This document shows positions 1 to 64,000 of a stretch of 64,000 nucleotides of DNA, piece after piece. Positions within the stretch are counted from its first letter, which is position 1. Every line of letters starts with the position of its first letter. The DNA is taken from positions 558,001-622,000 of the forward strand of contig OZ237741.1 in NCBI GenBank assembly GCA_965178125.1, in the 5' to 3' direction. The notes beneath the pieces were generated by a model that was not told the origin of the DNA, did no database searches, and saw only the letters and a program-made list of their open reading frames with translations. The translations under genes and the position numbers were made by a program. Origin of the DNA: Bilabrum cf. latius. Its lineage: Eukaryota.

Positions 1-90
1 TACAGCCCCTCACGCTTGAACATAGCGACTCCTTCTAGGTTCCCAGGTCCGATGGTTGGAGACACGGCGGCAGGAGCTGCTGGTCCTAGC
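1..90 (-). pseudogene. 3' part of the interrupted host GH43 glycoside hydrolase (runs off the window)
   Basis: Joined at the TSD it reads QKLTPDLL|GPAAPAAVSPTIGPGNLEGVAMFKREGLY, a GH43-type E-x-x-x-F-K-R-x-G-x-Y segment. Confidence 0.88.
86..90 (+). repeat. Target-site duplication CTAGC, left copy
   Basis: Same 5-mer at 25052-25056; removing the element and one copy restores the GH43 reading frame. Confidence 0.93.
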
Positions 91-517
91 CCCCCCCGCT
101 ACGGTAATAAATAAATTTATTCCCTTCGGTTAAGGATGATTAACATCATCAATAGTTCCAGTCCATCAGAGCTAAAGCTCTTCAGTCCGTTCCACTCCTT
201 TTGGAGCTAGTCGCTCCAAAAGTCAAGGTGAGCCTCTTCATACTGCTACTTCATATAACTGCTTTATCCTTCTAATTATATAAAATCAATTATATATAAA
301 ACTCTATACGATGACCATATCCATACTTTGGGTATATATTATAGTAAGTTCTAATCAAAACGTGGATGTAGCCCTCTTGTGAAGGTGTTCTGGGACTCTA
401 GCCATTTTCTAGCCAAAAGTTCCATCACTTTATGGGACTCCATTATTCAACCTTCTAAACTACCTTCATTATACCCCCTTATCCTCGCTTATACCTTCAC
501 AAATGGAACAAACGCGC
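91..517 (+). repeat. Left terminal inverted repeat (427 bp, starts CCCCCCCGCTACGG)
   Basis: Reverse complement of 24625-25051 apart from scattered mismatches and one mismatch cluster near 325-345. Confidence 0.97.
306..431 (+). repeat. Dyad module copy A (within left TIR)
   Basis: ATACGATG..ATATCCA..TTG / AT-rich spacer / CAAAACGTGGATGTAG..CTCTTGTGAAGGTG / short slot / AAAAGTTCCATCACTTT. Confidence 0.85.
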
Positions 518-542
518 TTTTATTTTTAAATTGTTATAGAGC

Positions 543-559
543 GTTTAAATTGACTTAAA
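543..559 (+). promoter_or_regulatory. Promoter-like motif GTTTAAAnnrnTTAAA
   Basis: GTTTAAATTGACTTAAA, 28 nt before ATG 588; eight copies at 27-29 nt spacing. Confidence 0.75.
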
Positions 560-587
560 AAATATATTTATTATAGGTATATACAGA

Positions 588-1607
588 ATGGAATTATTAA
601 AATGGGAAAATGGAACCTTGAAAGCTACACAACCAAAAGAATATTATGAACGAAATGGATTTTAGGTTAATTTTGAAGGGAAAACCTATCATATAGCAAT
701 GGATAAAGATTATATAAGATGGTTTTTGAAGGACTATAAACCTTATGAAATAATAACAACATTCATAACAGATATGAGTGAAGTATTCAATGGATAGGAT
801 AAATTTAATGAACCTTTGAATACTTGGGATGTTTCAAATGTTAAGGATATGAGTTTAATGTTTCAAAGTTGTAGAAGCTTTAATCAACCATTGAGCAATT
901 GGGATGTTTCTAAGGTTGAAAAAATGTCGTCTATGTTCTATTTTTGTTCTAAATTCAATCAATCATTGAACGATTGGAATGTTAGTAATGTTAGGGATAT
1001 GAGTGGTATGTTTGGTTCTTGTTCAAGATTCAATCAACCATTGGATAATTGGGATGTTTCTAAGGTTGAAAATATGTCCTCTATGTTTAATGGATGTTGG
1101 AACTTCAATCAACCATTGGATAATTGGGATGTTTCTAACGTTGAAAATATGTCCTCTATGTTCCATTATTCTGAATTCAATCAATCATTGAACGATTGGA
1201 ATGTTAGTAATGTTAGGGATATGAGTGGTATGTTTGGTTCTTGTTCAAGATTCAATCAACCATTGGGTAATTGGGATGTTTCTAACGTTGAATATATATC
1301 CTCTATGTTTAATGGATGTTAGAACTTCAATCAACCATTGGATAATTGGGATGTTTCCAATGTCTAGAGTAAGTTTTAGATGTTAAAAGATTGTGAAAGT
1401 TTCAATCATTTAGAGAACGGTATTAAGGGTATAAGAATTGATTATTCTACAACATTGATACCGTTGTTAGAAAGACGAAAACATAAAACCATTAAAAAAA
1501 CAAAGAAATATAGAGAGGAATTAATTGCTAAAGCGTGGCACCCTTCAAGATTAGATTGGGTATTGGATAACGAGGAGCGAGACGAGATAGAGGATAATTT
1601 TAATTAA
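588..1607 (+). CDS. DUF285/BspA-like repeat protein, paralog 1 (339 aa, TAG=Gln)
   Basis: ~25-aa FNQPLxxWDVSxVxxMxxMF repeats; ORFs 816-1322 and 1380-1607 in one frame separated only by TAG; ends TAA; C-terminal EELIAKAWHPSR. Confidence 0.88.
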
Positions 1608-1651
1608 TAGAATTTTAATAATATTAATGATTATTTAATATTATAGTGTGA

Positions 1652-1668
1652 GTTTAAAAAGGCTTAAA
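1652..1668 (+). promoter_or_regulatory. Promoter-like motif
   Basis: GTTTAAAAAGGCTTAAA, 28 nt before ATG 1697. Confidence 0.72.
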
Positions 1669-1696
1669 TAATATATTTATTATAGGTATATACAGA

Positions 1697-2494
1697 ATGG
1701 AAGTTTTAAAATGGGAAAATGGAACCTTGAAAGCTACAAAACCAAAAGAATATTATTTTAGAAAAGATAATTATATTGTGAAATTTGAAGGTAAAACATA
1801 TTACGTAGCTAAAGATACAGATTTTCTTCTTCACGCATTGTAGTTTTTGAAACCTGAATTATTAGTAACAACATTTATTACGAATATGTTAAACCTATTT
1901 GATAATATGATAATTGAATCACCAATAAATTCATGGGATGTTTCAAATGTTAAAGATATGACCGATATGTTTTATGGGTGTCATTCGTTTAATCAACCTT
2001 TAAATAACTGGGATGTTTCAAATGTTGAAGATATGGGCGGTATGTTTAATGAGTGTCATTCGTTTAACCAACCATTGAATAATTGGAATGTTTCAAATGT
2101 TGAAGATATGAGTGAAATGTTTAATGATTGCCATTCATTTAACCAACCATTGAATAATTGGAACGTTTCAAATGTTAAAGATATGTGCGGAATGTTTTAT
2201 GATTGCCATTCACTAAATCAACCTTTAAATAACTGGGATGTTTCAAATGTTGTAGATATGGAATGTATGTTTTCTAATTGTTTTAGTTTTAATCATTTGG
2301 AGAATGGAATTAAGGATGAACGAATTGATTATTCCACGACATTAATCCCATCATTAGAAGAGCGGAAAGATGAAACAATTGAACAAACTAAAAAAATCAA
2401 AGAAGAATTAATTTCTAGAGCGTGGCACCCTTCAAGATTAGATTGGGTATTGGATAACGAGGAGCGAGACGAGATAGAGGATAATTTTAATTAA
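1697..2494 (+). CDS. DUF285/BspA-like repeat protein, paralog 2 (265 aa)
   Basis: Same repeats; leader, N-terminus and last ~70 nt nearly identical to paralog 1; one in-frame TAG. Confidence 0.88.
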
Positions 2495-2535
2495 GTTTTA
2501 TTATAATAATTATTTTATTTTTAATTATTATAGAT

Positions 2536-2883
2536 ATGGTTTATATTGTATCATTAGCGTGGGGTAGTGAATGTTATCATACACACTGGGTTAAAAAGTT
2601 TAATAATAAGGAAGAAGCACAAAAGCTTTATACTGACACTTTAAAAGACCAAGCGAAGAGAGTTGTATGGAGTGATAATTGGAAAGAAGAATATAAAAAG
2701 GAAGCAGAAGGTCAAGTTGAAAGTTTTAATGATGACAACGGAACCGATTTCAAACTATTGAAAGAAGAAGAAATTGATAACCTTACTAATAGTGAATTAG
2801 AAGAGTATATAGAATTATCGTTGATGTATGCTGAAGAATATGATGATTCAAATGAATGGTTTGATATTGAGTTTTTAGAATAA
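2536..2883 (+). CDS. Acidic hypothetical protein (115 aa)
   Basis: ATG to TAA ORF with AT-rich leader. Confidence 0.7.
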   Translation: MVYIVSLAWGSECYHTHWVKKFNNKEEAQKLYTDTLKDQAKRVVWSDNWKEEYKKEAEGQVESFNDDNGTDFKLLKEEEIDNLTNSELEEYIELSLMYAEEYDDSNEWFDIEFLE

Positions 2884-2930
2884 ATTTTTGAATTTTAATA
2901 ATACTATTATTATTATTATTAATATATAGT

Positions 2931-3347
2931 TTAATCCTTGGGTAAGATAAAGTCATCTATAGCCTTTTTGATGATGTCATCCTTCTATTTCTTTATTGAT
3001 TTCTCAATGGCTTCCTTCTCTTTTTTAACCAATAAATCTATGGCTACGGTATCATTTAAGTCTTCACTTAGGCATTCAACATTTTCTTCATTTAGCTTGT
3101 GTATTATTCTAAATGGTTGAACGAAATATGATATATAATCAATTTCTTCAAATTCACTTAATACTCTTTTTTTAAGTCGTTCATTACAATCTGGAGGGAC
3201 ACGAAGGTCATCAAGTTGAAAATGCTTTAACATTGATGGTTTGTGCTTCTCAACATAAATATATACGATTGACATAAAAGTGGAGATGCTTTTATTCTTG
3301 AGTACCTTTTTAACGTTGACACTTGATAACAGGAACTTAACGAACAT
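2931..3347 (-). CDS. Hypothetical protein (138 aa)
   Basis: ORF 2985-3347 read through TAG to TAA at 2931. Confidence 0.65.
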
Positions 3348-3448
3348 ATTATAATGTAGCCCAATATTTTATTTTAATTTATTAAACCCGTTTTATAAAA
3401 TTCTATAGTTTAAAAAAAATAAAAAAAATATCTAGTAATTATATATAA

Positions 3449-3820
3449 ATGGATAAATTACAAAAAGTGATTAATACCCGCTCAAAGTTAAAGAATGAAT
3501 TTCTTGATATTGTAGAAGACTTTAAGAAGACCAATCGTGAATTAGAACAAAAGTTAAAGCAACTAAAAATAAAAGAGACAGAATTAAAAAATAAAGTGAA
3601 TAGTAAATTAACCGCTCTTAATGTGGAATATAAAGAGGTGAGCAAAAAGAAAGCAGAAGCTATAGCCCCTTATATGAAAACTTTAAAAGCATTAAAAGGA
3701 AGGATGACTGGATTGACAAAGAAAGACAAGGACAAGCTGATTGACGTTCATCAAGAGATAAGGAAAATTAAAGAATAGATTAAAGTAAATGAAGCTATTA
3801 ATAGGCTTTTTAATTCGTGA
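3449..3820 (+). CDS. Basic coiled-coil hypothetical protein (123 aa)
   Basis: TATATA leader; K/E/L-rich heptads; read through TAG at 3776 to TGA. Confidence 0.7.
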
Positions 3821-3860
3821 ATAATTAATTTATAAATATTAAAATCAATTAATATATATA

Positions 3861-5018
3861 ATGAGTAAGAGAGGAAAGAAAAAAGATAATGATATTAATG
3901 AGTCAAGTTTTGGATTTAATACGAAGTCTATCACGAACGATTTAATGAAGCCGATAAAGAAACCGAAAGGATTGAATTATGTTAAATATTATAAACCTAC
4001 TAAAGAGGGGCTTATCCAATAGGCTGATTTATTGTATCTCCCTTACGCTACCAAGAACGATTCAAAATATTTATTAGTTGTGATAGATACGAGCGGGTTA
4101 GCGTTAGATTTTGAAGAGTTAAAGGATAGAGGGGCGGAGGATGTGATAAAAGCTTTTCAAAAAATCTATAAAAGAAATTATTTAATGAAACCTAAAATGA
4201 TACGAACAGATAAAGGGGGAGAATTTGATAATGAATTATTTAAAGAATATCTAAAGAAGAATAAGATAGAGCATATATTTTCAAGAGTGAAGCGTAAATC
4301 GTAGATGGCTTTAGTGGAGAGATTGAATGAGGAAATAGGGAGAGCTATATTTTATTATTTGAATTCATAGGAGATAAGAACGGGGACAACTATCACGAAC
4401 TGGAGACATTTAATACCAAAATTGAGGGAGATATTAAACGAGCGTTATAAAACAAGATAGGAAATGTTGAATAAGAAAAGGGAGAATCTACCATATATAC
4501 CGCCTAGATGTTAGGGTGAAGTATGTGATGTATTAAATGAGGGTGAAATGGTAAGAATAGGATTAGATTATCCTAGAAGTATAGAAGGGATAAAGGAAAC
4601 CGGAGCATTTAGGGCGGGAGATATTAAATATAGCGTAAAGCCTTATAAAATTGAAAGAGTAATAATAAAACCAGATAACCCCCCATTATATAAAATTGAG
4701 GGCATACCCTATACATACTTTAATAGAGATTAGTTGTTATTAGCATCTAAACCATACGAGAATAAAGCACAAGATATATTTATAATTGAAAAATTGATAA
4801 GAAAGAATAAAAATAATACATACAGGGTTAAATGGAAAGATTCATATGTTGATGAGGCTACTAAAAGAAAATATTAGAATGATATAGGTAAAATAATAAA
4901 GAGAAGAAAGAATCAAGAGGGACAAGATGAATATTTAATTCAATGGAAGATAACAACGGAGCCGGCTAAAAATATATCAAAAACTCTAAAGGATAATTTT
5001 AATAATAAGACTAAATAA
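3861..5018 (+). CDS. Retroviral-type (rve, DDE) integrase with C-terminal chromodomain-like region (385 aa)
   Basis: Q(TAG)ADL, YLLVVID, IRTDKGGEF, ALVERLN motifs; YRVKWK and EYLIQWK...TEP chromo-like strands; single frame broken only by TAG. Confidence 0.92.
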
Positions 5019-5054
5019 ATATTATTAATTTATATTTTAATAATATTCAAATAA

Positions 5055-5672
5055 TTACACTCTGTAGGTCATATTATAGACTGACATAACCATCTATGAA
5101 AGCCCTTCAAACGTATTATACACGCTATACTCATTAGGGTTAAAACTTTTCAAAAATTCAGCTCGTGAATGTCTTGCTACATCCTTATCTTCATTATCTA
5201 AATCTTTATGGATTTTGCTATACAGTTTATCGCTGGGTATAGCTACGCATATGCTGGATTTTTTGAATATTTCTTGTGCTAGTTCAAAATCACTTGTTAA
5301 AAAGACTGCTCTATGTTCTGCTTTCTATAACCAATTTTTCTTTACAGACTCAATACTTTTTTTCATAAGTTCAAATTTTAATAATTTAGCCGTTGATAAG
5401 TCCCCTCTTCGTTCTGCTTCGTTTAGGTATAAAACCTGTTTGGTGTCAGCATTAACTTTAAGGACTTCATCTAAATCAACTAATAGAATATTCGGGTCTA
5501 TAGACGTTAAACTTTTGTTAAGTGAACTTTTACCTCCTTTTCGTGGAAGGACTAAACACAATTTTTTACGATTCGCAAGTGAGGAACATAAGTTCCAAAG
5601 GAAGCATCCCGCATATCCTAGAGGAACCAACACCCCACCAACCGTGCTTGCTGTTGCTACTAACTCTGCCAT
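5055..5672 (-). CDS. P-loop-like protein with hydrophobic N-terminus (205 aa)
   Basis: LVLPRKGGKSS Walker A-like and ILLVDLD Walker B-like segments; read through TAG at 5325 to TAA. Confidence 0.6.
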
Positions 5673-5717
5673 TATATATATCTATACAAAACAAAATATT
5701 ATTATCCTATAGACTAA

Positions 5718-7796
5718 TTATTTTAATAATCTTAGTTTTTCAAAGTGTTGATATAAGATTTGTTTTACCTTGTCCTTCACATTATGATTACCTTTACCAC
5801 CGGCTATATTAAAATATTCTTGTTCAATTTGTCCTCCTTTATGCTTGCCACATCCACAACTACCGCCCCTGTTCTATGTTTTTATTTTCTAATCAATAAT
5901 TAAATTAATAGCTTTCATTAACATATTATAAGGGTCTTTATTTCCGAAACCTTGAGCTGGTGGTGAATATGTCCATTGAGGCTTCCCGCTTAATTCATAT
6001 CCCGTATCGTTTAGTCTTGATTTTGCTAATGTTCTATCACTTCTGGTTGCTCTTCCTTCTGTATTTGCTCTAGCTACTAAAGACCTAACAGCATCAGTTG
6101 ATAAATTAGGTTGTAAGACTCCGGCTTTAAGCCTTCGTATAATATATTTTAAAGTGTTAATTGTTGGGCTGGCGTCTGTTGGATTTATTCCTCTTGCTTT
6201 TAACTATGATAATATTTCATTTTTATTGCCTTTAGCATTTATTGATTGTCCTATTGATTTGGCTATTTCATCATCTGTTTTCTGTGGTTCTTGTGGTTCT
6301 GCTGGTTCTTGTGCTGGTTCTGCTGGTTGTGCTTGTTGTGCTGGTTCTACGGCTTCTCCATCTCTTGGTTCTTCATCTGGGGCTCCCCTCCGTTCTCTAG
6401 CTTGTCTTTCTTTTTCTTCTTGTTGTCTTTGTGCTTCATCTCGTTCTGCCTGTGCTTGTCTTTGTCTGAATTGAACTTCTGTAAGTTGTCTTCCAAATTC
6501 ATCTGTAATAGGTTCTCCATCTTCATCTACTGCCATCGCTTCACCTTTTCCTCTGTCTTGACCTGCGGGGGGTGCTTGTGGTTGTGAGCCTGTTTTTCCT
6601 GTTAAATAACTGATACCATCCATAACCGATTGTCCTAAAGAACCAAATGTGCTTTGTTGTTGTTCTGGTGATTGTCCTTGTTCTTGTTCTGGTGATTGTC
6701 CTTGTGGTGCTGGTGATGCTTGTAAGAATCCACTAGGTGGAACTGGTGCGGGTGATACTTTTGAAAACTAGCCTGATAAATTTCTACTGGCGTTCTCCCC
6801 TTCTTCTTCTTGTCCTGATGATTGTGATGCCTCTTGTTCTTGTGCTTTTTGTTTAAGTTCTGATAATTTCTTCTAAGCACTTTTTATAAAATCAACTTTA
6901 GACCGTCCTTTTACACCTTTAACATTTGACTATCTAAGTATTGATGCTAGTTCGGTTTTCTTTGGTGCTTTTCTACTACTTGAAGGATTGGCGTTTGCTA
7001 CTCTTTCAAGTGCTTTAATTTGTTCTTGTAGTTCTGGGCTTAATGCTTCTTGTGGTGTTGGAGGGGGTTTTGGTCTTGGTTCTGGTGGCGGTTGCGGGTT
7101 ATCTGGTTCAGGTCTATCAGGTTGCGGGTCATCTCTTTGCTATTGTTGAACGGCTTCAGGAGGATTTAAAACATCCTATAAAGCATTAACAGCGTCATCA
7201 ACTTTTGTTAATTGTGAAACATTCTATCCTTGGGGGGTTTTCGTGATTCCAGCTTGTCGTAAAGCGTTTCGTATTTGAACTGCTTTTAATCCTCTCATAT
7301 CGCTTGGTAATTGTTCTAATACTGCGTCCCGTTGTGCTTTAGTGGTTGTAAATAATCTCATATTAATATTTTTAATTCCATCAAATACCTTTTTCTTATC
7401 GCTTGCTGGTCCTACTACCTACCTTACATTAATATTATTAATGGTATCTACAACCTATCTTTTTAATTTATCCGGTAAATCTGGATTTCTATTTATAAAT
7501 GATTGTAAATTTTCTATTTGATAAATTGGTAATTCTTTTTTAGCGTTCATAGTCTTAATATTTTTAATAATATTTTCAATTCCTTGTTGTTGTTGTTGTC
7601 TTTCAATTCTAACATCAATAGGAACATAATTAGCACGAAGAAAAGCATCATCTTTTAGGGTTTTTCTTCTGGCTTCTGCTTCATCTTCTTCTTGCTATAT
7701 CATTAATCTAACTTGTGGGTCATTTTGTATCCTAAGTTGATTAGACCGTTTCTACATAATACCCTTCAGTAAATCATTAATTGTATTGTTTGACAT
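5718..7796 (-). CDS. Large Q/P/E-rich low-complexity protein (692 aa), candidate virion core protein
   Basis: ATG 7796 after TATATA leader, open to TAA 5718 with only TAG interruptions; contains ORF 6204-6623; C-terminal NRGG, HKGG, IAGG. Confidence 0.72.
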
Positions 7797-7873
7797 TGTA
7801 TATATATATTATTAATGATATAATTAATAATTTATAAACTTAAGAGATAATATGTCAATTGGTAGGCTGTCTT

Positions 7874-8263
7874 TTAAAATGAAATATCCTTATTCATAAG
7901 GTCGTGTTTCTTTATAAAAGCATTGCTGGCTTTCATTGTCATTCCCTTTTGACGGCACCATTTCATTAATTTATCCCTCTTTAACTATTTAGCACTACGG
8001 GGCTTTTTAGCTTTAGGGGCTTTCTTTGAACCCTTCTTTTTTCCTCCAGCAAGATAATTGGGACCTCCAGCGAGAACGTTCGGCTATCCACCAAGAAGGT
8101 TCAAAGCTCCCCCTTTTGTCTTTCCTTTTGTGGTTGCGTTTAATATTTGGTTTGCTGTATCTTCAACCATTTTATCAATTTCTTTTTTATAATCATTTCT
8201 GTTTATTCCAAGATGATGAAGGCTTTTATTTGTCATATCATTTATGCTCTATTTAACGCTCAT
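7874..8263 (-). CDS. Small basic core-like protein with repeated LxGG motifs (129 aa)
   Basis: TKGGALNLLGGQPNVLAGGPNYLAGGKKKGSKKAPKAKKPR; missed by the ORF track because of TAG codons; ends TAA. Confidence 0.75.
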
Positions 8264-8320
8264 ATTATTGTATATATTGGGTATATATAATTTGTTATTT
8301 ATCCATACTTATAATATATA

Positions 8321-9136
8321 ATGAAAATTAATGAATTGACACAAGCTTATTTTAATGAATACGAGAACGATATATTTGATGAGGTGAATTTTAAGAAGGG
8401 GGCTAATTTATTTTTAAATGGTTCGTATGCTATTCCTTATTATTCCTTGTTTGCTAGTGATATAGATTTATATTAGAGGGTAGAGCCTGAATTTATAAAT
8501 AGTTTAATAAGATTTGTAAAGGTTTTTATAAGTTAGGTTAATTTTATTGAGGTTAAAGCTGGTAATAAAAAATACAAGACCATAAAAGCATTCATATCTA
8601 CACCCGTTAAAACCATTTATAAATAGATATTTAGCGGAGATAAACCATACTTAAAAATTGATTTTTGGGCTTTTGATGGAAAATTTATAGATGAAATAAG
8701 CATAATTTATCATATAAGTGATTATGAAATAGATTAGGACGAGGTAAAAGATGGATTAATAAGAGATGTAGATAAATATTTTGGTTCTAATAATTTTAAA
8801 GTATTAAAACGATTGAAGGATTTATTTAAATTAAGAGGTGAGAAGAGGAATGAAAAAAGAGTCAATGATTTAATTGATAGGGAAGCATTAGGATATTTAT
8901 ATTCCATAAGAATGCGATTAGAAAGTATGCTAAGAATAAAAGGACATCAAAGCGAGAAGTCAAAATCATTTCAAAGCCTAAAAGGACTAATGAGAAAAGC
9001 ATTAGGAAATGTGGAAATAATAAAACAATTTTCAAAGTATTCTAAAGCAAATATTAATAAGATAATATCGTGGATTGACCAATACATAAATAGGAAAACA
9101 CGGGCGGAAATTAAAAATATAATTATGTCTCTATAA
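8321..9136 (+). CDS. Putative Pol-beta superfamily nucleotidyltransferase (271 aa)
   Basis: LNGSYAIPYYSLFASDIDLY fits hG[GS]x9-13Dh[DE]h; later KIDF supplies a candidate third acidic residue; in frame with ORF 8813-9136. Confidence 0.68.
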
Positions 9137-9228
9137 CTTTTTTTGTGAGGAAGGATAGAAGAAGGAACCAACTTAATATTTTAAACCCGTGTGAATAAAT
9201 GGTTTATTTTATTTTATTATTATATATA

Positions 9229-10299
9229 ATGCTATCTTTACAATATACGGAAAATAGTCATATTGTAGCTATTCAAAAATACAAAAAAACACAATAGAAC
9301 CGGTTTATTTATTACGACCCGAACGCTAAAGATATTCAACACGTCAAAGCGGAAGAGATAACAGATGATGTTTTAAAATCTTATTACGGAGAAAGCCGAG
9401 TAAGATATAACGTTGATAAGGACAAGAAAAGGGAACAATTACATAAACTATTACAAGATGAATATATACGGTCAGTTTAGGAATTTGCGATTAAAGATAA
9501 TAGTCAATATTTACCTTTTCCTATGCTCTTTCCATAGGGGCGTGAATATGTGCGATTATTTGGTAAGAGTGGAAGCGGGAAAAGTCATTTAGCTTTACAT
9601 TATATAAGGATGTATAGAGGATTAAAATATAAAAATATGTATGTTATATCACCAATTCAAGACCCTAAATATAAAAGAGAAGGCGCGACCTTCATTGATA
9701 TAGATGATTTGGTTAAAGAGAATGAAAACACTTTATATAAGGAAAAAATGGCTTATTATAAAAAAATGAAATTAGAATTTAAATATAAAAAATCTTCTTT
9801 GATGAAATCTAAACCTTTAGATGTTGTTATTGAAGCTGAAAGAAAGATAGAGGATTTGAAACCTGAGAAAGATTTAATAGAAAAAGGTTTTAAATTAAAT
9901 GTTGAGTTTTTTAAAAAATTGACCGCTGAACCTAATTTATTTATTCTGGATGATTACGAAGGCTTTAAAAAAAGGAACCAGAAAGCAAAGGCTTATTTTT
10001 TATTGGAAATCCTAGCAACTACAGGAAGGCACACAGCAAGTAGCGTTTTAGACATCACCCACAAAATAAGCGACGGTATGAAGACACGAACCATTATGAA
10101 CGAAATTACAACCCATATCATTTATAAAACAATTACAGCTAAAAGTTTAAAATATATTTTAGAAACAGTCTTAAGTTTTGACGCTCCTACTAGAAAACGA
10201 ATTAAAAAAACCCTTCATTCTCTCCCTCTCTTTGGTTATGTTGCTATTAATGTTGATAATAATTATGTAGTTAGCACAAAAAAAATATTTCTCTATTGA
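9229..10299 (+). CDS. Genome-packaging ATPase, FtsK-HerA/A32-like (356 aa)
   Basis: Walker A GKSGSGKS, Walker B LFILDD, TTGRH arginine-finger motif; directly upstream of protease and capsid genes. Confidence 0.9.
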
Positions 10300-10307
10300 A
10301 TATATAA

Positions 10308-10883
10308 ATGAACATAAACGACTTAAATAGACTAGTCCAAACACCGTTATCTCCTTTAGAAATTCAAAAATTAGGTGTAGCACATTTGAATTACAAACCT
10401 AGAATAGTTATTTACGATGATATTATTAAATAGACCTCATCTATTGAACATATTTTTGATGGTTATGACGGCGTAATTATTTATTATCCTAATAAAAAGA
10501 CGGGACTAAATAGCACATACGGTCATTTCATTTCATTGACCAGAAAACCATCAAGCAAAATAATATACTTCTTTGATAGCTATGGAGAAAAACCCGACCA
10601 ATAGAAACCATTTATTAATAGAGACCAATTGTATCAAGGAGAAGGAGAAGAAAATACGCTGGTAAAGTATTTAATTGATTAGAAAATGGAAGGTTGGAAA
10701 ATTGATTATAATCATAAACCGATTTAGAGTTATGCTAACAACAGCGCTACGTGTGGAAGATGGGCTCTATTAAGAAACGCTTTTTCTTTCTTATCAAATG
10801 ATTAGTTTGTAAATGAAATGTTTAGAATATCCAAAATTATGGCTCTTAGTCCTGATTAGTTAGTGGCGTTGCTTCTACATTGA
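10308..10883 (+). CDS. Adenain/Ulp1-like cysteine maturation protease (191 aa)
   Basis: GHF, YFFDSYG, PI(TAG=Q)SYANNSATCGRW give His-Asp-Cys triad plus oxyanion Gln; six in-frame TAG; absent from the ORF track. Confidence 0.92.
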
Positions 10884-10952
10884 ATACTCCGACCATCTAA
10901 TAAAAGGGCTAGAATAAAATAATAAAATATGATTATCTCTAAAATAAAATCC

Positions 10953-11417
10953 ATACGATGGCTATATCCACAAATTGCGTATATATTATAGTGTTTTCTA
11001 GCAAAACGTGGATGTAGGGCCTCTTGTGAAGGTGAAATGTGATCCTAACGCCGGATGGGGTTCGGTGTTGATGCCAGAGTGGGAGCGCGTGAACGTCTCG
11101 TTGGGTTCCGATGGCGGTTGCGACCGGGAAGGTGCGACCAAGCCAACGGATTGCTTGCGATGACGCGCATACCCTCTCTGTGTTCAGGAGAGGGGCGGAG
11201 ATTGGGTAATTTTTGCCCACCCTCCCAACCCCCTCCTCCTCGGCGGAGTAGTGCACGTGCTCTTCCCAGCCCCGGTCAGTCCGGTCAAGGGTCGCGCACA
11301 GGCACAGCTTTGTCAGGTCTTGCCATGTCTGATTGTTAACGAGACTAGGTTGCGCGTACACTCTGGCATCAAAGATATAAGCCCTTTTATTTAGAAAAGT
11401 TCCATCGTTTTAGAAGG
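10953..11417 (+). repeat. Dyad module copy B, with ~360-bp GC-rich insert in the variable slot
   Basis: Arms at 10953-11034; 3' box AAAAGTTCCATC at 11395-11406. Confidence 0.85.
11046..11388 (+). ncRNA. Putative structured non-coding RNA, unidentified family
   Basis: GC-rich island in AT-rich virus; 14-bp perfect closing stem 11068-11081/11359-11372; nested stems with G-U pairs on the + strand; ends at TTTT. Confidence 0.55.
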
Positions 11418-11551
11418 GCAATTTTTCATCCATCTAAATTCAATCAAACTTTTAAATATATTGGTAAAAGTGAAGGGTAAAAATCAAGATGAAATATTAG
11501 ATAAGGTTTATTAATAAATATTTATTTGTATAGCTTTAATATATAAATAAA

Positions 11552-12505
11552 ATGAGTTATAGCGATGAATTTGTAAGATTGAATTTAGTTAGTTCATCTG
11601 TCCCCCACAATTAGACGAGATAGGCGGTAGTGAATGAAACCCGTGAAGGCTTAATATTAAAACAAAGTGAAAATTATTTAACGGCTGTTGAAGAGATGGA
11701 TTTAAATAAATTTATGCTACCGGTGTTTAAACCTGAATATTAGGATGACAGCGGTAAAACCTATTTAAAATTTACTCTTGAGAATAAAACATCAGGAGCC
11801 AGAGCAGGCGATTATATAGTTCTAGGTAAAAAAGCTAAATTTTATTATTCATATTAGGATATTGTAAATGAATTTAATGAAGAGTTAAGCCGAATTTGTG
11901 ATTTGGTAAGCCTTCCAAGTGGTGATAAACCAGTCTTTAAATTTGAAAATAATAAATGGAGTTTATCAACAACTGAAGATTTTAGAGATAATTATTATTT
12001 ATTTGTTAATTTTGAAGCTTTTGCTTTATTTGATAAATTTGAATATGAAGGAATAACAACCACACCGAGTGATTTATTTGCTAAACTTTCATATAATAAT
12101 TCCCCTGCTAGTGGTGATTATGTTTTTATGGCTAGATAGACGAATTTAAATTCTTGGTGCCCTGTTAAATCTATTATCGTAGAAAGTGATATTCCAGTGA
12201 ATAAAGAATTGGTGACCACAAAATCATCTACTGGTGGCTCTATAGCCGTCAATAAATCCCCTATATTAACCAGCTACCCGTATAATCCTAATGACAGCTC
12301 ACCAATAGAAAATATATTATATGTTTCTAATCCTTACCGCTGGTATTCAATGATGAAGGATAGAAGCTTTAAGAGCGTGTCAATGGCGTTCTACTGGGTT
12401 GATAAACAAAATGAAAAGTATCCCGTAATGAATTTTAACGGGGGTGAAGCTCACATTAAACAAGTATTTAAAAAACAAACCGATAATTTAAGTTTAGATT
12501 TTTAA
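11552..12505 (+). CDS. Virophage minor capsid protein (penton), 317 aa
   Basis: NETRxxLI...Y, LPVF, WCPVKSIIVES..PV, YWVDK..YP...IK..FKK pattern of virophage pentons; lies between protease and MCP. Confidence 0.85.
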
Positions 12506-12576
12506 ATAAATTATAGAAGATTATAAAATATGTTTAGATATTAAAAAATTTATATCTATAGTGTATATATAAAAAA

Positions 12577-14466
12577 ATGGCTCAACAAATGGTTCAGAAT
12601 TTACCAGTAAGCATTAAGGCTCCTAAAAGCCTTCAAATGATAACCCCTGAAGATGCTAGTTTAGGAACAGAACTAGGTGTTCAAAAATATACCCGCCGAG
12701 AAATTAGACCATCATCTAATCAATCTAATTCTCTTCTTCCCCTTTCTTTCCCCGTTAATCCTACTAGTAAAACCGTATCAAGGTTTATTCGTCTTCGTCA
12801 TCGTATGACAGTTAGGCTACAACTAGAGCAAGCAGTGCCAGCTCAAACTGCGGGAGGTGATGCTATTACCGCTCAATCTTATCTTAAATCTAGGTTTGGA
12901 ACTAATTCATTACCTACCTTTAAAATGCTTCAAGGTGGTGTTTTAACAATTAATGGATAGCCTTTTACAGTAAAAGTTTATGAATGGGCTGAACCTACTG
13001 AAGTTATGAACAGTGAAGAAACCTTATCCACAATCTCACCCGTTGGACGCCCTGACACTGTTGGTGATTATCGTGAAGTAAGTGATACCCTTAAAAATCC
13101 TTTAGCTTGGGGTTAGGATGTTGGATATAGTGCCGGTGATAGCTTTAGTTATCGTGGAGCATATGGGAATGCTTTTACGACTGTAAGTGCTGATTTCGTT
13201 GCGGGTAATAGAGACCAAATTGATTGGACTATTGATTTTCAAGAAGCTATACCACTAAAAGGAGCAGATGTTGATGTGAATGCTAAATATTTCACCGGTG
13301 TGAGAAGCCTTCAGGTTGATTTAGATTATCACGTAAATGCCATTCAAAGACTGTGTAAGGCTAGTTTTACAAAAGATAACGGAGATATTAACAAAATAAC
13401 GGGTTAGTCAATTATAGGAGAAACAAATACGACCCTTCTTGTTGATGAAGTTGAATTTTAGAGTGGATACGCCCCCCCGACTCGTTGTATGTATAATATG
13501 CCTACAATTAAATTTTAGTCTTAGGCGCCTGTCCCTGTACCTAAATCCGCAACTGAAAATTCTTTAACTTCTTTTGATTATCAATTATCCCGTGAGAATG
13601 GTATCCCTAGTGCTATTATGGTATGTGCCCGCCTTGTTGGTTGTGATGATAACCCTAACTGGGCTAATAGAACTTTACCAATTAGAAGAATAGGTTTCTC
13701 ACTCAATGGAAGCGCTGAGGAATTAGGGGCTGTAGATAATCCACACGAATTATATAGAATTAGTAGAAAGAACGGATATGCTCTTCCTCCTTCATCCTTT
13801 TATGGTTCATCAATTGATGGAAGTGATGGAAACCGCGGTACTGGTTGCTATATGATTTTAAAACCTTCAGATGTTGCTACACTTGCTGGTGTTCAATCTA
13901 ATGTAAATACTGGATTTAATCTTAAAGTTAATCTTTAGTGCTTCAACCCTTATAATAAATATGCGGATGGTGCGTATGAGGATAAATACGAGGTAAAAGT
14001 ATGGATGTTTTATGATAATGTTCTTGTGAATGATAACGGTGTCTATACTGAGGCTGGCGCCCTTATTGAGCCTTCTAAAGTGCTTTCTGAACTTGCTAAA
14101 CGTGGTGATGCTGAAAGTGGTTCTAAAGGTTTCTAGCCTGTATTTGAGGATTTAGATAATTATGCTAATGTTATGGGTGGAAAAGGTCGTTTCTGGTCTA
14201 AGATTGGACGAGCCTTTAAACACGGATGGAACAAGGTTAAAGATTGGGCAAAAAGTGATTAGGCTAAAAACCTAGCGAAAACCATTAGGAATATAGGACC
14301 ACTCAAAAGTCTAACAGGAGACAATAGTGCTCTTGGCAAAGCGGCGGCACATTATGGATATGGAAATAGTGGAGGAGAATTGAATAAACTTGGTGGAAAA
14401 CTTACGATGCGTGGAGGTGCGGCAATGAAAACAGACGATCTTGAGGCCCTTTTAAGCACATCTTAA
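12577..14466 (+). CDS. Virophage major capsid protein (double jelly-roll), 629 aa
   Basis: Single frame broken only by TAG; NPL, RGAY, QL...IP, LPI, LYRISRKNG motifs; GG-rich C-terminal tail; size typical of virophage MCPs. Confidence 0.9.
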
Positions 14467-14468
14467 AC

Positions 14469-14485
14469 GTTTAAAATGACTTAAA
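14469..14485 (+). promoter_or_regulatory. Promoter-like motif
   Basis: GTTTAAAATGACTTAAA, 28 nt before ATG 14514. Confidence 0.75.
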
Positions 14486-14513
14486 TATATATTAACTAAC
14501 TAATATATATCAA

Positions 14514-14804
14514 ATGGAAAAGTTAAATAAAATTATTGAGAATCTACCGCCTACACACGATGTCTATATCCAGACAGAAATTGATGGAGTTTTGACCGTA
14601 ATTTTTACAAACAGTGATTAGGTAAAAGAAATCACCAATCAATTAAAAAAAGACAGTAGAGAGAAGCTATTATATCTCAAATATTCAACCTATAAATGTA
14701 TTATTTAGACGAGGAATAAGTATAGAGATGATGACATTGTACTTCATTATTTGGCTGTTTGTCTATTAGAAAAGAAACCCATTCAATTATATAAGGCAAG
14801 ATAA
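14514..14804 (+). CDS. Hypothetical protein (96 aa)
   Basis: Preceded by the conserved promoter motif at 14469; two TAG; ends TAA. Confidence 0.65.
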
Positions 14805-14855
14805 TCATTTTATTATTTATTTATACATATTAAATAAATATATGACCTGTGAATG

Positions 14856-14968
14856 ATACTTTCCAAAGTAGGTTCATACTTTCCGAAGTTGGTTCACACT
14901 TTTCAAAGTAGGTTCATACTTTCCGAAGTTGGTTCATACTTTTCAAAGTAGGTTCATACTTTCCAAAG
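14856..14968. repeat. Tandem array of a 20-bp unit (ATACTTTCCAAAGTAGGTTC), about 5.5 copies
   Basis: Directly visible; alternating CAAAGTA/CGAAGTT variants; no spacers. Confidence 0.92.
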
Positions 14969-15074
14969 AACTATTTAACCGGTCTAATTAATTAATATTT
15001 TAATAATATTAATTAATATAATCATCTATATCAATAGTGTCTATTTTTTAAGCCCCTTTTTTATAATATAACGC

Positions 15075-15091
15075 GTTTAAAATGACTTAAA
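15075..15091 (+). promoter_or_regulatory. Promoter-like motif
   Basis: GTTTAAAATGACTTAAA, 29 nt before ATG 15121. Confidence 0.75.
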
Positions 15092-15120
15092 GATTATATT
15101 ATATAGATATTATATAGAGA

Positions 15121-15672
15121 ATGTGTAAAAAGTGTATTGAACAAATATAGGAACATACCGGTAATATAAAATGGATGGACATTTAGAAGAAATTAATTCA
15201 TATTGGCTCAACCGTTATTCAAGGTGATAAATTGGGTAATTGTATTTGTGGGCACGAGATACGAACCGAGCACGAAATAGAGCATACCCCTAGTGGATAT
15301 GTTTTTAAAGTGGGTTCTAGTTGTATAAAGTAGATGATAAAGGATAAAGAAAATCAAATTCGTAAAAAATGTTTATATAAGTGGTGTGGAATATGTAAAA
15401 AGGATGTCGCAAGAGACCGATATAATAAGCACTGTGAAGGAATAAGACATATTGAGTTAGAAAAGAAATAGAAAAAGTTAGAGGAAAAAAAGAGGAATGA
15501 AAAAAGATGTGATGTGTGTCTTTGTAAAATGCTTAGAAGTGATTGGAGGACAACCTGTAAGTCTTGTTATACGATTACAAAATATGGTAAAAAGGCGTGT
15601 AAAAAATGCGGAGTGTCTAGAATTAAAGATATGAAATATTCAATTTGTTATAAATGTCATATTGGTAAATAA
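15121..15672 (+). CDS. Cys-rich multi-zinc-finger protein (183 aa)
   Basis: CICGH...VGSSCI, CGIC...HCEGIRH and several CxxC pairs; missed by the ORF track because of TAG. Confidence 0.78.
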
Positions 15673-15743
15673 TAATTAGATATTAATGATAAAATTAATA
15701 TTTAACATATTGATGATGGGAGTTAGAAGGGGCTATATTACAA

Positions 15744-15874
15744 CCTTCTAAAGTGATGGAACTTTTGGGCTAGAAATACGATATCAATCAAATCATCTTC
15801 ATAAAACTAATCCATCCACGTTTTGCTAAATAATACATATACTAATACGCAATTTGTGGATATAGCCATCGTAT
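15744..15874 (-). repeat. Dyad module copy C
   Basis: Same arms and 3' box in reverse orientation; similarity to copy B extends to about 15946. Confidence 0.85.
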
Positions 15875-15994
15875 GGATTTTATTATAGAGATAACCATAT
15901 ATATTTTAATATTCTAGCCTTTTTATTAGATGGTCAAGGTGTTCAATTATTAATAAAGATATCATATTTAATATTAGTATAAATATTAAATTAT

Positions 15995-16540
15995 TTAGAA
16001 ATCTTTTAATGCCTCGTTTAGTTGGTCTCTAAAGGTTTCTTCATCATCATCTTCATCATCTGGTTTATCAACATTTCTATTATTATCACGTTTTTGTTTC
16101 TTCTTATTCCTCTTCTTAGTCTTTTTCTTGGGTCTTATTGGTTCTTCTTCTTCTTCTGGTTCCTCTACTTCCTCGGGTATAAATTGACCGTATGACAAAT
16201 TAATATATTTGATGGGTTTGTCCTTCTTTTTAATTGTCATTATGGGGTCTTTACTCTCAAAATTTCCTGTATAATAAATCGGGGGCTCACTAGAAAACAT
16301 ATAAATGTATGGAACAAATGGATTTTTGGCACTGTCGGTTTTCATATCAGGGGTTAGATACAAACCATTTAATTCGTCTTCATCCACTAGTTCAAATTTA
16401 TCTTCTACGGTATTATTAAAAAATATCCCTTTAAAAGTTTTAAAGAAGAATTGATTAATATATTTCTTGGCTTTCTTTACGGCTCCCTCTTCTAAAAGTT
16501 CCATTAATTCGCTTGGTTCATAACTCTCAAATTTTGACAT
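15995..16540 (-). CDS. Hypothetical protein with acidic/basic C-terminal tail (181 aa)
   Basis: Intact ORF preceded by the promoter motif at 16569-16585. Confidence 0.75.
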   Translation of the reverse strand: MSKFESYEPSELMELLEEGAVKKAKKYINQFFFKTFKGIFFNNTVEDKFELVDEDELNGLYLTPDMKTDSAKNPFVPYIYMFSSEPPIYYTGNFESKDPIMTIKKKDKPIKYINLSYGQFIPEEVEEPEEEEEPIRPKKKTKKRNKKKQKRDNNRNVDKPDDEDDDEETFRDQLNEALKDF

Positions 16541-16568
16541 TCTATATATATTATAATAAAATAAAATC

Positions 16569-16585
16569 TTTAAGTCATTTTAAAC
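16569..16585 (-). promoter_or_regulatory. Promoter-like motif
   Basis: GTTTAAAATGACTTAAA, 28 nt before ATG 16540. Confidence 0.75.
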
Positions 16586-16632
16586 GCGTGTATTTGGCTT
16601 AAAAATAAAATATCTATAGTATATATATAAAA

Positions 16633-16977
16633 ATGGTTAAATTAAGTGATATTCAAATTGTTAGAACTCAACTTGTTAAAAACAATAAGCCCGTATATAA
16701 TTTCGTGTTCCCTCCTCGTGAAAATGATAATGGATATAATGATTTAGAAATGAAGACTTTATTAAAAAAATATATCTAGAGGTTATTAAAACAAAAGCCC
16801 CATTTAAAAAATTATGATGCGTATGTTAGTTCTCTCTACCCCATAGGCTGGCGAACTGGTTCACCATTTAAATTAAAGGATGATGTAATGTTATTCAGTC
16901 CTTCTTCTCGCTATACCTTCTTAAGTGATGAGCAAGTGAAGAGATTTATATTAATCCTCACTGCTCCGAAACAATAA
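16633..16977 (+). CDS. Hypothetical protein (114 aa)
   Basis: TATATA leader, one TAG, ends TAA; GWRTG motif; directly upstream of PolB. Confidence 0.65.
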
Positions 16978-17009
16978 TTACATTTTATAATTTAAACTTT
17001 ATAATATGT

Positions 17010-17026
17010 GTTTAAAATGGCTTAAA
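17010..17026 (+). promoter_or_regulatory. Promoter-like motif (PolB)
   Basis: GTTTAAAATGGCTTAAA, 29 nt before ATG 17056. Confidence 0.75.
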
Positions 17027-17055
17027 AATATATTAAATATAATATACTATAGGAA

Positions 17056-18555
17056 ATGATAAATTACGAAAATGTGTTAAATCAATTAAATATATGCTTT
17101 GGTAAAAAGTATGATAACCCCATTCAATCCGTAAAGTATCTAGAAAAGGTATTTAACGGTAAGCCCATAACTACAAAGAACCTTTATAAACTTGTTTCAG
17201 GTTTAAAAATGGATATAGAGATTAGAGAGAAAGACGATATAAAGGTCTATTATCTAAGTAGGAAAAAAGAGAGTTTTAAAAGGGTTTGTTTAGAATATAA
17301 AGATGGTTCATTTAAAGCCGTCTAGAGGATGAAACCTTTATTTGTGCGGTGCCATAAATCTATGGTTGTTAAATTAACCGATAAAGCCGAAATAATTGAA
17401 AAAGATAAATATAGAGTTGAGAGCCTGACCGATTATCATTCAAAGAAATATTATCTTCATTATACCATTCACGAATGCCCAGAGGATGAAGATATCAAAG
17501 AATGGAGCTTAAGGCTGAGTATAGCAAGTGATGAATTACACGACGAGAACCCATCATTAGATGTAATGAAATATGGAATCAGACAAACAGCCCTTCATTT
17601 CTTTACAATGTTTAATATGATGATAGATAGCCCACCAGATATAACCCCAGAGGAAGCGGTATTTATTGAAGGTTCAACGCGTGGCGGGATTCAATATCAC
17701 AAGAAGGGACAATATGAGGAGTTTATCACCTACGATATAAATAGTCATTACCCCGCCATTATGTCATCAAGTTCATTATTTCCATACGGAAACCCCATAT
17801 ATAAACGAGTTGAAAATAATTAGATAATTAAAAATAATGAAATAGGGATTTATAAATGTAAGGTGAGCCAAGGGAAATGCGACCCGAATATCTTTCAAAT
17901 GATGAAGGTATTTGAAAATGAATTTACTTATTATGTCTTTACTGATATTAATATGTTTGTTAAATATGGGTGTGAGATAGAGATGTCAAGCGACGAATTT
18001 AATTTTATGACCTATGATAAATATATCAAAGGTGAAACACTTTTTAAATCCTATGTCTCAATGTTCTACAAATTAAAAAGCAAATCATATCTAGCAAAAG
18101 AAATATTAAATTCATTATGGGGTAAATTATGTAGTTCCTCTAAAAAGACAATTACATCAAAAGATGATAAAAAAATAAATATAGATAAATTTGATATTGA
18201 CCGTGTAGAAATGGATAATGACGGAGAATTTATTTATCATTTGAAACATAAAGTACCCTTTAAATATAGCTGGGGAAAATTGAAACCTTTTATTCTGGCA
18301 TATGGAAGACAACGATTGATGAAGAAAGTGAATAAGAACAACGCTAAACATATTATACGAATTCACACCGACAGTATCACATTTAACAAAAGATTAAATT
18401 TTAAAGTAGGTAAAGAATTAGGTGAATATAAAGAAGAATAGATAAATGAAGAAGGATAGAAATTAATTATCCACGGATAGAATGATTTAATGGTCGTAAA
18501 TGAAAAAGAAGAAATTATATCAAGGAAAGGAAAAAAAGGCGGTTTAATGCTTTGA
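17056..18555 (+). CDS. Compact family B DNA polymerase, probably protein-primed type (499 aa)
   Basis: TRGG, YDINSHYP (motif A), KEILNSLWGKL (motif B), IHTDS (motif C); three track ORFs joined by TAG; ends TGA. Confidence 0.88.
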
Positions 18556-18582
18556 ATTAAATATTTATTAATTATATAATAT

Positions 18583-18741
18583 ATGATTAATATTATTAGT
18601 AATATCTTTGTTTAGTATGCTATTAAGAAGGCATTAAAGAAGGTAAAAAATAAATTGATGAAGAATCCAAATAATAAAAGACTCTATGAAGAATATAGAA
18701 AGAAAACGGCTCACGCTATTAAAAAATTATCATTTTATTAA
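18583..18741 (+). CDS. Small basic hypothetical protein (52 aa)
   Basis: ATG after AT-rich leader, one TAG, ends TAA; fills the gap between two genes. Confidence 0.45.
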
Positions 18742-18749
18742 TTATATAG

Positions 18750-19457
18750 ATGAATGATAATATACCTAGTTATATTAATAGTCCTAAATTATGGCGTCAG
18801 GCAGTTGAGAAAGTAAATAGAACGTATAAAAAGCCTTCAGCTTATCGTTCATTAGCATACTTTAAATCATATAAAAAACTAGGGGGGACATATGATAAAA
18901 TTAAATTAAATGAAGCATAGAAAAATTTAAGAAGGTGGAAATTAGAGGATTGGAAGAATTAGAAGGGAGAAAAGGGATATTAGGAAAAAGGAGATATATA
19001 TAGACCCACTAAAAGAATAAATAAAGAGACCCCTTTAACCTTTGGAGAATTAGACACGGAAGAAATAGAGGAAGCAATGAAGGAAAAATTTAATAACGGA
19101 CACGTGAAATCATTTAGACCTAAACCAGTTTTTAATTTATATAAATCAACTAAATCAAATAAAAAATATATGATTAAAGTAGTTCAAGGTAATAATATTC
19201 TGTTTACTGTTCATTTTGGTGGAATTAAGAATGATGGTACCCCTTATATGGACTTTATACAATATTATAATAAAGATGGAGAGAAGGAAGCAAACCGTAA
19301 AAAGAAAAATTATATTAAAAGACATTCAATAAATGAAGACTTTAAAGACTATAAATCCCCCGCTTTTTGGTCTAGGTTTGTATTATGGAATGAACCAACA
19401 TTAAAAGATAGCTTTATGGACGCCGTAGATAGAGCTAAAAAATTAATGAAAGTTTAA
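18750..19457 (+). CDS. Two-domain protein with C-terminal Tlr 6F-like domain (235 aa)
   Basis: N-terminal PSAYRS..YKKLGGTY, WKLEDW, YRPTKRI..TPLT; C-terminal KKYM..VHFG..YMDF..YIKRH..FWSRFVLW, as seen in virophages, PLVs and NCLDVs. Confidence 0.72.
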
Positions 19458-19510
19458 TATTATAGGTTTGATATAAGTTTTAGTTTTTCTCTTATTTATA
19501 TATACAAAAA

Positions 19511-20032
19511 ATGAGCTTAGCAAGATTATCGCAACCTAATGATATATCTATTCAATGTAAGAATGTCGCAACTGGTAGATTAGATAGTAGTGGTCTATAT
19601 GTAAATGCTGTTGTGAATAGTAGTGATGTAGTTGTTAGCAACGCAGGATTACATCTTGACAGTAAGGGTATCTCTTACATCACTTCGGGTGAAGCTTTAC
19701 GATTCGGTGCCAATACCGCATCTGCTGGTTTAGTTATGAGTTTTGATGAAGATGGTCACGAATGTGATTTAACCGTAAAAGGTGAAGTAGTAGCAAATAA
19801 CACCGTAGCACATAAAGGAAGGGTAAATTGGAGTGGTGGAGGTGCTACTGAATTTGCTAGTGTTCCGGGTATGACTTCTAGTGATTTGGTTTTTATTACT
19901 ACAATCACCCCCGCCAGTGAGCCGGTTGAATTTTCCCACGTAGTAGCAGGAACCGATGGATTTACGATTCATTTAACGGGTGGTAATTCCTCTAATGATT
20001 GGTCCGCTAATTGGATGGTTATTAAAGGTTGA
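19511..20032 (+). CDS. G/S/V-rich beta-strand protein, possible fibre or spike (173 aa)
   Basis: Intact ORF; composition and C-terminal ANWMVIKG resemble fibre-type proteins; function is inference. Confidence 0.6.
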   Translation: MSLARLSQPNDISIQCKNVATGRLDSSGLYVNAVVNSSDVVVSNAGLHLDSKGISYITSGEALRFGANTASAGLVMSFDEDGHECDLTVKGEVVANNTVAHKGRVNWSGGGATEFASVPGMTSSDLVFITTITPASEPVEFSHVVAGTDGFTIHLTGGNSSNDWSANWMVIKG

Positions 20033-20072
20033 AAAATCTTTTTATTTATAAAAAATAAATAAATAGATAAAT

Positions 20073-20375
20073 TTAAATTGATATCTCCGGTGGTTTAATC
20101 CCGCTATTAAGCAGGGTTTGATTAAGTTTTTTGATATATTCCTCTAGTATATCCTTTTTTGGTTCTTTGAGATTTTTTTGGTGTTTCTTCGTTCGTTCGT
20201 GTCTCGTTCTGTCCTTCCTTCTATAATAACAATCACACACATCGCATTTAACTTTTTCATTTCCTCTAGCTAAATATTTTTTATTCCATTTGTCTTTGTT
20301 TGTTTTGTAATATTCCTACATATAATTAATTTTTGGTTGTTCCTCTGTATTGCTTGAACTCTAAATATCGCTCAT
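20073..20375 (-). CDS. Small C2H2-type zinc-finger protein (100 aa)
   Basis: KCDVCDCYYRRKDRTRHERTKKH; promoter motif 27 nt upstream; two TAG. Confidence 0.75.
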
Positions 20376-20402
20376 CACTATATATTATATAAATATATAA
20401 TG

Positions 20403-20419
20403 TTTAAGTTATTTTAAAC
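20403..20419 (-). promoter_or_regulatory. Promoter-like motif
   Basis: GTTTAAAATAACTTAAA, 27 nt before ATG 20375. Confidence 0.72.
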
Positions 20420-20433
20420 ACATAAAAAAGGTA

Positions 20434-23211
20434 TTAAATATTCTAATCTAATCGTTCGTTGGATTCCTTGTATACGTCCTTCATTTCGGGATACTAATAT
20501 TTATAAACTTCATCAAATAATTCTTTCTCCTTGGTGAATTTAATTCTTAATTCTCTATCCTTTTTATCCTTTTTATTTCCCATACTCCAAGAGGTTTTAA
20601 TATTTCCAAATAACTACTTATATAATTTTACTATTGCCCCGTGTAATTCACTATCGGTTTCTATTGGCTTCTATAATCTCGCCCCGCTTACTTCTACATA
20701 TCTTTTACCCATTTCTATATATTTAATGGATTTCTCATTTTTACGTGTATAACTTAAATCAAATTTATTCAATTTAAGCGTCTATAACATCTCCTACAAT
20801 ATGATTATTTTATTCTTTGTACTTTTTGCTTTCTCATCCTTAAAATCCTTTCTATCCTTTAATTCTGTCATTAGTTTATATTTATCTTTTCTCTTAAAAT
20901 TAGCATAATTAAAATAATTCATTAATTTGTAATTATCAATTAATAACATTTTAATATCCTCCGTTATGGCTGTCTCTGGTAGCCCTAAAATTTCAATTCT
21001 TCTTTTTATATGGTCGTTCTCTACATCAAATGAATCAATCTTTTCTTGTAGTATCTCCATTGTCGCCTCTTTCATCTGCTATTTATTCATTCGTTGTGGT
21101 AATTCTTTATCCACCTATACATCGGCGCCCCTGTTTTTAAGAATAAGCTATAAATGAATATATTTATTTGTTTCGTATGTATCACATTTGAAATTATATA
21201 ATTTCTTGAGTGGTAAATAAACCTTATATGATGCCTCTATCATTGCTTTATGGGCTATCTCTTCATCATCTTCTCCCTCAAAAATATCAATGTCAATATC
21301 ATTCTCCTACATTATCCTTTTTTCGTATTTTTCTAATTTAGTATATAAATCTGTCTATGCGTTAATTTCCATATTTAAGGTCGTCTATACCTCCTTTAAA
21401 TTCTCATATCTTGGATAAATGGATTTTACATCTTCAAAATATATATTCATATATTCGGGATTTCTACATCTTGCCAGTTGCTACATCATCTACGGCGGTA
21501 GAATCGTTTTTCCTTTATATAATCCATACACTGGGCGTTCCATTACACTATCTAATCCGTAAATGACTTTAGGACTAAATATAATTTTATCATATTTATC
21601 TAAGCTCACATCTTCATCAGGTAATAAATCACTAGTAATTAATTTAACGTCCTCTATACCATCTTTACATAACATTTTATAAAATGTATCTGCGTTCTTC
21701 TTGCTATCACACGCCAGTATAAATTTATCTTCACTTTTTAATTTATCGTAAAATTTCTATTGGTCTTTTTCAAAATATACTTTTACGTCCTTAAAATGCT
21801 TATATTTATTCTTAATGAAGCTAAATTCTACTCCAGCACATTTTAAAAATTTCATCGCTATCTGGGATATGTCAGCATCTACAGCAATAAACTATTTACA
21901 CGTCCTTATCATTTTTAAAATAATAAATAATACAAGAACCCTATTATTATTCATCGTGGTAGAACTTAATATATGCTCTATAATGCTATTGAATTCATCC
22001 AAGAATACGATGTATTTAGAAAAATCATAATTCACAATTTGGGGGATACTTTCCGGCGTAATGATAAGAGACTATCCAAAATCAAAATCTTTATTCTGGT
22101 AGAACTCACATTTAATATCTTCATTTAAAAAGCTCTCGTATTGCTCTGTGCCTAAACATACACGGGACACAATGGATAAGAACGGCGTTTGAACCTGTTT
22201 AATATACTTCTTAAATGCTGTTGTTTTACCTGTTCCTGTATCACTTTTTACCACATAGTTATATTCATATTTAAAAAAGCGTTCGGGCTTCTCTATATCA
22301 TCTAACTTAGGTTTATTAATTTCTGTATACCCGTTAATATTCTCGTCATAAGGACGATAATAACACTTTGAAATATACTTATCCTTCACAAATGCCTTTA
22401 AACTTTTATCATTCTAAATTATTGAATTAACTAAATTAAAGGTTTTTAACTTATCAAAATAATGGATAGAGTTCCACACCTTGTTATTTTTGTGGTAGTC
22501 ATATTTATTGCCCTTCTTGCTCCACTCCTACCATTCCTTCTTAAATCCTAAATATTTACTCGCTAGGGTTGCTTTATACCAATCACTATAATTATTTAAA
22601 TATTTCTTATCTAATCTATTTAATATAATTGACCAGTCTTTACCATTTAGAATGAATTTCATCATACAGTTATTCACATCTTGATTATCAATTTTTGATA
22701 TCCTTTTACTCGCCCCTCTCACGTTGGATTTCTTAGAGGATTTAATAATATACTTTTCATAAAATTTATAAAGCTCCTTAGGACATTTTTTTATTTCTAC
22801 ATTATTAATAACTTCGTATTTTGACCCATTTATGCCACTTGGTGGTGCCACTACATAAGCCCCATCATTCCTAATATCAACGTCAATATCTCTATTGGTG
22901 GTAGTTAATATATTCTAATCATATTTAAAATATAGATGATACCCTCCACCCGCTGTTTTAACCGTGAATGTGTTGAACCGCTTCACAAAGTCATCTGAAA
23001 ATTTCTTGATGAATAAATGCTCCTTCTCATCGCTCCATTTATATGAATCAATATCAAACACGGTTATATTATTAATTTCTCCGGTGATAATAGCCATATT
23101 CTGATTATTAAATCGTTTAGGTTCGGGTTTGGTGAGATATCGCCAACTTTTAACATCGGGTATTTTTTGATTGTGCTTGATGGGGAAACTTACAAGGTTT
23201 TTATTATTCAT
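20434..23211 (-). CDS. Prim-pol primase fused to PriCT-2-like domain and SF2 (origin-binding-protein-like) helicase (925 aa)
   Basis: ITVFDID, TAGGGYHLYF, DIRNDGAYVVAPPS; YSDW..EWSK; KSDTGTGKTT, SIVSR, FLDEFNS; five track ORFs share one frame joined by TAG. Confidence 0.88.
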
Positions 23212-23239
23212 TTTCTATATATATTATTAGAAATATATT

Positions 23240-23256
23240 TTTAAACTATTTTAAAC
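23240..23256 (-). promoter_or_regulatory. Promoter-like motif (primase-helicase)
   Basis: GTTTAAAATAGTTTAAA, 28 nt before ATG 23211. Confidence 0.7.
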
Positions 23257-23372
23257 GCCATATTTAATTATAGAGGGCTTAAAGGGGGCTATAATAATTA
23301 ATGAAGGTGAAAGGTGAAGTTTGCCATTTAGCCCTAAAAAATAGATTGTGATATGAATGGTGTATTTTAACA

Positions 23373-23504
23373 CCTTCTAAAGTGATGGAACTATTTTTTA
23401 AAATTATCTTAAGGTCCCATACCACCTTCACAAGAGGCCCTACATCCACATTTTGCTAGAAATACTATATAATTATACGCAATTTGTGGATATAGCCATC
23501 GTAT
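23373..23504 (-). repeat. Dyad module copy D
   Basis: Same arms and 3' box, reverse orientation. Confidence 0.85.
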
Positions 23505-23575
23505 AGATTTTAATATAGCGGTTATATTAAAATATTTAATTAAATTCTAGCCCGTTTATTAAGTTGTAGGGGCTT

Positions 23576-24346
23576 TTAATTATAGATATCTTGTAGTTTT
23601 TCGTGTTCGGCCTTCACATCAAGGGTCAAATATACCCGGCTATTCCAAAACTCAGGGCTGTTTATATCATCGCTATTATTAATATTAAAATTTCTTTTAA
23701 TTTTACAAATCATAATTTGTAATTTACGAGGGCTAAACTATTTCTTAAGAGCCTCTACATCGGGTAAATTAATTTCACCAAAGAATACATCATTTCCATT
23801 TACGGACACTTTATACCTATAGTCTCCGTCTTCTAGCCTTTCCAGGTCTCCAATTATTTTTTTGTCTTCCTCAGGTATCATTTCGTCATCAGTTTCTGCT
23901 TCTATCTAGTCTTGTTCGGTACTAACGCTGTTTATTTCGCTTTCACTGTCAGGCTCCATACCGGTTAATTTTTCATCTATTGCGGTCTATCTAATTAATT
24001 CTGGCGGTTGTAAATCATCTACATCATTATAAATTTTATTATTTGGTGGTTTGTAGTCATTAAATTTATCTAGAATGTATGTTTGCTTAATTTCAACTTG
24101 GTCGTTATTATCGTGTTGTATCTTCTGTTTCTCTTCTTTCTTGGGTTTTTTGACGGCTTTTTTCTCTTTAATATCACTAACTATATTTTTATTAATTAAT
24201 TTTGGTTTTGAAAACTTACCACCTAAATCTACATACGTAGTAATGGTCTCTAAAATTTTTTGCGTACTATCTGTAATATGGTCTGTAGCCTTATAAATCT
24301 GCTTCATTAGGACAGGATTTTCAATGACATAATTATTAAAGTTCAT
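23576..24346 (-). CDS. Hypothetical protein (256 aa)
   Basis: ORF 23987-24346 read through TAGs to TAA 23576; C-terminus weakly recalls Tlr 6F (VFFG...SPEFWNSR). Confidence 0.65.
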
Positions 24347-24624
24347 ATCTATAATACTAAGTTATAATTTTTGAGTTTTAAAAAAACGCTTAGAGGTGGG
24401 GGGGTTATGTGGGGGTTATCCCTGCCTATAGGCTAGGGTTATGAAGGGGGTTATGTGATGTATAGGCATAGATTAATACTTAAAAACATATACACCCTTA
24501 ATAAAGGTTTAAACTTTAATATTAAATCCTGTTGGTTAGACCCTCATATTTCCTAAGAAATGCTGAACTCCAATATTCAGGTTCAGGTTCATTTTGACGA
24601 TGACGAGTGTAGCGAGTTGCTGTT

Positions 24625-25051
24625 GCGCGTTTGTTCCATTTGTGAAGGTATAAGCGAGGATAAGGGGGTATAATGAAGGTAGTTTAGAAGGTTGAATAAT
24701 GGAGTCCCATAAAGTGATGGAACTTTTGGCTAGAAAATGGCTAGAGTCCCATAACACCTTCACAAGAGGGCTACATCCACGTTTTGATTAGAACTTACAT
24801 ATACTAATACGCAATTTATGGATATGGTCATCGTATAGAGTTTTATATTAAATTGATTTTATATAATTAGAAGGATAAAGCAGTTATATGAAGTAGCAGT
24901 ATGAAGAGTATCACCTTGACTTTTGGAGCGACTAGCTCCAAAAGGAGTGGAACGGACTGAAGAGCTTTAGCTCTGATGGACTGAAACTATTGATGATGTT
25001 AATCATCCTTAACCGAAGGGAATAAATTTATTTATTACCGTAGCGGGGGGG
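24625..25051 (-). repeat. Right terminal inverted repeat (427 bp, ends CCGTAGCGGGGGGG)
   Basis: Reverse complement of 91-517. Confidence 0.97.
24711..24836 (-). repeat. Dyad module copy E (within right TIR)
   Basis: Mirror of copy A with a different spacer. Confidence 0.85.
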
Positions 25052-25056
25052 CTAGC
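25052..25056 (+). repeat. Target-site duplication CTAGC, right copy
   Basis: Matches 86-90. Confidence 0.93.
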
Positions 25057-25679
25057 AGGTCCGGGGTCAGCTTCTGGACGTGGTTCACGTGAGTCGTCTC
25101 ATGGGTAAACGCGACGTAGCCCTCCCCATCATCGTCCACAAACACGCTCGGTGCATCGGGCAGTTCATTATACGCCATTCCACTGACGTTTCCATTCACC
25201 ACATGGAATGGGCCGTACGGGGAGGCGCTGGTGGCGACGGAGTACCTCGACCTCTCGAAGTCTCCGTGACCGTCGATGACGGGGAGGATATTCACCCACA
25301 TCACAAACTGGCCAGTTTTAGCTGACTTTGCGACCCATGGCGAGTAGAGAATACCTTCTGGCCTGTCGTGCACGGCCAGGACGGCACCGTGGAAGGTCCA
25401 GGATTGCAGATCTTTAGAGGTCGCCAGGTTCACGGTGTGGTTCATCTGGAAGCCGCACGTACCGACATTCGTCGAATGACATCCAGTAGGCTATTCGGTG
25501 CAGTTGCCGTATCCTGCTCCATATCAAAAGAAAGTGTCGCCGATCCTTATAGTTTGCCCGTCATGTACATCCAAAATCTGCCCGGTTACCGCATCGCGTC
25601 GCGGTTCGACGTTTGAAACGCGGGCGATGCTGGCAGCATATGTAGAAGCCACAAGCATAGACGCTACAATGGCCCACAT
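25052..25679 (-). pseudogene. 5' part of a secreted host GH43 glycoside hydrolase, disrupted by the virophage
   Basis: Signal peptide MWAIVASMLVAS; ILDVHDG, TSKDLQSWTFHG, TGQFVMWVN, ATSASPYGPF, VFVDDDGEGY; extra in-frame TGA at 25524-25526. Confidence 0.88.
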
Positions 25680-25813
25680 CCTGCTTTGGCGAGCAACAAA
25701 GGTGGAATTATAGATTTGATCTGTTCGCGCTGAAGGTTCCGGTCTCCCCAAGGTGTGGACTCCATCCAGACACAGTAAACGCCCATAATTGCCAGGTAGA
25801 GTTAGGGACCACC

Positions 25814-28800
25814 ATGTCGTCCGGTTCGTCATTGCTTTCTAGACTTAGTACGCCGCAAACAATTGCAAATTTGAGTGACGATGAAGACAGTAGGCACCTA
25901 GGCGGAGACGAGCACCAGCTGCTGGGCTGCTGCATTTCTGATCCTAGCGGCTTTGATGCTCTTGTCTCGTCGGGACGCCTGCCACTTGGACTTTAGCGTG
26001 CAATTTTGTTGTCACCTGCTGCCTGCGAGCTCGTGTCGAAGCTGCCAGTCACGGGGACGCAGCCGCTTCGAGCAGCTTGGACGGGCCTTGCACTCGCTGC
26101 CGAGAGGGTTGCAGCCCACCACGGAGATCTGATCCCCGCGGCGCTGGCTATCTCATAGGCTTGTGTTAGCGCTGCCACCAGCGGCGAGCTGTCCAATTAT
26201 TGCGGGAGGACGCTAGAATCGATAGTGGCGCTAGCAAACTCGATGTCAGAAGGCAAGCGGTGGGAAGACTGCTACCGAACTGCCGTAGAGTAGCGTGGTC
26301 TTGCGGACCTAGCTATGCTTGCAATTCGACTGCTGCAGACGTTCAAAGGTGACCTATCCGTCGCTCTAGGGGTGGAACGCTCGCCCTCACGCGTTGCGAG
26401 CGCCGGCGGCAGCACCAGCCGAGGTGCAGGCGCTGATGAGGCGCAAACATTGAAAGGATTTCGTCGACGGCCAGCCAAAGCAAAGGATACTATTAGAGAT
26501 GTCACAAGTGCAGGCAATGCCTCGCCACCGCCCCTGATGGCGCCATCCTCGGAGCAGCTGCTCCTGGAGCAAGCAAGCGACCGAGCACGCTTCCTGCCGA
26601 CTGCTCTTGCATCGCAGCGCAGGCTTCTACGACTAGTGTTCGGATCCGATACAGAGTCCCCCCCGCAAGCTTTGCCAAGGAGCGGCAGGATGGCGATGGT
26701 GCTGTGCCGGTGCATGCGGCAGGCCATCGGCGCAGTGGACGAGCGGAGCGACCCCTCTGGTACTGACGGGAGCCATCCCGCCGGTGCTCTCTACGAAGCA
26801 GTGTCTGTGGAAGTGGCCGCCCGAGTCTCTGCCCTGCGCGCTCTGTGCCGTCGGTTCGGAGACTCGGCTGCCAGGGAAAAGGGGCCACCGGCCGATGTGG
26901 TAGGCACGACAGCGACCATCGCCGCTGAGGCGGCCCGCATGGAGTACACCGGCCGCGAGAAACGGTTCCGCAACCGTTCGCGCGGCGCCAAGAGCACCAA
27001 GCTGCCCGGAATGGCCGGGGCGGCACCCGATGGGTCCAACTCGGCAGGATCCTCAGGCAGCCTGCGTGAGCAGGAGATGCCTGGGGGAGCCGTAGATCAT
27101 CCAGCCAGTGTCGGCTAGAAGAAGCGGGGCAAGGGCAGAAGAGGCAAGGGCCGTCGCAAGAAGCTGCAGGCAGGGAGTGACACGGGGCTGGAGTCCGGTG
27201 CCGCGGCACTCGGGGGTGTACATGCCAGTGGCGGGCGAGGAGCTGCTCGAGCCGCCGGGCAGCCAGGCGGGGACCAGGGCTTTACCGCGGTCAAGTGCTC
27301 CCAGAGAGTCAAGCTTGCTTGCGAGGTGCTGCTCAGCGGCAAGGCCACCGCAGAAGACCTCTCCATTGCTGCTGGCACATCCTGTCCCGGCGCTGCCTTG
27401 GCTGTGCTGGACTATAGAATGGCACGGCAGGCTGGGGATGCTGCGATGCAGGACCTATGCCGCTGCTGCAATTCGATCGTAAAGAGTGTGGTGGTAGCCC
27501 ATGCCGGCGGAGCGGCGCGGACGGCCGATTCTGAAGAGGATCGAAACCTAGCCAAGGCGCTAGATCGATATAAGCTGGCGCGAGCGCGTGTATGCGGTGC
27601 TCGCACTCGCTGCGTCCATGCGTGCCTCTAGGCGGACGCTGAGGGGCAGGGGGGCGAGCAGGACTGGTCGTTCGAATCGAGCCCTCTGCTGCACACACCC
27701 ACCGAGAATTAGTAGAGTTACATCGACGTGGTTCGGATGGTTTGGGTGGCGCTAGCGAATGCGACTGGATTGTGGCGCCTGCTGCCCGTGCACGATGGCA
27801 TGCCGGGAGCGGACTCAACGCTGGATGACGCAAGCATTGCACTGCTGGGCGCTGCAGAGGGCAGTATCCCAGCGACATGCGCGGGTCTTGCGGTAGCAGC
27901 GATGGTGCGCAGGACCGCGAGCGCTTGCTCGCATCGTGTTCAGCTGCAGGGCGCTGGCAACGTGGACGCTATGCTCATGGTTGCGCGCGGGGAGCAGCCA
28001 AAGGGTGTACCCGTGTCGCTGTGTCGGCTCGTACCAGAGTGCGTGTGGAGGCCAGTGCTAGAGTCGCTGGTGAATGACACGGAAAATGGGGTGGCAGAGC
28101 GCGGCGATTTCCCGTCGGCGTCGGCATCGTCACAGGAGCTCGCATCGACCGCAAGCAAGGGTGCAGCCGAGGACCCGCCACTGCGAGCATCCGGAGGGGT
28201 TATGCACAGGGGGGAACGCATGGTCCGGTGGACGCTGGACGCACTCGTCATACCACTCATGCTGCAGGACGGCGCAGAGGCACCCAGTGTGCGGGAAGAC
28301 GTGGAGGCTGAGCGAGAGGCTGCCGCCGCCGCGCTTGCAGAGTCTCGAGCCGAGGAAGCAGTGGCGAGCGGAAGAGCTGACACCGAGGATGTGAGCGCTT
28401 CTGCAGCAGCCCCAAAGCCAGTGGATCCTGCGAATCTCCGTGGCTATGACTTCACTCCCCTGCAGACACCTCCCACCGATGCAAAGCTCCTCTGCGCATC
28501 GGAGCGGGCTCGGGCGGTGGCAGCAGCCGAGCTGTCGCTCTCCATGTGGGTGGATCTGTGCGAGAGCGAGGGGACACTGGAGCAGCAGGACGAAGCCAGG
28601 GATCTCAGACGACTGGCAGCGCAGTGCATTGCACCTGGAGGGTGGAGGTCCAACGGACCAGGGGAGCTACGGGATTTCCTGTACGGCCGCGTGCCTGGCG
28701 GGGGTGACCTGGATGAGGCCGGAGGTGCTGATAGGGAGGCGGAGGGCGCCGAGGCGGGAGGGGCTGAGGCGGTGGCGGCAAGTGGGAGTCCTTCCAGAGC

Positions 28801-28966
28801 AAGCGGTCCATTGGGGGGTTCGGGGATCATTTCCGATTCCGAACCCATGGCTGGGATCATGCTTCCTCTGCCTCCACTGATCCCGGACCCTCCATCTGCG
28901 GCAGGCCTTCGGTCCTCGAAAGCGATTCGAATGGCCATTGCATACAGGTATAGCGGACGGTCGTAA
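25814..28966 (+). CDS. Host hypothetical protein (1050 aa)
   Basis: Four track ORFs in one frame separated only by TAG; ends TAA; no recognisable domain. Confidence 0.72.
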
Positions 28967-29069
28967 GTACATTTGTGAGTGTGGGCATGTCCCATTCTCT
29001 GTTTGCGTGGCCATCCTTCTAGCCCCAAACCGGAACTGGAACCCAGTGAATTCGTGCGAAAACTCTATT

Positions 29070-29091
29070 TTCTCTCTCTCTCTCTCTCTCT
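29070..29091. repeat. (TC)n microsatellite
   Basis: Directly visible, intergenic. Confidence 0.8.
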
Positions 29092-29456
29092 TGACCGAAG
29101 AAGTTGTCATTCTTGTCTCTACGTTCAAATCGTTCCGGTAACAAGCGAACAAATCAGGGCTGAAAGTTTAAGGAGCAAGTACATATTGCATAAGTGGTGA
29201 GTCCTATTTGCATTAGCGTCTGAACGCATTTAATTGGCAACCGGCTTAGGTGGCAATTCTGTAGCTCTGTGCTCAATGCGTTCTCAGATAGCAATCTGGC
29301 ATTTAAGCCTGGACCGGAGCAGAAACGATAAATACTTGAATCAGTAAGTGGCTGTGTCTCTTCCCTCGTTGCCGCGATCAACGGTCACATTGCAGCACAC
29401 TAGCTCTGGCTGGTTGCACTCTGCATAACGCAGGACGGACAGCAGCACAAATCAGC

Positions 29457-31274
29457 ATGGCGTGCATGCATGGACTTAACTGCCGTAATTATATGTGTAC
29501 TCGAATTCACCCTGCTGGACGCAAGCAGCTGTGCCGATACGGTGACAGGTGCAACAACGAGCACTGCCGGACATTCCGACTGCACCCGAGGCGTGGCTCT
29601 GGGATCAACTGTCCACCCGCGGATCATGGAAGCCGGTTGCACCTGCACACCGGAGCTATTTCCGGGCCAGGGTTCCACTCAAGTGCGGCCGCACCGGCAG
29701 GATTCGGCACGGGAGACCCCTTCCATGACGATATAATTCGTTCAATGGGTATCGATGGAATGCTCGCACACGGGCACCCGAGGATGGGTGCCACCGCGGT
29801 GCATGCGCACCGACTGCCCGCAGGGGCAGGTGGAGGACCAGCCACTGCTACAATTGGCGGCAGCAACGAGGTGTTCGTCTGCCGCATTCCACATGCAGCT
29901 ACACGATCAGATCTGCAGTCAGCAGTGGAGAGCGCCTTCGGGAGGGTGGCTTCGATCAAGGAACACACCATAACCAAGGGCTTCACGTTTGTTGCATTCC
30001 AAGACTCGCGGGCCGCCGGACGCGCGCTGCGAGCTGGAAGGGTGGACATCCCAGGTATTGGTCAAGTGGTGATCGACAGGCCGTCTGGTACCCCGCGTGG
30101 GGCAGACATGCCTCTTCCAAAGCCAGAGCCGAGACCAGCTGACGATGCGTGCAGGGTCTTCGTGGGGGGCATTGGCAGGGGGGCCAAGGTCTTGGACGTG
30201 CTGTCAGCCATGGGCGCCTTCGGGAAGGTGGAGTCAATCGACGAGGACACAATGCCCAAGGGCTTCACGTTTGTCACATTCGCCGCTGCAGGCGGTGCTA
30301 GACGCGCGATTGAGGCCGGCCTTGTGGACATTCCAGGCGTGGGGACAGCGTCGATCAGGGTACCAAAGGCGTCTGCCCCAATGTCTCGTCCGACGCCAGA
30401 GTCGAGACTAGCTGACGACGCGTGCAGGGTCTTCGTGGGAGTGAGCGGCGGGGCGAAGGTCTTGGACGTGCTGTCAGCCATGGGCGCCTTCGGGAAGGTG
30501 GTATCCTTGAGCGAGGACACTATGCCCAGGGGCTTCACGTTTGTCACATTCGCAGATACCGGTAGTGCTAGGCGTGCGCTACGGGCTGGCACCGTGGACA
30601 TTCCAGGCGTGGGCAAAGCGCCGATCAGGGCCCTATCGGAGCCTATTGGTGATGCGTGCAGGGTCTTCGTCGGGGGTATTGGCACAGGGGCCAAAGTATT
30701 GGACGTGCTGTCAGCCATGGGCGCCTTCGGGAAGGTGGTATCCTTGAGCGAGGACACTATGCCCAGGGGCTTCACTTTTGTCACATTCGCAGATGCCGGT
30801 AGTGCGAGACGCGCGATTGAGGCCGGCCGCGTGCGTGTTCCAGGGTTTGGAGAGGCTGGGATCAGGGTCTACGAGAAGCGTGCCAGTGGCGGTGGTGGTG
30901 ATACGATCGAGAAACGGCCGTCTAGGAGCCGGGAGAGTCTTTCCACGGCGTCATCTCGGGGTGGGTCCATCGGCTTGGGGCCTCGGTCCCGGGCGGGGTC
31001 TGACTCTAGCCGAGGCAGCTCTGTGGCAGAGGGAAGGAGCAAGAAGGTCATCGACAGGAGGGGTGGTGGGGAGGACGCGGTGGGGGCTGGGGCCGGGGCC
31101 GAGTCTGGGATCGAGCATGGGTTCGGGATCGCTGCTCCTGCGCCAGCTCCTGCTGCTGAGCCACCCCTGCCGGAGGGATGGACCAAGCACGTGGGAGTGG
31201 ACGGATATGCCTACTACCACAACGCTGCCACTGGAGAGAGCCAGTGGGAGAGGCCCGTACGTGGGGCGCTGTGA
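29457..31274 (+). CDS. RNA-binding protein: CCCH zinc fingers, 4 RRM-like repeats, WW (605 aa)
   Basis: C-x-C-x-C-x-H fingers; VFVGGI and GFTFVTF RNP motifs; LPEGW...YYHN..TGESQWERP; ends TGA. Confidence 0.88.
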   Translation: MACMHGLNCRNYMCTRIHPAGRKQLCRYGDRCNNEHCRTFRLHPRRGSGINCPPADHGSRLHLHTGAISGPGFHSSAAAPAGFGTGDPFHDDIIRSMGIDGMLAHGHPRMGATAVHAHRLPAGAGGGPATATIGGSNEVFVCRIPHAATRSDLQSAVESAFGRVASIKEHTITKGFTFVAFQDSRAAGRALRAGRVDIPGIGQVVIDRPSGTPRGADMPLPKPEPRPADDACRVFVGGIGRGAKVLDVLSAMGAFGKVESIDEDTMPKGFTFVTFAAAGGARRAIEAGLVDIPGVGTASIRVPKASAPMSRPTPESRLADDACRVFVGVSGGAKVLDVLSAMGAFGKVVSLSEDTMPRGFTFVTFADTGSARRALRAGTVDIPGVGKAPIRALSEPIGDACRVFVGGIGTGAKVLDVLSAMGAFGKVVSLSEDTMPRGFTFVTFADAGSARRAIEAGRVRVPGFGEAGIRVYEKRASGGGGDTIEKRPSRSRESLSTASSRGGSIGLGPRSRAGSDSSRGSSVAEGRSKKVIDRRGGGEDAVGAGAGAESGIEHGFGIAAPAPAPAAEPPLPEGWTKHVGVDGYAYYHNAATGESQWERPVRGAL

Positions 31275-32012
31275 GGGCATTTGACAGGAAGGATCCAAGT
31301 ATTTAGGCTTTTTGGCACCCACTTCGGCTTCTGCGTTTTGTGCAAGCCCAAGGGTCCAAGTCTAGATCAAGGTTTGCCGTGGCTTGTTAGTTGACGGCCA
31401 CGCGTGCAGTCGCCATTGGTCGCAACGCTGGCAGGTACAGTAGTGCTCAACGCCTCCGGGGACTGCGTTACCACCCAATGGTGAAAGGTCAAAAAGTCGA
31501 AGGGTGCAGTCAGGGTCTCGCACCACTCATCGTGGACTCTAGCCGAGCAGCCATGTGTGCCTGAAAAGCACTCTGGTGCAGTTTTGGCAAGCACTACAGT
31601 GCATTGCAATAATTGTCGGTTAAGAGAAATTGTTCTCCCCGACCTAAACTAATTGTTCGAGCCAATCAAAGTAAACCAAACTGTCAATTTAGATTTTAAT
31701 ACTGATTATACCACGCACCGCGACAGAACGGAAGTTGCCAATTACCTGTCCTTGAGTGAAGACAACATCAAGTGGAGAGCTGTGGATTGTCTGTAGATTT
31801 TGGACGATACAACTCCTATTGAGCCCTTAACTCCTATTGAGCCCTGAACGTGAGTCGTAGTGACTGGGATGATACTATGGGTACTGTTCTCGCGGGCTGT
31901 GGTTTGCCGTCTCTCTGCTGGTTCAAAAGTCGTTCAAAATCGAGATGCGCCGACCATTTTGCAATCCATTTGAACCACTTACTAGCCTGCACTTTGGTTG
32001 TATATAAGCAGT

Positions 32013-33890
32013 ATGGATTGTCGACACGGTATCAAGTGTATCAATTACACGTGTACTCGGAGGCATCCTCCGGGACGCAAGCAGCTGTGTGCGTTCGGCG
32101 ATGGTTGCACAAACAAGGCTTGCCGAAGCATGCGGCTACATCCGAAAGTAGGCTCTAAGGTTATGTAGCCCCCGCATACTATGATCGGTCCTTCTGGGAA
32201 AACCCGCGGCAAGGCAATCGGCAAGCCTTGTCGTGATGGGGAAGCGTGCACGAGGTTCGATTGTAGGTTCGAGCATCCTCCTTCACGGGTTCCTGATTGC
32301 AGTCGCGGGGCTCTGTGCGTTAAGTATGGCTGCAAGAACTTGCATCCAGTGTCCCGGAAGATAGACTGTCCCCGCGGTGCCGCTTGCTCTCTCAACAGCT
32401 GCCCGAACGCGCACCCGCCAAGCCGCCCCCGCAAGTGCAAGTTTGGTGCCTCGTGCACGAGGCAAGGAAACGGCTGCAAATTCATGCACCCACCAAGTGA
32501 AAGCAGCCCCGCAGCGGTTGTAGGGGCAGCCCTGGCAGATCCCGCTGCTCCGGAAATCGATACTCATCACGACAGAATCGGTGCGATGCTCACTGGGATG
32601 GATCTCCCAGCAGAGCTGTCCACTCGCCACGCAACTCATCACTATAATGGGGCGGGCAGGGACTGGGAAAGCACCGGCGGTGGCGCGCACTCGAGGGGCT
32701 CCCTAACAAGCGCAAGCAGCCGGGGAGGCATGCACATGGTGGATAGTCGCCTGCACGGCTAGCGCCCTGCAGCGAGGCACAACACAACCGGAGCAGGAGC
32801 AACTAGGAGTGCAGCAGGAGGTGCGGGGCGGGGTCGGCACATTCCCGGCGGTGCTCCGCCACACCTTAAGCATCGCGAAATGCGCACAGGGGCGTCATCG
32901 GAAGGCAACGGGCTCGGCGGTAAGCTCGTCTTCGTTGGAGGTTTGCATCCGAAGACCAAAGCCACCGCTGTTTTGGCCGCCATGTCTGCGTTTGGTAAAG
33001 TGGACCAAGTTGCTGAGACATCTCTGCACAAAGGATTCACCTTCGTGACGTTTGGTGACGTTTCAGGCGCGCGGGCAGCTGTTAGAACTGGAGAAATAGA
33101 GTTTCCCGGTGGTATTGTTGCCGGGATCCAGTGGCCCAAACCCGCGGCTCCAAAGAAGAATAAAAGTTTCGCAGCGGAGAGCAAGGAGGACCAGCTAGCC
33201 TCAGCCGGAACCACGCAGGTATTCGTAGGCGGTATCGGCCGTAAAGTGCGCGCGATGGCGGTCATGGCCGCCATGTCTGCCTTTGGCAAGGTCGACGATA
33301 TTGTCGAAAGCACCCTCACACGAGGCCACACAGTCGTAACATTCCAAGATGCAGCGTGCGCCAAGCGCGCCCTCAAAGCGGGGTCAGTTGAGGTTGGCGA
33401 GGGACTGCGTGCCCGTATCGCGAAGCCCAGGCCGGGGCCCGGCGCAAGAAAGGCCGCCGCGCTTGGACGAGGAGGCCCAACTAGAGAGCCAATTCGAGCT
33501 CCACCAGCACGGGCTACTGAGTAGTACAGAGAGACAGCCAGCGCAGCAACGGGACAGGCAGCTCAGAAAACACGAGCAAGGACGTCCTACCCAAGAACTA
33601 CCCACAGCAGCGAGACCAGGACCGAAACACGGGGCAGACTTGCCCCAAGAATCAGCGCGGGACACGAAGACACCCTGCCAGCCGGCTGGACCCGGTACAC
33701 GGACGCGGGAACAGGCACGCCGTATTATGTTCACGAAGATGGCACTACACAGTGGGCCGACCCGAGGAAGCAGGCACATTCCCACTCCCCTTCGCTGCCC
33801 GGGGGATGGGCACAAGACGTGACCGACGGCGGCTACACATACTACCACCACGTGGATGGAAGGACCCAGTGGGAGAGGCCCATGGCCTGA
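32013..33890 (+). CDS. RNA-binding paralog: multiple CCCH fingers, 2 RRM, 2 WW (625 aa)
   Basis: N-terminus homologous to the 29457 gene; frame open through three TAG to TGA; LPAGW..YY..TQWADP and LPGGW..YY..TQWERP. Confidence 0.85.
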
Positions 33891-34231
33891 GATCCCTCTG
33901 TTACGGACTACGACCCCGCTAAGATGCCGCTAGGCTTCATGAATGCCGTTACGAAGGCGTTGCTGGTGGAGATAGGCCAGCTGGGGAACCGGGTGGCTTT
34001 GTCAAGGACCCGATACACAGTAGAAGCATGATCCAGCAAAGGACAACTGAAATCAAACAACGAAGACGCCCACTAGAACGACGTGTTTGGTGCGACAGCT
34101 CTATCTACATTTGGTGGCTGAAATTGCCATTGGAGTAAAGCTGAGCGACTGCTCTGCTGTGACGTGCTTGAATCCTTTAGTATAGACTTGAAGAAAGTGA
34201 AATTCGTGAGGCAGCTGCTCAGATCACATCA

Positions 34232-37200
34232 TCAGTCCGCGGCATCGTCACGAGTCGATTGCAGCAATGCTCGCCGCACGCACGTGGACAAGTCGGGCAG
34301 CACCTCAACCTGCCCATCCTCACCGTTACCGTGCCCCTACTCGGCAGCGGCCTCCTGTCCTTTACCATCGCCCTCGTCTCTGGCGCCCTGCAGCCTGCGG
34401 AGCAGTCGGACGACATGGCCCTTTACGCCAGCACTGACCCCAGGCGACTTGGTAGGGCTGGAAGCGCCACCGGCCGCGCCGTTCAACTTCCTCCGGATAG
34501 AAGACGTGCCTCCCTACTACTCAGCGAAGAGCTCTGCTTCGCTTGCTAGAGCAGCTGCGTAGGCGAAAGTGGTCGCAACCGCGCTGACCAGAAGTGGGCG
34601 AAACCCAGGAGCAAAGTGCCACAGGTACTCAAGCAAGGAAGTTGCTACAGTGACGGCCGAGGCATCCCCAACCTTGGTCGGCAGTGGCGCCGCCTTCTTC
34701 TGCTTCGCCTTGCGCTTAGCAAGCATCTTCTGTCGGAAGCGCTCGGCCCGACTAAGCTTCTTGCCGTCCTTACCACCCTGCTCCCCATCTTTGCCAGCTG
34801 CCCCGCTGCCAGCCGCAGCTTCTTCAACACTGCCTCCCAGAGAATCTGCGCGCTTTGCAGCCGCCGAAAGGGGGGCGCACACGGATCGCAGCACAAGGAT
34901 TGTGCTGGCGGCATGCGCCAGCCTGCCGGCTGTGGCATGGGCCAGTGCCCGGGCCTGCCCTGTCCCCGACGCTCCCACAAGAGCATCGACAGCGTGCAAC
35001 GACGTGGCGATTGAGTCCGCAGATGTTTCCATTACTTTTCCACGCACGTCTGCGAGGTCCTTGGGAGCTGCGGGCGGCCACTGCTTGCCCCTGGAGCGCA
35101 CAGCTCTGACTGCTTCCGTCAGGATGCTGGCATCGAGCCCCGATGAAACCGCGCAAGGTGACCCTGCGCCTCGTGGCACTGCCTCTCGCTTGTCATGGGC
35201 TGGCGGGAGACCAATACACAGCCTTAATGCGACGTCGTCGAGGCGGGCAGCTGCTGCCAGGCCTGCAGCGAGCTCTGAGGCGCACTCTCTCAGCATGAGC
35301 ACGTCAGCTGTGCCGATCTAAGTGCCGCCCGCCGGCACAATCGAAGACACGGGAGCGTCTGCTCGGACGGCTCTCCCGCCATCGGCGCGGGAGAATGGCA
35401 AAAATGGAGGTCGTGCGTTTGAGGTGGGTGCTCCCCTCCCGAACCGCGACCCAAACCCACTTCCGAACCCGTTCCCGAACCCCGACCCATACCCGCTCCC
35501 TATAGACTTGGCCGACATTGTATGCGACAGGTCAGGCTGCCTGGGCCCGTCAACAGTGGAGTCAATGGTCATCCCACTTTCCATTCGGGACACTTGGCTC
35601 TACTTCCTGTGCACCACCGAAGACTTGCGGTGCAGCCACTCTGGCACATCCGCCTCCGAGCTACCCGTGATGGTCCTTCTTCTAGGCGTAAAAGGCTGCA
35701 CTCCGATGCGGAGCAGCCATTCCTAGATGTGCCGACTCACAAACGCCCCAGTCACCGCCGCTGAGGTCAGTGCCGGCACCGGCAGTGACGAAGTCCCAGC
35801 GCCCTCCGCAAACGCTGCCGCTGCAGCCAGGTGCCGAATCTCTCTAGCAGCCCGCAGCCGCACACCAATCGAGCCGTAGCAAAGCTCCTCTCGCATCCTT
35901 GGAACCTCTAGCTGCTTGAAGAACTGCCGCTGGGGCGTGCTCATGAGCTGGTGGAGAGCCTCCACAAGATCATCGAAGGACGGCCTCGCCCGCGGATTCC
36001 TGTTGAGCGCCTCGGTGATAATCTGGAGGAGAGCGGCCGCTGTGCTCTGGTCGTGGCAGCTCCATTCCTCCACCCTGCCAGGCAGCAGCGCACCTGCCTG
36101 CACTGGCAGTCCCCGCTGCACCAGCACATCTGCGGTCTCCTCGGCGCACCCTTCGATGTACGCCCCGATGGGCTTGGGCTGCGCTGCGCCTGTTGCGCTG
36201 CTGCTGCTAGCTGCCGCCCTCTACCTCTGGCGGGCTCGACTCGCCACGGAAATGGACCCTGCCTCGCCCGCTAGGTCTGCAACGAAATCCTCAGCAGAAG
36301 CGTCGCTGGTCTTGCTCTCCGTAGATCGGTGCGCAGCTGCGGCCGGACGCCGATGGGGCTTCCCCTCGGGCGCTGCCGCAGAGACGGCTGGTTGGATGCT
36401 AGTCAGATCGCTACTGTCAGCTGCTTGCACCGTCACGATTGATTCTTCTCCGCTAACCTCCCGGTCGATTGCAACCCGTGGGAGCTGGGGGCTCGCGTCA
36501 CCAACGCCGCCGTCCGCTCTTGAGCCAGAAGGCTGCAGAAGCGGCAGAACGGCGTCCATCTGCGCGACAGCTTGGCCGAACATGAAATCATCTTGCCACT
36601 GCTGCATCAATTCCGGCGCAGGCACTTGCAGCCCGCGCAACACTCCGCGGCTTTGCCTGCTGCTCGTGCTCTCGGCGCTCCTGGCGCTCGGCCTGGGCGG
36701 CACTAGGGCCCTCCCTTCCCCGTTCGATGAAGGCACCGGCGCGGTAGGGTGCGAGTCCCCAATGCTTGAGCCGGATGGACTGGCCAGCAGGTGGGCCACC
36801 CGAGAGCGCCTGTTCTGGGCTGGCTGCGCCGCTGCAGCTACTGCAGCACCATCTACTGTGGTCGAGGCTGCCTGCGTGTAGTCTGGGCGCGGCGCTGCTC
36901 CTGACCAGTCCTCGACCTCCGTGTCGTTGCCTCTTGACAGAGAGCTCGGCTGCTGCGAGACCACGTTGGATTCATGCGATGCTTGGGCCGCCACTGCCCT
37001 AGGCTAAGCCGGTGGCTATTCGGAAACTGCCAGGGTGTCCACTTCAAGATCCAACGAAGTGACCCTGGACCTGTGCCTGGATGGGTCGGCCAGCGGCGTG
37101 CCAGGGGCGATCACCTCGGCACCGTCGCCGCTGTCGCTGCTAGACGACATCTGGGCCATCAACCTTGTGCTGCGCTCGAAGTCCTACCCGAGGCCTCTGA

Positions 37201-40200
37201 TCCACTCGTCGAACGCCCGCGAGTGCAGCCCGTCCATCGCCCCCGTCAAACGAGGGACAGCTGACGAGCCCATCACATCATCGCCCGGCCTGCACCACAT
37301 CGGCACGCTGGGCACAGCCCCCTCCTCTAGCACCGCGTCAATGAAATCGAAGCGACGGTACCTGTCGCTGAACGGCAGGACCCTGGACAGCAGCTCGCAC
37401 ATCACAATACCGAACGCATAGACGTCGACCTGACCGCCGTACCTCTCACCCTCCAGCACCTCGGGGGCCATGAATTGAGGCGTGCCCATCACCCCCACGA
37501 TGTTGCCGCTGCTGGCCATCGCACCCGTGCCGGTCACGGCGCCGCTGCCAGCACCGCTCGGGGTTAGCTTGCCCGACTTAGATGGGCTCGCACCAGTGGG
37601 AGTACCAGTGGCGCTCAACGCAGACCCCGCGGCAGTCCCGCTGCCTGACCTCGCTCCCCGCCGGGATTTCTTGATGACCGTCAGGCCAAAGTCAGCTACT
37701 TTGATCACCATGTCACGCGACACGAGCAGGTTCTGGCTCTTGAGATCTCGGTGGATGATGCCTCGACGTCTCGAATGCAGGTAGGCCATGCCCTGCGCCG
37801 TCTGCAGCGCCATGTTGACCCGGCTGGCTGCACTGATCGGCTGGGTGGGGTCGTACAGCATGTCGTGGAGCGAGCCCCTCTCGCACCACTCGGTCACGAT
37901 GAAAATGTTTGGAGGTGTGGTAGACGCGCCCATGTACAGCACAACGTTCGGGTGCCGCAGCTGCGCAAGGATGTCCACTTCGTCCTTGAGGCTTTCCACC
38001 TCTTTGCTCGTGACCTCAGTGGCCCGCATGAGCTTCACCGCCACGTCACTTCCCCACAGTCTGCCTCGAAACACCTCGCCAAAGTTCCCCGCCCCGATCC
38101 TCTCGGTCACCTCGACCTCGTCCTCCGACAGCTCCCACTCGGCCGGGCCGTACAGCCATCCGCCCGCCCCCATCATGCTGCGGCGGCCGCCGCTGCTGGC
38201 TCGGTTCATCCCACCGCTCTGCCTTCGCTCTATTTCCGCCCTGGACCCGCCTCCAACCCGTCCACTCCGGGTCATGCCAACCTCTGACTAGGACCCGTCC
38301 TGGGAGTTGGGAGTCCCGACCGCCGCGCCTCCCTCGAGCCTGCCCTCGGAGATGCGCCTGGAAATCATCCCAGAGTCTGCCCCCCTGGGCGACCCTGAGT
38401 CTCGTCTGTGTTCCCCGAGGGCACCAGGCCGGACACCGTTGGAGGAGGACTAGGCGTCCAGCACCGACCTCCGCACGTCGCTGCTGCTCGGCGGCAGTTG
38501 AGAAGGGGAGGGCCCTGCCAGGTTGTGCTGCATGGGAGCTGACCGATCCAGGGCCGACGTGGCCAAAGGCGTGCCGTGCTCCATTGCCTTGCCACCCTCT
38601 CCGTCCCCGAGGTCTGGAGTAGGCCCGACGACTCCACCAGTGGGCGATTTCCTGGAGAGGACGGAGGGGCGCCTGTTCCCCAGGCTGGCACCCCTGCTGC
38701 CCGCCTGGCCATCGTGACCTGCATCGTCGGCGGCGCGGGTGCTCCTGCTCTCGGAAGACTCTGCGATGGCGCCGAGCTGGCCCTACCTCCCGCTGCTGGA
38801 CTTCTCCTCATGCTCCTTGTCAACTGCCTCGTACCCTTGGTCACCCGTTGGTGCAGACTGTGACCGGAGCATACCAGGCGCCCCCACACCGAATGTAGAT
38901 ATGCGGCGAGTATCCCCGCCCATCTTGTGCACCACGTCACCGATCGTCACGATGGATCTCCGGACGCCAAAGTGAGACACTCCAGAGCGCCCGCTGGAAG
39001 GCCTCCTCGTGAACCTCACCTCTCTCTGTCTGCGCTGGTACCCCTCGACCAGCTGCTTGACCGACATGAGCCACGCGTCCCTCTGCTTTGCGCTCTCCGC
39101 GCACAGGTACAGGGTCCTATCCGGCGTCACCACCGCGAAGAGATACGGGGTGAGGGAGGCCGGCAGCCCCAGCGAGTCGGCCTCGGTGCCCTGGATAATG
39201 GAGGTTGTGGCGAGGAAGCTCTCACTGCCTGGTGTCCCATCACCAAGTCCGACTAGTGGCATGGCTCCAAGCAGAGTAGGATTGCTGGGCGAGTAGTAGT
39301 GCAGGGTCTCGTCCTTTAGGGCGAAGAACCGTCGCTTCCAGGTCTTGCGACCGCCCTTGTGTCCACCACGCTTCCACAAGTGCCCCGTCTTCAAAACCAC
39401 CTCCAGCTGCTGACCGCCTTTCGCAGCACCTACTGGCGTGCCATCTGCTCCGCCCCACCCGCTGAAGATCCCCATGATGCCTCCTTGCCCGCCACCACGC
39501 GACATGAACTATCGATAGGCTCTCAGCTCACCCTATCGCCTGGCTTCCTCAAGGAGCTGCTCCTCACGCCGCTGCCTGCTAAATGCCTCTCGCATGGGTG
39601 CGATCATTGTGCTGGTAGCACCGGCTACGCTGCTCCCAGCCGCTGGTTGGTCCCCCAAGCGACCACCCATTGCAGGAGATAGCCCATATGCGTCCTCTCT
39701 AAGCCCACCCGCACCACCCATCATGCCTGGCGACACGCCAGTCATTGTGAGCCCGGCGGATCCTCCTACCAGCTGCGGTCCTGTCGTCAGGCCCAAGGCC
39801 ATCGCCCGCGCCGGCTCTACGGTACGCGCTGTGGCTAGCATCCTTAAGGCCAGTCTGGCCGGGTCTTGCGGGTCATACCCGTGTTCCGGCTGGCCGCCTC
39901 CACCGTGGCCGTCGCCGCTCCACTACCCATCGGCTGCAGACTAGCCGTTTGGCGAACGACCGGCGCCAGCTCCGGTCAGCGGTGGCCGATCGTATGGTGT
40001 GCTCATTGTGTGCGACCGAGGCTTCATAATACCATCACCGACTGGGCCCCACGGCCCCACCTCCGCCCCAGCTGAGGACCGCCTGCGTCCGTTCGCCCAC
40101 CCATTCGCACCCATAGCACCCCGCGCCCGGGATCCAGAAGTCCCTGGCAACACACCCTACGACCCACCTGCACCCGGTGTACTGGCGGAGGATCCATGCG

Positions 40201-41394
40201 CCGCAGCCTCATCCGCCACGTCCACGAGTAGCCTCCGTGAAGAGCCCCTCGTCCTGGGCCTTGGCCTGCTGACGGCCCCCTCTGCCATGCCGGCTTCCTC
40301 TGCATGGCCCTGCTCTGTGGTACCGGCCAGGAGCACCTTGTCGATCCTCCTCTCGATCAGCTGTCTCCTTCCCTTGGAATCTACCTTGATGTCGAAGCCA
40401 GTCTGCCTCGTTGCGTCGAAAAATCGCTTGCAGGCGTCAGAGCAGAACGTCAGCAGCCGCCGGGGCCTGGCGCCGGGGACCGGCGGCGGGAGCACCGTCA
40501 GCGCCCCGCTTGGGCTCCTTGCTACGGTGGTTCCACCACTCGTCACACTACCTGTCCCTGCTTTGCTGCTAGCGTCCCCGGCCCGACTGTTCCCCACCGG
40601 GGCGAGAGGGCTCTGCGAGGGGTCCCCAGGAGCCTGGGGCAAGGAGGGCGGCACGATGTCGCGAGCAGCAGCCGCGGCTTCCTCCGAGCCAGGGATGTAC
40701 GCTACCGTGCCTCGTCGCCCTGCGTCCCACGCACGGACCGCCTTCCCGGTCCCAGTCCCCGCAGTGCTGGCGTCATCGATCCGCTTCCCGCAAGAGGCGC
40801 ACCGTGGGCTCGACAGCATTTCGGAGGAGCCCGAGTTGTGGTGCGCGAGGGTTCTTCGCCGCACCCCTCGCTTCATGGCAGCACGAACGGCAGCTTCGCC
40901 GTCAGCTTGTGTGACAACGTCCTCGCCGTCATTGGCACGGTGCTAGCTCTCCGCTTGCAGACCAAGAAAGGCAACGAGAGTGTTGCGGACCGAATCATGT
41001 TCATCCGCGACGCTTGCAAGGGCGTCAAGATACATTTGGAGAGACACAGTCCTTTCATTTATCACAACACTACTGGCCCCGCTCATAAGTGTACGTCCAG
41101 GCAGCTGCGGTTTCGTAATAGTGATGAGCGAAGGGATTTGCATTGTCGAACTGCCCAAATTCGCTGGCTCGAACCCACGTTCCAATAGAAACTTACTACA
41201 GGTATCTGTATCAAAGAATCCTCGGCTGCAAGGGCCTACACTTCTTGGTGAAGCGCTCGAAAGTCCGTGTACCTGGCTCCCTTTACATGACCCATACCAA
41301 CCCGGAGCTTGTACTCGGCGAAAAATACTCTGCGCTATGCATCCCATCGCACCTAGTGACCAACAAGGGCGGCTCTAGGAGCCGTTCCAGTCAT
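34232..41394 (-). CDS. PX + PH + TKL-type protein kinase (~2356 aa; one intron 41105-41196)
   Basis: PX RYTDFRALH..IPV|LPGR..INERTVSLQMYL across a GTAAGT...GCAG intron; PH GHLWKRGG..WKRRFF; kinase GAGNFG, VAVK, HRDLKSQN, DFG, APE; nine track ORFs in one frame; ends TGA. Confidence 0.85.
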
Positions 41395-41548
41395 GCCGTC
41401 GCCAGGTAAATGCGAAAACAGAGATGTTTCACTACAACGTCTAAAGGAACGTTCCGTCAGGGTTCGTTGCACATTGAGTGCGTGTTTCCCAGGACGATTG
41501 GAAGCTATACAACCCTACCCAGCATTTTTTGCCGCGACAAAGCAAATT

Positions 41549-43141
41549 ATGTGTACATGTTGTAGGGGAAAGTCGAATGAAGTGACATGGATAGACGTAA
41601 TATGGGAGTAGCCGAGCAGGTTTTTGGTGTGGTTAGCAATCGTAGCTGTGCAAGCCGCAGTGTTGCTGATTGAAAGAACTTTTGTGGTAGTCAGGGGCTC
41701 CTAGCTAGCTTCTGAATACGGCGCAAGTGCAGTAGTAGCTGAATCAACTAGAACGTACATGTGGTTCTTCGCAATAGTCCTGATCACAGTTATCTTCAAC
41801 TGCATGTACGCGGTTCAGGCAGTCGTGTTAAGTTCATTCATTCGGCTACGTTTGTTTTTGGTCGCATCACTTCTTCTGATCGTGCGTATAAGCGTTGAGT
41901 TTTTTGGGAGGCAGGAGGTCTGTCTCGGACAAACGTACTACGCGGTCTGCTCTTCATTCTTTGCGCTGGACTGCGTATTGTTTGCGGTGCAGGTAGGCAT
42001 GGCGTTTTACTTGCAATCTGACCTTACTTGGCGACGCTACAAGGCCATCGGCAGCAGTGTGGACTAGCGCGAGATTTACACGTACTATGAAGCATTCACT
42101 GCGTGCCTCTCGCTAGACCTGCAGCTTAGCTTGATCGTCCTAGTGACTGGTTTCGCGTTTATATCGTCGTCTACGGTTTGGTTGGTCATTCTCAATGTTG
42201 TGGTACTTATTCTAGACCTTGTGTGGCACTGGCTAGGCTCTCAGGGCATGCGACAGCAGAATTTCCAGTATCTCGTCGGGTTTTGGGTCCTCAGCCTGGT
42301 GCAGCCCATCTTTGTGGGGCTGCTGCTCGTATACGCCACGCTGGAAGAAGACAGCATAGAGAATGCCGACGACGATGCGATCCAGCCCGGGCCAGGGAAC
42401 AGCACGCAGGCGGGGGAGCAGGCCGGCGGCGCAGCAAGCTCAGGCGCTGCGTATTCTCAAGGTGTGGGAGAGTCAGGGGGGGAACAGTCTGACCAACCAA
42501 TTGCACCAAGCTTGCTGCGCAACACAGAGTAGGTTGTGGTGGTTCTATTCGTGGTTCTTACTGCTGTTCTGAACCGAACAGTGTGCGTGCTGCTGAGTGG
42601 CTGGCTGAGCCGGCTGTTTGGGCCCAAATTCGGAGTGATCAACAAGGTGCTCCAGATGGGATACGAACCGTTCGTGAAGGGAAGGTCTGACAGGAGCGGC
42701 AGGGGTAGGGGTCCGGCGAGGCAACAGGAGATGGGGTCTGGTGCCGCGGGTCGTTCGCTCGGCGCTGCCAGTGGTGGAGCTAGGAGAAGCGACGATAGGC
42801 GACTTGAAGGTGACGGCTCTAGGCTGCTTGGAGCTGCGAAGCGAAGCGAGCGCGTGAGGAAGCTGATGAGGGAACAGTCCTCGAGGGGAGGTGTGGGGGA
42901 TGCAACTGGACCCCTGGGTGGGGGTACCGGGGGTAGTTCGGGCGCTGCCGCTGCGGTTGCGCAGCCAGCCCACGATGCGCTGGTAGATGGTGCGCTCGTG
43001 GAGATCGGCCAGGGTCCTGATGGTGACCTGAGCAGGGGTCAGGACCTGCAGGGTGTTGTGCCTGCCAGGGGCGCCGCGCCAAGCTTTTCAGGTCCAAAGG
43101 GGGTTATTGTTACTCGTGGAGTTGATTTAGGTGGATCTTGA
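41549..43141 (+). CDS. Multi-pass membrane protein (~530 aa; start uncertain)
   Basis: About seven hydrophobic segments; track ORFs 41759, 42131 and 42536 joined by TAG; ends TGA. Confidence 0.72.
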
Positions 43142-43626
43142 ATCAATTGTATTATAGAACTGCGCGTGTTGTGGGATCATATTGGACACCGTGCCTTGGA
43201 CGATTGAGACCCTCGGCACGGTCTGATGAAATACAGAAGTACAGAAATACATTGTTGGGTAAAGATTCCGTAAGCACCCAGATGCACCGTCGCCCCCGAG
43301 GGGGTCTGATGAGAGCGAGGCACAGTTGTGTGTTGCCCGGCGGCGGTTGATTTGCGACGAGTCTGTTCCCGGCGGTCGCCAGGAACCTTTCTCATTCGAA
43401 ATACTTGCACAAATCGACGAGCAGGACAGAAAGAGTTTAACTTCCAGGTGTATCGCATCGAAAAGCTACACAATATTGATTGTTTCCGCATTTAGTGGCT
43501 TGGAAAGAGCTGTTAGGTGGTTTCAACTGCCTCAAGACTGGCACCGGCAACAGGACGTGGCAAGGAAATTTCGGGCTGTAGCAGCGATTGTCGCCCGCGC
43601 TCGGACCCAAGACGATATATATTAGT

Positions 43627-46600
43627 ATGTTGTAGCTACTCGCTTTGATTCTATTCCATGTTTGGGTCGGAAATGGGCAAGAACCGTTGCCATTCTGCCA
43701 AGTTTACTTGCGCCCGGACGGTTCGGTGAACGACCAGGGCACGCTAGCGCAGTGTGTCTTTGTTGCTACCCAGGAATAGGCGATTTCGCTGCCGTATGTT
43801 CCAGTGATGGCGTGTCAGAAACCCCAGGGGCCGACATTTCATAACTACACCGGCCTGCACGCGGCATTTTCTGGTGCAGACCTGTCTCACGCAGTTGAAG
43901 CCCTGGCGAACAACACATAGCTCCCACAAGACTTCAATTCATCAATGCGTGTGGATGGCCTCACGCTTGAGGAGTGGCTTAGCGTACGCTCGCAGCTGTC
44001 TGTCTTTGAAGATCATCCGGCCAATGGGCAGCCGCTTCTCGACTGCTCAGTGATAGTAATTGACCGTGATTCGGCGCGACCAGTGACCCCTTTGATCGGG
44101 GGTCACGCTCTGGAAGTCATTAATGGGTCGTCATACGCTTTGGGTGCGCCCGTAGAGCTCTCGGCAGAGGACTCCCGGCTGCCGATTGAGGTTACTTGGG
44201 TAGCTACGCCGCAGGACGAGGAAAGCGAGCGGCAGGTAATCGCTGGACCCCCAAATTCAAACCAGTAGATGCTTTTGTACACGTTCAACTCATGGTCACG
44301 GCCGCTGGATGCAGAATTGCGGCCTGTTCTCCGCTACACGCTGCGAGCGACCACCTTCATCGCGAACGTGTCTGCTACATTCGACGGCCTCCCGCTCTGG
44401 GACAGCAACGGCATCCCAAGGCGAGCACTGAGCGCTTCCATGGGCGACAACTTCACCATGGTCCCTCTGCCCAGCGTAGATCGCGAGATCGTCATCAACG
44501 TGCAGGACCGTAGGGAGCCCCCGACCCTGCGCACCGACGCCAACACGGTGGATCGACGGATCAAGTTCGCCGTGGTTATGGACGAAAACGACAGGGGAGC
44601 GTCCCAGACGCCCGTTCTGCAGTCCGTGTATGACGTGGACAACTACATGCAGGCGCTAGGCGTCGTGCAAGGGTCCCCCGGGGGTTTCCCCGTGGGCCAG
44701 GCGCTCCAGTGGGAGGAGCAGGACGCTGGTCAGGACGTGCGATTCACGTTGCAGGCAGCCGACCCCAGAGAGTGGAGGCACCTCGCGATCGGGCTGGCCG
44801 GGAATGCGGTGCTGCCGTCGTATTACTGGGAGTGGGCCAATGAAGAGGAGGAGAAAGAGTACGTGTAGCAGGCCTTTCAGATCAATTGGGAAACCTCGCG
44901 GCGAGCCATAGGGAACACCGGAAGGACCACCACCCTATTCGATGTGTCCGTGGCGGTGCGTTCGGAGGGCAGCGGCGGCTACCCGCTGCTTCCACCCGTA
45001 CCTGGCAGCGAGCTGCCCGGTGCCCGAAGGCGAGAGTGGATCATGGTCGAGATGGTGGCCCAGGACAGCGGGTTCAACATGACCTATGAAGGCGGCAATC
45101 AGACCAAGGTGCTCATGAACATCACGGCAGAGCCTTTCACGGGCAATGGGGTCCTCGCCCGTCCGAATCGTGTCAGCTTCGAGATGAGCCCGGCGGATGC
45201 GCCTCTGTCAAAGTCCGTGGGGCTGCTCATGGGCACTGCCAGGAACTGGCGCGCGTCCGTGGAATACCCCGGGCCAGAGGAGCAGGGGTACAGCAGTCTG
45301 CCGTGGCTGAGTCCCAGCCAGAACAGCAGCGTGGGCCCGACTCTCCTCGGGGTCCAGGCAAACCCGCAAAACCAAGTGGCTGGGCTGTACACCGCCAAGC
45401 TGTACATCGAGGCGGTGCTGGAGCCTGGGGAGCAGATCCCTGAGGAGGACGTGGTGCAGGAAATCGACGTGGCGCTCGAGGTCATTGCGCCCTCTGTGGT
45501 GATCAACCCCACCCGCATTGTCGCGGACGCGCAGCCTGGAAAGAATCTAGCCGTTGAGTTTACGATCCAGAACGCGGGCACCGACACGCTGCGTGCAGTG
45601 CTGCAGGTGGTGGAGCCGATCGAGGAGCTCGAGGAAGACGACGTGCTCAGCGCGGAGACGGGCGGCGAAGAGCCACCGGTTGCGTCCGTCGCGGCGGGGC
45701 CAGGCACCCAGCAGCAGCTTGTCAATCTTGGAGGGGGGCGGCGGCTGGGCACTGCAAGCGAGTGGGATGGCCTCGGGATGCTAGGGAGCGGGAGGCGGGG
45801 CCGTGGGCTTCGCACCCGCATAAACGGCACGACACTACCCATTCCCGCGGGGTACAAGCCCGCCCCCAGCTGGGCCAGCATCGCCGTCGACGACGAGGTG
45901 GAGACGGAGGAAATGCTCATCGAGTTGACGGAGGGGCGAGGCACACAGATCAAGCTGAACAACTTCCCCTCTACGGATGCCGACCCCGAGGAGCTTTAGG
46001 CTGTGCTGCTGATCCGCTCGAACGACCCGGCAGTTCCGCTTATGGAAGTCCCGTGGAGGTTGCGCGTGTCTTGGGCCCAGGTGTGCCCCACGCTCACGCG
46101 ATTCGACAGGTCACCTCGGCCAGGGCAGTCTGCCACTGCCTTCTTTGACGTTTCCAACTAGAGCCCGTTCGAGATGCAGTTCGCGTTCGAGTTTGCAGCC
46201 GGCGCTCTGGAGCAGGACCGCACGGACGCCTCGATTCTCACCATGGCGAACGCGATCGAGGCGCGCGTCCTTGACACCACCCTGCCTTCAGACGCGACCG
46301 TGCGGCGCGTGCAGGTTCTGCTGCAGTACTCTCCCGATGTGTTTGTCCGCCCCGGGGTGGAGTACAGGATTCCCATGAACGTGCACTCTTGGAAGCGGCA
46401 CCCTTTGGAGCAGACCTAGCTGGACCGTGATGGTCCCAGCGGGCTCGTGGTGCGACCGTGGCTGGGCCTGAACGATTTCTCCACCACCGTGGACGGCGGT
46501 TTCATCGCCGATACTGCCTCGCGAGTTGAGGCACAGAGCATCACGCAGTACCTTGACAGTTTGCCAGCTGAAAACCGGCAGAATCAAAGGGTGGAAGTTC

Positions 46601-49600
46601 TCTTCACGCTGCAGGTGGGCGAGCTCTCCACGACGTTCAGCACTTTCTCGCCCATCCCGCCCGCAGTCGGGTGGCCTCCGAGGATGGGAGTGGACGAGTA
46701 TTTCGAGCAGACGAACGGGTTTCTGTCGGACGAGATCCAGCGGCAGAGCCTCATCACTCCCGAAGAGGGCCTGGCGGGCGAGTGGGCCCAGTACATCACC
46801 GGCGAGCCCCTCCAGTTCCCCGAGAGGGTCATCACGTCGGACGCAACCTACGAGTTTCTCATCGTGCTCTCCGATTCGAGGCAGCAGCGCACGTGGCTGA
46901 GGCCCTCGCGGGGCGAGCAGCTCGACGTGAGCGTCGTCTCGGACGAACCGGGGCAATCGGGCTCCCCAGCGGAGGCCACCGTGGTGCAGGACCTGTCTGC
47001 GCGAGGCGTGTACAGGGTGACGTTGCGGTACACCAGGACGGGTGCAAGCATCCTGAACGTGAGGCTTCGCACCGACACCAGCTCCAGCAGCTAGATGCTC
47101 CGGTCGTATCGTATCCCAGGGCCGGGCGGCCGCAGTCCCGCTCCAGGCGTGAGGCTGGTGGTGCCGGGCGCAACCTGCGATGCCTCTGCCGGGCTCGCGC
47201 GCGAAGAGCAGACGCAGCTGGTGTGCGTGTGTGGTGCCGGGTATCAAAGGCAAGGTGACGTGTGCGAGCCGTGCCCCGTGGGCACAACCAAGGCCAGAGG
47301 TGGCAACCAGACGCAGTGCAGCAGGTGCCAGTCAGGTCAGTTCTCCCTCGGCAGGTAGTATCCGTGCATGGCCTGTCCCTAGGGGATCATCGCGGACGGC
47401 GCGACCACTGGCGGACTTTTGTGCGTGAACGGCCAGCCGGATATTCTCAACTCTGGCTTTTGGTTTGAGAGCCCCGCGGCACACCTCGACCACCTACTCA
47501 AGGTCACTGTGCCTCGCTACCGGCAGTTCGGCGCCGATGCGGTGGACAGGGAGGCCTCGGTGGACCAGAGGGCGCTTCCAAGGCACATCAAGCTGCTGCA
47601 AGACGAGAATTCCATGGATGGTAGCGAGGACCAGGCCGAGTAGAACCAAACAGAGTTGGAAATGCGGATGTCCAGGGCAGGTTCCATGCAGGTGGATCCT
47701 GACGACGGCACCGTGCGTGTCTGGGGCCCGGACGGATTCGAGGTGCCGTTCCCACCCCTGTACCAGAATAGGCTTAATGGGAAGATCGAGTTCAATCGCA
47801 GCATCACGTATGTGGTGGACGAGAACGGGACGTTAGTGCAAGGCGTGTCGAGGACGGGGCCGACAGGTGCCTACGAGCTGCTGGAGCAGAACGGCGTGCT
47901 TGGGCCTCTTTTGGCAGACGCGTTCCGAGGAGCCGTTCCGAGGCTGTGGTGGCTGTACCTGACGTCAGCAAGGGACATAATGCTGGACCGGGAGGGCGTG
48001 GCCTTTGACGACCCCACCGCGGGCGGGGTGTTCCAGTCGGGGGAGGCCTCCTCGGACATCAAGCTCGACCTGCCCATCATCCTTCCCTGCGTTGTGGACG
48101 GGACATGCCTGTTTGATCTGCCAGAAGTGCCTCTGCCTGATCGAAACTTCACAGAGGAGTGTCTGAACGCGACGTTTGGCAACGGCACGGATCCGTTCCC
48201 GACTGACGACGCAGCGGCGCCCCTGTCTCTTGCCGAGTGTCTGGAGGAGGCAGAGCTGATGGACCTGTAGCTTCTGGCCAACACCTCCCAGCAAGAAGCC
48301 TTCTTCCAGCCGGACTTCTTTGAAGGGGTCTACACGAGCGAGCCTTTCCTCAAGGTGGCCAACTGCTCGCTGGGACACACTGGGTCAGTGTGTGCTGAGT
48401 GCGCGGAGGGGTTTGCGTCATCGTCTGGGCTGGTGGGTGAGTGCCAGCCGTGCTGGTCAAGAGGGGCCAGCTGGGTGCTGACTGTGGTCGTGCTGGGCCT
48501 GGTGATCGGTCTGGTGGGCTACCTTAGCCTCAAGCGGGCGCGTGCCGCAAAGCTTGTCGATGATTTTGAAGGGCAGATGAACAGGTCTGCTCGCAGGCGA
48601 CTGGACGGGCAGCTGAGTGCAATGCAGGGGGACGCGGCTGCCGCTGCTTCGGCTGTTGCCACGGAAGGCGGCCACAGATCCGGTGGCAGGCTCGCGCGCA
48701 GGCTCAGCGCAAAGGAACGAGGAGCCCCGCCCCCGCCTGCCAGAAAGCGGCGGCCACCCACCCCGCCGCCCCGTCGCAAGGGACCCCCTGCTTCTTTCTG
48801 GAGAATCAGCGCCCCCGCTACCTCAGTTCAAGCAGGCGAAAACTAGACAGATTTCGGTGACGACTCGCCCACTGCCACCGGGCTTCTCCTCGCGGAGGGC
48901 GGCGGTGTAGCAGGCGGCTCGCAGTCGTCTCCTGCCGGTGGCGCACACGGTGGACCTGGTGCGAGTGCAGGTGCCCCTACCTCCAGCCGCCGAAGGCTGC
49001 AGTCAGCGAGCACCCGCACCTCTTAGGAGCTTGAAGGCTCCAGCCAGAGCGTCGAGGTAGATCCGCACGGGGGTGGGCGCAGCGCGCCCCCAAACAGGCG
49101 TCTCGATAGGCTGCAGGTGGTCACGGCACCTTCCGATACCTCAGTTGTGACCAGCTTTGACTCGCCGCGCGGCGCAGGCCACCGGCCCCCACTCTCCCCA
49201 GCGAGCACGACTAGCGCAGACGACTCGGCCAACATGCAGTCCAAGACGTCAACCACGATTTCGATCGCCAGGGTAATCATCAACTACTTGCAGGCGCTGT
49301 CCCTTTTGCAGGCTCCCAGCTCGCCGATGCTGAACAACTCGCTGAAGTCTGCCTCTGTGTCGGACGGCGTTGCGCTTGGACTCCACCCGATCCAGTGCGC
49401 CTTCTAGTTCTCCCTATTCGACAGGCTCTATGTGACGCTTGCCCTGCCTATCGCGGCCGTGGCTGTCCCCGTTCTGATCGCCTTGGTCCTCGCTCTGCTG
49501 CAGTGGTGTGAAGTGTGCACCGGCTCGGAGAGTGCGGTGGAGGCGCGCATCCACGAGCGCCTGGTGGCGCAGGGCGGCGTTGGATTCGCGAGTGCTGCCC

Positions 49601-51264
49601 ACGGAGGCCATTCCGGTGCCGGGGGCGGTTCCGCCCGGAGCGGCCTCGCCGCCGCGACTCCAAGTCCTCGCGGTGGCGGTGCCCGACAGCGGCGGCACCA
49701 CGCGGTGCTGCTGCAGCAGGGTGGCTCTGGGTCTCCATCGCAGGAAAGTGCCACTCAGGGCCAGAGCAAGGGCCGGTGGTTCAGGCTGGTGATGCAGGAC
49801 AACATGAACAGGGCAGTGACGGCCTCCGTAGTCGTGCTCTTCCTCCTGCACCAGTCCGTGTCCAAGATGATCATGAACCTCTTCGCGACGTACGACTTTA
49901 GGATCTACGGCAGGACGCTTCTGCAGGCCGATATGTCCGTCTCGACCTCTGACAACGGATACACGGTTGCCTACGCGATGGGTTGGGTTGGTGTGGTGCT
50001 GTACGTCTTTGGGATTCCCATCGCAGGCGCAGCCATCCTCTCTAGCCTCAGCAGGAGCGGGGATCTCGGCAAGCAGAACACCATCGCGAGATGGGGCTTC
50101 CTGTACGCCGGGCTGTCGCTCAAGAGACCCATGAGATTCCTGTGGGAATTGGTGGTAATTGCGCGGAAGCTGGCCCTGATCGGAATCGCCACGCTGATCA
50201 CGCAGTCAGTGATGCTGCAGGGGCTTGCGGCTCTGCTCGTGTTGCTGGTGGCTATTGTGCTGCAGCTGCTTGCCAAGCCGTTCGATTCGAGGACCCTCAA
50301 CTACCTGGAGATGTCTGCGCTGGGAGTGCTGATCATCACGCAGATCGGCATCCTGTTCATCGAGCTGCAGCAGTCCGTGGCGGCCGCTGCCTTTTTGATC
50401 GTCTTCAACGTCACCTTCCTAATCGTGGCCGTAGCCGTGATCTTCATGTCTGCCGATGACGAGATCACTGATGTCATCACCAAGGCCAACAAGTGCTGCA
50501 AACCGGTGGAAGATGCCACTTGCTCCTGCTTCCGAACCGCACTACTGTACGCCGGCTTTGACGATCCCGTGCGGCCTACGAAGTCCAAGCGCGCTCTCGT
50601 TGGGAGGCACAGGCTGACTCGCGATGACTCGAGCGGGCCAGGGTTCGTTGCTGGGATCGAGATGTCAAGCCGCGGAGGTGCAGGAGGCACCGAACAGCAG
50701 AAGCAGCAGCAGGGGCGCCAGGGCTCTCCCGTGGGGAGTCCCAGCGGAGGAGTGACGGCTTCCAGCCGGCCAACATTTGACTTCAGCCACATCTAGTCAT
50801 CCAGCGGAGTGCCAGGCTTGTCTCGCAACAGCAAGCGTGGCTCCTTCCATCTCACGAACCCAATGTAGAGGGCACTAGCGGCGGGAAAAAAGCAGAAGGA
50901 TGAGAGCGAAGACCAGGGTGGTGTGAGCGCAGGTCTACCTGCCCTGGCTCCAGCCGATGCAACTGCCAGTGAGGTATCCCGCCCTAGCCCCTTAAAGCGA
51001 GCGGCGCGGGGCCACGGGCAGGCTGCAGCGATGGTCGCGAGGGGCTCAGCGAGGGGCCGAGCTAGCCTGCACGAAGCAGCCACGGCGCCACCAATGGGCA
51101 GCGGGGCGGGCCGGTCCGGCACGGCTGCGAGCCGCCGAGCATTGGCGGCTTCTGGCGGGGCAGACGACAGGAAGAATGTTGGTGAGGCCAGTGAGCTGCG
51201 TCCGAAGCGGCAGATGCAAGGCACCAGGCGGGTGCGGCAGGGGAACAGGCGGTTCGTGGGCTGA
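43627..51264 (+). CDS. Giant surface receptor-like protein: signal peptide, beta-sandwich ectodomain, Cys-rich repeats, multi-TM domain (2545 aa)
   Basis: ML(Q)LLALILFHVWVGNG leader; CEPCPVGT..CSRCQSGQFS; CSLGHTGSVCAECAEGF; LQADMS, WGFLYAG, FLWELV..RK, KPF; twelve track ORFs in one frame; ends TGA. Confidence 0.85.
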
Positions 51265-51801
51265 GACTTGAGAGGGGAGTCATCCATAGACTGTGGCTTG
51301 TTTATGATTTTGCTGGCTGGCTGTCAGCACCTCCCATCGACACATGCCTTGTCGCAGTGAAAACAGCTTCGGCTGCCACACGCTACAAGGTTGGCCAGGG
51401 CAGTTCCAGACGACCAGGTGTAAATCTATCTAATTGATGCATTGATTGTTGCAAGATAGACTTTGCTTTGCCAAGTGCACAGTACATAGCTCAGGTATGT
51501 CCGATGCACAGCCTGCTGAGCGACGATCCGATCCAGGCCCTTGCGCCCGCCCCAATGACGGATTTTCCTTTGATCCCAGTCTAATCCCGGATTCAGGCGA
51601 CTTCAGCTAGCCCCCGCAATAAGGACATGATGATCAAGGCTAATGCAGCGGTGAGTAACTGCCATACTAGCTCAACATGTTCATCAATGCCGACAACTGC
51701 AAGATTCCGGATCCGTCAGGTCCTGCAGCACGTCATCATGGTCGGCGCCGTGCCCAGTGCAAAAGTCGAATGTCATCATCACGTGCACCGTCCAGTATGC
51801 G

Positions 51802-51867
<66 letters not shown>
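51802..51867. repeat. (TGC)22 trinucleotide microsatellite
   Basis: Perfect repeat about 90 nt downstream of the NYN gene stop. Confidence 0.95.
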
Positions 51868-51869
<2 letters not shown>

Positions 51870-51957
51870 GCTTATTGACATGGTTGCAGCCGATGCCATC
51901 GGGAGCCTTTGCTGTGGTGGCAGGGCACTGTGCGGGCGCCCGAGGTAGGGAGAAAAC

Positions 51958-53757
51958 TCAGCCCAACAGCTCGTTGAGAAGCTCGGTTTTGTTGAAATTG
52001 ACCCTTCGGAAGACATCCATGGCGTGGGTGAAGGATTCCCCGGCGGTGGGTCTCTCGAGGATGCCGAGCACCTCCCTGACCTCGGCCTCGTGATCCATAG
52101 CCCCTGCTTCAGGCGGGGCTGGGCGCACGACATCCCCCACGACGATGGGAGGGTACGTGGATTCAGGCGCCGCGTGCGCATGGCTTGCCATGAGTCTTGC
52201 CCCACTTTCCAGCGCCGCACGCATCGCTGCTCCGCCCTAGACTGGCAGGCTTGGAGGCATGCCGGCTCCAGGCACGCCACCACCCGAGCCGTATGACGGC
52301 GGGATAGACCCACCCGAGCCGCGTGACGGCAGAACTGATCCGCCAGAGACGGGGTCAGCGGGATGCGCTGGGACGCTGCCCGTGCCTGTCCCGCCCGCGT
52401 TCTGGTGTGTGACATTGGCATGCTGTTGCCCTTGCCCTTGCCCCTGCCAGGGCTACCCCCACGCAGCAGTCCCGTCCGCGCCTGCAAATGTATCAGCGGG
52501 ATCTGCTTCACGGGTGCCAGCCCCAGCGCCTCCGGCGCCTACCATCCCAAGGCCTTGGGGTGTTCGGCCGAGGCGAGCAGAGGCCGGTGGATCGCCTGCT
52601 GGGCGAGGCGGCAGGGATGATGCAGCAGCTGACACCGAAGAGGTAGCCGTGCCGGAGCCAGCCATTGCTCCCGCCCACGCACTTCCAGTGCCTGCTGCTG
52701 GTTCCAGCGGTAAGCTCGGGAATCCAAGTTCCGCTGACTGACGCCCGCGGGAGCCGCCCCGCGAGCCACCCGCAGCTGGAGCCCTGCCTCCAGACGACCC
52801 GGATGATGCTCTCCCCCTGGATCTACCTGTGCCAGCCCCTCCCCCAGCCCTACCTCCATCCCCGCCTCTGCCGCTCGTGCCGTTGCCGTTGCCCCGCTTA
52901 CCCCTGCGAGTCTTCCTAGACCCCGCCACTGTCCTGGCAGCGTAGGTGGCAGGTCGCTCCCCTCTGGCCCTGCGCGAATCCACCTGGCTGCGGCCCCGGG
53001 CTGGATCTGATCCAGGCACGTACTACTATCCTACTCCTGCTAGTGCGGTCGTCATGTCTGCTTGTGCCCTCCTCGTTTCGTCTCTGCTGGGCGGGAGGCC
53101 AGACACGTCATTCCATACGTCTTCCAGGTGGATGATGTCGGGCTCGCCCCTGGTCGTGTGGCAGTGGGGCAGCAGCCGGGCAGAGGTGGTTTCTCGAGAG
53201 CAACAAAGAGCCAAATCGATGCCCTGGGCGACGACGAGCTTTACTGCAGCCTCAAAATCGCCGTCCCCAGCAAGCAGAACCAAGCGCTCCAGCTTGCCCT
53301 TGAGAACGAGTTCGAACATACAAGTTGCGATTGCCACATCAACACCAGCCTGTACCACTCGCTTGATAGGGTGGTGGCTATGAATACACCTGCACTTCGG
53401 ATCAGTGCAGCGCACGTTCATCGTCTTCAGGGGGTAATTCTCTACACGAACTGCGTTCTGTCGCATGGACCGAATGAACGGGGGTTCTCGACGGTCGTGC
53501 CCAATAGCAACGGCCTCATTTTGCTTCCAGGTAGAAATGTACACGACCTCATCAAAATAAGCATCCCCATTCTCCCCTGGGATTCTGTACGCAATCTGCT
53601 TCAAGAGCTGCTTTACGCTGGCGGGATCATGGCCAAATACTGCTCCAGACTCCTCGTTGAATCGCTTGATGGTAAAATACAAGTACCCACCATCTATGAG
53701 CAACACGTTTCGCTTGCGATCAGCCGAGGCGGCCGCATCTGACGCGACTGCCGCCAT
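51958..53757 (-). CDS. NYN (LabA/DUF88 PIN-like) domain protein with low-complexity linker and small helical C-terminal domain (599 aa)
   Basis: LLIDGGY, QAGVDVAIA, LLAGDGDF; three track ORFs joined by TAG; ends TGA. Confidence 0.82.
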
Positions 53758-54149
53758 TGCTGCTCTGATCGCTCACTCCCCCGATTGGTGCGTTTGCAGT
53801 GAAGAAGGCGCAGAACGATACAGCCCCAACAGTGACGCGTAAGTGTCGATTTCTTGATCCTCTATGCTTCCGTAGGATGTGCAAGAGTAATGCAGGTATG
53901 CATGCAACAAGTTCAATTTGTAGAGTGCCGAGCACCATTCATCACACTGCCCTTGAGAGCCTCTGGGGTTCTCGAATAGAGCATTCCTAGGCCCTGAGGG
54001 GATGCTGCAATGGAAGATTGGCAGTGTTTGACAGTTCAGGCTTTATGGCAAAGGCGGACAAGCGCCTGTTGGCCCAGCCAGTCCGTCGGGAAGATCGCTC
54101 GGCCCGCGCCCTTGGCACGACACATTGGCCACCCAAACCAGCCCACCGC

Positions 54150-55139
54150 TCAGCTCACCACGCACTTGTTGTCGTCCCCGCTCCTGCTATCAAAGGCCAT
54201 CGAGTGATCGGCTGAGGGCGAATAGTGCAGATTGTCCGCGAAGTACGTCTGCTCGAGCTCGCCCTCGGGTTTCTGGTCTGCAAAACTAATCCGCCGCTTG
54301 CCCATCCCCCGCGGGCGCTCCGCCTCCGGACCCGCGCCCTCCTTCGCCCCGCTTCCGCCGCGTTTCAAGATGCTGGGGCGTCTAGTCAGCTTGGGTCGGC
54401 CGAAGGGAGGCGTGGACGGCGCGCCATCCTCTCCACCTTTCGCTGCCGCTGCATCGCCACCCTCAGCACCAGAGGTAGATGCTGGCCCGGCAACTTCCCC
54501 CTCACCGGCACCGCTGCTCGCGCCCGTCCCTCCTAGGCCGGCGGCCGGCGCGTCCCCCGCGGGGGCACCGGAGGGACCGGGAGCGCTGCCTGCTGCTGCT
54601 GCCGCGCCCGGAACGGGAGCCGAAGATGGTCCGCCCACAGCGGCAGGCAACGACGGCGGCTATGTGCCCTCGTGTTCATCATCTTCAGCAGCCTCAGAAT
54701 CAGCTCGCTCCTGCCCGCGCCGCCGCAACCCGAGCAAATTGGCAACTCCCTTCACAAGAGATCGCAACTTATTCTTTCCCCCTTTGGCAGGTGATCCAGG
54801 CGGGCTGTCATCTGCCGAAGGATCAGTTGAAGCTCCCAAGCTCTCTTTAGCTGGAGCGGTGCCAGTAGCCGCTGAGCCGATACTCAACTCCTTGCTTTCC
54901 GCGGCGTTGCCTTTGGGGCGGTGCGGTTTGCCATAGATCGGCGGCTCCTCCGTGAGGCCATCAGGCCTTGTCCACTATGTTTTCTTTGTTCCTGTGTGAA
55001 AGTAGTAGTGTTTCTGCAGCGAAACGTCCAGCACTCTGTACCATCCAGGAGGATACGACACCGCTTGCGACGTACCCTTGGCAGTCCCCGTTGCTTCTCC
55101 AGCACCTCCTTTTGCGTCTTGAGCAATAGTTTCTGACAT
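54150..55139 (-). CDS. WW-domain protein with SILK and RVxF-like motifs and C-terminal CaaX (329 aa)
   Basis: YPPGW...HYYFHTGTKKT(TAG)WTRP; RRPSILKR; KRRISFAD; ends KCVVS-TGA. Confidence 0.8.
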
Positions 55140-55632
55140 CTGACAACCAAAACAAGCAGATTCTATCCCTTGACGGGGGTATATCCGCGTAAAAAGGGAG
55201 AGGTAGCTGCTGTTGACCCTGTGGTGACAGCTTTGGCTGCTGTTCGCTCGCGGCGATAATTCGTCACCTTACTGCCTTATGGATGCAATACCACACAGCA
55301 ATATATGTAGTAAGGCTGGTAGATACACGAATGGCCTACAGCAACGGGAGCAACTGCTGCACCTGAATCATGCTACTCAATTTTCATATTTCGGGCTATA
55401 GAAACACGTTACAATAAAAATAGTTGATGTGACGAGTGAATTTAGAAGTTTTCCATTGTGCCGTATTGCTGCAGGATAGTGGGCATGTTCCACACATTTT
55501 CGTAGCAATCACACTCATCGATTGACTTGGGTGCGTTGGGTTTGCCAAGGATGCCATGATCTGTCCTTGTTGTCTCAAATTTTAAATATCCTGCCGCACG
55601 TATACCAGCCGTTTGTGTCACATTCTCCGCAG

Positions 55633-57920
55633 ATTAGGGTGTTGCGCGCGGTGGGAAAGAATACTTTGATCCTATTCATGGGGCAATCGAGCTGGACCCT
55701 CTGGCAGTGCGGTGCATGGACACCCCTGTGTTCCAACGGTTGCGGGAGTTGAAACAGCTTGGATCGTCTTACTTTGTGTTTGGTGGAGCGTCTCACAATC
55801 GCTTTGAGCACAGCGTTGGGGTGTATCACCTGAGCAAGACTATGATTGACCGGTTTGCATCGCAGCAGCCGGAGCTAGGGATCACTGACGACGAGCGCAC
55901 AGCCGTCGCTCTGGCTGGCTTGCTGCACGACCTTGGGCACGGACCGTTCAGCCACGTGTTTGACGCAGAATTCATCCCAAGGGCCCGACCAGGTGCAACA
56001 TGGACACACGAGCAGATGAGCATCGACCTGATCGACGTGATGCTGGAACAGGGCGACTTGCACGAAGACCTCTCCCCAGAGGTGGTATCGATGATCAAAG
56101 GCATGATCATGGGAGGCAAGCCGCCCAAAGGCCACGGCGCGGGAGCGCTACAGAAGTCACATGTAGGCAGCAGCTCAGCCGGACAGGGTCCGCCGTCCAT
56201 GTTTCGCAGCGACACATCGTCCTCTCGATCGGCCTCGTCGTCCTCGTCCTCGGCGGCTGCCTAGCCTGCCTCGAACGGTGTAGGCTACTCGCTAGCCGCA
56301 CCGGGGCGCGAATTCCTGTACGAAATCGTGGCAAACGCAAGGAACAACATCGATGTGGACAAGTTCGACTATCTGGCCCGGGACAGCCGCTGCGTGGGCC
56401 TCAAGAGCACGTTCGATTTCTCTCGGCTGGTTCGGTCTGCAAGGGTCGTGGAGGGGCAGATCTGCTTCCCCTTCAAGGAGGCCATGACGATCTACAACCT
56501 GTTCTTCAACAGGTACCTCTTGTTCAAGCAGATATACACGCACAGGGCAAGCAAGGCCATCGAGTTCATGCTCACCGACGTGCTGCTCGAGGCAGACAGG
56601 GCATGGCAGGGACGCATCAGCCGCGCCATCGACGACCCGAGGCAGTACTCTAAGCTGACGGATGGTATCCTGCGAGACATCGAGAACTCAACGGACCCTT
56701 CCCTGGTAAAGGCGAGGTCGATCGTGAGCCAGCTCAGGAGGCGCAAGCTATACAGGTTTGTGGACCAGTGGCTCGTGCCAAAGGAGAGCACTCGGGACGT
56801 GGGCAAGCCGTCAGCGGAAGAGATTACCGACCTGAACCCCAGGCCAGAGGTGCAGCTGCAGCCGGAAGATCTCGTGGTGCAGGATTTCAAGCTTCACTTC
56901 GGCAACAAGGACAAGGACCCGCTGCAGCTGACGGGCTTCTTCCGGCCCTCGCGCCCCGACGTGCTTTGCGCCCACGACCCCTCCAAGTTTTCACACTGCA
57001 TCACTCCCACGTTCTAGGAGAGGATCCTCAGGCTCTACTGCAGGAGACCGGAGAGGGAATACGTGCGTGCGGCCGGAGAGGCCTTCAGGCGATGGGTGAA
57101 GCGCGTGTCACCGGGCGCCAGCAACACGCCAGACCACTCCTCCAGGATCTTCTCGCCCCCTCGGTCTGTGGGAGGCAGGTCCAGGGACGGTGGTGGCTCT
57201 GTCAGGGGGGACACTAGGGGACGTGACGCGGACGGGGACAGCGAGGATGAGGAGGGCATGGGGAGGGCGGGCCTTGGGATCGGATCAAGAACGGGAGAGC
57301 GGCGCATGACGCTGTCCCAGCAGAACGTCCTGTTCGGGGAGGGCGATCTAGCGACGGACGAGGCAGCCGCTTCCCAGCTACAGCCAGGGGCAGCGTCCTC
57401 CTCAGCGTCGTCTTCCTCTGCAGCGGCATCTAAATCTTCGTCCGATTCGGCGGGGCAAGGCAATGGCGATGGTGGAGCATCGCGCGCATCGGGAGGTGGC
57501 CTTGCATTGGGGTCAAAGAGGGGCAGGGCCACTGGAGATGGTGAGGGTGATGATGATGGTGATGACGACGAGGATGAAGATGAAGACGACATCAAGTTTT
57601 CGCAGGGGTCCGGCTCGAAGCAGAAACGGGGTGGCAGCGCGCCGCTGTCGCAGATCCCAGACGCGGCGGACGGACTCGGGGCTAGCAGCCTACGAAGGAG
57701 CGGCAGCACTAGCTCGAACCGACCTCCGAGCGGCCCGAGCAACGGGGCCGCGAGCAAGCGCAGGAGGACGAGCGCGGGGAGTGCGAACGGGGCAAAGAAA
57801 GGCAAGGGAGGTAAGGCGGCAGCCGGGAAGCCTGCCAGTGCGACTGGCTCGCAGGCGGGACTAAACCCGTGGACAATGAGCGCATCGTAGTCCTCGTCAG
57901 GGTCGAAGGGGAAAGATTGA
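55633..57920 (+). CDS. SAMHD1: SAMHD1-like HD-domain dNTP triphosphohydrolase (first exon not located)
   Basis: DPIHG, FQRLRELKQLG, HNRFEHSVG, LLHDLGHGPFSH, DVDKFDYLARD, IYTHR; joined across TAG to TGA; probable splice acceptor CCGCAG ending 55632. Confidence 0.88.
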
Positions 57921-58042
57921 TCGGAAAGGATCGAAGGAGAATGATTGAAGCCAAGCGGCTCGGACGACTGCTCGGAAAAGTGCCAATGACTGACAAGGAC
58001 CACCCGCCCACGAAAGTTAACGGAGACAAGCAATGAAAGGGG

Positions 58043-59063
58043 TCACTGCGATGCCACCATGGGCCCACCAGCCCCGCCAGTTGCCGCCTTGGCCGCCCCC
58101 GCAGCCATCATGCCGGCATATCCGCTCTGCACGCGAGGAGCAGAGCCGCTGGCGGGGCCCGCCAACGCTGCCGCGGGAACGCGCGGCGCCGGTGCCGGAA
58201 CCTCGCTCCCAGGCGCGCCCCACTGGGAGCCCTCCTAGGCGACCGCAGGGGCTGGGGCGTGAGCAGCGCCTGAGGACGCCGCAGCGTGGTGGTGGTGGTG
58301 TTGTCCTCCCGAACCACTCCTGTGGCCCCGACCACCCCCGGCACCTCTGCCCCCGGCACCACCCGAGCCATGTCCGGGACCGTGCCCGCCCGAGCGACCA
58401 TATCCGCCCCCGCCCCCGGACCTCGCGCCGCGCCCGTACCCGCCTCCTCCGCCGTAGCTGCGGCCTCCTGCTCCGCGCCTGTCGCCGCCACGGTGCTCCG
58501 TATGCCTGTCTGCTGGGGCAGCCCTTGTCGCCCCTGTGGTGCAGCCTACGTCTGCCCCAGGGGTGGAGCTGGGAGCAGCAGGGGTCGATGCTACACTGTC
58601 TGGATGGGCCGAGATCTTGGAATAGTCTCTATGCACGTGCAGCCGAAGCTCAGAAGTGTCATCCCTGTTCATGCGCCTGGACACTGCACAGTTCCTGATA
58701 ACGATTGGCTTGCCTTCCCCTAAATCTGTCTCAATCCTTTCCAGCACGCTGTCTTGGGCCACGAGCTTTGTTCTTGCAGTCTCGTCCGCAACTGTCACCT
58801 CGGCCAGCCTGCTTCCTTTCCCTCCGTGCGCCTCATCCACCCTCTGCAGAATTAAAATATTGTGCAAAACATGATACAAAATGAAAAGGAAATCCATCGG
58901 CAAGAGGGGTGAGGCAATCGACCAACAGTACCCAGCTTACAACATCAATTTTTTCGATAATGGCGACCAAGTTCACCCCGGTCATACCCGGCATTAGCTA
59001 ATCTATTCTTAAATATCGAGCTGGACGGACATCTTGCCTCTGGGAGCCTCCTGATCTTGACAT
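58043..59063 (-). CDS. OB-fold single-stranded nucleic acid-binding protein with Gly/Arg-rich tail (intron 58844-58940)
   Basis: ID(TAG)LMPGMTGVNL..|..LAEVTVADETA..IVIRN; GTAAGC...GCAG phase-0 intron; ends TGA. Confidence 0.75.
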
Positions 59064-59338
59064 ATTTGATAGATTAGTGTGAAGGCCCCATCTAATCATA
59101 CTTGATCCGTAACTACACGTTATAAAATCTGACCGTGCACCAGTTCTGCACCAGGTGCCGCCGCACTGCCGCTTCTGTGTTCATATGGGTTCTAGGTGGG
59201 GCCAAATATCAATTGATACAACCTTTTTGTAGATGGTCTTAGAAATACATGTCTATACAAAGTGCAAAAAGACTCCCACGGGGTTCACAGCAGAAAGTGC
59301 AGCCCCGCCCCGCCAATGCGATTGGCCTCGCTAAACGC

Positions 59339-61738
59339 TCACGCAATGGGCCTGTCCCACTGGCTCTCTCCTGTAGCAGCGTTATAGAAATACGCGAGGC
59401 CGTCCTCTCCCACGTGCTTGGTCCATCCCTCCGGCAGGGGTGGCTCAGCAGCAGGAGCTGGCGCAGGAGCAGCGATCCCGAACCCGTGCTCGACCCCAGA
59501 CTCGGCCCCGGCCCCAGCCCCGACCGGGCCCTCCCCACCGCCCTTCCTGTCGATGACCTTCTTGTTCCTTCCCTCTGCCACAGAGCTGCCCCGGCTGGAG
59601 TCAGACCCCGCCCGCTTCCTTGTGCGCTTCCGCTTCCCTCCGGCACCACCGGCAGCCGTGGTCTTGCAGGCCTCGACTCCAGCTGATCCCACGCCCGGGA
59701 TGGGTACTGCTCCTGCCCGCACCGCGCGGCTCGCACTGCCTGCATCCGTGAATGTGACAAAGGTGAAGCCCCTGCCCATGGTGTCCTCGTCGATTGACTC
59801 CACCACGCCAAAGGCCCTCTCCATGGCTGCAATCAAGTCGCCGGCCCTGGCACCCTTTATGCCTCCCACGAAGACTCTCTTTGCATCACCGGCCGGGCGC
59901 GGCTTCGGCTTCGGCTTCGGCTTCGGCTTCGGATGAAACTTTGGGGCAGGCGCCTTTGGCACCCTGATCGACGCTGTCCCCGCGCCTTGAATGTCCACAA
60001 GGCCGGCCTCAATCGCGCGCCTAGCACCGCCTGCAGCGGCGAATGTGACAAACGTGAAGCCCTTGGGCATAGTGTCCTCGTCGATTGACTCCACCTTCCC
60101 GAAGGCGCCCATGGCTGACAGCACGTCCAAGACCTTGGTCCCTTTCCCAATACCCCCGACGAAGACCCTGTTGTCACTGCCAGCCGGTGTCGGCCCTGGG
60201 TGGGGCGGGGCGTGCCCCTTTGGCGCGTTAATGTGCGCTGTTCCAGCTCCTGGGATGTCTACCCTTCCAGCCCGCAGCGCACTGGCAGCCACTCGTGGGT
60301 CCGCGAACGTGACGAATGTGTAGCCTCTGTCCAGCGAGTCCTCCTTGATCGACGTAACCGTGCCGAAGGTACCCATCGCTGCCCGAATAGAGGCAGCTTT
60401 GGCTCCCGCGGCAAACCCACCCAGGTGCACTCGTGTCACCGGCCCTGCCTCGATTGCCGGCCGTGGTGCGCGTGGTCCGTGCCCACCGTGGTGGTGGTGG
60501 TGGTGATGGTGGGCTGCGCTAGGGTGCCCACCAGCATGTGCGATGCGCCGGACATCGTGCCTCCCCACCGCGTGAGAAGGCCCACCAGCATGTGCGATGC
60601 GCCGGACATCGTGCCTCCCCACCGCGTGAGAAGGCCCACCAGCATGTGCGATGTGCCTGACGCGCCGCTCCACCGTCTCATGGTACTTCGCACCGCCAGT
60701 TGCAGGGCCAGCTCCGGCACCACCAGCTACCACGACTCGCCGCGTCACCACCTCCACCGTCTCGATCAGCCTGTATCCCGCTGCCAGCTCGCCACGGAAG
60801 GCCCCACCACCCCTGCGGTCCTGGATCCGCCGCGTGCACGCCTAAAAGGCCTTGTCGCCCATCTCGCGTGCTACTGCCAGTACCATCAGGTCAGGCACCG
60901 TCTCCATGTCCGACACGTCCAGCCTCCTGCCGCCGGTGTCATCGGCCAGTTTCTGCCAGAAGGCCGTGATCTTGTCCTTCACCGTCCTCCTGTTCTCTGC
61001 CTGCACAGAATAGATCCGGACCTTCTTCTGTACCAGGGTGGCCAGGGCTCTTTTCCAGTCCATTGTGATCTTGAAGCCCTCCCCTGTCACGTACCCAGGC
61101 TCGTGGGGCAGGTCGTCACCCACCATGACCATCAGCCGCCTGGAGTTGGGTCCCCAGTCCATCTCCTGCGCGGCCTTGTGCAGGGCCAGCTCGTATGCCT
61201 CCTCGGGGTCGCCCCCGTAGGTCGGCCCCACGGTCCTGGTGAAGTCCATGATGGCCTTGAGGTTAGAGTCCAGCTTGGCCTGCTTGACCTTGGTGCTGCC
61301 CACGTCCATCAGCGGCATGTACTTGATCACGTACTTGTCCTTCTTGTCGCAGTAGTCTCCATGCGCGATGATGCCGATCCGCAGGTCTGTCGAGTTCTCG
61401 TTGGCCACTCGCACCAGGCCCCTGACCAGCTCTGCCAGCCCCGCCCGAACCTCCTCCAGGTAAGGGTACATGGAGCCGGTGGTGTCGAAGCACAGGCAGG
61501 CCTCGATCACCTTGCGCTCCGTGACTACGCGCCCCGGCTCCTCGTGCCTTACCACTGCCGGAACTGCCGGAACTGCAGAAGCTGCAGCACGTGGATGCCG
61601 GAAAATGCAGTCTGGCCTGTTGCAGCTTGCTCCAAAATGACAATCATTCAACCGCTCTGGGGGGTGCTTGAAGTAGCACCCGAAGCGGGTGCATCCTGCA
61701 CCATACTTGCACCAACGGTGCGCCGTAGTCTATGCCAT
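59339..61738 (-). CDS. CCCH fingers + vWA + 3 RRM-like + WW protein (799 aa), third paralog
   Basis: Two CCCH fingers; MIDAS FDTTGSM, GGDPEEAYE, VGDDLPH; RRM and WW regions nearly identical to the 29457 gene; joined by TAG at 60842. Confidence 0.85.
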
Positions 61739-62901
61739 TATGAGTAAAGTCTGCGATCGTAGCCCTTGAAAAACCTCAGTAATGGTCAGATGTGTGCGTT
61801 GGATGGATGGGAAAACACTCGATCCACCATTTCTGTGTCAAGTTGAGCAGAACATAGCTAGTACACATACTCTTACAGAGCTAAATAAGTCTTTGGGATG
61901 TTTTAATTGGAAATTTCTGGATCTGTGCTGACTGCAGGGTTGCGAGAATAGAGTAGCGGCCAAAACCTTATCTTGGCGGCACAATCGTACATAAAGCTAG
62001 AACATTGCAGCGAAAGACCTTCCATAATACTTATAAGTATACTTACTACTATTAAAGCCTTGATTTCGTGTACAACTACCTCTCTTTGCTGTCGTAGATG
62101 TCGCGAAGTGTCCTCCGGTCCGTCGCGAAGCTCGGCGGCATAAACCGGAACTATGCCAAGGTCGCACAAGGTACGCCTGGTGCAGGGCTCAGCAGGGTGC
62201 CTAGTGGACAAATGGCTACGAAAGTAAAGCGCATCTAGCACTGCTTTCAACGGCTGGCCCGTAGGTCAGGCGGATCGGCGGCACGGAGAGCACAAGTTGC
62301 CAGGCGAGCTCCAAGCTGCCAAGAACGGACCTTCCTTCGCATTATACGTGCTCTTACCACCTGCTCACCGCGCCAGATATAAGAGTGTGCTCAAACACTT
62401 CCACTATCTACCCCAGAGCAGCGCTAGCAACAAGCCCCACCGCACGGCACTACGCTTAGCAGAGGCTGCAAGGCCGCCATGGTGCGAAAGTCAAGTGGTT
62501 GGGAGTCGGTGGTACAGGAGGAACAAAGGAAGGCATGGGACTCGTGATGCACATAGAGCATGTGCACGTAATACAGCTTGGTGTGCGTGAAGCAATTGCT
62601 GTGGAAGGGCACTGTTACGGACAGGCATGGCGTGGCTTGCGGCCCCCTGTGTGCGAGCGGTATCCAGCGATGGAGAGGGGTTCTTGACGGCACGATCCTA
62701 TGGATTGGAGCGGAAGCCGAGGCAAATGAAAAACTCGCCGATACAATGATCGCCCCATGTCTACATGCAAGAAGTAGACACACGAATCACGTGCCTACAA
62801 TCCCACTTGCATTGCTTGGGCTGCTGCCGACCCACACGTTGAGCGCCGACAGTGGACACCGACTACATGCATCCCACTCGCGCCCCTCCCGCGAGCTCTC
62901 A

Positions 62902-64000
62902 TCACGGCATCCCCGTGTCGGCGTACAGCGCCGCGCGCACCGCAGTGGCAAGCGCCTGGTCCTCCGGCCACACACCCGCGGTTGTGCCGTGGTCGTACCC
63001 CTTGGCCTGGAAGTCCTCCAGCGACATGCCGCACTCGGACACCTTCCCGTCCTGCGTGTACACTTTGTTCCCTGACGTCACCACATACGCGTCGTGGGGC
63101 GGGCACGTGCCCTTGCCATAGTCGCCCGAGCTCGTCATAACTAGCGTGTTGTTCTGGTAGTGGTCCTCCTGTCCTGGCAGCTGGGGGCACACGCTGAAGC
63201 CGTGTCCAACGTATGCCGCAACGTTGCTGCGGAGACTCGAAACGGCAAGATGGGACAAGAAATTCACGGATCAAAGTGTGATAGGGCGAATGAGGGTACG
63301 ACGTGGCGAGGAGAGCAGTGGTACTGACTGCCCTGTACCCTACTCTCACTTGACGTGGTGGTTGGAGTGCCCTCCGAAGTCATTCTTCATCTCATTACCA
63401 GAGAGGTACAAGACGTTGTAGGTCGAGTTGAAGTTGTTCGAGCCTGCGAGCGGTGCTTCAGGGATGTCTGGGAAACAAAATGAACTCGATACAGGCCTAC
63501 AAAGGGAGGAAAAAGGCCTTGTGCAGGCTGCTCACCGTCATCGTTGTCGATACCCTCCTGCGAGTCGCAAGAGCAGGTGTAGGACACAAGGAGCAGATGA
63601 GGGCGCACACACGTTACGGGAACACTATACAGAATTAGAGCAAGCAGCAAGCAGCAGGCCAGCACGCTTTCCAATCACCCGACCAGTGCAGTGGCTCACT
63701 TGGACATTGTACTCCCCGAAGATGATGTTCTGGTACAGCTGGTCCCACTTCTTGATGCTGGTGGGTCTGCCGTCCTCTCCGATCCACTCCCAGACCTGGC
63801 GGTCCCAGCTGTTGAACGGGCTGCGAAAAATAGAACAAGGAAATGCACGGACGCACTACGATGCACGGCTGGATTGCGATACGCGGTGGCCATGCACATG
63901 CAATCTAAGCAATTGGCATCGATGGTAGCCGTGGGCGTATCAGTGCGTCGCTCACCCGTGATCACTCGTTTCGCGAACCGAGGCAAACATGATGTTCCTC
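62902..64000 (-). CDS. 3' exons of a right-handed beta-helix (pectin lyase-like) protein; starts outside the window
   Basis: RETSDHG|PFNSWDRQ, GIDNDDG, MKNDFGGHSNHH, C-terminal FQAKGYDHGT; several GTGAG...AG introns; ends TGA. Confidence 0.7.

Follow-up and report, generated by a model that had tools for sequence, protein, structure and literature searches.

What is the role of a non-coding module that occurs in five copies within one integrated virophage? We studied this question in a stretch of 64,000 nucleotides (64 kb, hereafter the window) from the genome of the eukaryote Bilabrum cf. latius. Each of the five copies is 170–240 nt long and has an imperfect inverted repeat at its core. Our preferred reading, which we hold only tentatively, is that each module is a cis-acting DNA site and one of several redundant origin-like sites of the herpes OriS type.

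The element that carries the modules is 25 kb long, has 31% GC (31.0%) and ends in terminal inverted repeats of 427 nt. The host genome has approximately 61% GC (60.6%). The element is a mavirus-like virophage integrated in a eukaryotic genome. Both the major and the minor capsid protein of a virophage were matched, the minor one to PDB 6g41 (E=6.5e-24) and Pfam PF21507 (E=5e-7), the major one to PDB 6g45 (E=3.6e-8). We take both PDB entries to be mavirus proteins. An rve integrase (PF00665, E=5.8e-11) is the sole integrase type found, and no tyrosine or serine recombinase is encoded in the element. The putative packaging ATPase and protease, which are without a significant family match, were named by position and Walker A motif only. 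The family search gave no significant match for the zinc-finger proteins (the best one, zf-U1 with E=0.018, is under the cut-off). TAG is a sense codon, probably for Gln, in virophage and host alike, i.e., a UAG-sense genetic code is common to both.

We derived a dyad search pattern from the copies (ATATCCAYA, a gap of 25–40 nt, and AAAAYGTGGATG). The pattern has exactly five matches in the 64 kb, namely the dyads listed in Table 1, and none of 100 shuffles gave a match (0/100). With copy D as the query, blastn aligned B at 88% identity over 111 nt (E=3e-34), E at 80% over 141 nt, A at 78% over 143 nt, and C at 90% over 77 nt plus 96% over 23 nt. An nhmmer profile built from the five copies recovers just these five. 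The next match (E=0.009) is a self-match of the dyad in reverse. An earlier note on this DNA had located and oriented five copies; all of them are present where it placed them and there are none elsewhere in the window, but the profile shows that the modules are longer than had been proposed. Copies A and E are not independent, because both sit in the terminal inverted repeats.

Table 1. Positions of the modules and other features of the virophage element within the window
Feature	Position	Strand	Details
Left terminal inverted repeat	91..517	+	427 nt, 96% identity
Module A	270..470	+	nhmmer E=3e-55; inside left terminal inverted repeat
Parts of module A	dyad 317-368; boxes III and IV to ~431; tail to ~458	+	
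Putative packaging ATPase	9199-10299		named by position and/or Walker A motif
Putative protease	10308-10883		
Module B	10899..11455	+	split by 324-nt insert; nhmmer E=3e-42 and 6e-12
Parts of module B	left 10899-11048 (dyad 10964-11014); right 11373-11455	+	
GC-rich insert in slot of module B	11049..11372	.	324 nt, 60.2% GC
Competing origin candidate	14856..15017	+	5.7 tandem 20-nt units, then AT palindrome
Iteron array	14856-14968		5.7 tandem 20-nt units
AT palindrome	14987-15017		perfect, 13 bp
Cys-rich zinc-finger protein gene	15121-15672		adjoins module C
Module C	15711..15927	-	nhmmer E=2e-56; between convergent genes; dyad 15813-15863; box III degenerate
Second zinc-finger protein gene	20073-20375		
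Prim-Pol / SF2 helicase gene	20434..23211	-	925 aa, 20 in-frame TAG; candidate initiator
Module D	23334..23560	-	nhmmer E=7e-58; dyad 23443-23493
Right terminal inverted repeat	24625..25051	-	427 nt, 96% identity
Module E	24672..24872	-	nhmmer E=8e-57; inside right terminal inverted repeat; dyad 24774-24825

The arms of the dyad (...CTATATCCACAAATTGC and GCAAAACGTGGATGTAG) are about 17 nt each and contain a conserved 3-nt internal mismatch, on either side of which they pair at 10 and 4 positions. The arm cores lie 42 bp apart in B, C, and D, with 43 bp separating those of A and E; in all five copies the intervening spacer (19–20 nt) is AT-rich. Both the arms and the two boxes, CTCTTGTGAAGGTG (degenerate in C) and the one like AAAAGTTCCATCACTTTAGAAGG, were confirmed as originally described. 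An upstream part, AATAAA-GGGCTAGAAT, is common to B, C, and D and is extra to that description. Blocks III and IV are mutually complementary and 27 nt apart. The slot had been described as about 30 nt long in four copies; it measures 27 nt in A, C, D, and E, while the described total of about 360 nt in B stands (36 nt plus a 324-nt insert).

When A, B, C, and D are compared as four independent lineages, the identity of blocks I–IV is 0.89, 0.93, 0.86, and 0.92, vs 0.50 for the dyad spacer and 0.33 for the slot, which we estimate to be near random for DNA of 69% AT. The blocks are 86–93% identical between copies and the linkers between them 33–56%; yet the linkers keep their lengths. The 27-nt slots can be aligned in pairs, A/E with C and B with D. 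In A and E, an indel of +1 in the spacer is offset by one of -1 between blocks II and III, so the distance between blocks I and III is preserved. Conserved blocks beside diverged spacers of kept length argue for constraint on the copies rather than recent copying.

Could this constraint be protein-coding? The ATG in conserved block I might open a short hydrophobic peptide. It is present in 5/5 copies, A, E, and B read 22–23 residues to the same TGA in block III, and the +1 and -1 indels of A/E restore the frame. However, D stops after 8 residues and C continues to 43. The invariance of block I (identical in B and C, with D differing from them at one position) extends to third codon positions, and the few changes relative to A/E are not biased to synonymous sites. 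Coding would also leave the inverted arms unexplained. We thus consider such a mini-gene extremely improbable.

The module was also considered as a MITE or another transposon and this was rejected: the dyad is internal, similarity fades gradually at both ends of the module, and terminal inverted repeats and a target-site duplication of its own are absent. Since all copies have it in the same form, the motif CCWTCTAA that flanks A/E, B, and C on both sides is no target duplication.

The copies might still be recombination-prone repeats without a function of their own, i.e., a segment of the terminal repeat that has spread, undergoes gene conversion and offers crossover points for swapping or inverting blocks of genes. 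The terminal repeats have 16 mismatches over 427 aligned positions, 10 of which fall within one 18-column stretch of the dyad; there E equals C over 22 nt and A equals B over 14 nt. Modules B and C frame the capsid block (10879-15947) as an inverted pair (88 nt at 86% and 46 nt at 83%). For endogenous virophages, recombination and module replacement have been reported (PMC8547959; the Halocafeteria preprint 10.64898/2026.07.28.741278). On the other hand, spacers that diverge while blocks and lengths are kept need selection on each copy, whereas conversion alone would homogenise the spacers. The gradual boundaries, the lack of terminal repeats and target duplications of the modules' own, and an integrase repertoire limited to rve also speak against this explanation, and we find it improbable. 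With regard to the earlier proposal of recombination sites for module exchange, short-tract exchange between copies and the B/C inverted pair are visible, but a site-specific recombinase is not encoded.

The insert in copy B bears on another reading. The GC content of the insert is that of the host (60.2% vs 60.6%) and not that of the element. It has a terminal inverted repeat, perfect over 14 nt (11068-11081 / 11359-11372) and 74% identical over 35 nt. Comparison with copy D shows no target-site duplication beyond one or two A residues at the junctions. No second copy was found in 39 kb of host sequence, and no transposon family was matched. The insert folds strongly (z=-4.5, with 0/100 shuffles equally stable), and so does its opposite strand (z=-4.1). 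Because of its host-like GC content, its own terminal inverted repeat and the lack of a target duplication, the insert is probably a secondary insertion. It probably is host-like DNA that entered the least constrained part of the module later, and not cargo.

The earlier note had proposed a cassette instead, in which a promoter and a 3' box express the content of a variable slot, so that B would hold a captured structured RNA derived from the host. The insert does stand exactly in the slot, although the five slots make up an estimated 0.6% of the element; its fold is strong and its ends pair, so that the flanking boxes would remain close. But its opposite strand is nearly as stable when folded, which is to be expected of a foldback DNA element, its GC content equals that of the host, and it has no RNA family match. 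The variable payload slot itself is not supported: the other four slots are a diverged linker of equal length rather than differing cargoes, and the sole large content is host-like in GC. Pieces of host transposons in intergenic virophage DNA are, moreover, documented (PMC8547959; 10.64898/2026.07.28.741278). We give the cassette very little credence. The same holds for the related idea that structured RNA can dock in the loop of a second hairpin (blocks III/IV), where it is tolerated, and that the module is a transcription unit expressing the loop content; this is very improbable. If it were true, B would be a virophage-borne, host-derived structured RNA of 324 nt made during giant-virus infection, and virophages would have a novel means of carrying non-coding cargo. 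Host DNA inserted in an endogenous virophage is the best reading of the striking "payload".

The orientation of the modules is that of the neighbouring genes in 3/3 independent cases (A/E, B, and D), and C is oriented as its upstream gene. Module D is flanked by the gene 23576-24346(-) and by the primase-helicase gene, which is 130 nt away. Modules A, B, and D end an estimated 110–140 nt upstream of a co-oriented ATG; C has no co-oriented gene downstream, and A and E have no upstream gene. As had been claimed, a co-oriented stop codon stands shortly before B, C, and D, but only if TAG is read as sense; the stops then precede the extended modules by 17, 68, and 19 nt, respectively. The motif GTTTAAAATGACTTAAA has 8 matches at no more than 3 mismatches vs 0.19 expected. 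All eight are upstream of an ATG, one of them between module D and the gene downstream of it. Since this separate motif stands upstream of the ATGs, the modules are not the promoters of the genes.

They might, however, be dispersed enhancers or other regulatory sites like the homologous regions (hrs) of baculoviruses, without being origins. A dimeric protein would bind the imperfect palindrome and tune nearby transcription; the candidates are either of the zinc-finger proteins of the element or a giant-virus factor. Dispersed intergenic copies with an imperfect palindrome, strongly conserved blocks and fixed spacing agree with this, as do the position of A, B, and D ahead of an ATG and the Cys-rich gene next to C. 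It fits less well that each locus has a single unit, vs tandem units in hrs, that nothing co-oriented lies downstream of C, and that the zinc-finger proteins lack a significant family match. Such a role seems unlikely to us.

The module might also be a transcribed RNA element with two hairpins, in which blocks I/II and III/IV form the stems and the spacer and the slot form the loops. A short late-type promoter directly ahead of block I would drive its transcription, or it would lie within the untranslated regions of its neighbours; its role would be that of a 3'-end signal, a processing signal or a small non-coding RNA. This is doubtful, though nearly as likely as the origin. Conservation coincides exactly with the stems, and variability exactly with the loops. 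All six one-sided changes in the main helix of hairpin 2 (three in A/E, two in B, and one in C) retain pairing via G-U by hand tally, and B was not used to derive the structure. In both helices together, non-Watson-Crick oppositions of the transition type are of G-U type on the sense strand in 10/12 cases (a hand tally, with the structure chosen on that strand). The dyad folds better on the sense than on the antisense strand in 4/5 copies, the orientation of the modules agrees with the flanking genes, and a loop could tolerate a self-folding insert. Short AT hairpins stand at the stops of many genes of the element; unlike these, the genes before B, C, and D have no simple hairpin right at the stop. 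The gene before D has one about 40 nt downstream of its stop, in an AT linker.

Other observations argue against an RNA. Compensatory double changes were found in 0/28 predicted pairs. Hairpin 2 is weak (z from about -0.6 to -1.6), does not form in C, and folds better on the antisense strand in A and E; in its inner helix TGGGAC/GTTCCA, pairing is disrupted in C (4 pairs) and, in part, in B. There is no upstream gene whose transcript A or E could end, and a hairpin does not need a loop kept at exactly 27 nt. The search against Rfam gave no match at the gathering score and, at E<=10, five weak unrelated matches with none common to the copies; ARAGORN found no tRNA genes.

We return to the origin-like site. 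The inverted arms, held 42–43 bp apart (approximately four helical turns), would flank an easily melted, AT-rich spacer. An initiator with sequence specificity would bind both arms, bend and open the spacer, and load the replication enzymes. Blocks III and IV may be an auxiliary site or a hairpin formed after strand separation, and the two copies in the terminal repeats and the three internal ones would be redundant origins.

The best candidate for the initiator is the element's own Prim-Pol/OBP-like helicase. Its fold is predicted with a mean pLDDT of 87.3. In a fold comparison with the PDB, the top four places go to chains of the HSV-1 OBP bound to OriS (E=4.6e-15 to 2.2e-13, 737–752 alignment columns, with 744 at E=4.6e-15), and the next best helicase stands at E=2.6e-9. 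The TM-scores to OBP are low (0.29–0.37, rmsd 17–19 Å). A phmmer comparison with OBP gave a weak match (E=0.007) confined to query residues 320–456, a regular expression search of the helicase found no RVKNL-like DNA-recognition motif, and Pfam PF02399 is present in one of 120 helicase homologues among the matches listed. With low TM-scores and no RVKNL-like motif, homology to OBP in DNA binding is putative. The copies, the pattern of conserved blocks and diverged spacers, the constant spacing, the likeness of the helicase fold and the host-like composition of the insert are observed; that the helicase binds the arms, that unwinding follows and that the modules are active as origins is inferred.

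The earlier suggestion of replication origins with an OBP-like helicase thus gains support, as OBP–OriS complexes are the best fold matches and the spacing of the arms is conserved while the sequence of the spacer is not. We favour it because of the constraint on the blocks, the kept lengths, the box/AT-spacer/box layout and the encoded helicase, and also because the A/E indels offset each other and the modules are not promoters. It is disfavoured by the orientation of the modules, which tracks neighbouring genes and is not predicted for an origin, by the number of copies, since five origins in 25 kb are many, and by the complementarity of blocks III and IV with changes of the G-U type, which favours RNA. 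It is also disfavoured because the iteron array with its AT palindrome (Table 1) is a more classical origin candidate. The iteron units carry GTTCAYACTT, which is identical to the HSV Box 1 core at 8–9 of 10 positions. Matches to that core (GTTCGCACTT) within the element cluster in the iteron array (14872-14961), and the modules have no match to it at up to 2 mismatches.

If the modules are binding sites of the OBP-like primase-helicase, virophage replication would be linked to the origin/OBP system of herpesviruses. A full-text literature search found no paper mapping a virophage replication origin or its initiator site. Relatives of the helicase are common on contigs of 19–27 kb (260 at E<=1e-20 among the candidates scored), and each of them would be predicted to have a dyad of its own. 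Should the modules work as RNA instead, they would represent a novel type of regulatory RNA in virophages.

Four known systems can be compared with the modules. The first concerns the insert only. Endogenous mavirus-like virophages may bear host transposons, with Ngaro solo repeats described in Cafeteria EMALEs (PMC8547959) and MULEs in Halocafeteria virophages (10.64898/2026.07.28.741278). A GC-rich, host-like piece in AT-rich intergenic virophage DNA is common to these cases and ours, but the 324-nt insert matches no transposon family and is single-copy in the 39 kb of host sequence.

The second is the "hairpin rule" of mimiviruses, i.e., the hairpin-type 3'-end signals of giant viruses, which are intergenic palindromes after stop codons. 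Modules too are intergenic palindromes behind stop codons, and many genes of the element are followed by short AT hairpins as well. The module, however, far exceeds such signals in size, its loop measures 20 nt, it contains an internal mismatch and its sequence is conserved from locus to locus; it also occurs in the terminal repeats with no preceding gene.

The third are the baculovirus hrs, reported as origins and enhancers (PMC4535591). Like the modules at their five loci, they are dispersed AT-rich intergenic repeats with an imperfect palindrome at the core. They differ in being tandem arrays of 3–8 units per locus, whereas the module is one unit per locus; Tandem Repeats Finder found no array at any module. 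Furthermore, the unit of the module is asymmetric, with two more boxes beside the dyad, and the element lacks an IE-1-like protein.

The fourth, to which our preferred reading appeals, is OriS/OriL of HSV with the origin-binding protein UL9. As described in PMC12543377, Boxes 1 and 2 of OriS face each other in inverted orientation across an AT-rich spacer, and replication is abolished by a 6-bp deletion. Three redundant origins exist in HSV-1 (OriS twice and OriL once), and two of the three lie in inverted repeats. The module differs in several respects. Its arms are unrelated to Box 1 in sequence and are about 17 nt long with a 3-nt mismatch, its spacer is about 20 nt vs 18 in HSV, and it has the extra conserved blocks III and IV downstream. 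The virophage helicase is fused to Prim-Pol and lacks an RVKNL-like motif, the module is oriented with neighbouring genes, and its carrier is a protist virophage, not a herpesvirus. Nevertheless, inverted boxes flank an AT-rich spacer of constrained length in both systems, several redundant copies exist with two of them in inverted repeats, and an SF2 helicase, in the virophage one with a fold closest to that of OBP, is encoded alongside them.

The earlier note had described five copies of a non-coding dyad module, and all five are present at those places and in those orientations. The two-arm pattern, i.e., the imperfect inverted arms around an AT-rich spacer, occurs at exactly five places of the 64 kb, with no match in any of 100 shuffles. 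Copy D used as a blastn query retrieves each of the others, at E between 3e-34 and 7e-23. A profile built from the five modules found no sixth, degenerate copy. Modules A and E lie inside the terminal inverted repeats of the element, and thus the copies represent four independent lineages.

Coordinates of the modules and of other features of the element and its host flanks
Feature	Position	Strand	Remark
Module A	270-470	+	Profile; inside left terminal inverted repeat
Module B	10899-11455	+	Profile
Module C	15711-15927	-	Profile
Module D	23334-23560	-	Profile
Module E	24672-24872	-	Profile; inside right terminal inverted repeat
Terminal inverted repeats	91-517 and 24625-25051		427 nt, 96% identical
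Insert in the slot of module B	11049-11372		324 nt
Tandem 20-nt iteron units	14856-14968		5.7 units
Iteron array with AT palindrome	14856-15017
GTTTAAAATGACTTAAA promoter-like motif	543-559, 1652-1668, 14469-14485, 15075-15091, 16569-16585(-), 17010-17026, 20403-20419(-), 23240-23256(-)
Short AT-rich hairpins after stop codons	2884-2927, 20036-20068, 1608-1650, 5020-5055, 18556-18590
DUF285 repeat protein genes	588-1607 and 1697-2494		E=1e-86 and E=8e-55
Low-complexity protein gene	5718-7796	-	692 aa
499-aa ORF	17056-18555 (and 16633-16977)
Primase-helicase gene	20434-23211	-
Interrupted host ORF	1-96 and 25046-25523	-
Host RRM/WW paralogues	29457-31274, 31974-33887, 59342-61837(-)

Read in its own orientation, a module begins with AATAAA-GGGCTAGAAT (in B, C, and D only, 17-68 nt past a co-oriented stop codon) and an AT-rich linker of 29-32 nt. 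Then come block I (37 nt, with the left arm at its end), the spacer (19-20 nt), block II, which is the right arm (15 nt), a link of 3-4 nt, block III (14 nt), a slot, block IV (18 nt), and a tail in which a further small hairpin can form. Identity between the four lineages is 0.86-0.93 in the blocks. It falls to 0.56 in the linker, 0.50 in the spacer, and 0.33 in the slot, values that are, by our estimate, near those of unrelated AT-rich DNA. Despite this divergence the slot is 27 nt long in A, C, D, and E. The distance between the arm cores is 42 or 43 bp, and in A and E a +1 indel ahead of block II and a -1 indel behind it cancel out. Saturated spacers next to preserved blocks, together with the preserved spacing, imply selection on each copy; this pattern argues against a mere recent duplication of the modules.

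Of 427 aligned positions, 16 differ between the terminal repeats, and 10 of these fall within one 18-column stretch of the dyad (332-349 versus 24793-24810). There E is identical to C over 22 nt, and A, in its spacer, is identical to B over 14 nt. The clustering and the shared tracts point to short-tract gene conversion between modules. The capsid block is flanked by modules B and C as an inverted pair. These observations count in favour of reading the modules as recombination-prone repeats, to which we give little credence.

The module pattern was found at 39 loci of the genome contig collection, with one match each; these are chance matches without similarity beyond the pattern, the best by blastn covering 40 nt of AT-rich DNA at E=0.002. 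Matches to the module in the phage collection were likewise due to chance (6 records, E of at least 0.06), which gave no match to the capsid protein; for this protein a word-indexed search returned nothing at E<=1e-5. Among the papers listed by a full-text search, none describes origins of virophages or repeats of this kind.

The suggestion of the earlier note that the slot holds varied cargo is not supported. ATTT(T)CTAGCC is common to the slots of A/E and C, and CCT(T)AAGATA to those of B and D; only the slot of B is enlarged, by an insert. A cargo cassette is a very unlikely description of the module. The GC content of the insert is 60.2%, compared with 60.6% in the host and 31.0% in the element. 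Inverted repeats form its two ends (14 nt perfect, 35 nt at 74%), and its folding is strong on either strand (z=-4.5 and -4.1). No target duplication surrounds it when it is set against copy D, and no second copy occurs in the 39 kb of host DNA of the window. A group I/II intron, a ribozyme, an snRNA, and a SINE were ruled out, the best Rfam match having only E=1.3. A secondary insertion is the economical reading; the slots make up roughly 0.6% of the element, yet the insert landed there, which is notable. Excerpts of two sources document host transposon pieces within intergenic DNA of endogenous virophages: Ngaro solo repeats, biased to intergenic DNA, in Cafeteria EMALEs (PMC8547959) and MULEs in Halocafeteria virophages (preprint 10.64898/2026.07.28.741278).

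The element (91-25051, 31% GC, with 60-61% in the preceding 90 nt and the following 39 kb) appears from its gene content to be a mavirus-like virophage. For its minor capsid protein the matches are PDB 6g41 (E=6.5e-24) and Pfam PF21507, and for its major capsid protein PDB 6g45 (E=3.6e-8); PDB 6g41-6g45 are mavirus proteins. Further products of the element are a Prim-Pol plus PriCT-2 helicase, DUF5872, two DUF285 repeat proteins, and an rve integrase whose chromo-domain match is weak and below the cut-off. The DUF285 genes are paralogues made up of tandem units of 75 nt and sit just inside the left element end; their flanks are duplicated as well (123 nt at 88%, 218 nt at 83%). A Q/P/E-rich low-complexity protein with 13 TAG and 64 CAA codons and no family match is encoded in a locally GC-richer stretch (about 40%). 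The 499-aa ORF contains YDINSHYP, KEILNSLWG, and IHTDS, presumably motifs A, B, and C of family B DNA polymerases. Its assignment as DNA polymerase B was rejected, neither Pfam nor PDB giving a sequence match. Short for a protein-primed polymerase, it may be truncated or split. The element interrupts a minus-strand host ORF, which looks glycoside-hydrolase-like and has no Pfam match. Removal of 5 or 6 bp leaves the frame open across the empty site. The hexamers on either side, CTGGTC and CAGGTC, agree at 5/6 positions, as in a target-site duplication.

The standard code yields only short ORFs in the element, and TAG as a sense codon gives a tidy, non-overlapping gene set. The 24 genes contain 100 in-frame TAG codons and end in TAA (19) or TGA (5). 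CAG occurs 15 times in frame versus 100 and 34 times out of frame. This in-frame rarity of a triplet common out of frame points to recoding and not decay; deaminated CAG was rejected as the source of the TAGs on this ground and also because the overall depletion is mild (observed/expected 0.75). When the primase-helicase is aligned with 19 homologues, Gln is 6.4-fold enriched in the 20 TAG columns, and three of them have Gln in 19/19, 15/19, and 11/19 sequences. TAG thus likely encodes Gln, which falls short of proof because two other TAG columns are conserved Asp (16/19) and Arg (17/19).

The host flank (25052-64000) reads the same code as the virophage. With TAG as sense its longest ORFs have 2594, 2398, and 1228 codons; the standard code allows 644, 542, and 500, and TGA as sense 1036, 834, and 781. 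One long host ORF contains kinase and PH domains. Three paralogous host genes encode RRM repeats, a C-terminal WW domain, and Cys/His-rich N-termini, and parts of them hardly differ from copy to copy. Nuclear codes in which UAG alone is reassigned are known (PMC5304391 and PMC11687900), and endogenous viruses sharing the variant code of their host are described for Streblomastix (excerpts of PMC10120064). A suppressor tRNA or tRNA-like gene, considered for the spacer motif TTCTAGC, was rejected: ARAGORN finds nothing, and the motif is missing in C. Nor is a suppressor needed, because the host itself reads TAG as sense.

The modules are not ordinary gene promoters; a separate motif, GTTTAAAATGACTTAAA, precedes genes. 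It has 8 matches at <=3 mismatches versus 0.19 expected, about 30-50 nt ahead of eight ATGs, and one copy lies between module D and the helicase gene. The motif contains AATGAC, akin to AATGACA, which is named as the chlorovirus early motif (PMC5294985). Many element genes have (T)CTATAG near their ATG. The TGCG in the left arm was dropped as a candidate core of a mimivirus late promoter, since the review consulted does not give this motif. A regulatory role as an hr-like site is improbable. A known RNA family or a tRNA was ruled out for lack of a match, and transposons were ruled out because the modules have no ends of their own. Nor is a conserved ORF present: from the ATG in block I the frame runs for 22-23 residues in A, E, and B, for 8 in D, and for 43 in C; we regard a mini-gene as scarcely credible. 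The two leading readings of the module are a protein-bound DNA site and a transcribed two-hairpin RNA.

Short AT-rich hairpins of 10-16 bp lie directly past many stop codons, both convergent gene pairs included, and are consistent with hairpin-type 3'-end signals. Such simple hairpins were rejected as the whole explanation of the module, which is far more elaborate and is also present without a preceding gene. Past the stop codons of two genes upstream, the local hairpin with the greatest stability is the dyad (-17.6 and -20.0 kcal/mol, with a background mean of -5.3 and sd of 3.5).

A transcribed RNA element with two hairpins ranks second and is possible, if rather unlikely. RNAalifold, run on modules A, C, D, and E with B left out, pairs block I with II and block III with IV, so that the variable parts form the loops. 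In the main helix of the second hairpin, 6/6 one-sided changes keep pairing through G-U, and two of them are in B, i.e., outside the derivation of the structure. Transition-type oppositions in both helices are of the G-U type on the sense strand in 10/12 cases; these pair counts are a hand tally from the alignments, and the latter count leans towards the strand used for choosing the structure. However, none of the 28 pairs shows a double compensatory change, and the inner helix is broken in C. The fold energies of the second hairpin are unremarkable (z about -0.6 to -1.6, no hairpin in C), and in A and E it folds better on the antisense strand.

We tentatively rank first, at less than even probability, an origin similar to OriS of HSV-1, because of the fold of the helicase and the constraint on spacing. 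The structure of the primase-helicase was predicted with 53 sequences (mean pLDDT 87.3). The four best PDB fold matches of the model are chains of the origin-binding protein (OBP) from HSV-1 bound to OriS (E=4.6e-15 to 2.2e-13, 737-752 columns), and the next best helicase has 2.6e-9. The TM-scores are low (0.29-0.37), which is expected for a multi-domain protein but is also a warning. By sequence, OBP is found at E=0.007, and PF02399 is carried by 1/120 homologues among the matches listed. The nearest relatives of the helicase include proteins with 45-50% identity that are encoded on 19-27 kb contigs.

Several points speak against the modules as origin. The arms do not match the HSV Box 1 core, an RVKNL-like motif is absent from the helicase, and the orientation of the modules, which follows neighbouring genes, is left unexplained. 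Moreover, the element has another, more classical candidate. Its iteron array, followed by a perfect 13-bp AT palindrome, has a classical origin-like layout, with two alternating subunits (40-nt period at 95%). The units contain GTTCAYACTT, identical to the OBP Box 1 core at 8-9/10 positions; this likeness comes from one post-hoc test, for which we estimate a chance of roughly 2%, and is a lead only. AAAGT...ACTTT is common to the iteron units and block IV; AAAGT-N5-9-ACTTT has 7 matches versus 0.40 expected (three in modules, three in iterons, one in the host) and is not relied on. TYCAYAC as a binding core common to arms and iterons was not convincing (35 versus 24.7 expected, reached by 4/100 shuffles).

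According to excerpts of PMC12543377, Boxes 1 and 2 of OriS are inverted around an AT-rich spacer of critical length, unwinding lets a third inverted box fold into a hairpin, and HSV-1 has three redundant origins, two of them within inverted repeats. The module, a candidate origin on this comparison, resembles OriS in its inverted boxes, its AT-rich, length-constrained spacer, and its further complementary blocks, and it resembles the HSV-1 origins in having copies in terminal repeats.

Follow-up and report, generated by a model that had tools for sequence, protein, structure and literature searches.

A probable endogenous mavirus-like virophage whose genes, like those of its protist host, use TAG as a sense codon

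The window, i.e. the whole stretch of 64,000 nucleotides that was analysed, contains at positions 86-25055 an endogenous element of about 24.97 kb, delimited from the GC profile, the repeats and the junctions. The element, of about 30% GC, lies inside host DNA of about 60% GC, with GC-rich flanks on both sides (1-85 and 25056 onward), the left flank in the window amounting to 85 nt only. Its terminal inverted repeats (91-517 and 24625-25051) are 427 nt long and 96% identical, and a CTAG tetranucleotide, either the tip of the repeat or a target duplication, occupies 86-89 and 25052-25055. An earlier note, made from the sequence alone, had described the element as 588-24346. This extent is too small, since the inverted repeats together with CTAG set the ends at about 86 and 25055. 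The target duplication has two readings, either CTAG (4 bp) or an imperfect 6-bp CTGGTC/CAGGTC, and the right end of the element interrupts a host GH43-like ORF. An rve integrase, terminal inverted repeats and host DNA on two sides, as expected for an integrated form, are all present, the short duplication being ambiguous. A simple model would be that the rve integrase inserted the element into a protist nuclear genome that is rich in GC and poor in introns. The GC-rich insertion of 332 nt found within the element (11040-11371) is probably a host repeat; the joint 11039 to 11372 was observed at full depth in runs X1, X2 and X6, with loose ends at 11215 and 11242. All features are collected in Table 1.

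Table 1. Position, strand and supporting evidence of the features of the element and of the host flank
Feature	Position	Strand	Evidence and remarks
Whole integrated element	86..25055	.	GC profile, inverted repeats, junction sequences
Left terminal inverted repeat	86..517	+	CTAG at 86-89 is repeat tip or 4-bp target duplication
17-nt motif GTTTAAAWTGRCTTAAA	543..559	+	One of 8 copies, each 25-30 nt upstream of ATG
Other copies of GTTTAAAWTGRCTTAAA	1652, 14469, 15075, 17010	+	ORF 14514 among downstream genes
Other copies of GTTTAAAWTGRCTTAAA	16585, 20419, 23256	-	
DUF285 repeat protein, 339 aa, 5 TAG	588..1607	+	Pfam PF03382, E 1.1e-86
DUF285 repeat protein (paralogue), 265 aa, 1 TAG	1697..2494	+	Pfam PF03382, E 8.4e-55
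rve integrase, 385 aa, 7 TAG	3861..5018	+	Pfam rve E 5.8e-11; weak C-terminal Chromo 1.8e-4
Conserved virophage protein, 205 aa, 2 TAG	5055..5672	-	L001 ORF 45% identity, E 1.7e-67
Q/P/E-rich protein, 692 aa, 13 TAG and 64 CAA	5718..7796	-	Without Pfam match
Putative packaging ATPase, 366 aa, 3 TAG	9199..10299	+	Walker A GKSGSGKS, Walker B LFILDD
Putative cysteine protease, 191 aa, 6 TAG	10308..10883	+	H73, D90, C149-G150 invariant; TAG140 at 10725-10727
332-nt insertion, 60% GC, inverted ends	11040..11371	.	Missing from main copies in public runs
Penton (minor capsid), 317 aa, 5 TAG	11552..12505	+	PDB 6g41 E 6.5e-24; Pfam PF21507 (V18-19), 29.2 bits, cut-off 27
Major capsid protein (MCP), 629 aa, 9 TAG	12577..14466	+	PDB 6g45 E 3.6e-8; 54 library homologues
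Protein-primed-type family B DNA polymerase-like, 499 aa, 5 TAG	17056..18555	+	Via L001 orthologue
DUF5872 protein, 235 aa, 3 TAG	18750..19457	+	Pfam E 4.9e-21
Primase-polymerase + PriCT-2 + helicase, 925 aa, 20 TAG	20434..23211	-	Pfam; 120 homologues; TAG577 at invariant Gln column
Right terminal inverted repeat	24625..25055	-	Pairs with left repeat
Host flank, intron-poor eukaryotic genes, 60% GC	25056..64000	.	Open only with TAG as sense
Host PH + kinase, 2398 aa, 20 TAG	34232-41428	-	
Host 2594-aa protein, 19 TAG	43480-51264	+	
Host SAMHD1 homologue, 4 TAG	55560-57920	+	

The putative packaging ATPase showed weak generic P-loop matches only in Pfam (E 0.014 or more); its orthologues were found in a metagenomic relative, L001, and at 5 other loci, and in L001, as in other contigs of virophage type, they adjoin the protease. 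For the putative protease, a Pfam search gave no match and a profile compared with PDB gave weak clan-CE matches over the His-Asp stretch (SdeA E 0.77, adenain E 1.4). H73, D90 and C149 were invariant in 6 sequences, and the column of Q140 was Q in 4 of 5 homologues. The TAG at 10725-10727, pointed out in the earlier note, is codon 140, and the gene writes its Gln with 5 CAA and 6 TAG, as that note had counted. This residue, situated 9 residues ahead of the Cys, may be the oxyanion-hole Gln, although in adenain and Ulp1 the Gln stands 6 residues ahead of the Cys. Similarity of the MCP to the mavirus MCP (6g45) extended by phmmer over residues 92-615, and the Pfam MCP_V20_C match was weak (E 0.0037), under its cut-off. 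The polymerase-like ORF had no direct Pfam match of its own; its L001 orthologue (E 2.5e-28) matches Pfam PF03175 with E 1.1e-8.

The penton and MCP matches, together with the V18-19 score above cut-off, agree with the earlier identification of the element as a virophage. The morphogenesis genes follow the order ATPase-protease-penton-MCP, as in mavirus. In addition, the element carries 8 matches to the 17-nt motif GTTTAAAWTGRCTTAAA, where 0.04 would be expected, placed about 29 nt ahead of eight genes, and the motif was absent from all 95 loci examined. Judged by its position, it is probably a promoter, possibly one read by a helper giant virus. Another candidate upstream motif, TCTATAG, was rejected as not enriched (11 occurrences versus 6.6 expected, with 9 of 100 shuffles reaching 11). 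An alternative that we hold to be unlikely is that of a Polinton-like virus or transposon which borrowed capsid genes of virophage type and needs no giant virus to multiply, so that the name virophage would misdescribe its lifestyle. In favour of this reading, the element, known from its DNA sequence, encodes its own integrase, polymerase-like gene and primase-helicase. Moreover AAAATTGA, the exact mimivirid early motif, does not stand upstream of the genes: its 9 occurrences in the element are all within ORFs, with none in the 70 nt before start codons. However, capsid and penton are specifically mavirus-like, the mavirus gene order is kept, and the common upstream motif fits the virophage-style promoters that have been linked to giant viruses (Hackl et al. 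2021, PMC8547959). A mavirus-like virophage is thus the identity that we retain.

We then consider the code. With TAG as a sense codon, 23 ORFs of at least 100 aa cover 86.5% of the region 588-24346. They hold 98 in-frame TAG in 6831 codons, present in 20 of the 23, and terminate with TAA (18) or TGA (5); the count of in-frame TAA or TGA is 0, as follows from the way the ORFs were defined. None of the three triplets is rare in the two remaining frames of these strands (TAA 797, TGA 518, TAG 321). A control in which each stop was read as sense in turn showed that ORFs of at least 150 aa cover 17% of the element in the standard code, 74% with TAG sense, 34% with TAA sense and 18% with TGA sense, and the longest element ORF passed from 230 to 926 codons once TAG was sense. 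Only TAG read-through opens the frames, which confirmed the earlier description of core genes that are broken by TAG alone and stop at TAA or TGA. Along the genes, 100 TAG in 24 ORFs were evenly spread over the deciles of gene length (9, 8, 13, 9, 12, 9, 9, 12, 8 and 11). Only one of these 100 lies within 5 codons of a stop, there is no enrichment near gene ends and no ORF needs a TAG stop.

Premature stops in endogenous elements are often assembly artefacts or decay, as described by Bellas et al. (2023, PMC10120064) and Hackl et al. (2021, PMC8547959), and one could thus regard the TAGs as nonsense mutations of a decaying endogenous copy or as assembly errors. We give this explanation practically no credence. 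Lesions of other types at similar rates were not observed: the 98 TAG contrast with 0 TAA, TGA or frameshifts in 6831 codons. Near-identical contigs, with identical TAGs, were recovered independently in runs of two organism labels and from two studies, indicating a genuine sequence rather than an isolated fault of the assembly. These public-run contigs span window positions 3800-23300, inside the element-host junctions, and runs X8-X13, with small shares, were left out of the copy comparison. In a diverged copy (runs X1 and X2), TAG and CAA are exchanged in both directions within the ORF 7874-8263, codon 93 changing from TAG to CAA and codon 105 from CAA to TAG. Other copy variants include one TAG to GAG and one AAG to TAG. 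TAG also occurs at invariant Gln columns, which again speaks against decay.

The meaning of TAG was examined by tabulating the residues opposite to it in homologues, a check proposed in the earlier note, and Gln was favoured, with invariant or near-invariant Gln columns in helicase and integrase. The helicase column of TAG577 was Q in 120 of 120 homologues and that of TAG440 in 65 of 120. In the integrase, Q was opposite to TAG54, TAG148 and TAG291 in 14, 13 and 15, respectively, of 16 homologues; among 10 orthologues from standard-code contigs the counts were 9, 9 and 8. TAG54 supplies Q54 of the sequence QQADL, as had been noted before. When the integrase was compared with PDB, TAG148 did not fall on a conserved Q. 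A protein collection contains the full 385-aa integrase with TAG read through (P0005); the gene caller of this collection reads TAG through, hence Q in the closest relatives P0007 and P0186 is not independent evidence.

A Codetta-like log-odds score over the TAG columns gave +12.5 bits for Q and -12.1 for the next residue, K, in a procedure that decodes correctly 46 of 46 codons with at least 10 columns. When TAG was masked as X before alignment, the values were +10.9 for Q and -12.4 for K, so that Q keeps a lead of over 20 bits. The majority of TAG columns vary, with Q dominating in only 7 of 46, so that the score is carried mainly by about five columns. Across six proteins the mean Q frequency was 0.161 in the 46 TAG columns, 0.120 in 49 CAA/CAG columns and 0.030 in 2523 other columns. 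Similarly, L001 had Q opposite 5 of the 24 TAG sites compared and opposite 8 of the 39 CAA/CAG sites. Taken by itself, the MCP gave no preference for Q (T +4.1, Q -2.4, X-masked), and its alignment with 53 homologues was set aside as too divergent for this use, CAA columns being equally unconserved. The DUF285 repeats were likewise rejected as an internal TAG/CAA comparison, all conserved FNQ glutamines being CAA. Taken together, the alignments support TAG as glutamine in the element.

We consider it very unlikely that TAG is sense with another residue (Glu, Lys, Leu or Tyr) or is sense or stop depending on position. Many TAG columns are indeed rich in D, E or K, helicase 228 being D in 79 of 119 and helicase 906 R in 101 of 119; the copy variants towards GAG and from AAG point the same way, and reassignments of UAG to several amino acids have been reported in ciliates. 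But CAA/CAG columns are equally scattered, the log-odds are negative for E, K and all residues other than Q, and the invariant-Q helicase column is spelled TAG. The even distribution of TAG up to the gene ends speaks against an ambiguous codon. With glutamine as its meaning, TAG makes up 98 of the 289 Gln codons of the element (34%), seven times the number of CAG. Such a high share is as expected if an AT-rich genome has long evolved under TAG=Gln.

The genes of the flanking host DNA also require TAG as sense. Under this reading ORFs cover 88% of the host flank instead of 59%, and the longest one measures 2546 codons instead of 606. In the host kinase gene, the PH domain shares one frame with the kinase domain across three TAG, and homology of the SAMHD1-like ORF to human SAMHD1 continues beyond TAG486. 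TAG is present in 8 of 9 host ORFs, which stop at TGA (8) or TAA (1) and never at TAG. Of the host TAGs, a single one (SAMHD1 codon 486) lies where the alignment is conserved, and there E or A is found opposite to it; neither the host paralogues nor the SAMHD1 alignment was informative on the residue given by host TAG; that this is Gln is our inference. The earlier claim that the code of the virus matches that of its host therefore stands for TAG as sense, the identity of the residue being presumed on the host side. Virus and neighbouring host genes would thus share a code of the NCBI table 15 type, with TAG sense and TAA/TGA stops.

These host genes bear directly on a further explanation, in which recoding concerns the virus alone, as in code-15 phages, the host having the standard code and a suppressor being supplied by the virus or its helper. 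TAG=Gln phages of standard-code hosts are known, and the TAG share of Gln codons differs (34% in the virus versus 17% in the host flank). This scheme is contradicted by the need for TAG sense in host genes of the same window, none of the nine ending in TAG, as well as by the spread of TAG across all gene classes rather than in one block. Nor does the element possess a tRNA: ARAGORN and Rfam found no tRNA gene in the element or in the window, in agreement with the earlier note. We regard recoding of the virus alone as extremely improbable. With no tRNA gene in the element, TAG would be decoded by a tRNA-Gln(CUA) of the cell or helper virus, and the release factor would have to disregard UAG.

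We conclude that positions 86-25055 very probably represent a full-length endogenous mavirus-like virophage in a protist nuclear genome, with TAG as sense codon in both and as glutamine in the virus. A standard-code cell would be predicted to truncate 20 of its 23 proteins, among them capsid, penton, ATPase, protease, integrase and replicase. Such truncation would tie the virus to its host lineage, and the code may consequently act as a host-range barrier, as the earlier note proposed; a helper giant virus should in this case avoid TAG stops.

Relatives of the element are mostly written in the standard code. L001 contains sparse in-frame TAG (11), representing 6% versus 34% in the element, and 31 other relatives use the standard code. 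The collection protein P0012 equals the L001 MCP from residue 125 on, with few differences, and looks like a call of this MCP cut off N-terminally after the TAG at codon 95. The claim that standard gene calling hides such viruses is thus partly borne out, by the apparent truncation of P0012, and partly not, the integrase being present at full length in the same collection. Virophage surveys may nevertheless miss or misjudge recoded viruses where standard-code calling truncates them. IMG/VR scans with a single MCP and with P0064 gave no matches, and an alignment of 16 MCP sequences offered no stretch conserved enough to serve as search query.

The element indicates that a virophage can commit fully to a stop-codon reassignment, with a third of Gln codons as TAG in all gene classes. 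It also flags a GC-rich, intron-poor eukaryote with TAG alone as sense; reassignment of UAG alone is rare among known nuclear codes. More tentatively, and rather against the odds, one may imagine a three-way system in which a mavirus-like virophage lineage and its helper giant virus have long evolved in UAG=Gln protists. If true, no giant virus before this helper would be known to use a non-standard code, or at the least the helper would have lost its TAG stops and could not carry a standard eRF1. Virophage and helper would both be confined by the code to one host lineage, and L001 would be a lineage part-way in code adaptation or a mover between hosts. This raises the questions of whether such a code is common to giant viruses of recoded protists, whether variant codes limit the host range of eukaryotic DNA viruses, and how fast viruses take up a newly available codon (34% here versus 6% in L001).

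The literature searches turned up no description of a TAG-recoded virophage; further cases may figure among the supplementary data of Bellas 2023, Paez-Espino 2019 and Hackl 2021. The closest known systems are mavirus and the EMALEs of Cafeteria burkhardae, which, as described (PMC8547959), are likewise low-GC elements, about 20-25 kb long, whose host has a high GC content and few introns; they have terminal inverted repeats, short target duplications, rve integrase, mavirus-type MCP and penton, a common upstream motif and host repeats inserted in the element. Unlike them, the element described here uses a TAG=Gln code, resides in another organism where TAG is sense, and replicates presumably by a module composed of primase-helicase and a short PolB-like gene. 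A hint of virophages in stop-reassigned hosts was given by a metagenomic virophage that encodes a tRNA for the ochre codon, with anticodon TTA (Paez-Espino et al. 2019, PMC6905037). That case, in the account published, consists of one tRNA gene and concerns TAA, whereas the present one has no tRNA but 98 in-frame TAG and a host flank. TAG=Gln is also used by code-15 bacteriophages such as the crAss-like and Lak phages; these, as reported, depart from the standard code of their hosts and in many cases bring suppressor tRNAs, while here the code is common to host and virus and tRNA is absent. Among eukaryotes, UAG alone is reassigned in the cases reported by Panek et al. 2017 (PMC5304391) and in phyllopharyngean ciliates (PMC11687900). 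The present host resembles them by the uncoupling of UAG from UAA, which is still a stop, and differs by its 60% GC and intron-poor genes.

Finally, the endogenous Maverick/Polinton-like elements of Streblomastix strix use the TAA/TAG=Gln table of their host, and this match was taken as a sign of long virus-host association (Bellas et al. 2023, PMC10120064). Similarly to the present case, they are integrated double jelly-roll viruses with genes in the reassigned code of the host, and with this precedent the principle of a virus written in its host's code is not new. According to the same report (PMC10120064), S. strix follows table 6, with Gln for TAA as well as TAG, and the MCPs belong to a 'Metamonada' group; here, by contrast, the reassignment is limited to TAG, most genes stop at TAA and the capsid is of mavirus type. 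The TAG-recoded virophage thus adds a UAG-only, mavirus-type case to the S. strix precedent.

Under the standard code, the element region yielded short ORFs only. With TAG as sense, 23 ORFs of at least 100 aa cover 86.5% of 588-24346; 20 of them hold TAG (98 TAG in 6831 codons) and they end in TAA (18) or TGA (5), in agreement with the earlier note, which had described single frames broken by TAG alone and closed by TAA or TGA. All three stops are frequent once the two remaining frames of these strands are read (TAA 797, TGA 518, TAG 321). As a control we recoded the three stop codons as sense, one at a time: ORFs of at least 150 aa then covered 74% of the element for TAG, 34% for TAA and 18% for TGA, against 17% under the standard code, and the longest ORF grew from 230 to 926 codons solely when TAG was sense. 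The idea of TAG as a leaky or position-dependent terminator was ruled out by a positional count that takes in one 96-aa ORF besides the 23: the 100 TAG are distributed evenly over gene length and just one lies within 5 codons of a stop.

Errors of a single assembly were examined in public sequencing runs under two organism labels and from two studies. Of the words sampled from 9199-14466, 92-94% were present there, and run contigs matched 3800-23300 almost letter for letter (7 differences in one 4091-nt contig), which rules out such errors as the source of the TAGs. The same runs also hold diverged copies of the element. In gene 7874-8263, a diverged copy carries CAA at codon 93 where the window has TAG, and TAG at codon 105 where the window has CAA; both are two-base swaps, synonymous only if TAG is Gln. 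Within the window, one of codons 171 and 245 of the DUF285 gene 588-1607, located in repeats that are otherwise near-identical, reads TGG (Trp) and the other TAG, a single G/A difference.

We then examined the residues facing TAG. In an alignment of the primase-helicase with 120 full-length homologues (29-49% identity), the TAG577 column is Gln in 120/120, next to a CAA-encoded Gln which is likewise invariant, and the TAG440 column is Gln in 65/120. For the integrase, TAG54, TAG148 and TAG291 face Gln in 14, 13 and 15 of 16 homologues, and in 9, 9 and 8 of 10 orthologues from clearly standard-code IMG/VR contigs. TAG54 is the Q of QADLLYLP, immediately before the first catalytic Asp; the QQADL motif with a TAG-encoded Gln had been read correctly. 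A Codetta-like procedure, which decodes 46/46 codons with at least 10 columns, gave a log-odds sum over TAG columns of +12.5 bits for Q, with K next at -12.1; replacing TAG by X before alignment left the outcome unchanged (Q +10.9, K -12.4). Over six proteins, mean Gln frequency was 0.161 at 46 TAG columns, 0.120 at 49 CAA/CAG columns and 0.030 at 2523 others. The majority of TAG columns are variable and the major capsid protein (MCP) taken alone was uninformative, so that the signal comes from a few conserved columns and from TAG sites behaving like CAA sites. Invariant or near-invariant Gln columns, the log-odds led by Q and the TAG/CAA exchange between copies thus support TAG as Gln in the virus. 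No tRNA gene or Rfam match was detected in the 64-kb window, as the earlier note had said for viral tRNA; UAG-decoding machinery would be expected in this system.

The 191-aa putative protease has invariant His, Asp and Cys-Gly. Its TAG at 10725-10727 and the count of TAG in 6 of 11 Gln codons were both correct. This TAG140 lies 9 residues ahead of the invariant Cys149, in a column with Gln in 4/5 homologues and Glu in one. The protease profile gave only two, sub-threshold clan-CE matches among PDB sequences (SdeA, E 0.77; adenain, E 1.4), limited to its His-Asp stretch. Assignment of this Gln to the oxyanion hole, from sequence, is plausible but unproven.

The penton (minor capsid protein) matches mavirus penton (PDB 6g41, E 6.5e-24) and clears the Pfam Sputnik V18/19 cut-off, and a 629-aa protein with 54 homologues in the representative library matches the mavirus MCP (6g45, E 3.6e-8). 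A P-loop ATPase gene and the protease gene are located upstream, giving the order ATPase-protease-penton-MCP, which is that of mavirus as well. The element also encodes an integrase of the rve type that weakly matches a chromodomain, a 925-aa primase-polymerase/PriCT-2/helicase, two DUF285 repeat proteins, a DUF5872 protein and a protein named PolB-like because its orthologue in the IMG/VR contig L001 matches Pfam DNA_pol_B_2. Judged by its genes, it belongs to the endogenous mavirus-like virophages as Hackl et al. 2021 (PMC8547959) use the term; any dependence on a giant virus, like everything else concerning a helper, we infer.

GC content is ~30% over the first 25 kb and ~60% over the other 39 kb, shifting at 24.9-25.2 kb. 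Long inverted repeats carry CTAG followed by a C run at both tips, with GC-rich DNA outside. The element therefore occupies ~86-25055: the span 588-24346 of the earlier note holds for the ORFs, and the element itself, with repeats and tips, is larger. Its right end cuts a GH43-like host ORF whose frame remains open into the 85-nt left flank (1-85) in both empty-site models, hence integration may have interrupted a host gene. In runs X1, X2 and X6 the main copies are without a 332-nt insertion that the window has between the protease and penton genes, although its sequence turns up elsewhere in those runs; the insertion probably represents a small mobile repeat of the host which landed in the window copy. 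The cut ORF and this copy-specific insertion fit a chromosome-resident copy, the matching run contigs spanning 3800-23300, inside the junctions. A further repeat sits within both terminal repeats and at three internal intergenic sites, and a tandem array lies in the gap between ORFs 14514-14804 and 15121-15672.

The 17-nt motif GTTTAAAWTGRCTTAAA occurs 8 times (0.04 expected), each copy oriented as its gene and preceding the start codon by 25-30 nt; it was not found in any of the 95 loci searched. Capsid-module genes do not carry it, which suggests two promoter classes.

Features of the element and its right flank
Feature	Positions	Strand	Remarks
Terminal inverted repeat	91-517; 24625-25051		427 nt, 96% complementary
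CTAG tips	86-89		
	25052-25055	reverse	
GH43 (glycoside hydrolase 43) partial match, host ORF	25056-25445	-	E 4.6e-5, profile positions 35-144 of 288
Insertion	11040-11371		332 nt, 60% GC, inverted ends ~35 nt
Repeat, ~140-210 nt	261-470; 10944-11034; 15749-15887; 23378-23517; 24672-24881		73-84% identity
Tandem array	14836-14988		20-nt unit; six overlapping 53-nt copies listed
GTTTAAAWTGRCTTAAA	543-559; 1652-1668; 14469-14485; 15075-15091; 16569-16585; 17010-17026; 20403-20419; 23240-23256		

The genes beside the element are of eukaryotic type, encoding a PH + protein kinase protein, a homologue of SAMHD1 (human SAMHD1, E 1e-91), RRM/WW proteins and an NYN protein. TAG is present in 8/9 long host ORFs (70 TAG, 278 CAG and 74 CAA in total), which stop at TGA (8) or TAA (1). 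When TAG was read as sense, ORFs covered 88% of the host flank instead of 59%, and the longest reached 2546 codons instead of 606; a single frame, crossing three TAG, joins the PH and kinase domains, and the SAMHD1 homologue stays similar to the human protein beyond TAG486. By these frames, the host reads TAG as sense. In the host-gene alignments of the window every host TAG lay outside the informative columns, hence Gln in the host is inferred from the virus. The proposed match between the two codes stands for TAG as sense, its Gln part being carried over from the virus. The altered code may act as a host-range barrier. TAG makes up 17% of Gln-type codons in the host (25056-64000) and 34% in the virophage.

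L001, identical to L014, is the closest capsid relative in IMG/VR. Its region 1-12928 has eight genes in common with the element (28-45% identity) and contains 11 in-frame TAG in 6/14 ORFs, with stops TGA 7, TAA 7 and TAG 0. From another metagenome, L013 (3860-6693) carries near-identical capsid genes with the same capsid TAGs. L001 looks like a second, sparsely TAG-recoded virophage lineage. The library protein P0012 corresponds, a few differences aside, to L001 MCP from residue 125 on, and thus has the look of a truncated call starting beyond the TAG at codon 95. In the 31 other virophage-like IMG/VR contigs (L002-L012, L016-L035) the code is the standard one, and TAG closes 26 of the 273 long ORFs. 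No tRNA gene was detected in the L001-L015 loci scanned. Separately, in the unrelated IMG/VR contigs L066, L074 and L045, matching by primase domain only, ORF cover rose by 10-18 points once TAG was read through; they are probably code-15 phages.

Overall, the TAG observation is confirmed and its interpretation as a TAG=Gln virophage supported. In Tetrahymena, the Tlr Maverick elements use the ciliate code. According to Bellas et al. 2023 (PMC10120064), viral elements endogenous to Streblomastix strix are written in the host TAA/TAG=Gln table, which they take as a sign of long association; Paez-Espino et al. 2019 (PMC6905037) report a virophage tRNA reading the ochre codon and suggest host stop reassignment. 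The principle is thus already known. A literature search, supplementary tables aside, turned up no description of a TAG-recoded virophage. In contrast to the S. strix elements, where both TAA and TAG are Gln, TAG alone is reassigned here, in a mavirus-type virophage and for 34% of its glutamines; this, together with a second, metagenomic case (L001), is what is new.

Follow-up and report, generated by a model that had tools for sequence, protein, structure and literature searches.

UAG as a probable glutamine codon, with UAA and UGA kept as stops, in a protist genome segment and its resident virophage-like element

Does the genome of this protist read UAG as glutamine, with UAA and UGA kept as terminators? 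The question is raised by a 64-kb stretch of DNA (hereafter, the window), in which an AT-rich integrated element adjoins a host segment (positions 25052-64000, about 60% GC) carrying 12 genes when TAG is taken as a sense codon. The sequence-only reading had held that long genes of this segment become continuous when TAG alone is read through, and frame lengths bear this out. No stop-to-stop frame within 25001-64000 exceeds 644 codons when the standard code is applied; once TAG counts as sense, the three largest reach 2594, 2398 and 1228 codons. Treating TAA as sense instead leaves the longest frames nearly unchanged (645, 548 and 501 codons). Features of the host segment are listed below.

25280..28966, + strand: 1228-codon frame lacking a family match; 13 in-frame TAG; TAA end, with TGA four codons later
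29340..31274, + strand: gene with RRM repeats and a C-terminal WW domain (Pfam RRM_1 E=2.2e-23, WW E=1.6e-10); 0 TAG; TGA just past WW
31974..33890, + strand: gene with CCCH zinc fingers, RRM and two WW domains; 4 TAG; TGA end
34232..41428, - strand: PH and protein kinase gene, 2398 codons (Pfam Pkinase E=2.7e-48, PH E=4.6e-12); 20 in-frame TAG; TGA end
41360..43141, + strand: multi-pass membrane protein-like frame of 593 codons with no family match; 4 TAG; TGA end
43480..51264, + strand: gene for a large membrane protein, 2594 codons; 19 in-frame TAG; TGA end
51958..53772, - strand: NYN-domain gene (Pfam NYN E=1.8e-07); 4 TAG in the low-complexity part; TGA end
54150..55268, - strand: WW-domain gene; 2 TAG
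55485..57920, + strand: SAMHD1-like HD-domain gene; ATG at 55485; 102-base GT..AG intron at 55531-55632; 5 in-frame TAG
58043..59065, - strand: OB-fold gene, 307 codons (weak Pfam OB-fold match, E=0.0079); 97-base GT..AG intron at 58844-58940; TGA end
59339..61837, - strand: gene with CCCH, vWA-like region, RRM and WW; 2 TAG; TGA just past WW; two GT..AG introns (61751-61876 and 61932-62046) upstream of the coding frame
62843-63961: frame with no family match, which may not be a gene

Next, we examined where the TAGs fall. In the kinase gene, every one of them lies outside the PH and kinase domains. In the SAMHD1-like gene, two (55503-55505 and 55635-55637) come after the only in-frame ATG available upstream and before the conserved FDPIHG motif. 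The WW-domain gene carries one at 54975-54977 (context GTKKT-TAG-WTRPD), immediately before the second conserved Trp; in each of the four remaining WW domains of the window, this Trp is preceded by Q, just as had been read from the paralogous domains. The OB-fold TAG previously noticed in D*LMPG was located at 58998-59000 (context RID-TAG-LMPGM), and TAG is found in exon 2 of this gene as well.

Codon counts were then compared in and out of frame. Eleven long host frames, comprising 11,061 codons, contain 76 TAG and not a single TAA or TGA, and the two off-frames of the same genes (22,122 triplets) contain 175 TAG, 70 TAA and 378 TGA. TAG is about equally common in frame (0.69%) and off frame (0.79%), and TAA and TGA are excluded from the frame. 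A non-circular count, in which frames were delimited by TGA alone (nine sense-strand host frames, 10,321 codons), yielded 70 TAG versus one TAA, the latter being codon 1228 of 1232 in 25280-28978. At least one in-frame TAG is present in 11 of the 12 host genes, and TAG makes up 17% of host glutamine codons. The host genes stop at TGA in 11 cases and at TAA in one (28964-28966), the same stop usage as had been noted from the sequence. As this TAA is followed by TGA four codons on, it is not by itself proof that TAA terminates. What is known of UAA as a host terminator comes from this one ambiguous gene end and from genes of the integrated element, whose main features are the following.

91..25051, unstranded: integrated virophage-like element, AT-rich (~30% GC), 25 kb, with 427-base inverted repeats at 91-517 and 24625-25051
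12577..14466, + strand: major capsid protein, 629 codons; 9 TAG; TAA end; Pfam MCP_V20_C E=0.0047
20434..23211, - strand: primase-helicase, 925 codons; 20 TAG

The inverted repeats are 96% complementary, and the hexamers flanking them (CTGGTC on the left, CAGGTC on the right) match at five of six positions. The integrase matches Pfam rve (E=3.1e-10) and, weakly, a chromodomain. Capsid-type matches remain below the curated cut-offs (V18/19 at E=1.2e-05, besides MCP_V20_C), and the capsid protein has 54 homologues in the protein library; a close relative of its gene was not found in the viral contig collection. As in the host, long frames open in the element only with TAG read as sense. The eight element frames (4,223 codons) contain 72 TAG and neither TAA nor TGA. 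Six of them end at TAA and two at TGA, the TAA ends falling at full homologue length, and TAA, absent within each frame, is abundant immediately outside it. The element shares the host code, with UAG as sense and UAA and UGA as stops. Its glutamine codons number 124 CAA, 10 CAG and 72 TAG. The element is translated by the host machinery and has adapted to it: among the G-ending glutamine codons of its AT-rich genes, TAG has for the most part taken the place of CAG. This suggests a long association of the element lineage with hosts in which UAG encodes glutamine.

Sequence homologues were used to ask which residue occupies the TAG positions. In fragments of close orthologues, 93-96% identical to the window, glutamine stands at all seven covered TAG sites. 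Six of these sites belong to the large membrane protein gene (44866-44868, 45997-45999, 46159-46161, 47641-47643, 48268-48270 and 49405-49407; fragments P0241, P0242 and P0243, 93-96% identical) and one to the SAMHD1-like gene (57015-57017; fragment P0237, 96% identical). P0241-P0243 had been called with TAG as a stop, so their termini coincide with TAGs of the window, and two of them start with M at a window Val codon. In a fragment from further away, only 58% identical, one TAG site is occupied by D and a second by Q. Among the matches listed for the element helicase (98 of 120 homologues), the column of TAG 21481-21483 is Q in 98/98 rows, and two further TAG columns have Q in 58/98 and 23/98 rows. 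Glutamine is enriched 4.7-fold at the TAG columns of these listed matches and fits them best of all residues. In the SAMHD1 alignment, 34 of 73 rows carry Q at one of the TAG columns. In the capsid protein, the nine columns with TAG vary and are uninformative. Identification of UAG with glutamine, already favoured by the sequence-only reading, is thereby strengthened.

Contigs of four sequencing runs contain the same sequence as the window. Those of runs X5, X6 and X8 have GT..AG joints that are missing from the DNA-like run X2; the joint of the OB-fold intron, for instance, is present in all three and absent in X2. The RNA and DNA labels of the runs are an automated guess, X5 being labelled "probably DNA", but since the contigs of X5, X6 and X8 are spliced, they are apparently RNA-derived. 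They keep the TAGs unchanged. Over the WW-domain gene, contigs of the three runs extend from 53905/53988 to 55336/55346 without differences. One X5 contig of 8071 bases covers 43404-51474, including the whole gene with 19 TAGs, and matches the window throughout without a difference or gap; the TAGs are therefore not removed by splicing or editing.

This last result bears on the possibility that the TAGs are never translated, the genes being pseudogenes, the sequence misassembled, or the codons spliced or edited out of mRNA. Loss by splicing or editing had been named in advance as an outcome that would overturn the proposed code; instead, the spliced contigs retain the TAGs, with no other letters at the TAG sites and no joints within coding frames. 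We found nothing in support of untranslated TAGs. The 148 in-frame stops are of a single kind and occur in 19 frames matching full-length homologues, and the same sequence is present in contigs of four runs; this explanation is the least credible of all considered. Nor is it at all probable that UAG encodes another residue, be it Leu (the assignment in the rhizarian exLh), Ser (that of Scotinosphaera), or Glu, Lys or Tyr. Several TAG columns of distant homologues do consist mainly of D, K or R; among the matches listed for the helicase, they have D in 65/98 and 56/98 rows, R in 88/98 and K in 58/95. The SAMHD1 column has E in 29 of 73 rows, near the count of Q, and the fit on the helicase alignment alone favours Q (-50.3) over K (-52.0) and E (-52.9) by a modest margin among the matches listed. 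Against these stand the seven of seven glutamines in near-identical orthologue fragments and the invariant glutamine column of the helicase among the matches listed; L, Y, W, S and F fit the helicase TAG columns far worse than Q.

A further alternative is a code in which both UAA and UAG mean glutamine, as is common in ciliates, with host UAA scarce through GC-richness. Indeed, TAA is scarce throughout the GC-rich part, with only the 70 copies off frame, and the lone host TAA "stop" has TGA soon after. However, given the host ratio of CAA to CAG (84:288), equal use of TAA and TAG as sense codons would put some 22 TAA in frame; the 11 frames contain none, and a single one is found if the ambiguous gene end is counted. 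For the AT-rich element, the 124:10 ratio of CAA to CAG predicts hundreds of TAA were this a sense codon, against zero in frame, and most of its frames end at TAA. The 72 TAG against no TAA in AT-rich DNA rule out joint reassignment for practical purposes, and we give that code very little credence. Somewhat less remote, though still improbable, is that UAG is sense and yet serves as a terminator in some genes. The window offers only 12 host genes, and the SAMHD1-like gene has a TAG 10 codons upstream of its TGA stop. On the other side, none of the 12 requires TAG as a stop, three paralogous genes stop at TGA directly after their C-terminal WW domains, and TAGs are distributed all along the frames, 3' ends not avoided. 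Known UAG-only lineages also showed no such dual use (PMC5304391, PMC11687900).

Within the 12 host genes and eight element frames of this one 64-kb window, then, UAG very probably encodes glutamine, and UAA and UGA still appear to act as stops, UGA being by far the commoner in the host. By analogy with known cases, UAG would be read by a candidate tRNA-Gln with anticodon CUA, which would not read UAA and would lie one base from the normal tRNA-Gln(CUG), and recognition of UAG by eRF1 would be weakened or lost. The 64-kb window contains neither an eRF1 gene nor a tRNA gene for any amino acid.

In many ciliates, hexamitin diplomonads, Streblomastix, ulvophytes and Amoeboaphelidium, UAR codons encode glutamine (NCBI table 6 type). 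Those codes agree with the present one in the meaning of UAG and in the proposed route, a change of the tRNA-Gln anticodon with altered eRF1, but there UAA is glutamine too, whereas here it is excluded from frames. Codes splitting UAG from UAA are rare, with one fornicate, one rhizarian, one green alga and a few ciliates in the two reports we rely on (PMC5304391, PMC11687900), and the precedents listed by the earlier reading agree with them. The closest match is Iotanema spirale, an anaerobic gut fornicate with UAG as glutamine and UAA and UGA as stops, where 119 complete transcript ends comprise 104 UAA and 15 UGA (Panek et al. 2017, PMC5304391). It shares with our host the same codon table, in-frame UAG at glutamine positions and UAA and UGA never in frame; UAG was not seen there as a terminator, and none of the 12 host genes here needs it as one. 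Unlike Iotanema, with its mostly UAA ends, our host uses UGA as the stop in 11 of the 12 genes, has about 60% GC and carries a virophage-like element.

Reassignment of UAG alone to glutamine is also reported for the ciliates Hartmannula sinica, Trochilia petrani and Protocruzia tuzeti, which stop at UAA in 86.9-98.3% of genes and use UGA least (McGowan et al. 2024, PMC11687900). These share with our host the reassignment itself, UAA retained as a stop and wide use of UAG as sense, and differ in that UAA dominates there and UGA here. The host genome also has features that are not known to be typical of ciliate macronuclei, namely 60% GC, an integrated 25-kb element, introns near 100 bases and genes as long as 2,400-2,600 codons. 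Other lineages have given UAG alone a different residue, namely Leu in Rhizaria sp. exLh and uncultivated TARA ciliates and Ser in Scotinosphaera (PMC11687900); there UAG is likewise decoupled from UAA, but the residue is not the glutamine observed here. As for the affinity of the host, proposed from the sequence to be bicosoecid-like, a single-gene SAMHD1 tree grouped the window with oomycetes and unnamed sequences at an SH-aLRT of 91, below the 95 mark, which is only a hint at a possible stramenopile. That tree held no metamonad rows, so that failure to group with metamonads is no test.

Endogenous mavirus-like elements of Cafeteria were reportedly described by Hackl et al. in 2021. Endogenous virus elements of Streblomastix strix read UAA and UAG as glutamine (Bellas et al. 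2023, PMC10120064). The element described here is likewise in its host's variant code, the difference being that UAG alone is glutamine. It resembles those of S. strix and Cafeteria as an AT-rich virophage-like element of about 25 kb that resides in a GC-rich protist genome, carries an rve integrase and is bounded by inverted repeats. The code of Cafeteria and of the elements in its genome is the standard one.

Reassignment of UAG alone to glutamine is thus a rare, already known kind of code, and the present lineage seems to be one for which it was not described before. Whether it arose independently of known cases, in a GC-rich, UGA-terminating protist that is neither ciliate nor fornicate, possibly a heterotrophic stramenopile, together with a co-evolved resident virophage lineage in which TAG has nearly replaced CAG, we regard as evenly balanced. 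If so, the giant viruses and virophages that infect this protist would be restricted to hosts sharing its code, and UAG reassignment could be studied where low GC or a preference for UAA stops cannot explain the change. Codes that split UAG from UAA are relevant to the question of why reassignment normally affects both codons. In the reports cited above, described cases of UAG to glutamine all end genes mainly with UAA (PMC5304391, PMC11687900); a GC-rich, UGA-ending host freeing UAG only would provide a contrasting data point for codon-capture and ambiguous-intermediate models. The recoded virophage-like element indicates that mobile viral elements track the host code, so a code change could act as a barrier to exchange of viruses between hosts. 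Standard-code gene callers, finally, fragment the proteins of this organism, as the database fragments P0237 and P0241-P0244 illustrate, so that correct annotation of the genome and of its viral elements requires a table with TAG as glutamine.

We compared stop-to-stop frames in the window under five genetic codes. In the GC-rich part (the host DNA, 25052-64000), the longest frames comprise 645, 543 and 501 codons under the standard code and 645, 548 and 501 codons with TAA as a sense codon. Reading TAG as sense raises these values to 2595, 2399 and 1229 codons (stop included throughout), as the sequence-only reading had maintained, and the same change lengthens the largest frame of the AT-rich part from 254 to 930 codons. 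The codons singled out by that reading (TAG at 54975-54977 and 58998-59000, TAA at 28964-28966) are located exactly where it placed them. Eleven long host frames, 11,061 codons in total, contain 76 TAG, 0 TAA and 0 TGA triplets in frame; in their off-frames (22,122 triplets), 175 TAG, 70 TAA and 378 TGA are found.

Since this set of eleven frames was itself defined by TAA and TGA, the count was repeated with frames delimited by TGA alone, 17 of which reach at least 550 codons. The nine sense-strand host frames among them (10,321 codons) carry 70 TAG and a single TAA, which is codon 1228 of 1232 in the frame 25280-28978. Three host frames antisense to real genes have one, two and one TAA. In frames of the AT-rich part, TAA triplets are crowded at the flanks and missing from the cores; in its helicase frame, they occur at codons 7-67 and 997-1048.

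Base composition divides the window into bases 1-25,000 (about 30% GC) and 25,000-64,000 (about 60% GC). Inverted repeats of 427 bases (91-517 and 24625-25051, 96% complementary) enclose the AT-rich part, which we interpret, from its gene content listed below, as a virophage-like element that has integrated.

Protein matches in the AT-rich element
rve integrase, profile match, E=3.1e-10
primase-polymerase, match, E=9.2e-16
Sputnik minor capsid protein V18/19, weaker match, E=1.2e-05
V20 major capsid protein, C-terminal domain, weaker match, E=0.0047
588-1607 and 1697-2494, two adjoining paralogous DUF285 repeat genes beside the left terminal repeat, E=3.5e-87 and E=3.3e-55

The internal repeat unit of the DUF285 genes measures 75 bases. 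No related DNA was found among viral contigs when these were scanned with the capsid protein of the element.

UAA is not reassigned, and UAA and UGA are the stops, in agreement with the sequence-only reading. Eleven of 12 host genes are closed by TGA, and three paralogues terminate directly past a WW domain at their C terminus. The single host end at TAA has a TGA four codons downstream and thus decides nothing alone. In a sample of 12 host genes, occasional termination at UAG could have gone unseen, though this is improbable. Host glutamine codons comprise 76 TAG (17%), 288 CAG and 84 CAA; a use of TAA proportional to that of CAA would give about 22 in-frame copies, versus at most one observed. 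The element is a stronger test of UAA reassignment than the host: its 4,223 codons include 124 CAA, 10 CAG, 72 TAG and 0 TAA. TAA closes six of its eight long frames, and the helicase frame aligns with a 933-residue homologue over 99% of the length.

Removal of the TAG codons from mRNA, by splicing or editing, was checked on contigs from public sequencing runs. Ten listed runs, none of them marked as RNA, contain the stretch, and four of them (X2, X5, X6 and X8) were compared over 43001-63000; whether a run is of RNA or DNA kind is a guess, and the contigs show neither transcript ends nor expression level. The following GT..AG joints were detected, the DNA-like run X2 being continuous across each of them.

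58843 to 58941, minus strand, joint in X5, X6 and X8
61750 to 61877, minus strand, joint in X5 and X6
61931 to 62047, minus strand, joint in X5 and X6
55529 to 55632, plus strand, joint in X5

Because of these joints, their gene size and the intergenic gaps between them, we regard the contigs of X5, X6 and X8 as products of spliced RNA. The TAG codons are retained in them. One X5 contig of 8071 bases spans 43404-51474 with zero differences and zero gaps, including the entire 2594-codon frame of a large host membrane protein (43480-51264, plus strand) with all its 19 TAGs. The WW gene is matched by X5, X6 and X8 contigs without differences. No joint in contigs of the four runs over 43001-63000 excises TAG-bearing coding sequence, and other letters are restricted to 59384-61478, a region of paralogue cross-mapping. 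In the spliced SAMHD1-like gene (55485-57920, plus strand), the only in-frame ATG past the last upstream TGA is at 55485, and two TAGs separate it from the conserved FDPIHG motif, where the HD domain starts in homologues. Since the sole ATG precedes both, translation of this gene must cross two TAGs.

Judging from aligned proteins, the amino acid inserted at UAG is glutamine, as originally proposed. When the 2594-codon product was used in a search for shorter proteins, five library fragments matched. Four of them (P0241-P0244) are 93-96% identical to the window; for three of these four, the longest contig has 6317 bases in each case. The C-terminal ends of P0241 and P0242 coincide exactly with window TAGs, and that of P0243 with an ordinary window glutamine codon. 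The gene calls behind P0241-P0244 had treated TAG as a stop. At the start of P0241 and P0243, M stands opposite a valine codon of the window, which suggests a GTG start under the bacterial table. The window TAG sites covered by these 93-96% identical fragments have Q at six of six. P0237, a SAMHD1-like fragment (96% identical), likewise has Q at the TAG 57015-57017, and the more distant fifth match, P0245 (58% identical), has D at one TAG site and Q at another.

Another library fragment, P0250 (325 residues), agrees with the capsid protein of the element (12577-14466) in 320 of its 325 residues and shows Q precisely at the five TAG sites. In our reading, it stems from identical or almost identical DNA that its source translated with TAG as glutamine; it was not counted as evidence for glutamine. 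Probably, some public pipeline has already translated this contig, or one almost identical to it, in this way.

Among distant homologues, the primase-helicase of the element (TAG written as X) was aligned with 98 of 120 listed sequences, those with lower coverage or an unusual length having been dropped by eye. One TAG column, inside a conserved helicase motif, has Q in all 98 rows. A second has Q in 58 of 98, and in a third Q is the second choice (23/98); the remaining columns are variable or contain mostly D (65/98, 56/98), R (88/98) or K (58/95). Enrichment over background, computed on the 19 well-filled TAG columns, is highest for Q among all residues (4.7-fold). Fit of the TAG columns to the profile opposite the query's own codons is also best for glutamine (-50.3), followed by K (-52.0) and E (-52.9), with Y, L, I, F and W at -67 to -79. 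The informative SAMHD1 column (73 rows) holds 34 Q, 29 E, 4 S and 2 N, with T, I, C and A occurring once each. In the WW domain, TAG precedes the second tryptophan, a position occupied by Q in the four other WW domains of the window. The nine TAG columns of the capsid protein (54 library homologues) are variable and uninformative on the residue.

No RNA gene was detected in the window, neither a tRNA by ARAGORN nor any Rfam match. The window contains no eRF1 either, and the mechanism proposed here follows the known cases (PMC5304391, PMC11687900). A tRNA-Gln with anticodon CUA, a single change from CUG, would read UAG and would be unable to pair with UAA, and an eRF1 with poor UAG recognition would accompany it. 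For eRF1, PMC5304391 points to the N-domain motifs GTS, NIKS and YxCxxxF, and Iotanema has the substitution T32G. The ratio of TAG to CAG is seven to one in the element (72 vs 10, beside the 124 CAA), the host having 76 TAG vs 288 CAG. AT pressure seems to have shifted the G-ending glutamine codon of the element from CAG to TAG, which would imply long residence in hosts using this code.

The same code (UAG as glutamine, UAA and UGA as stops) is used by Iotanema spirale, whose genes end in 104 UAA and 15 UGA (Panek et al. 2017, PMC5304391). McGowan et al. (2024, PMC11687900) reported two further cases, the ciliates Hartmannula sinica and Trochilia petrani, and referred to Protocruzia tuzeti as well; in the ciliates of that study, 86.9-98.3% of genes stop at UAA. 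A rhizarian and uncultivated ciliates read UAG as leucine, and Scotinosphaera reads it as serine (PMC5304391, PMC11687900). In Streblomastix strix, endogenous virus elements share the UAR = Gln code of their host (Bellas et al. 2023, PMC10120064). In view of these reports, both this kind of code and viral elements following it are already known, and the window represents a further case of a rare code in a different setting. Unlike Iotanema and the ciliates, the host has about 60% GC, UGA as its dominant stop and long genes with a few introns of about 100 bases, and its resident element is virophage-like with TAG strongly preferred to CAG. Genome style and stop-codon usage, rather than phylogeny, indicate that the code probably arose here independently of the described cases. 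In a literature search covering mainly open-access papers, UAG as glutamine was found described neither in a stramenopile nor in a GC-rich protist with virophage-like elements.

The best named homologue of the SAMHD1-like protein is a EukProt transcriptome entry (45% identical). In a rapid maximum-likelihood tree built on 73 rows, from which the near-identical P0237 was omitted, the window grouped with environmental sequences and one EukProt entry, inside an 18-row group also containing the oomycetes (SH-aLRT 91, below the mark of 95 set by the tool). This single-gene tree gives a weak hint of stramenopile affinity of the host. Metagenome contigs scanned with a TAG-free segment of the large protein of the host (250 patterns matched) contained no relative. 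Region 51001-61000 is present nearly identically (48-99% of sampled words) in runs under four organism labels from four studies; a fifth study has small shares of it in two metagenome runs. The host may often accompany or contaminate other cultures, or its data may have been deposited under several names.

Genes 29340-31274, 31974-33890 and 59339-61837 form one family, in which CCCH fingers are combined with degenerate RRM repeats and with WW domains at the C terminus; the C-terminal stretches of the first and the last are nearly identical. In the DNA-like run, a second set of letters is seen over 59384-60139, a pattern that either cross-mapping between paralogues or recent gene conversion would be expected to give.

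Within the element, a module of about 100-200 bases occurs in five copies (273-458, 10879-11048, 15723-15947, 23355-23540 and 24687-24872), intergenic and within both terminal repeats, in both orientations and with 63-89% identity. It could be a common promoter or regulatory region. A 20-base unit is repeated in six or seven tandem copies at 14836-14988, in the gap 3' of the capsid gene. Host flanks at the terminal repeats (85-96 and 25046-25057) read CTGGTC vs CAGGTC, which may represent an imperfect 6-base target-site duplication.
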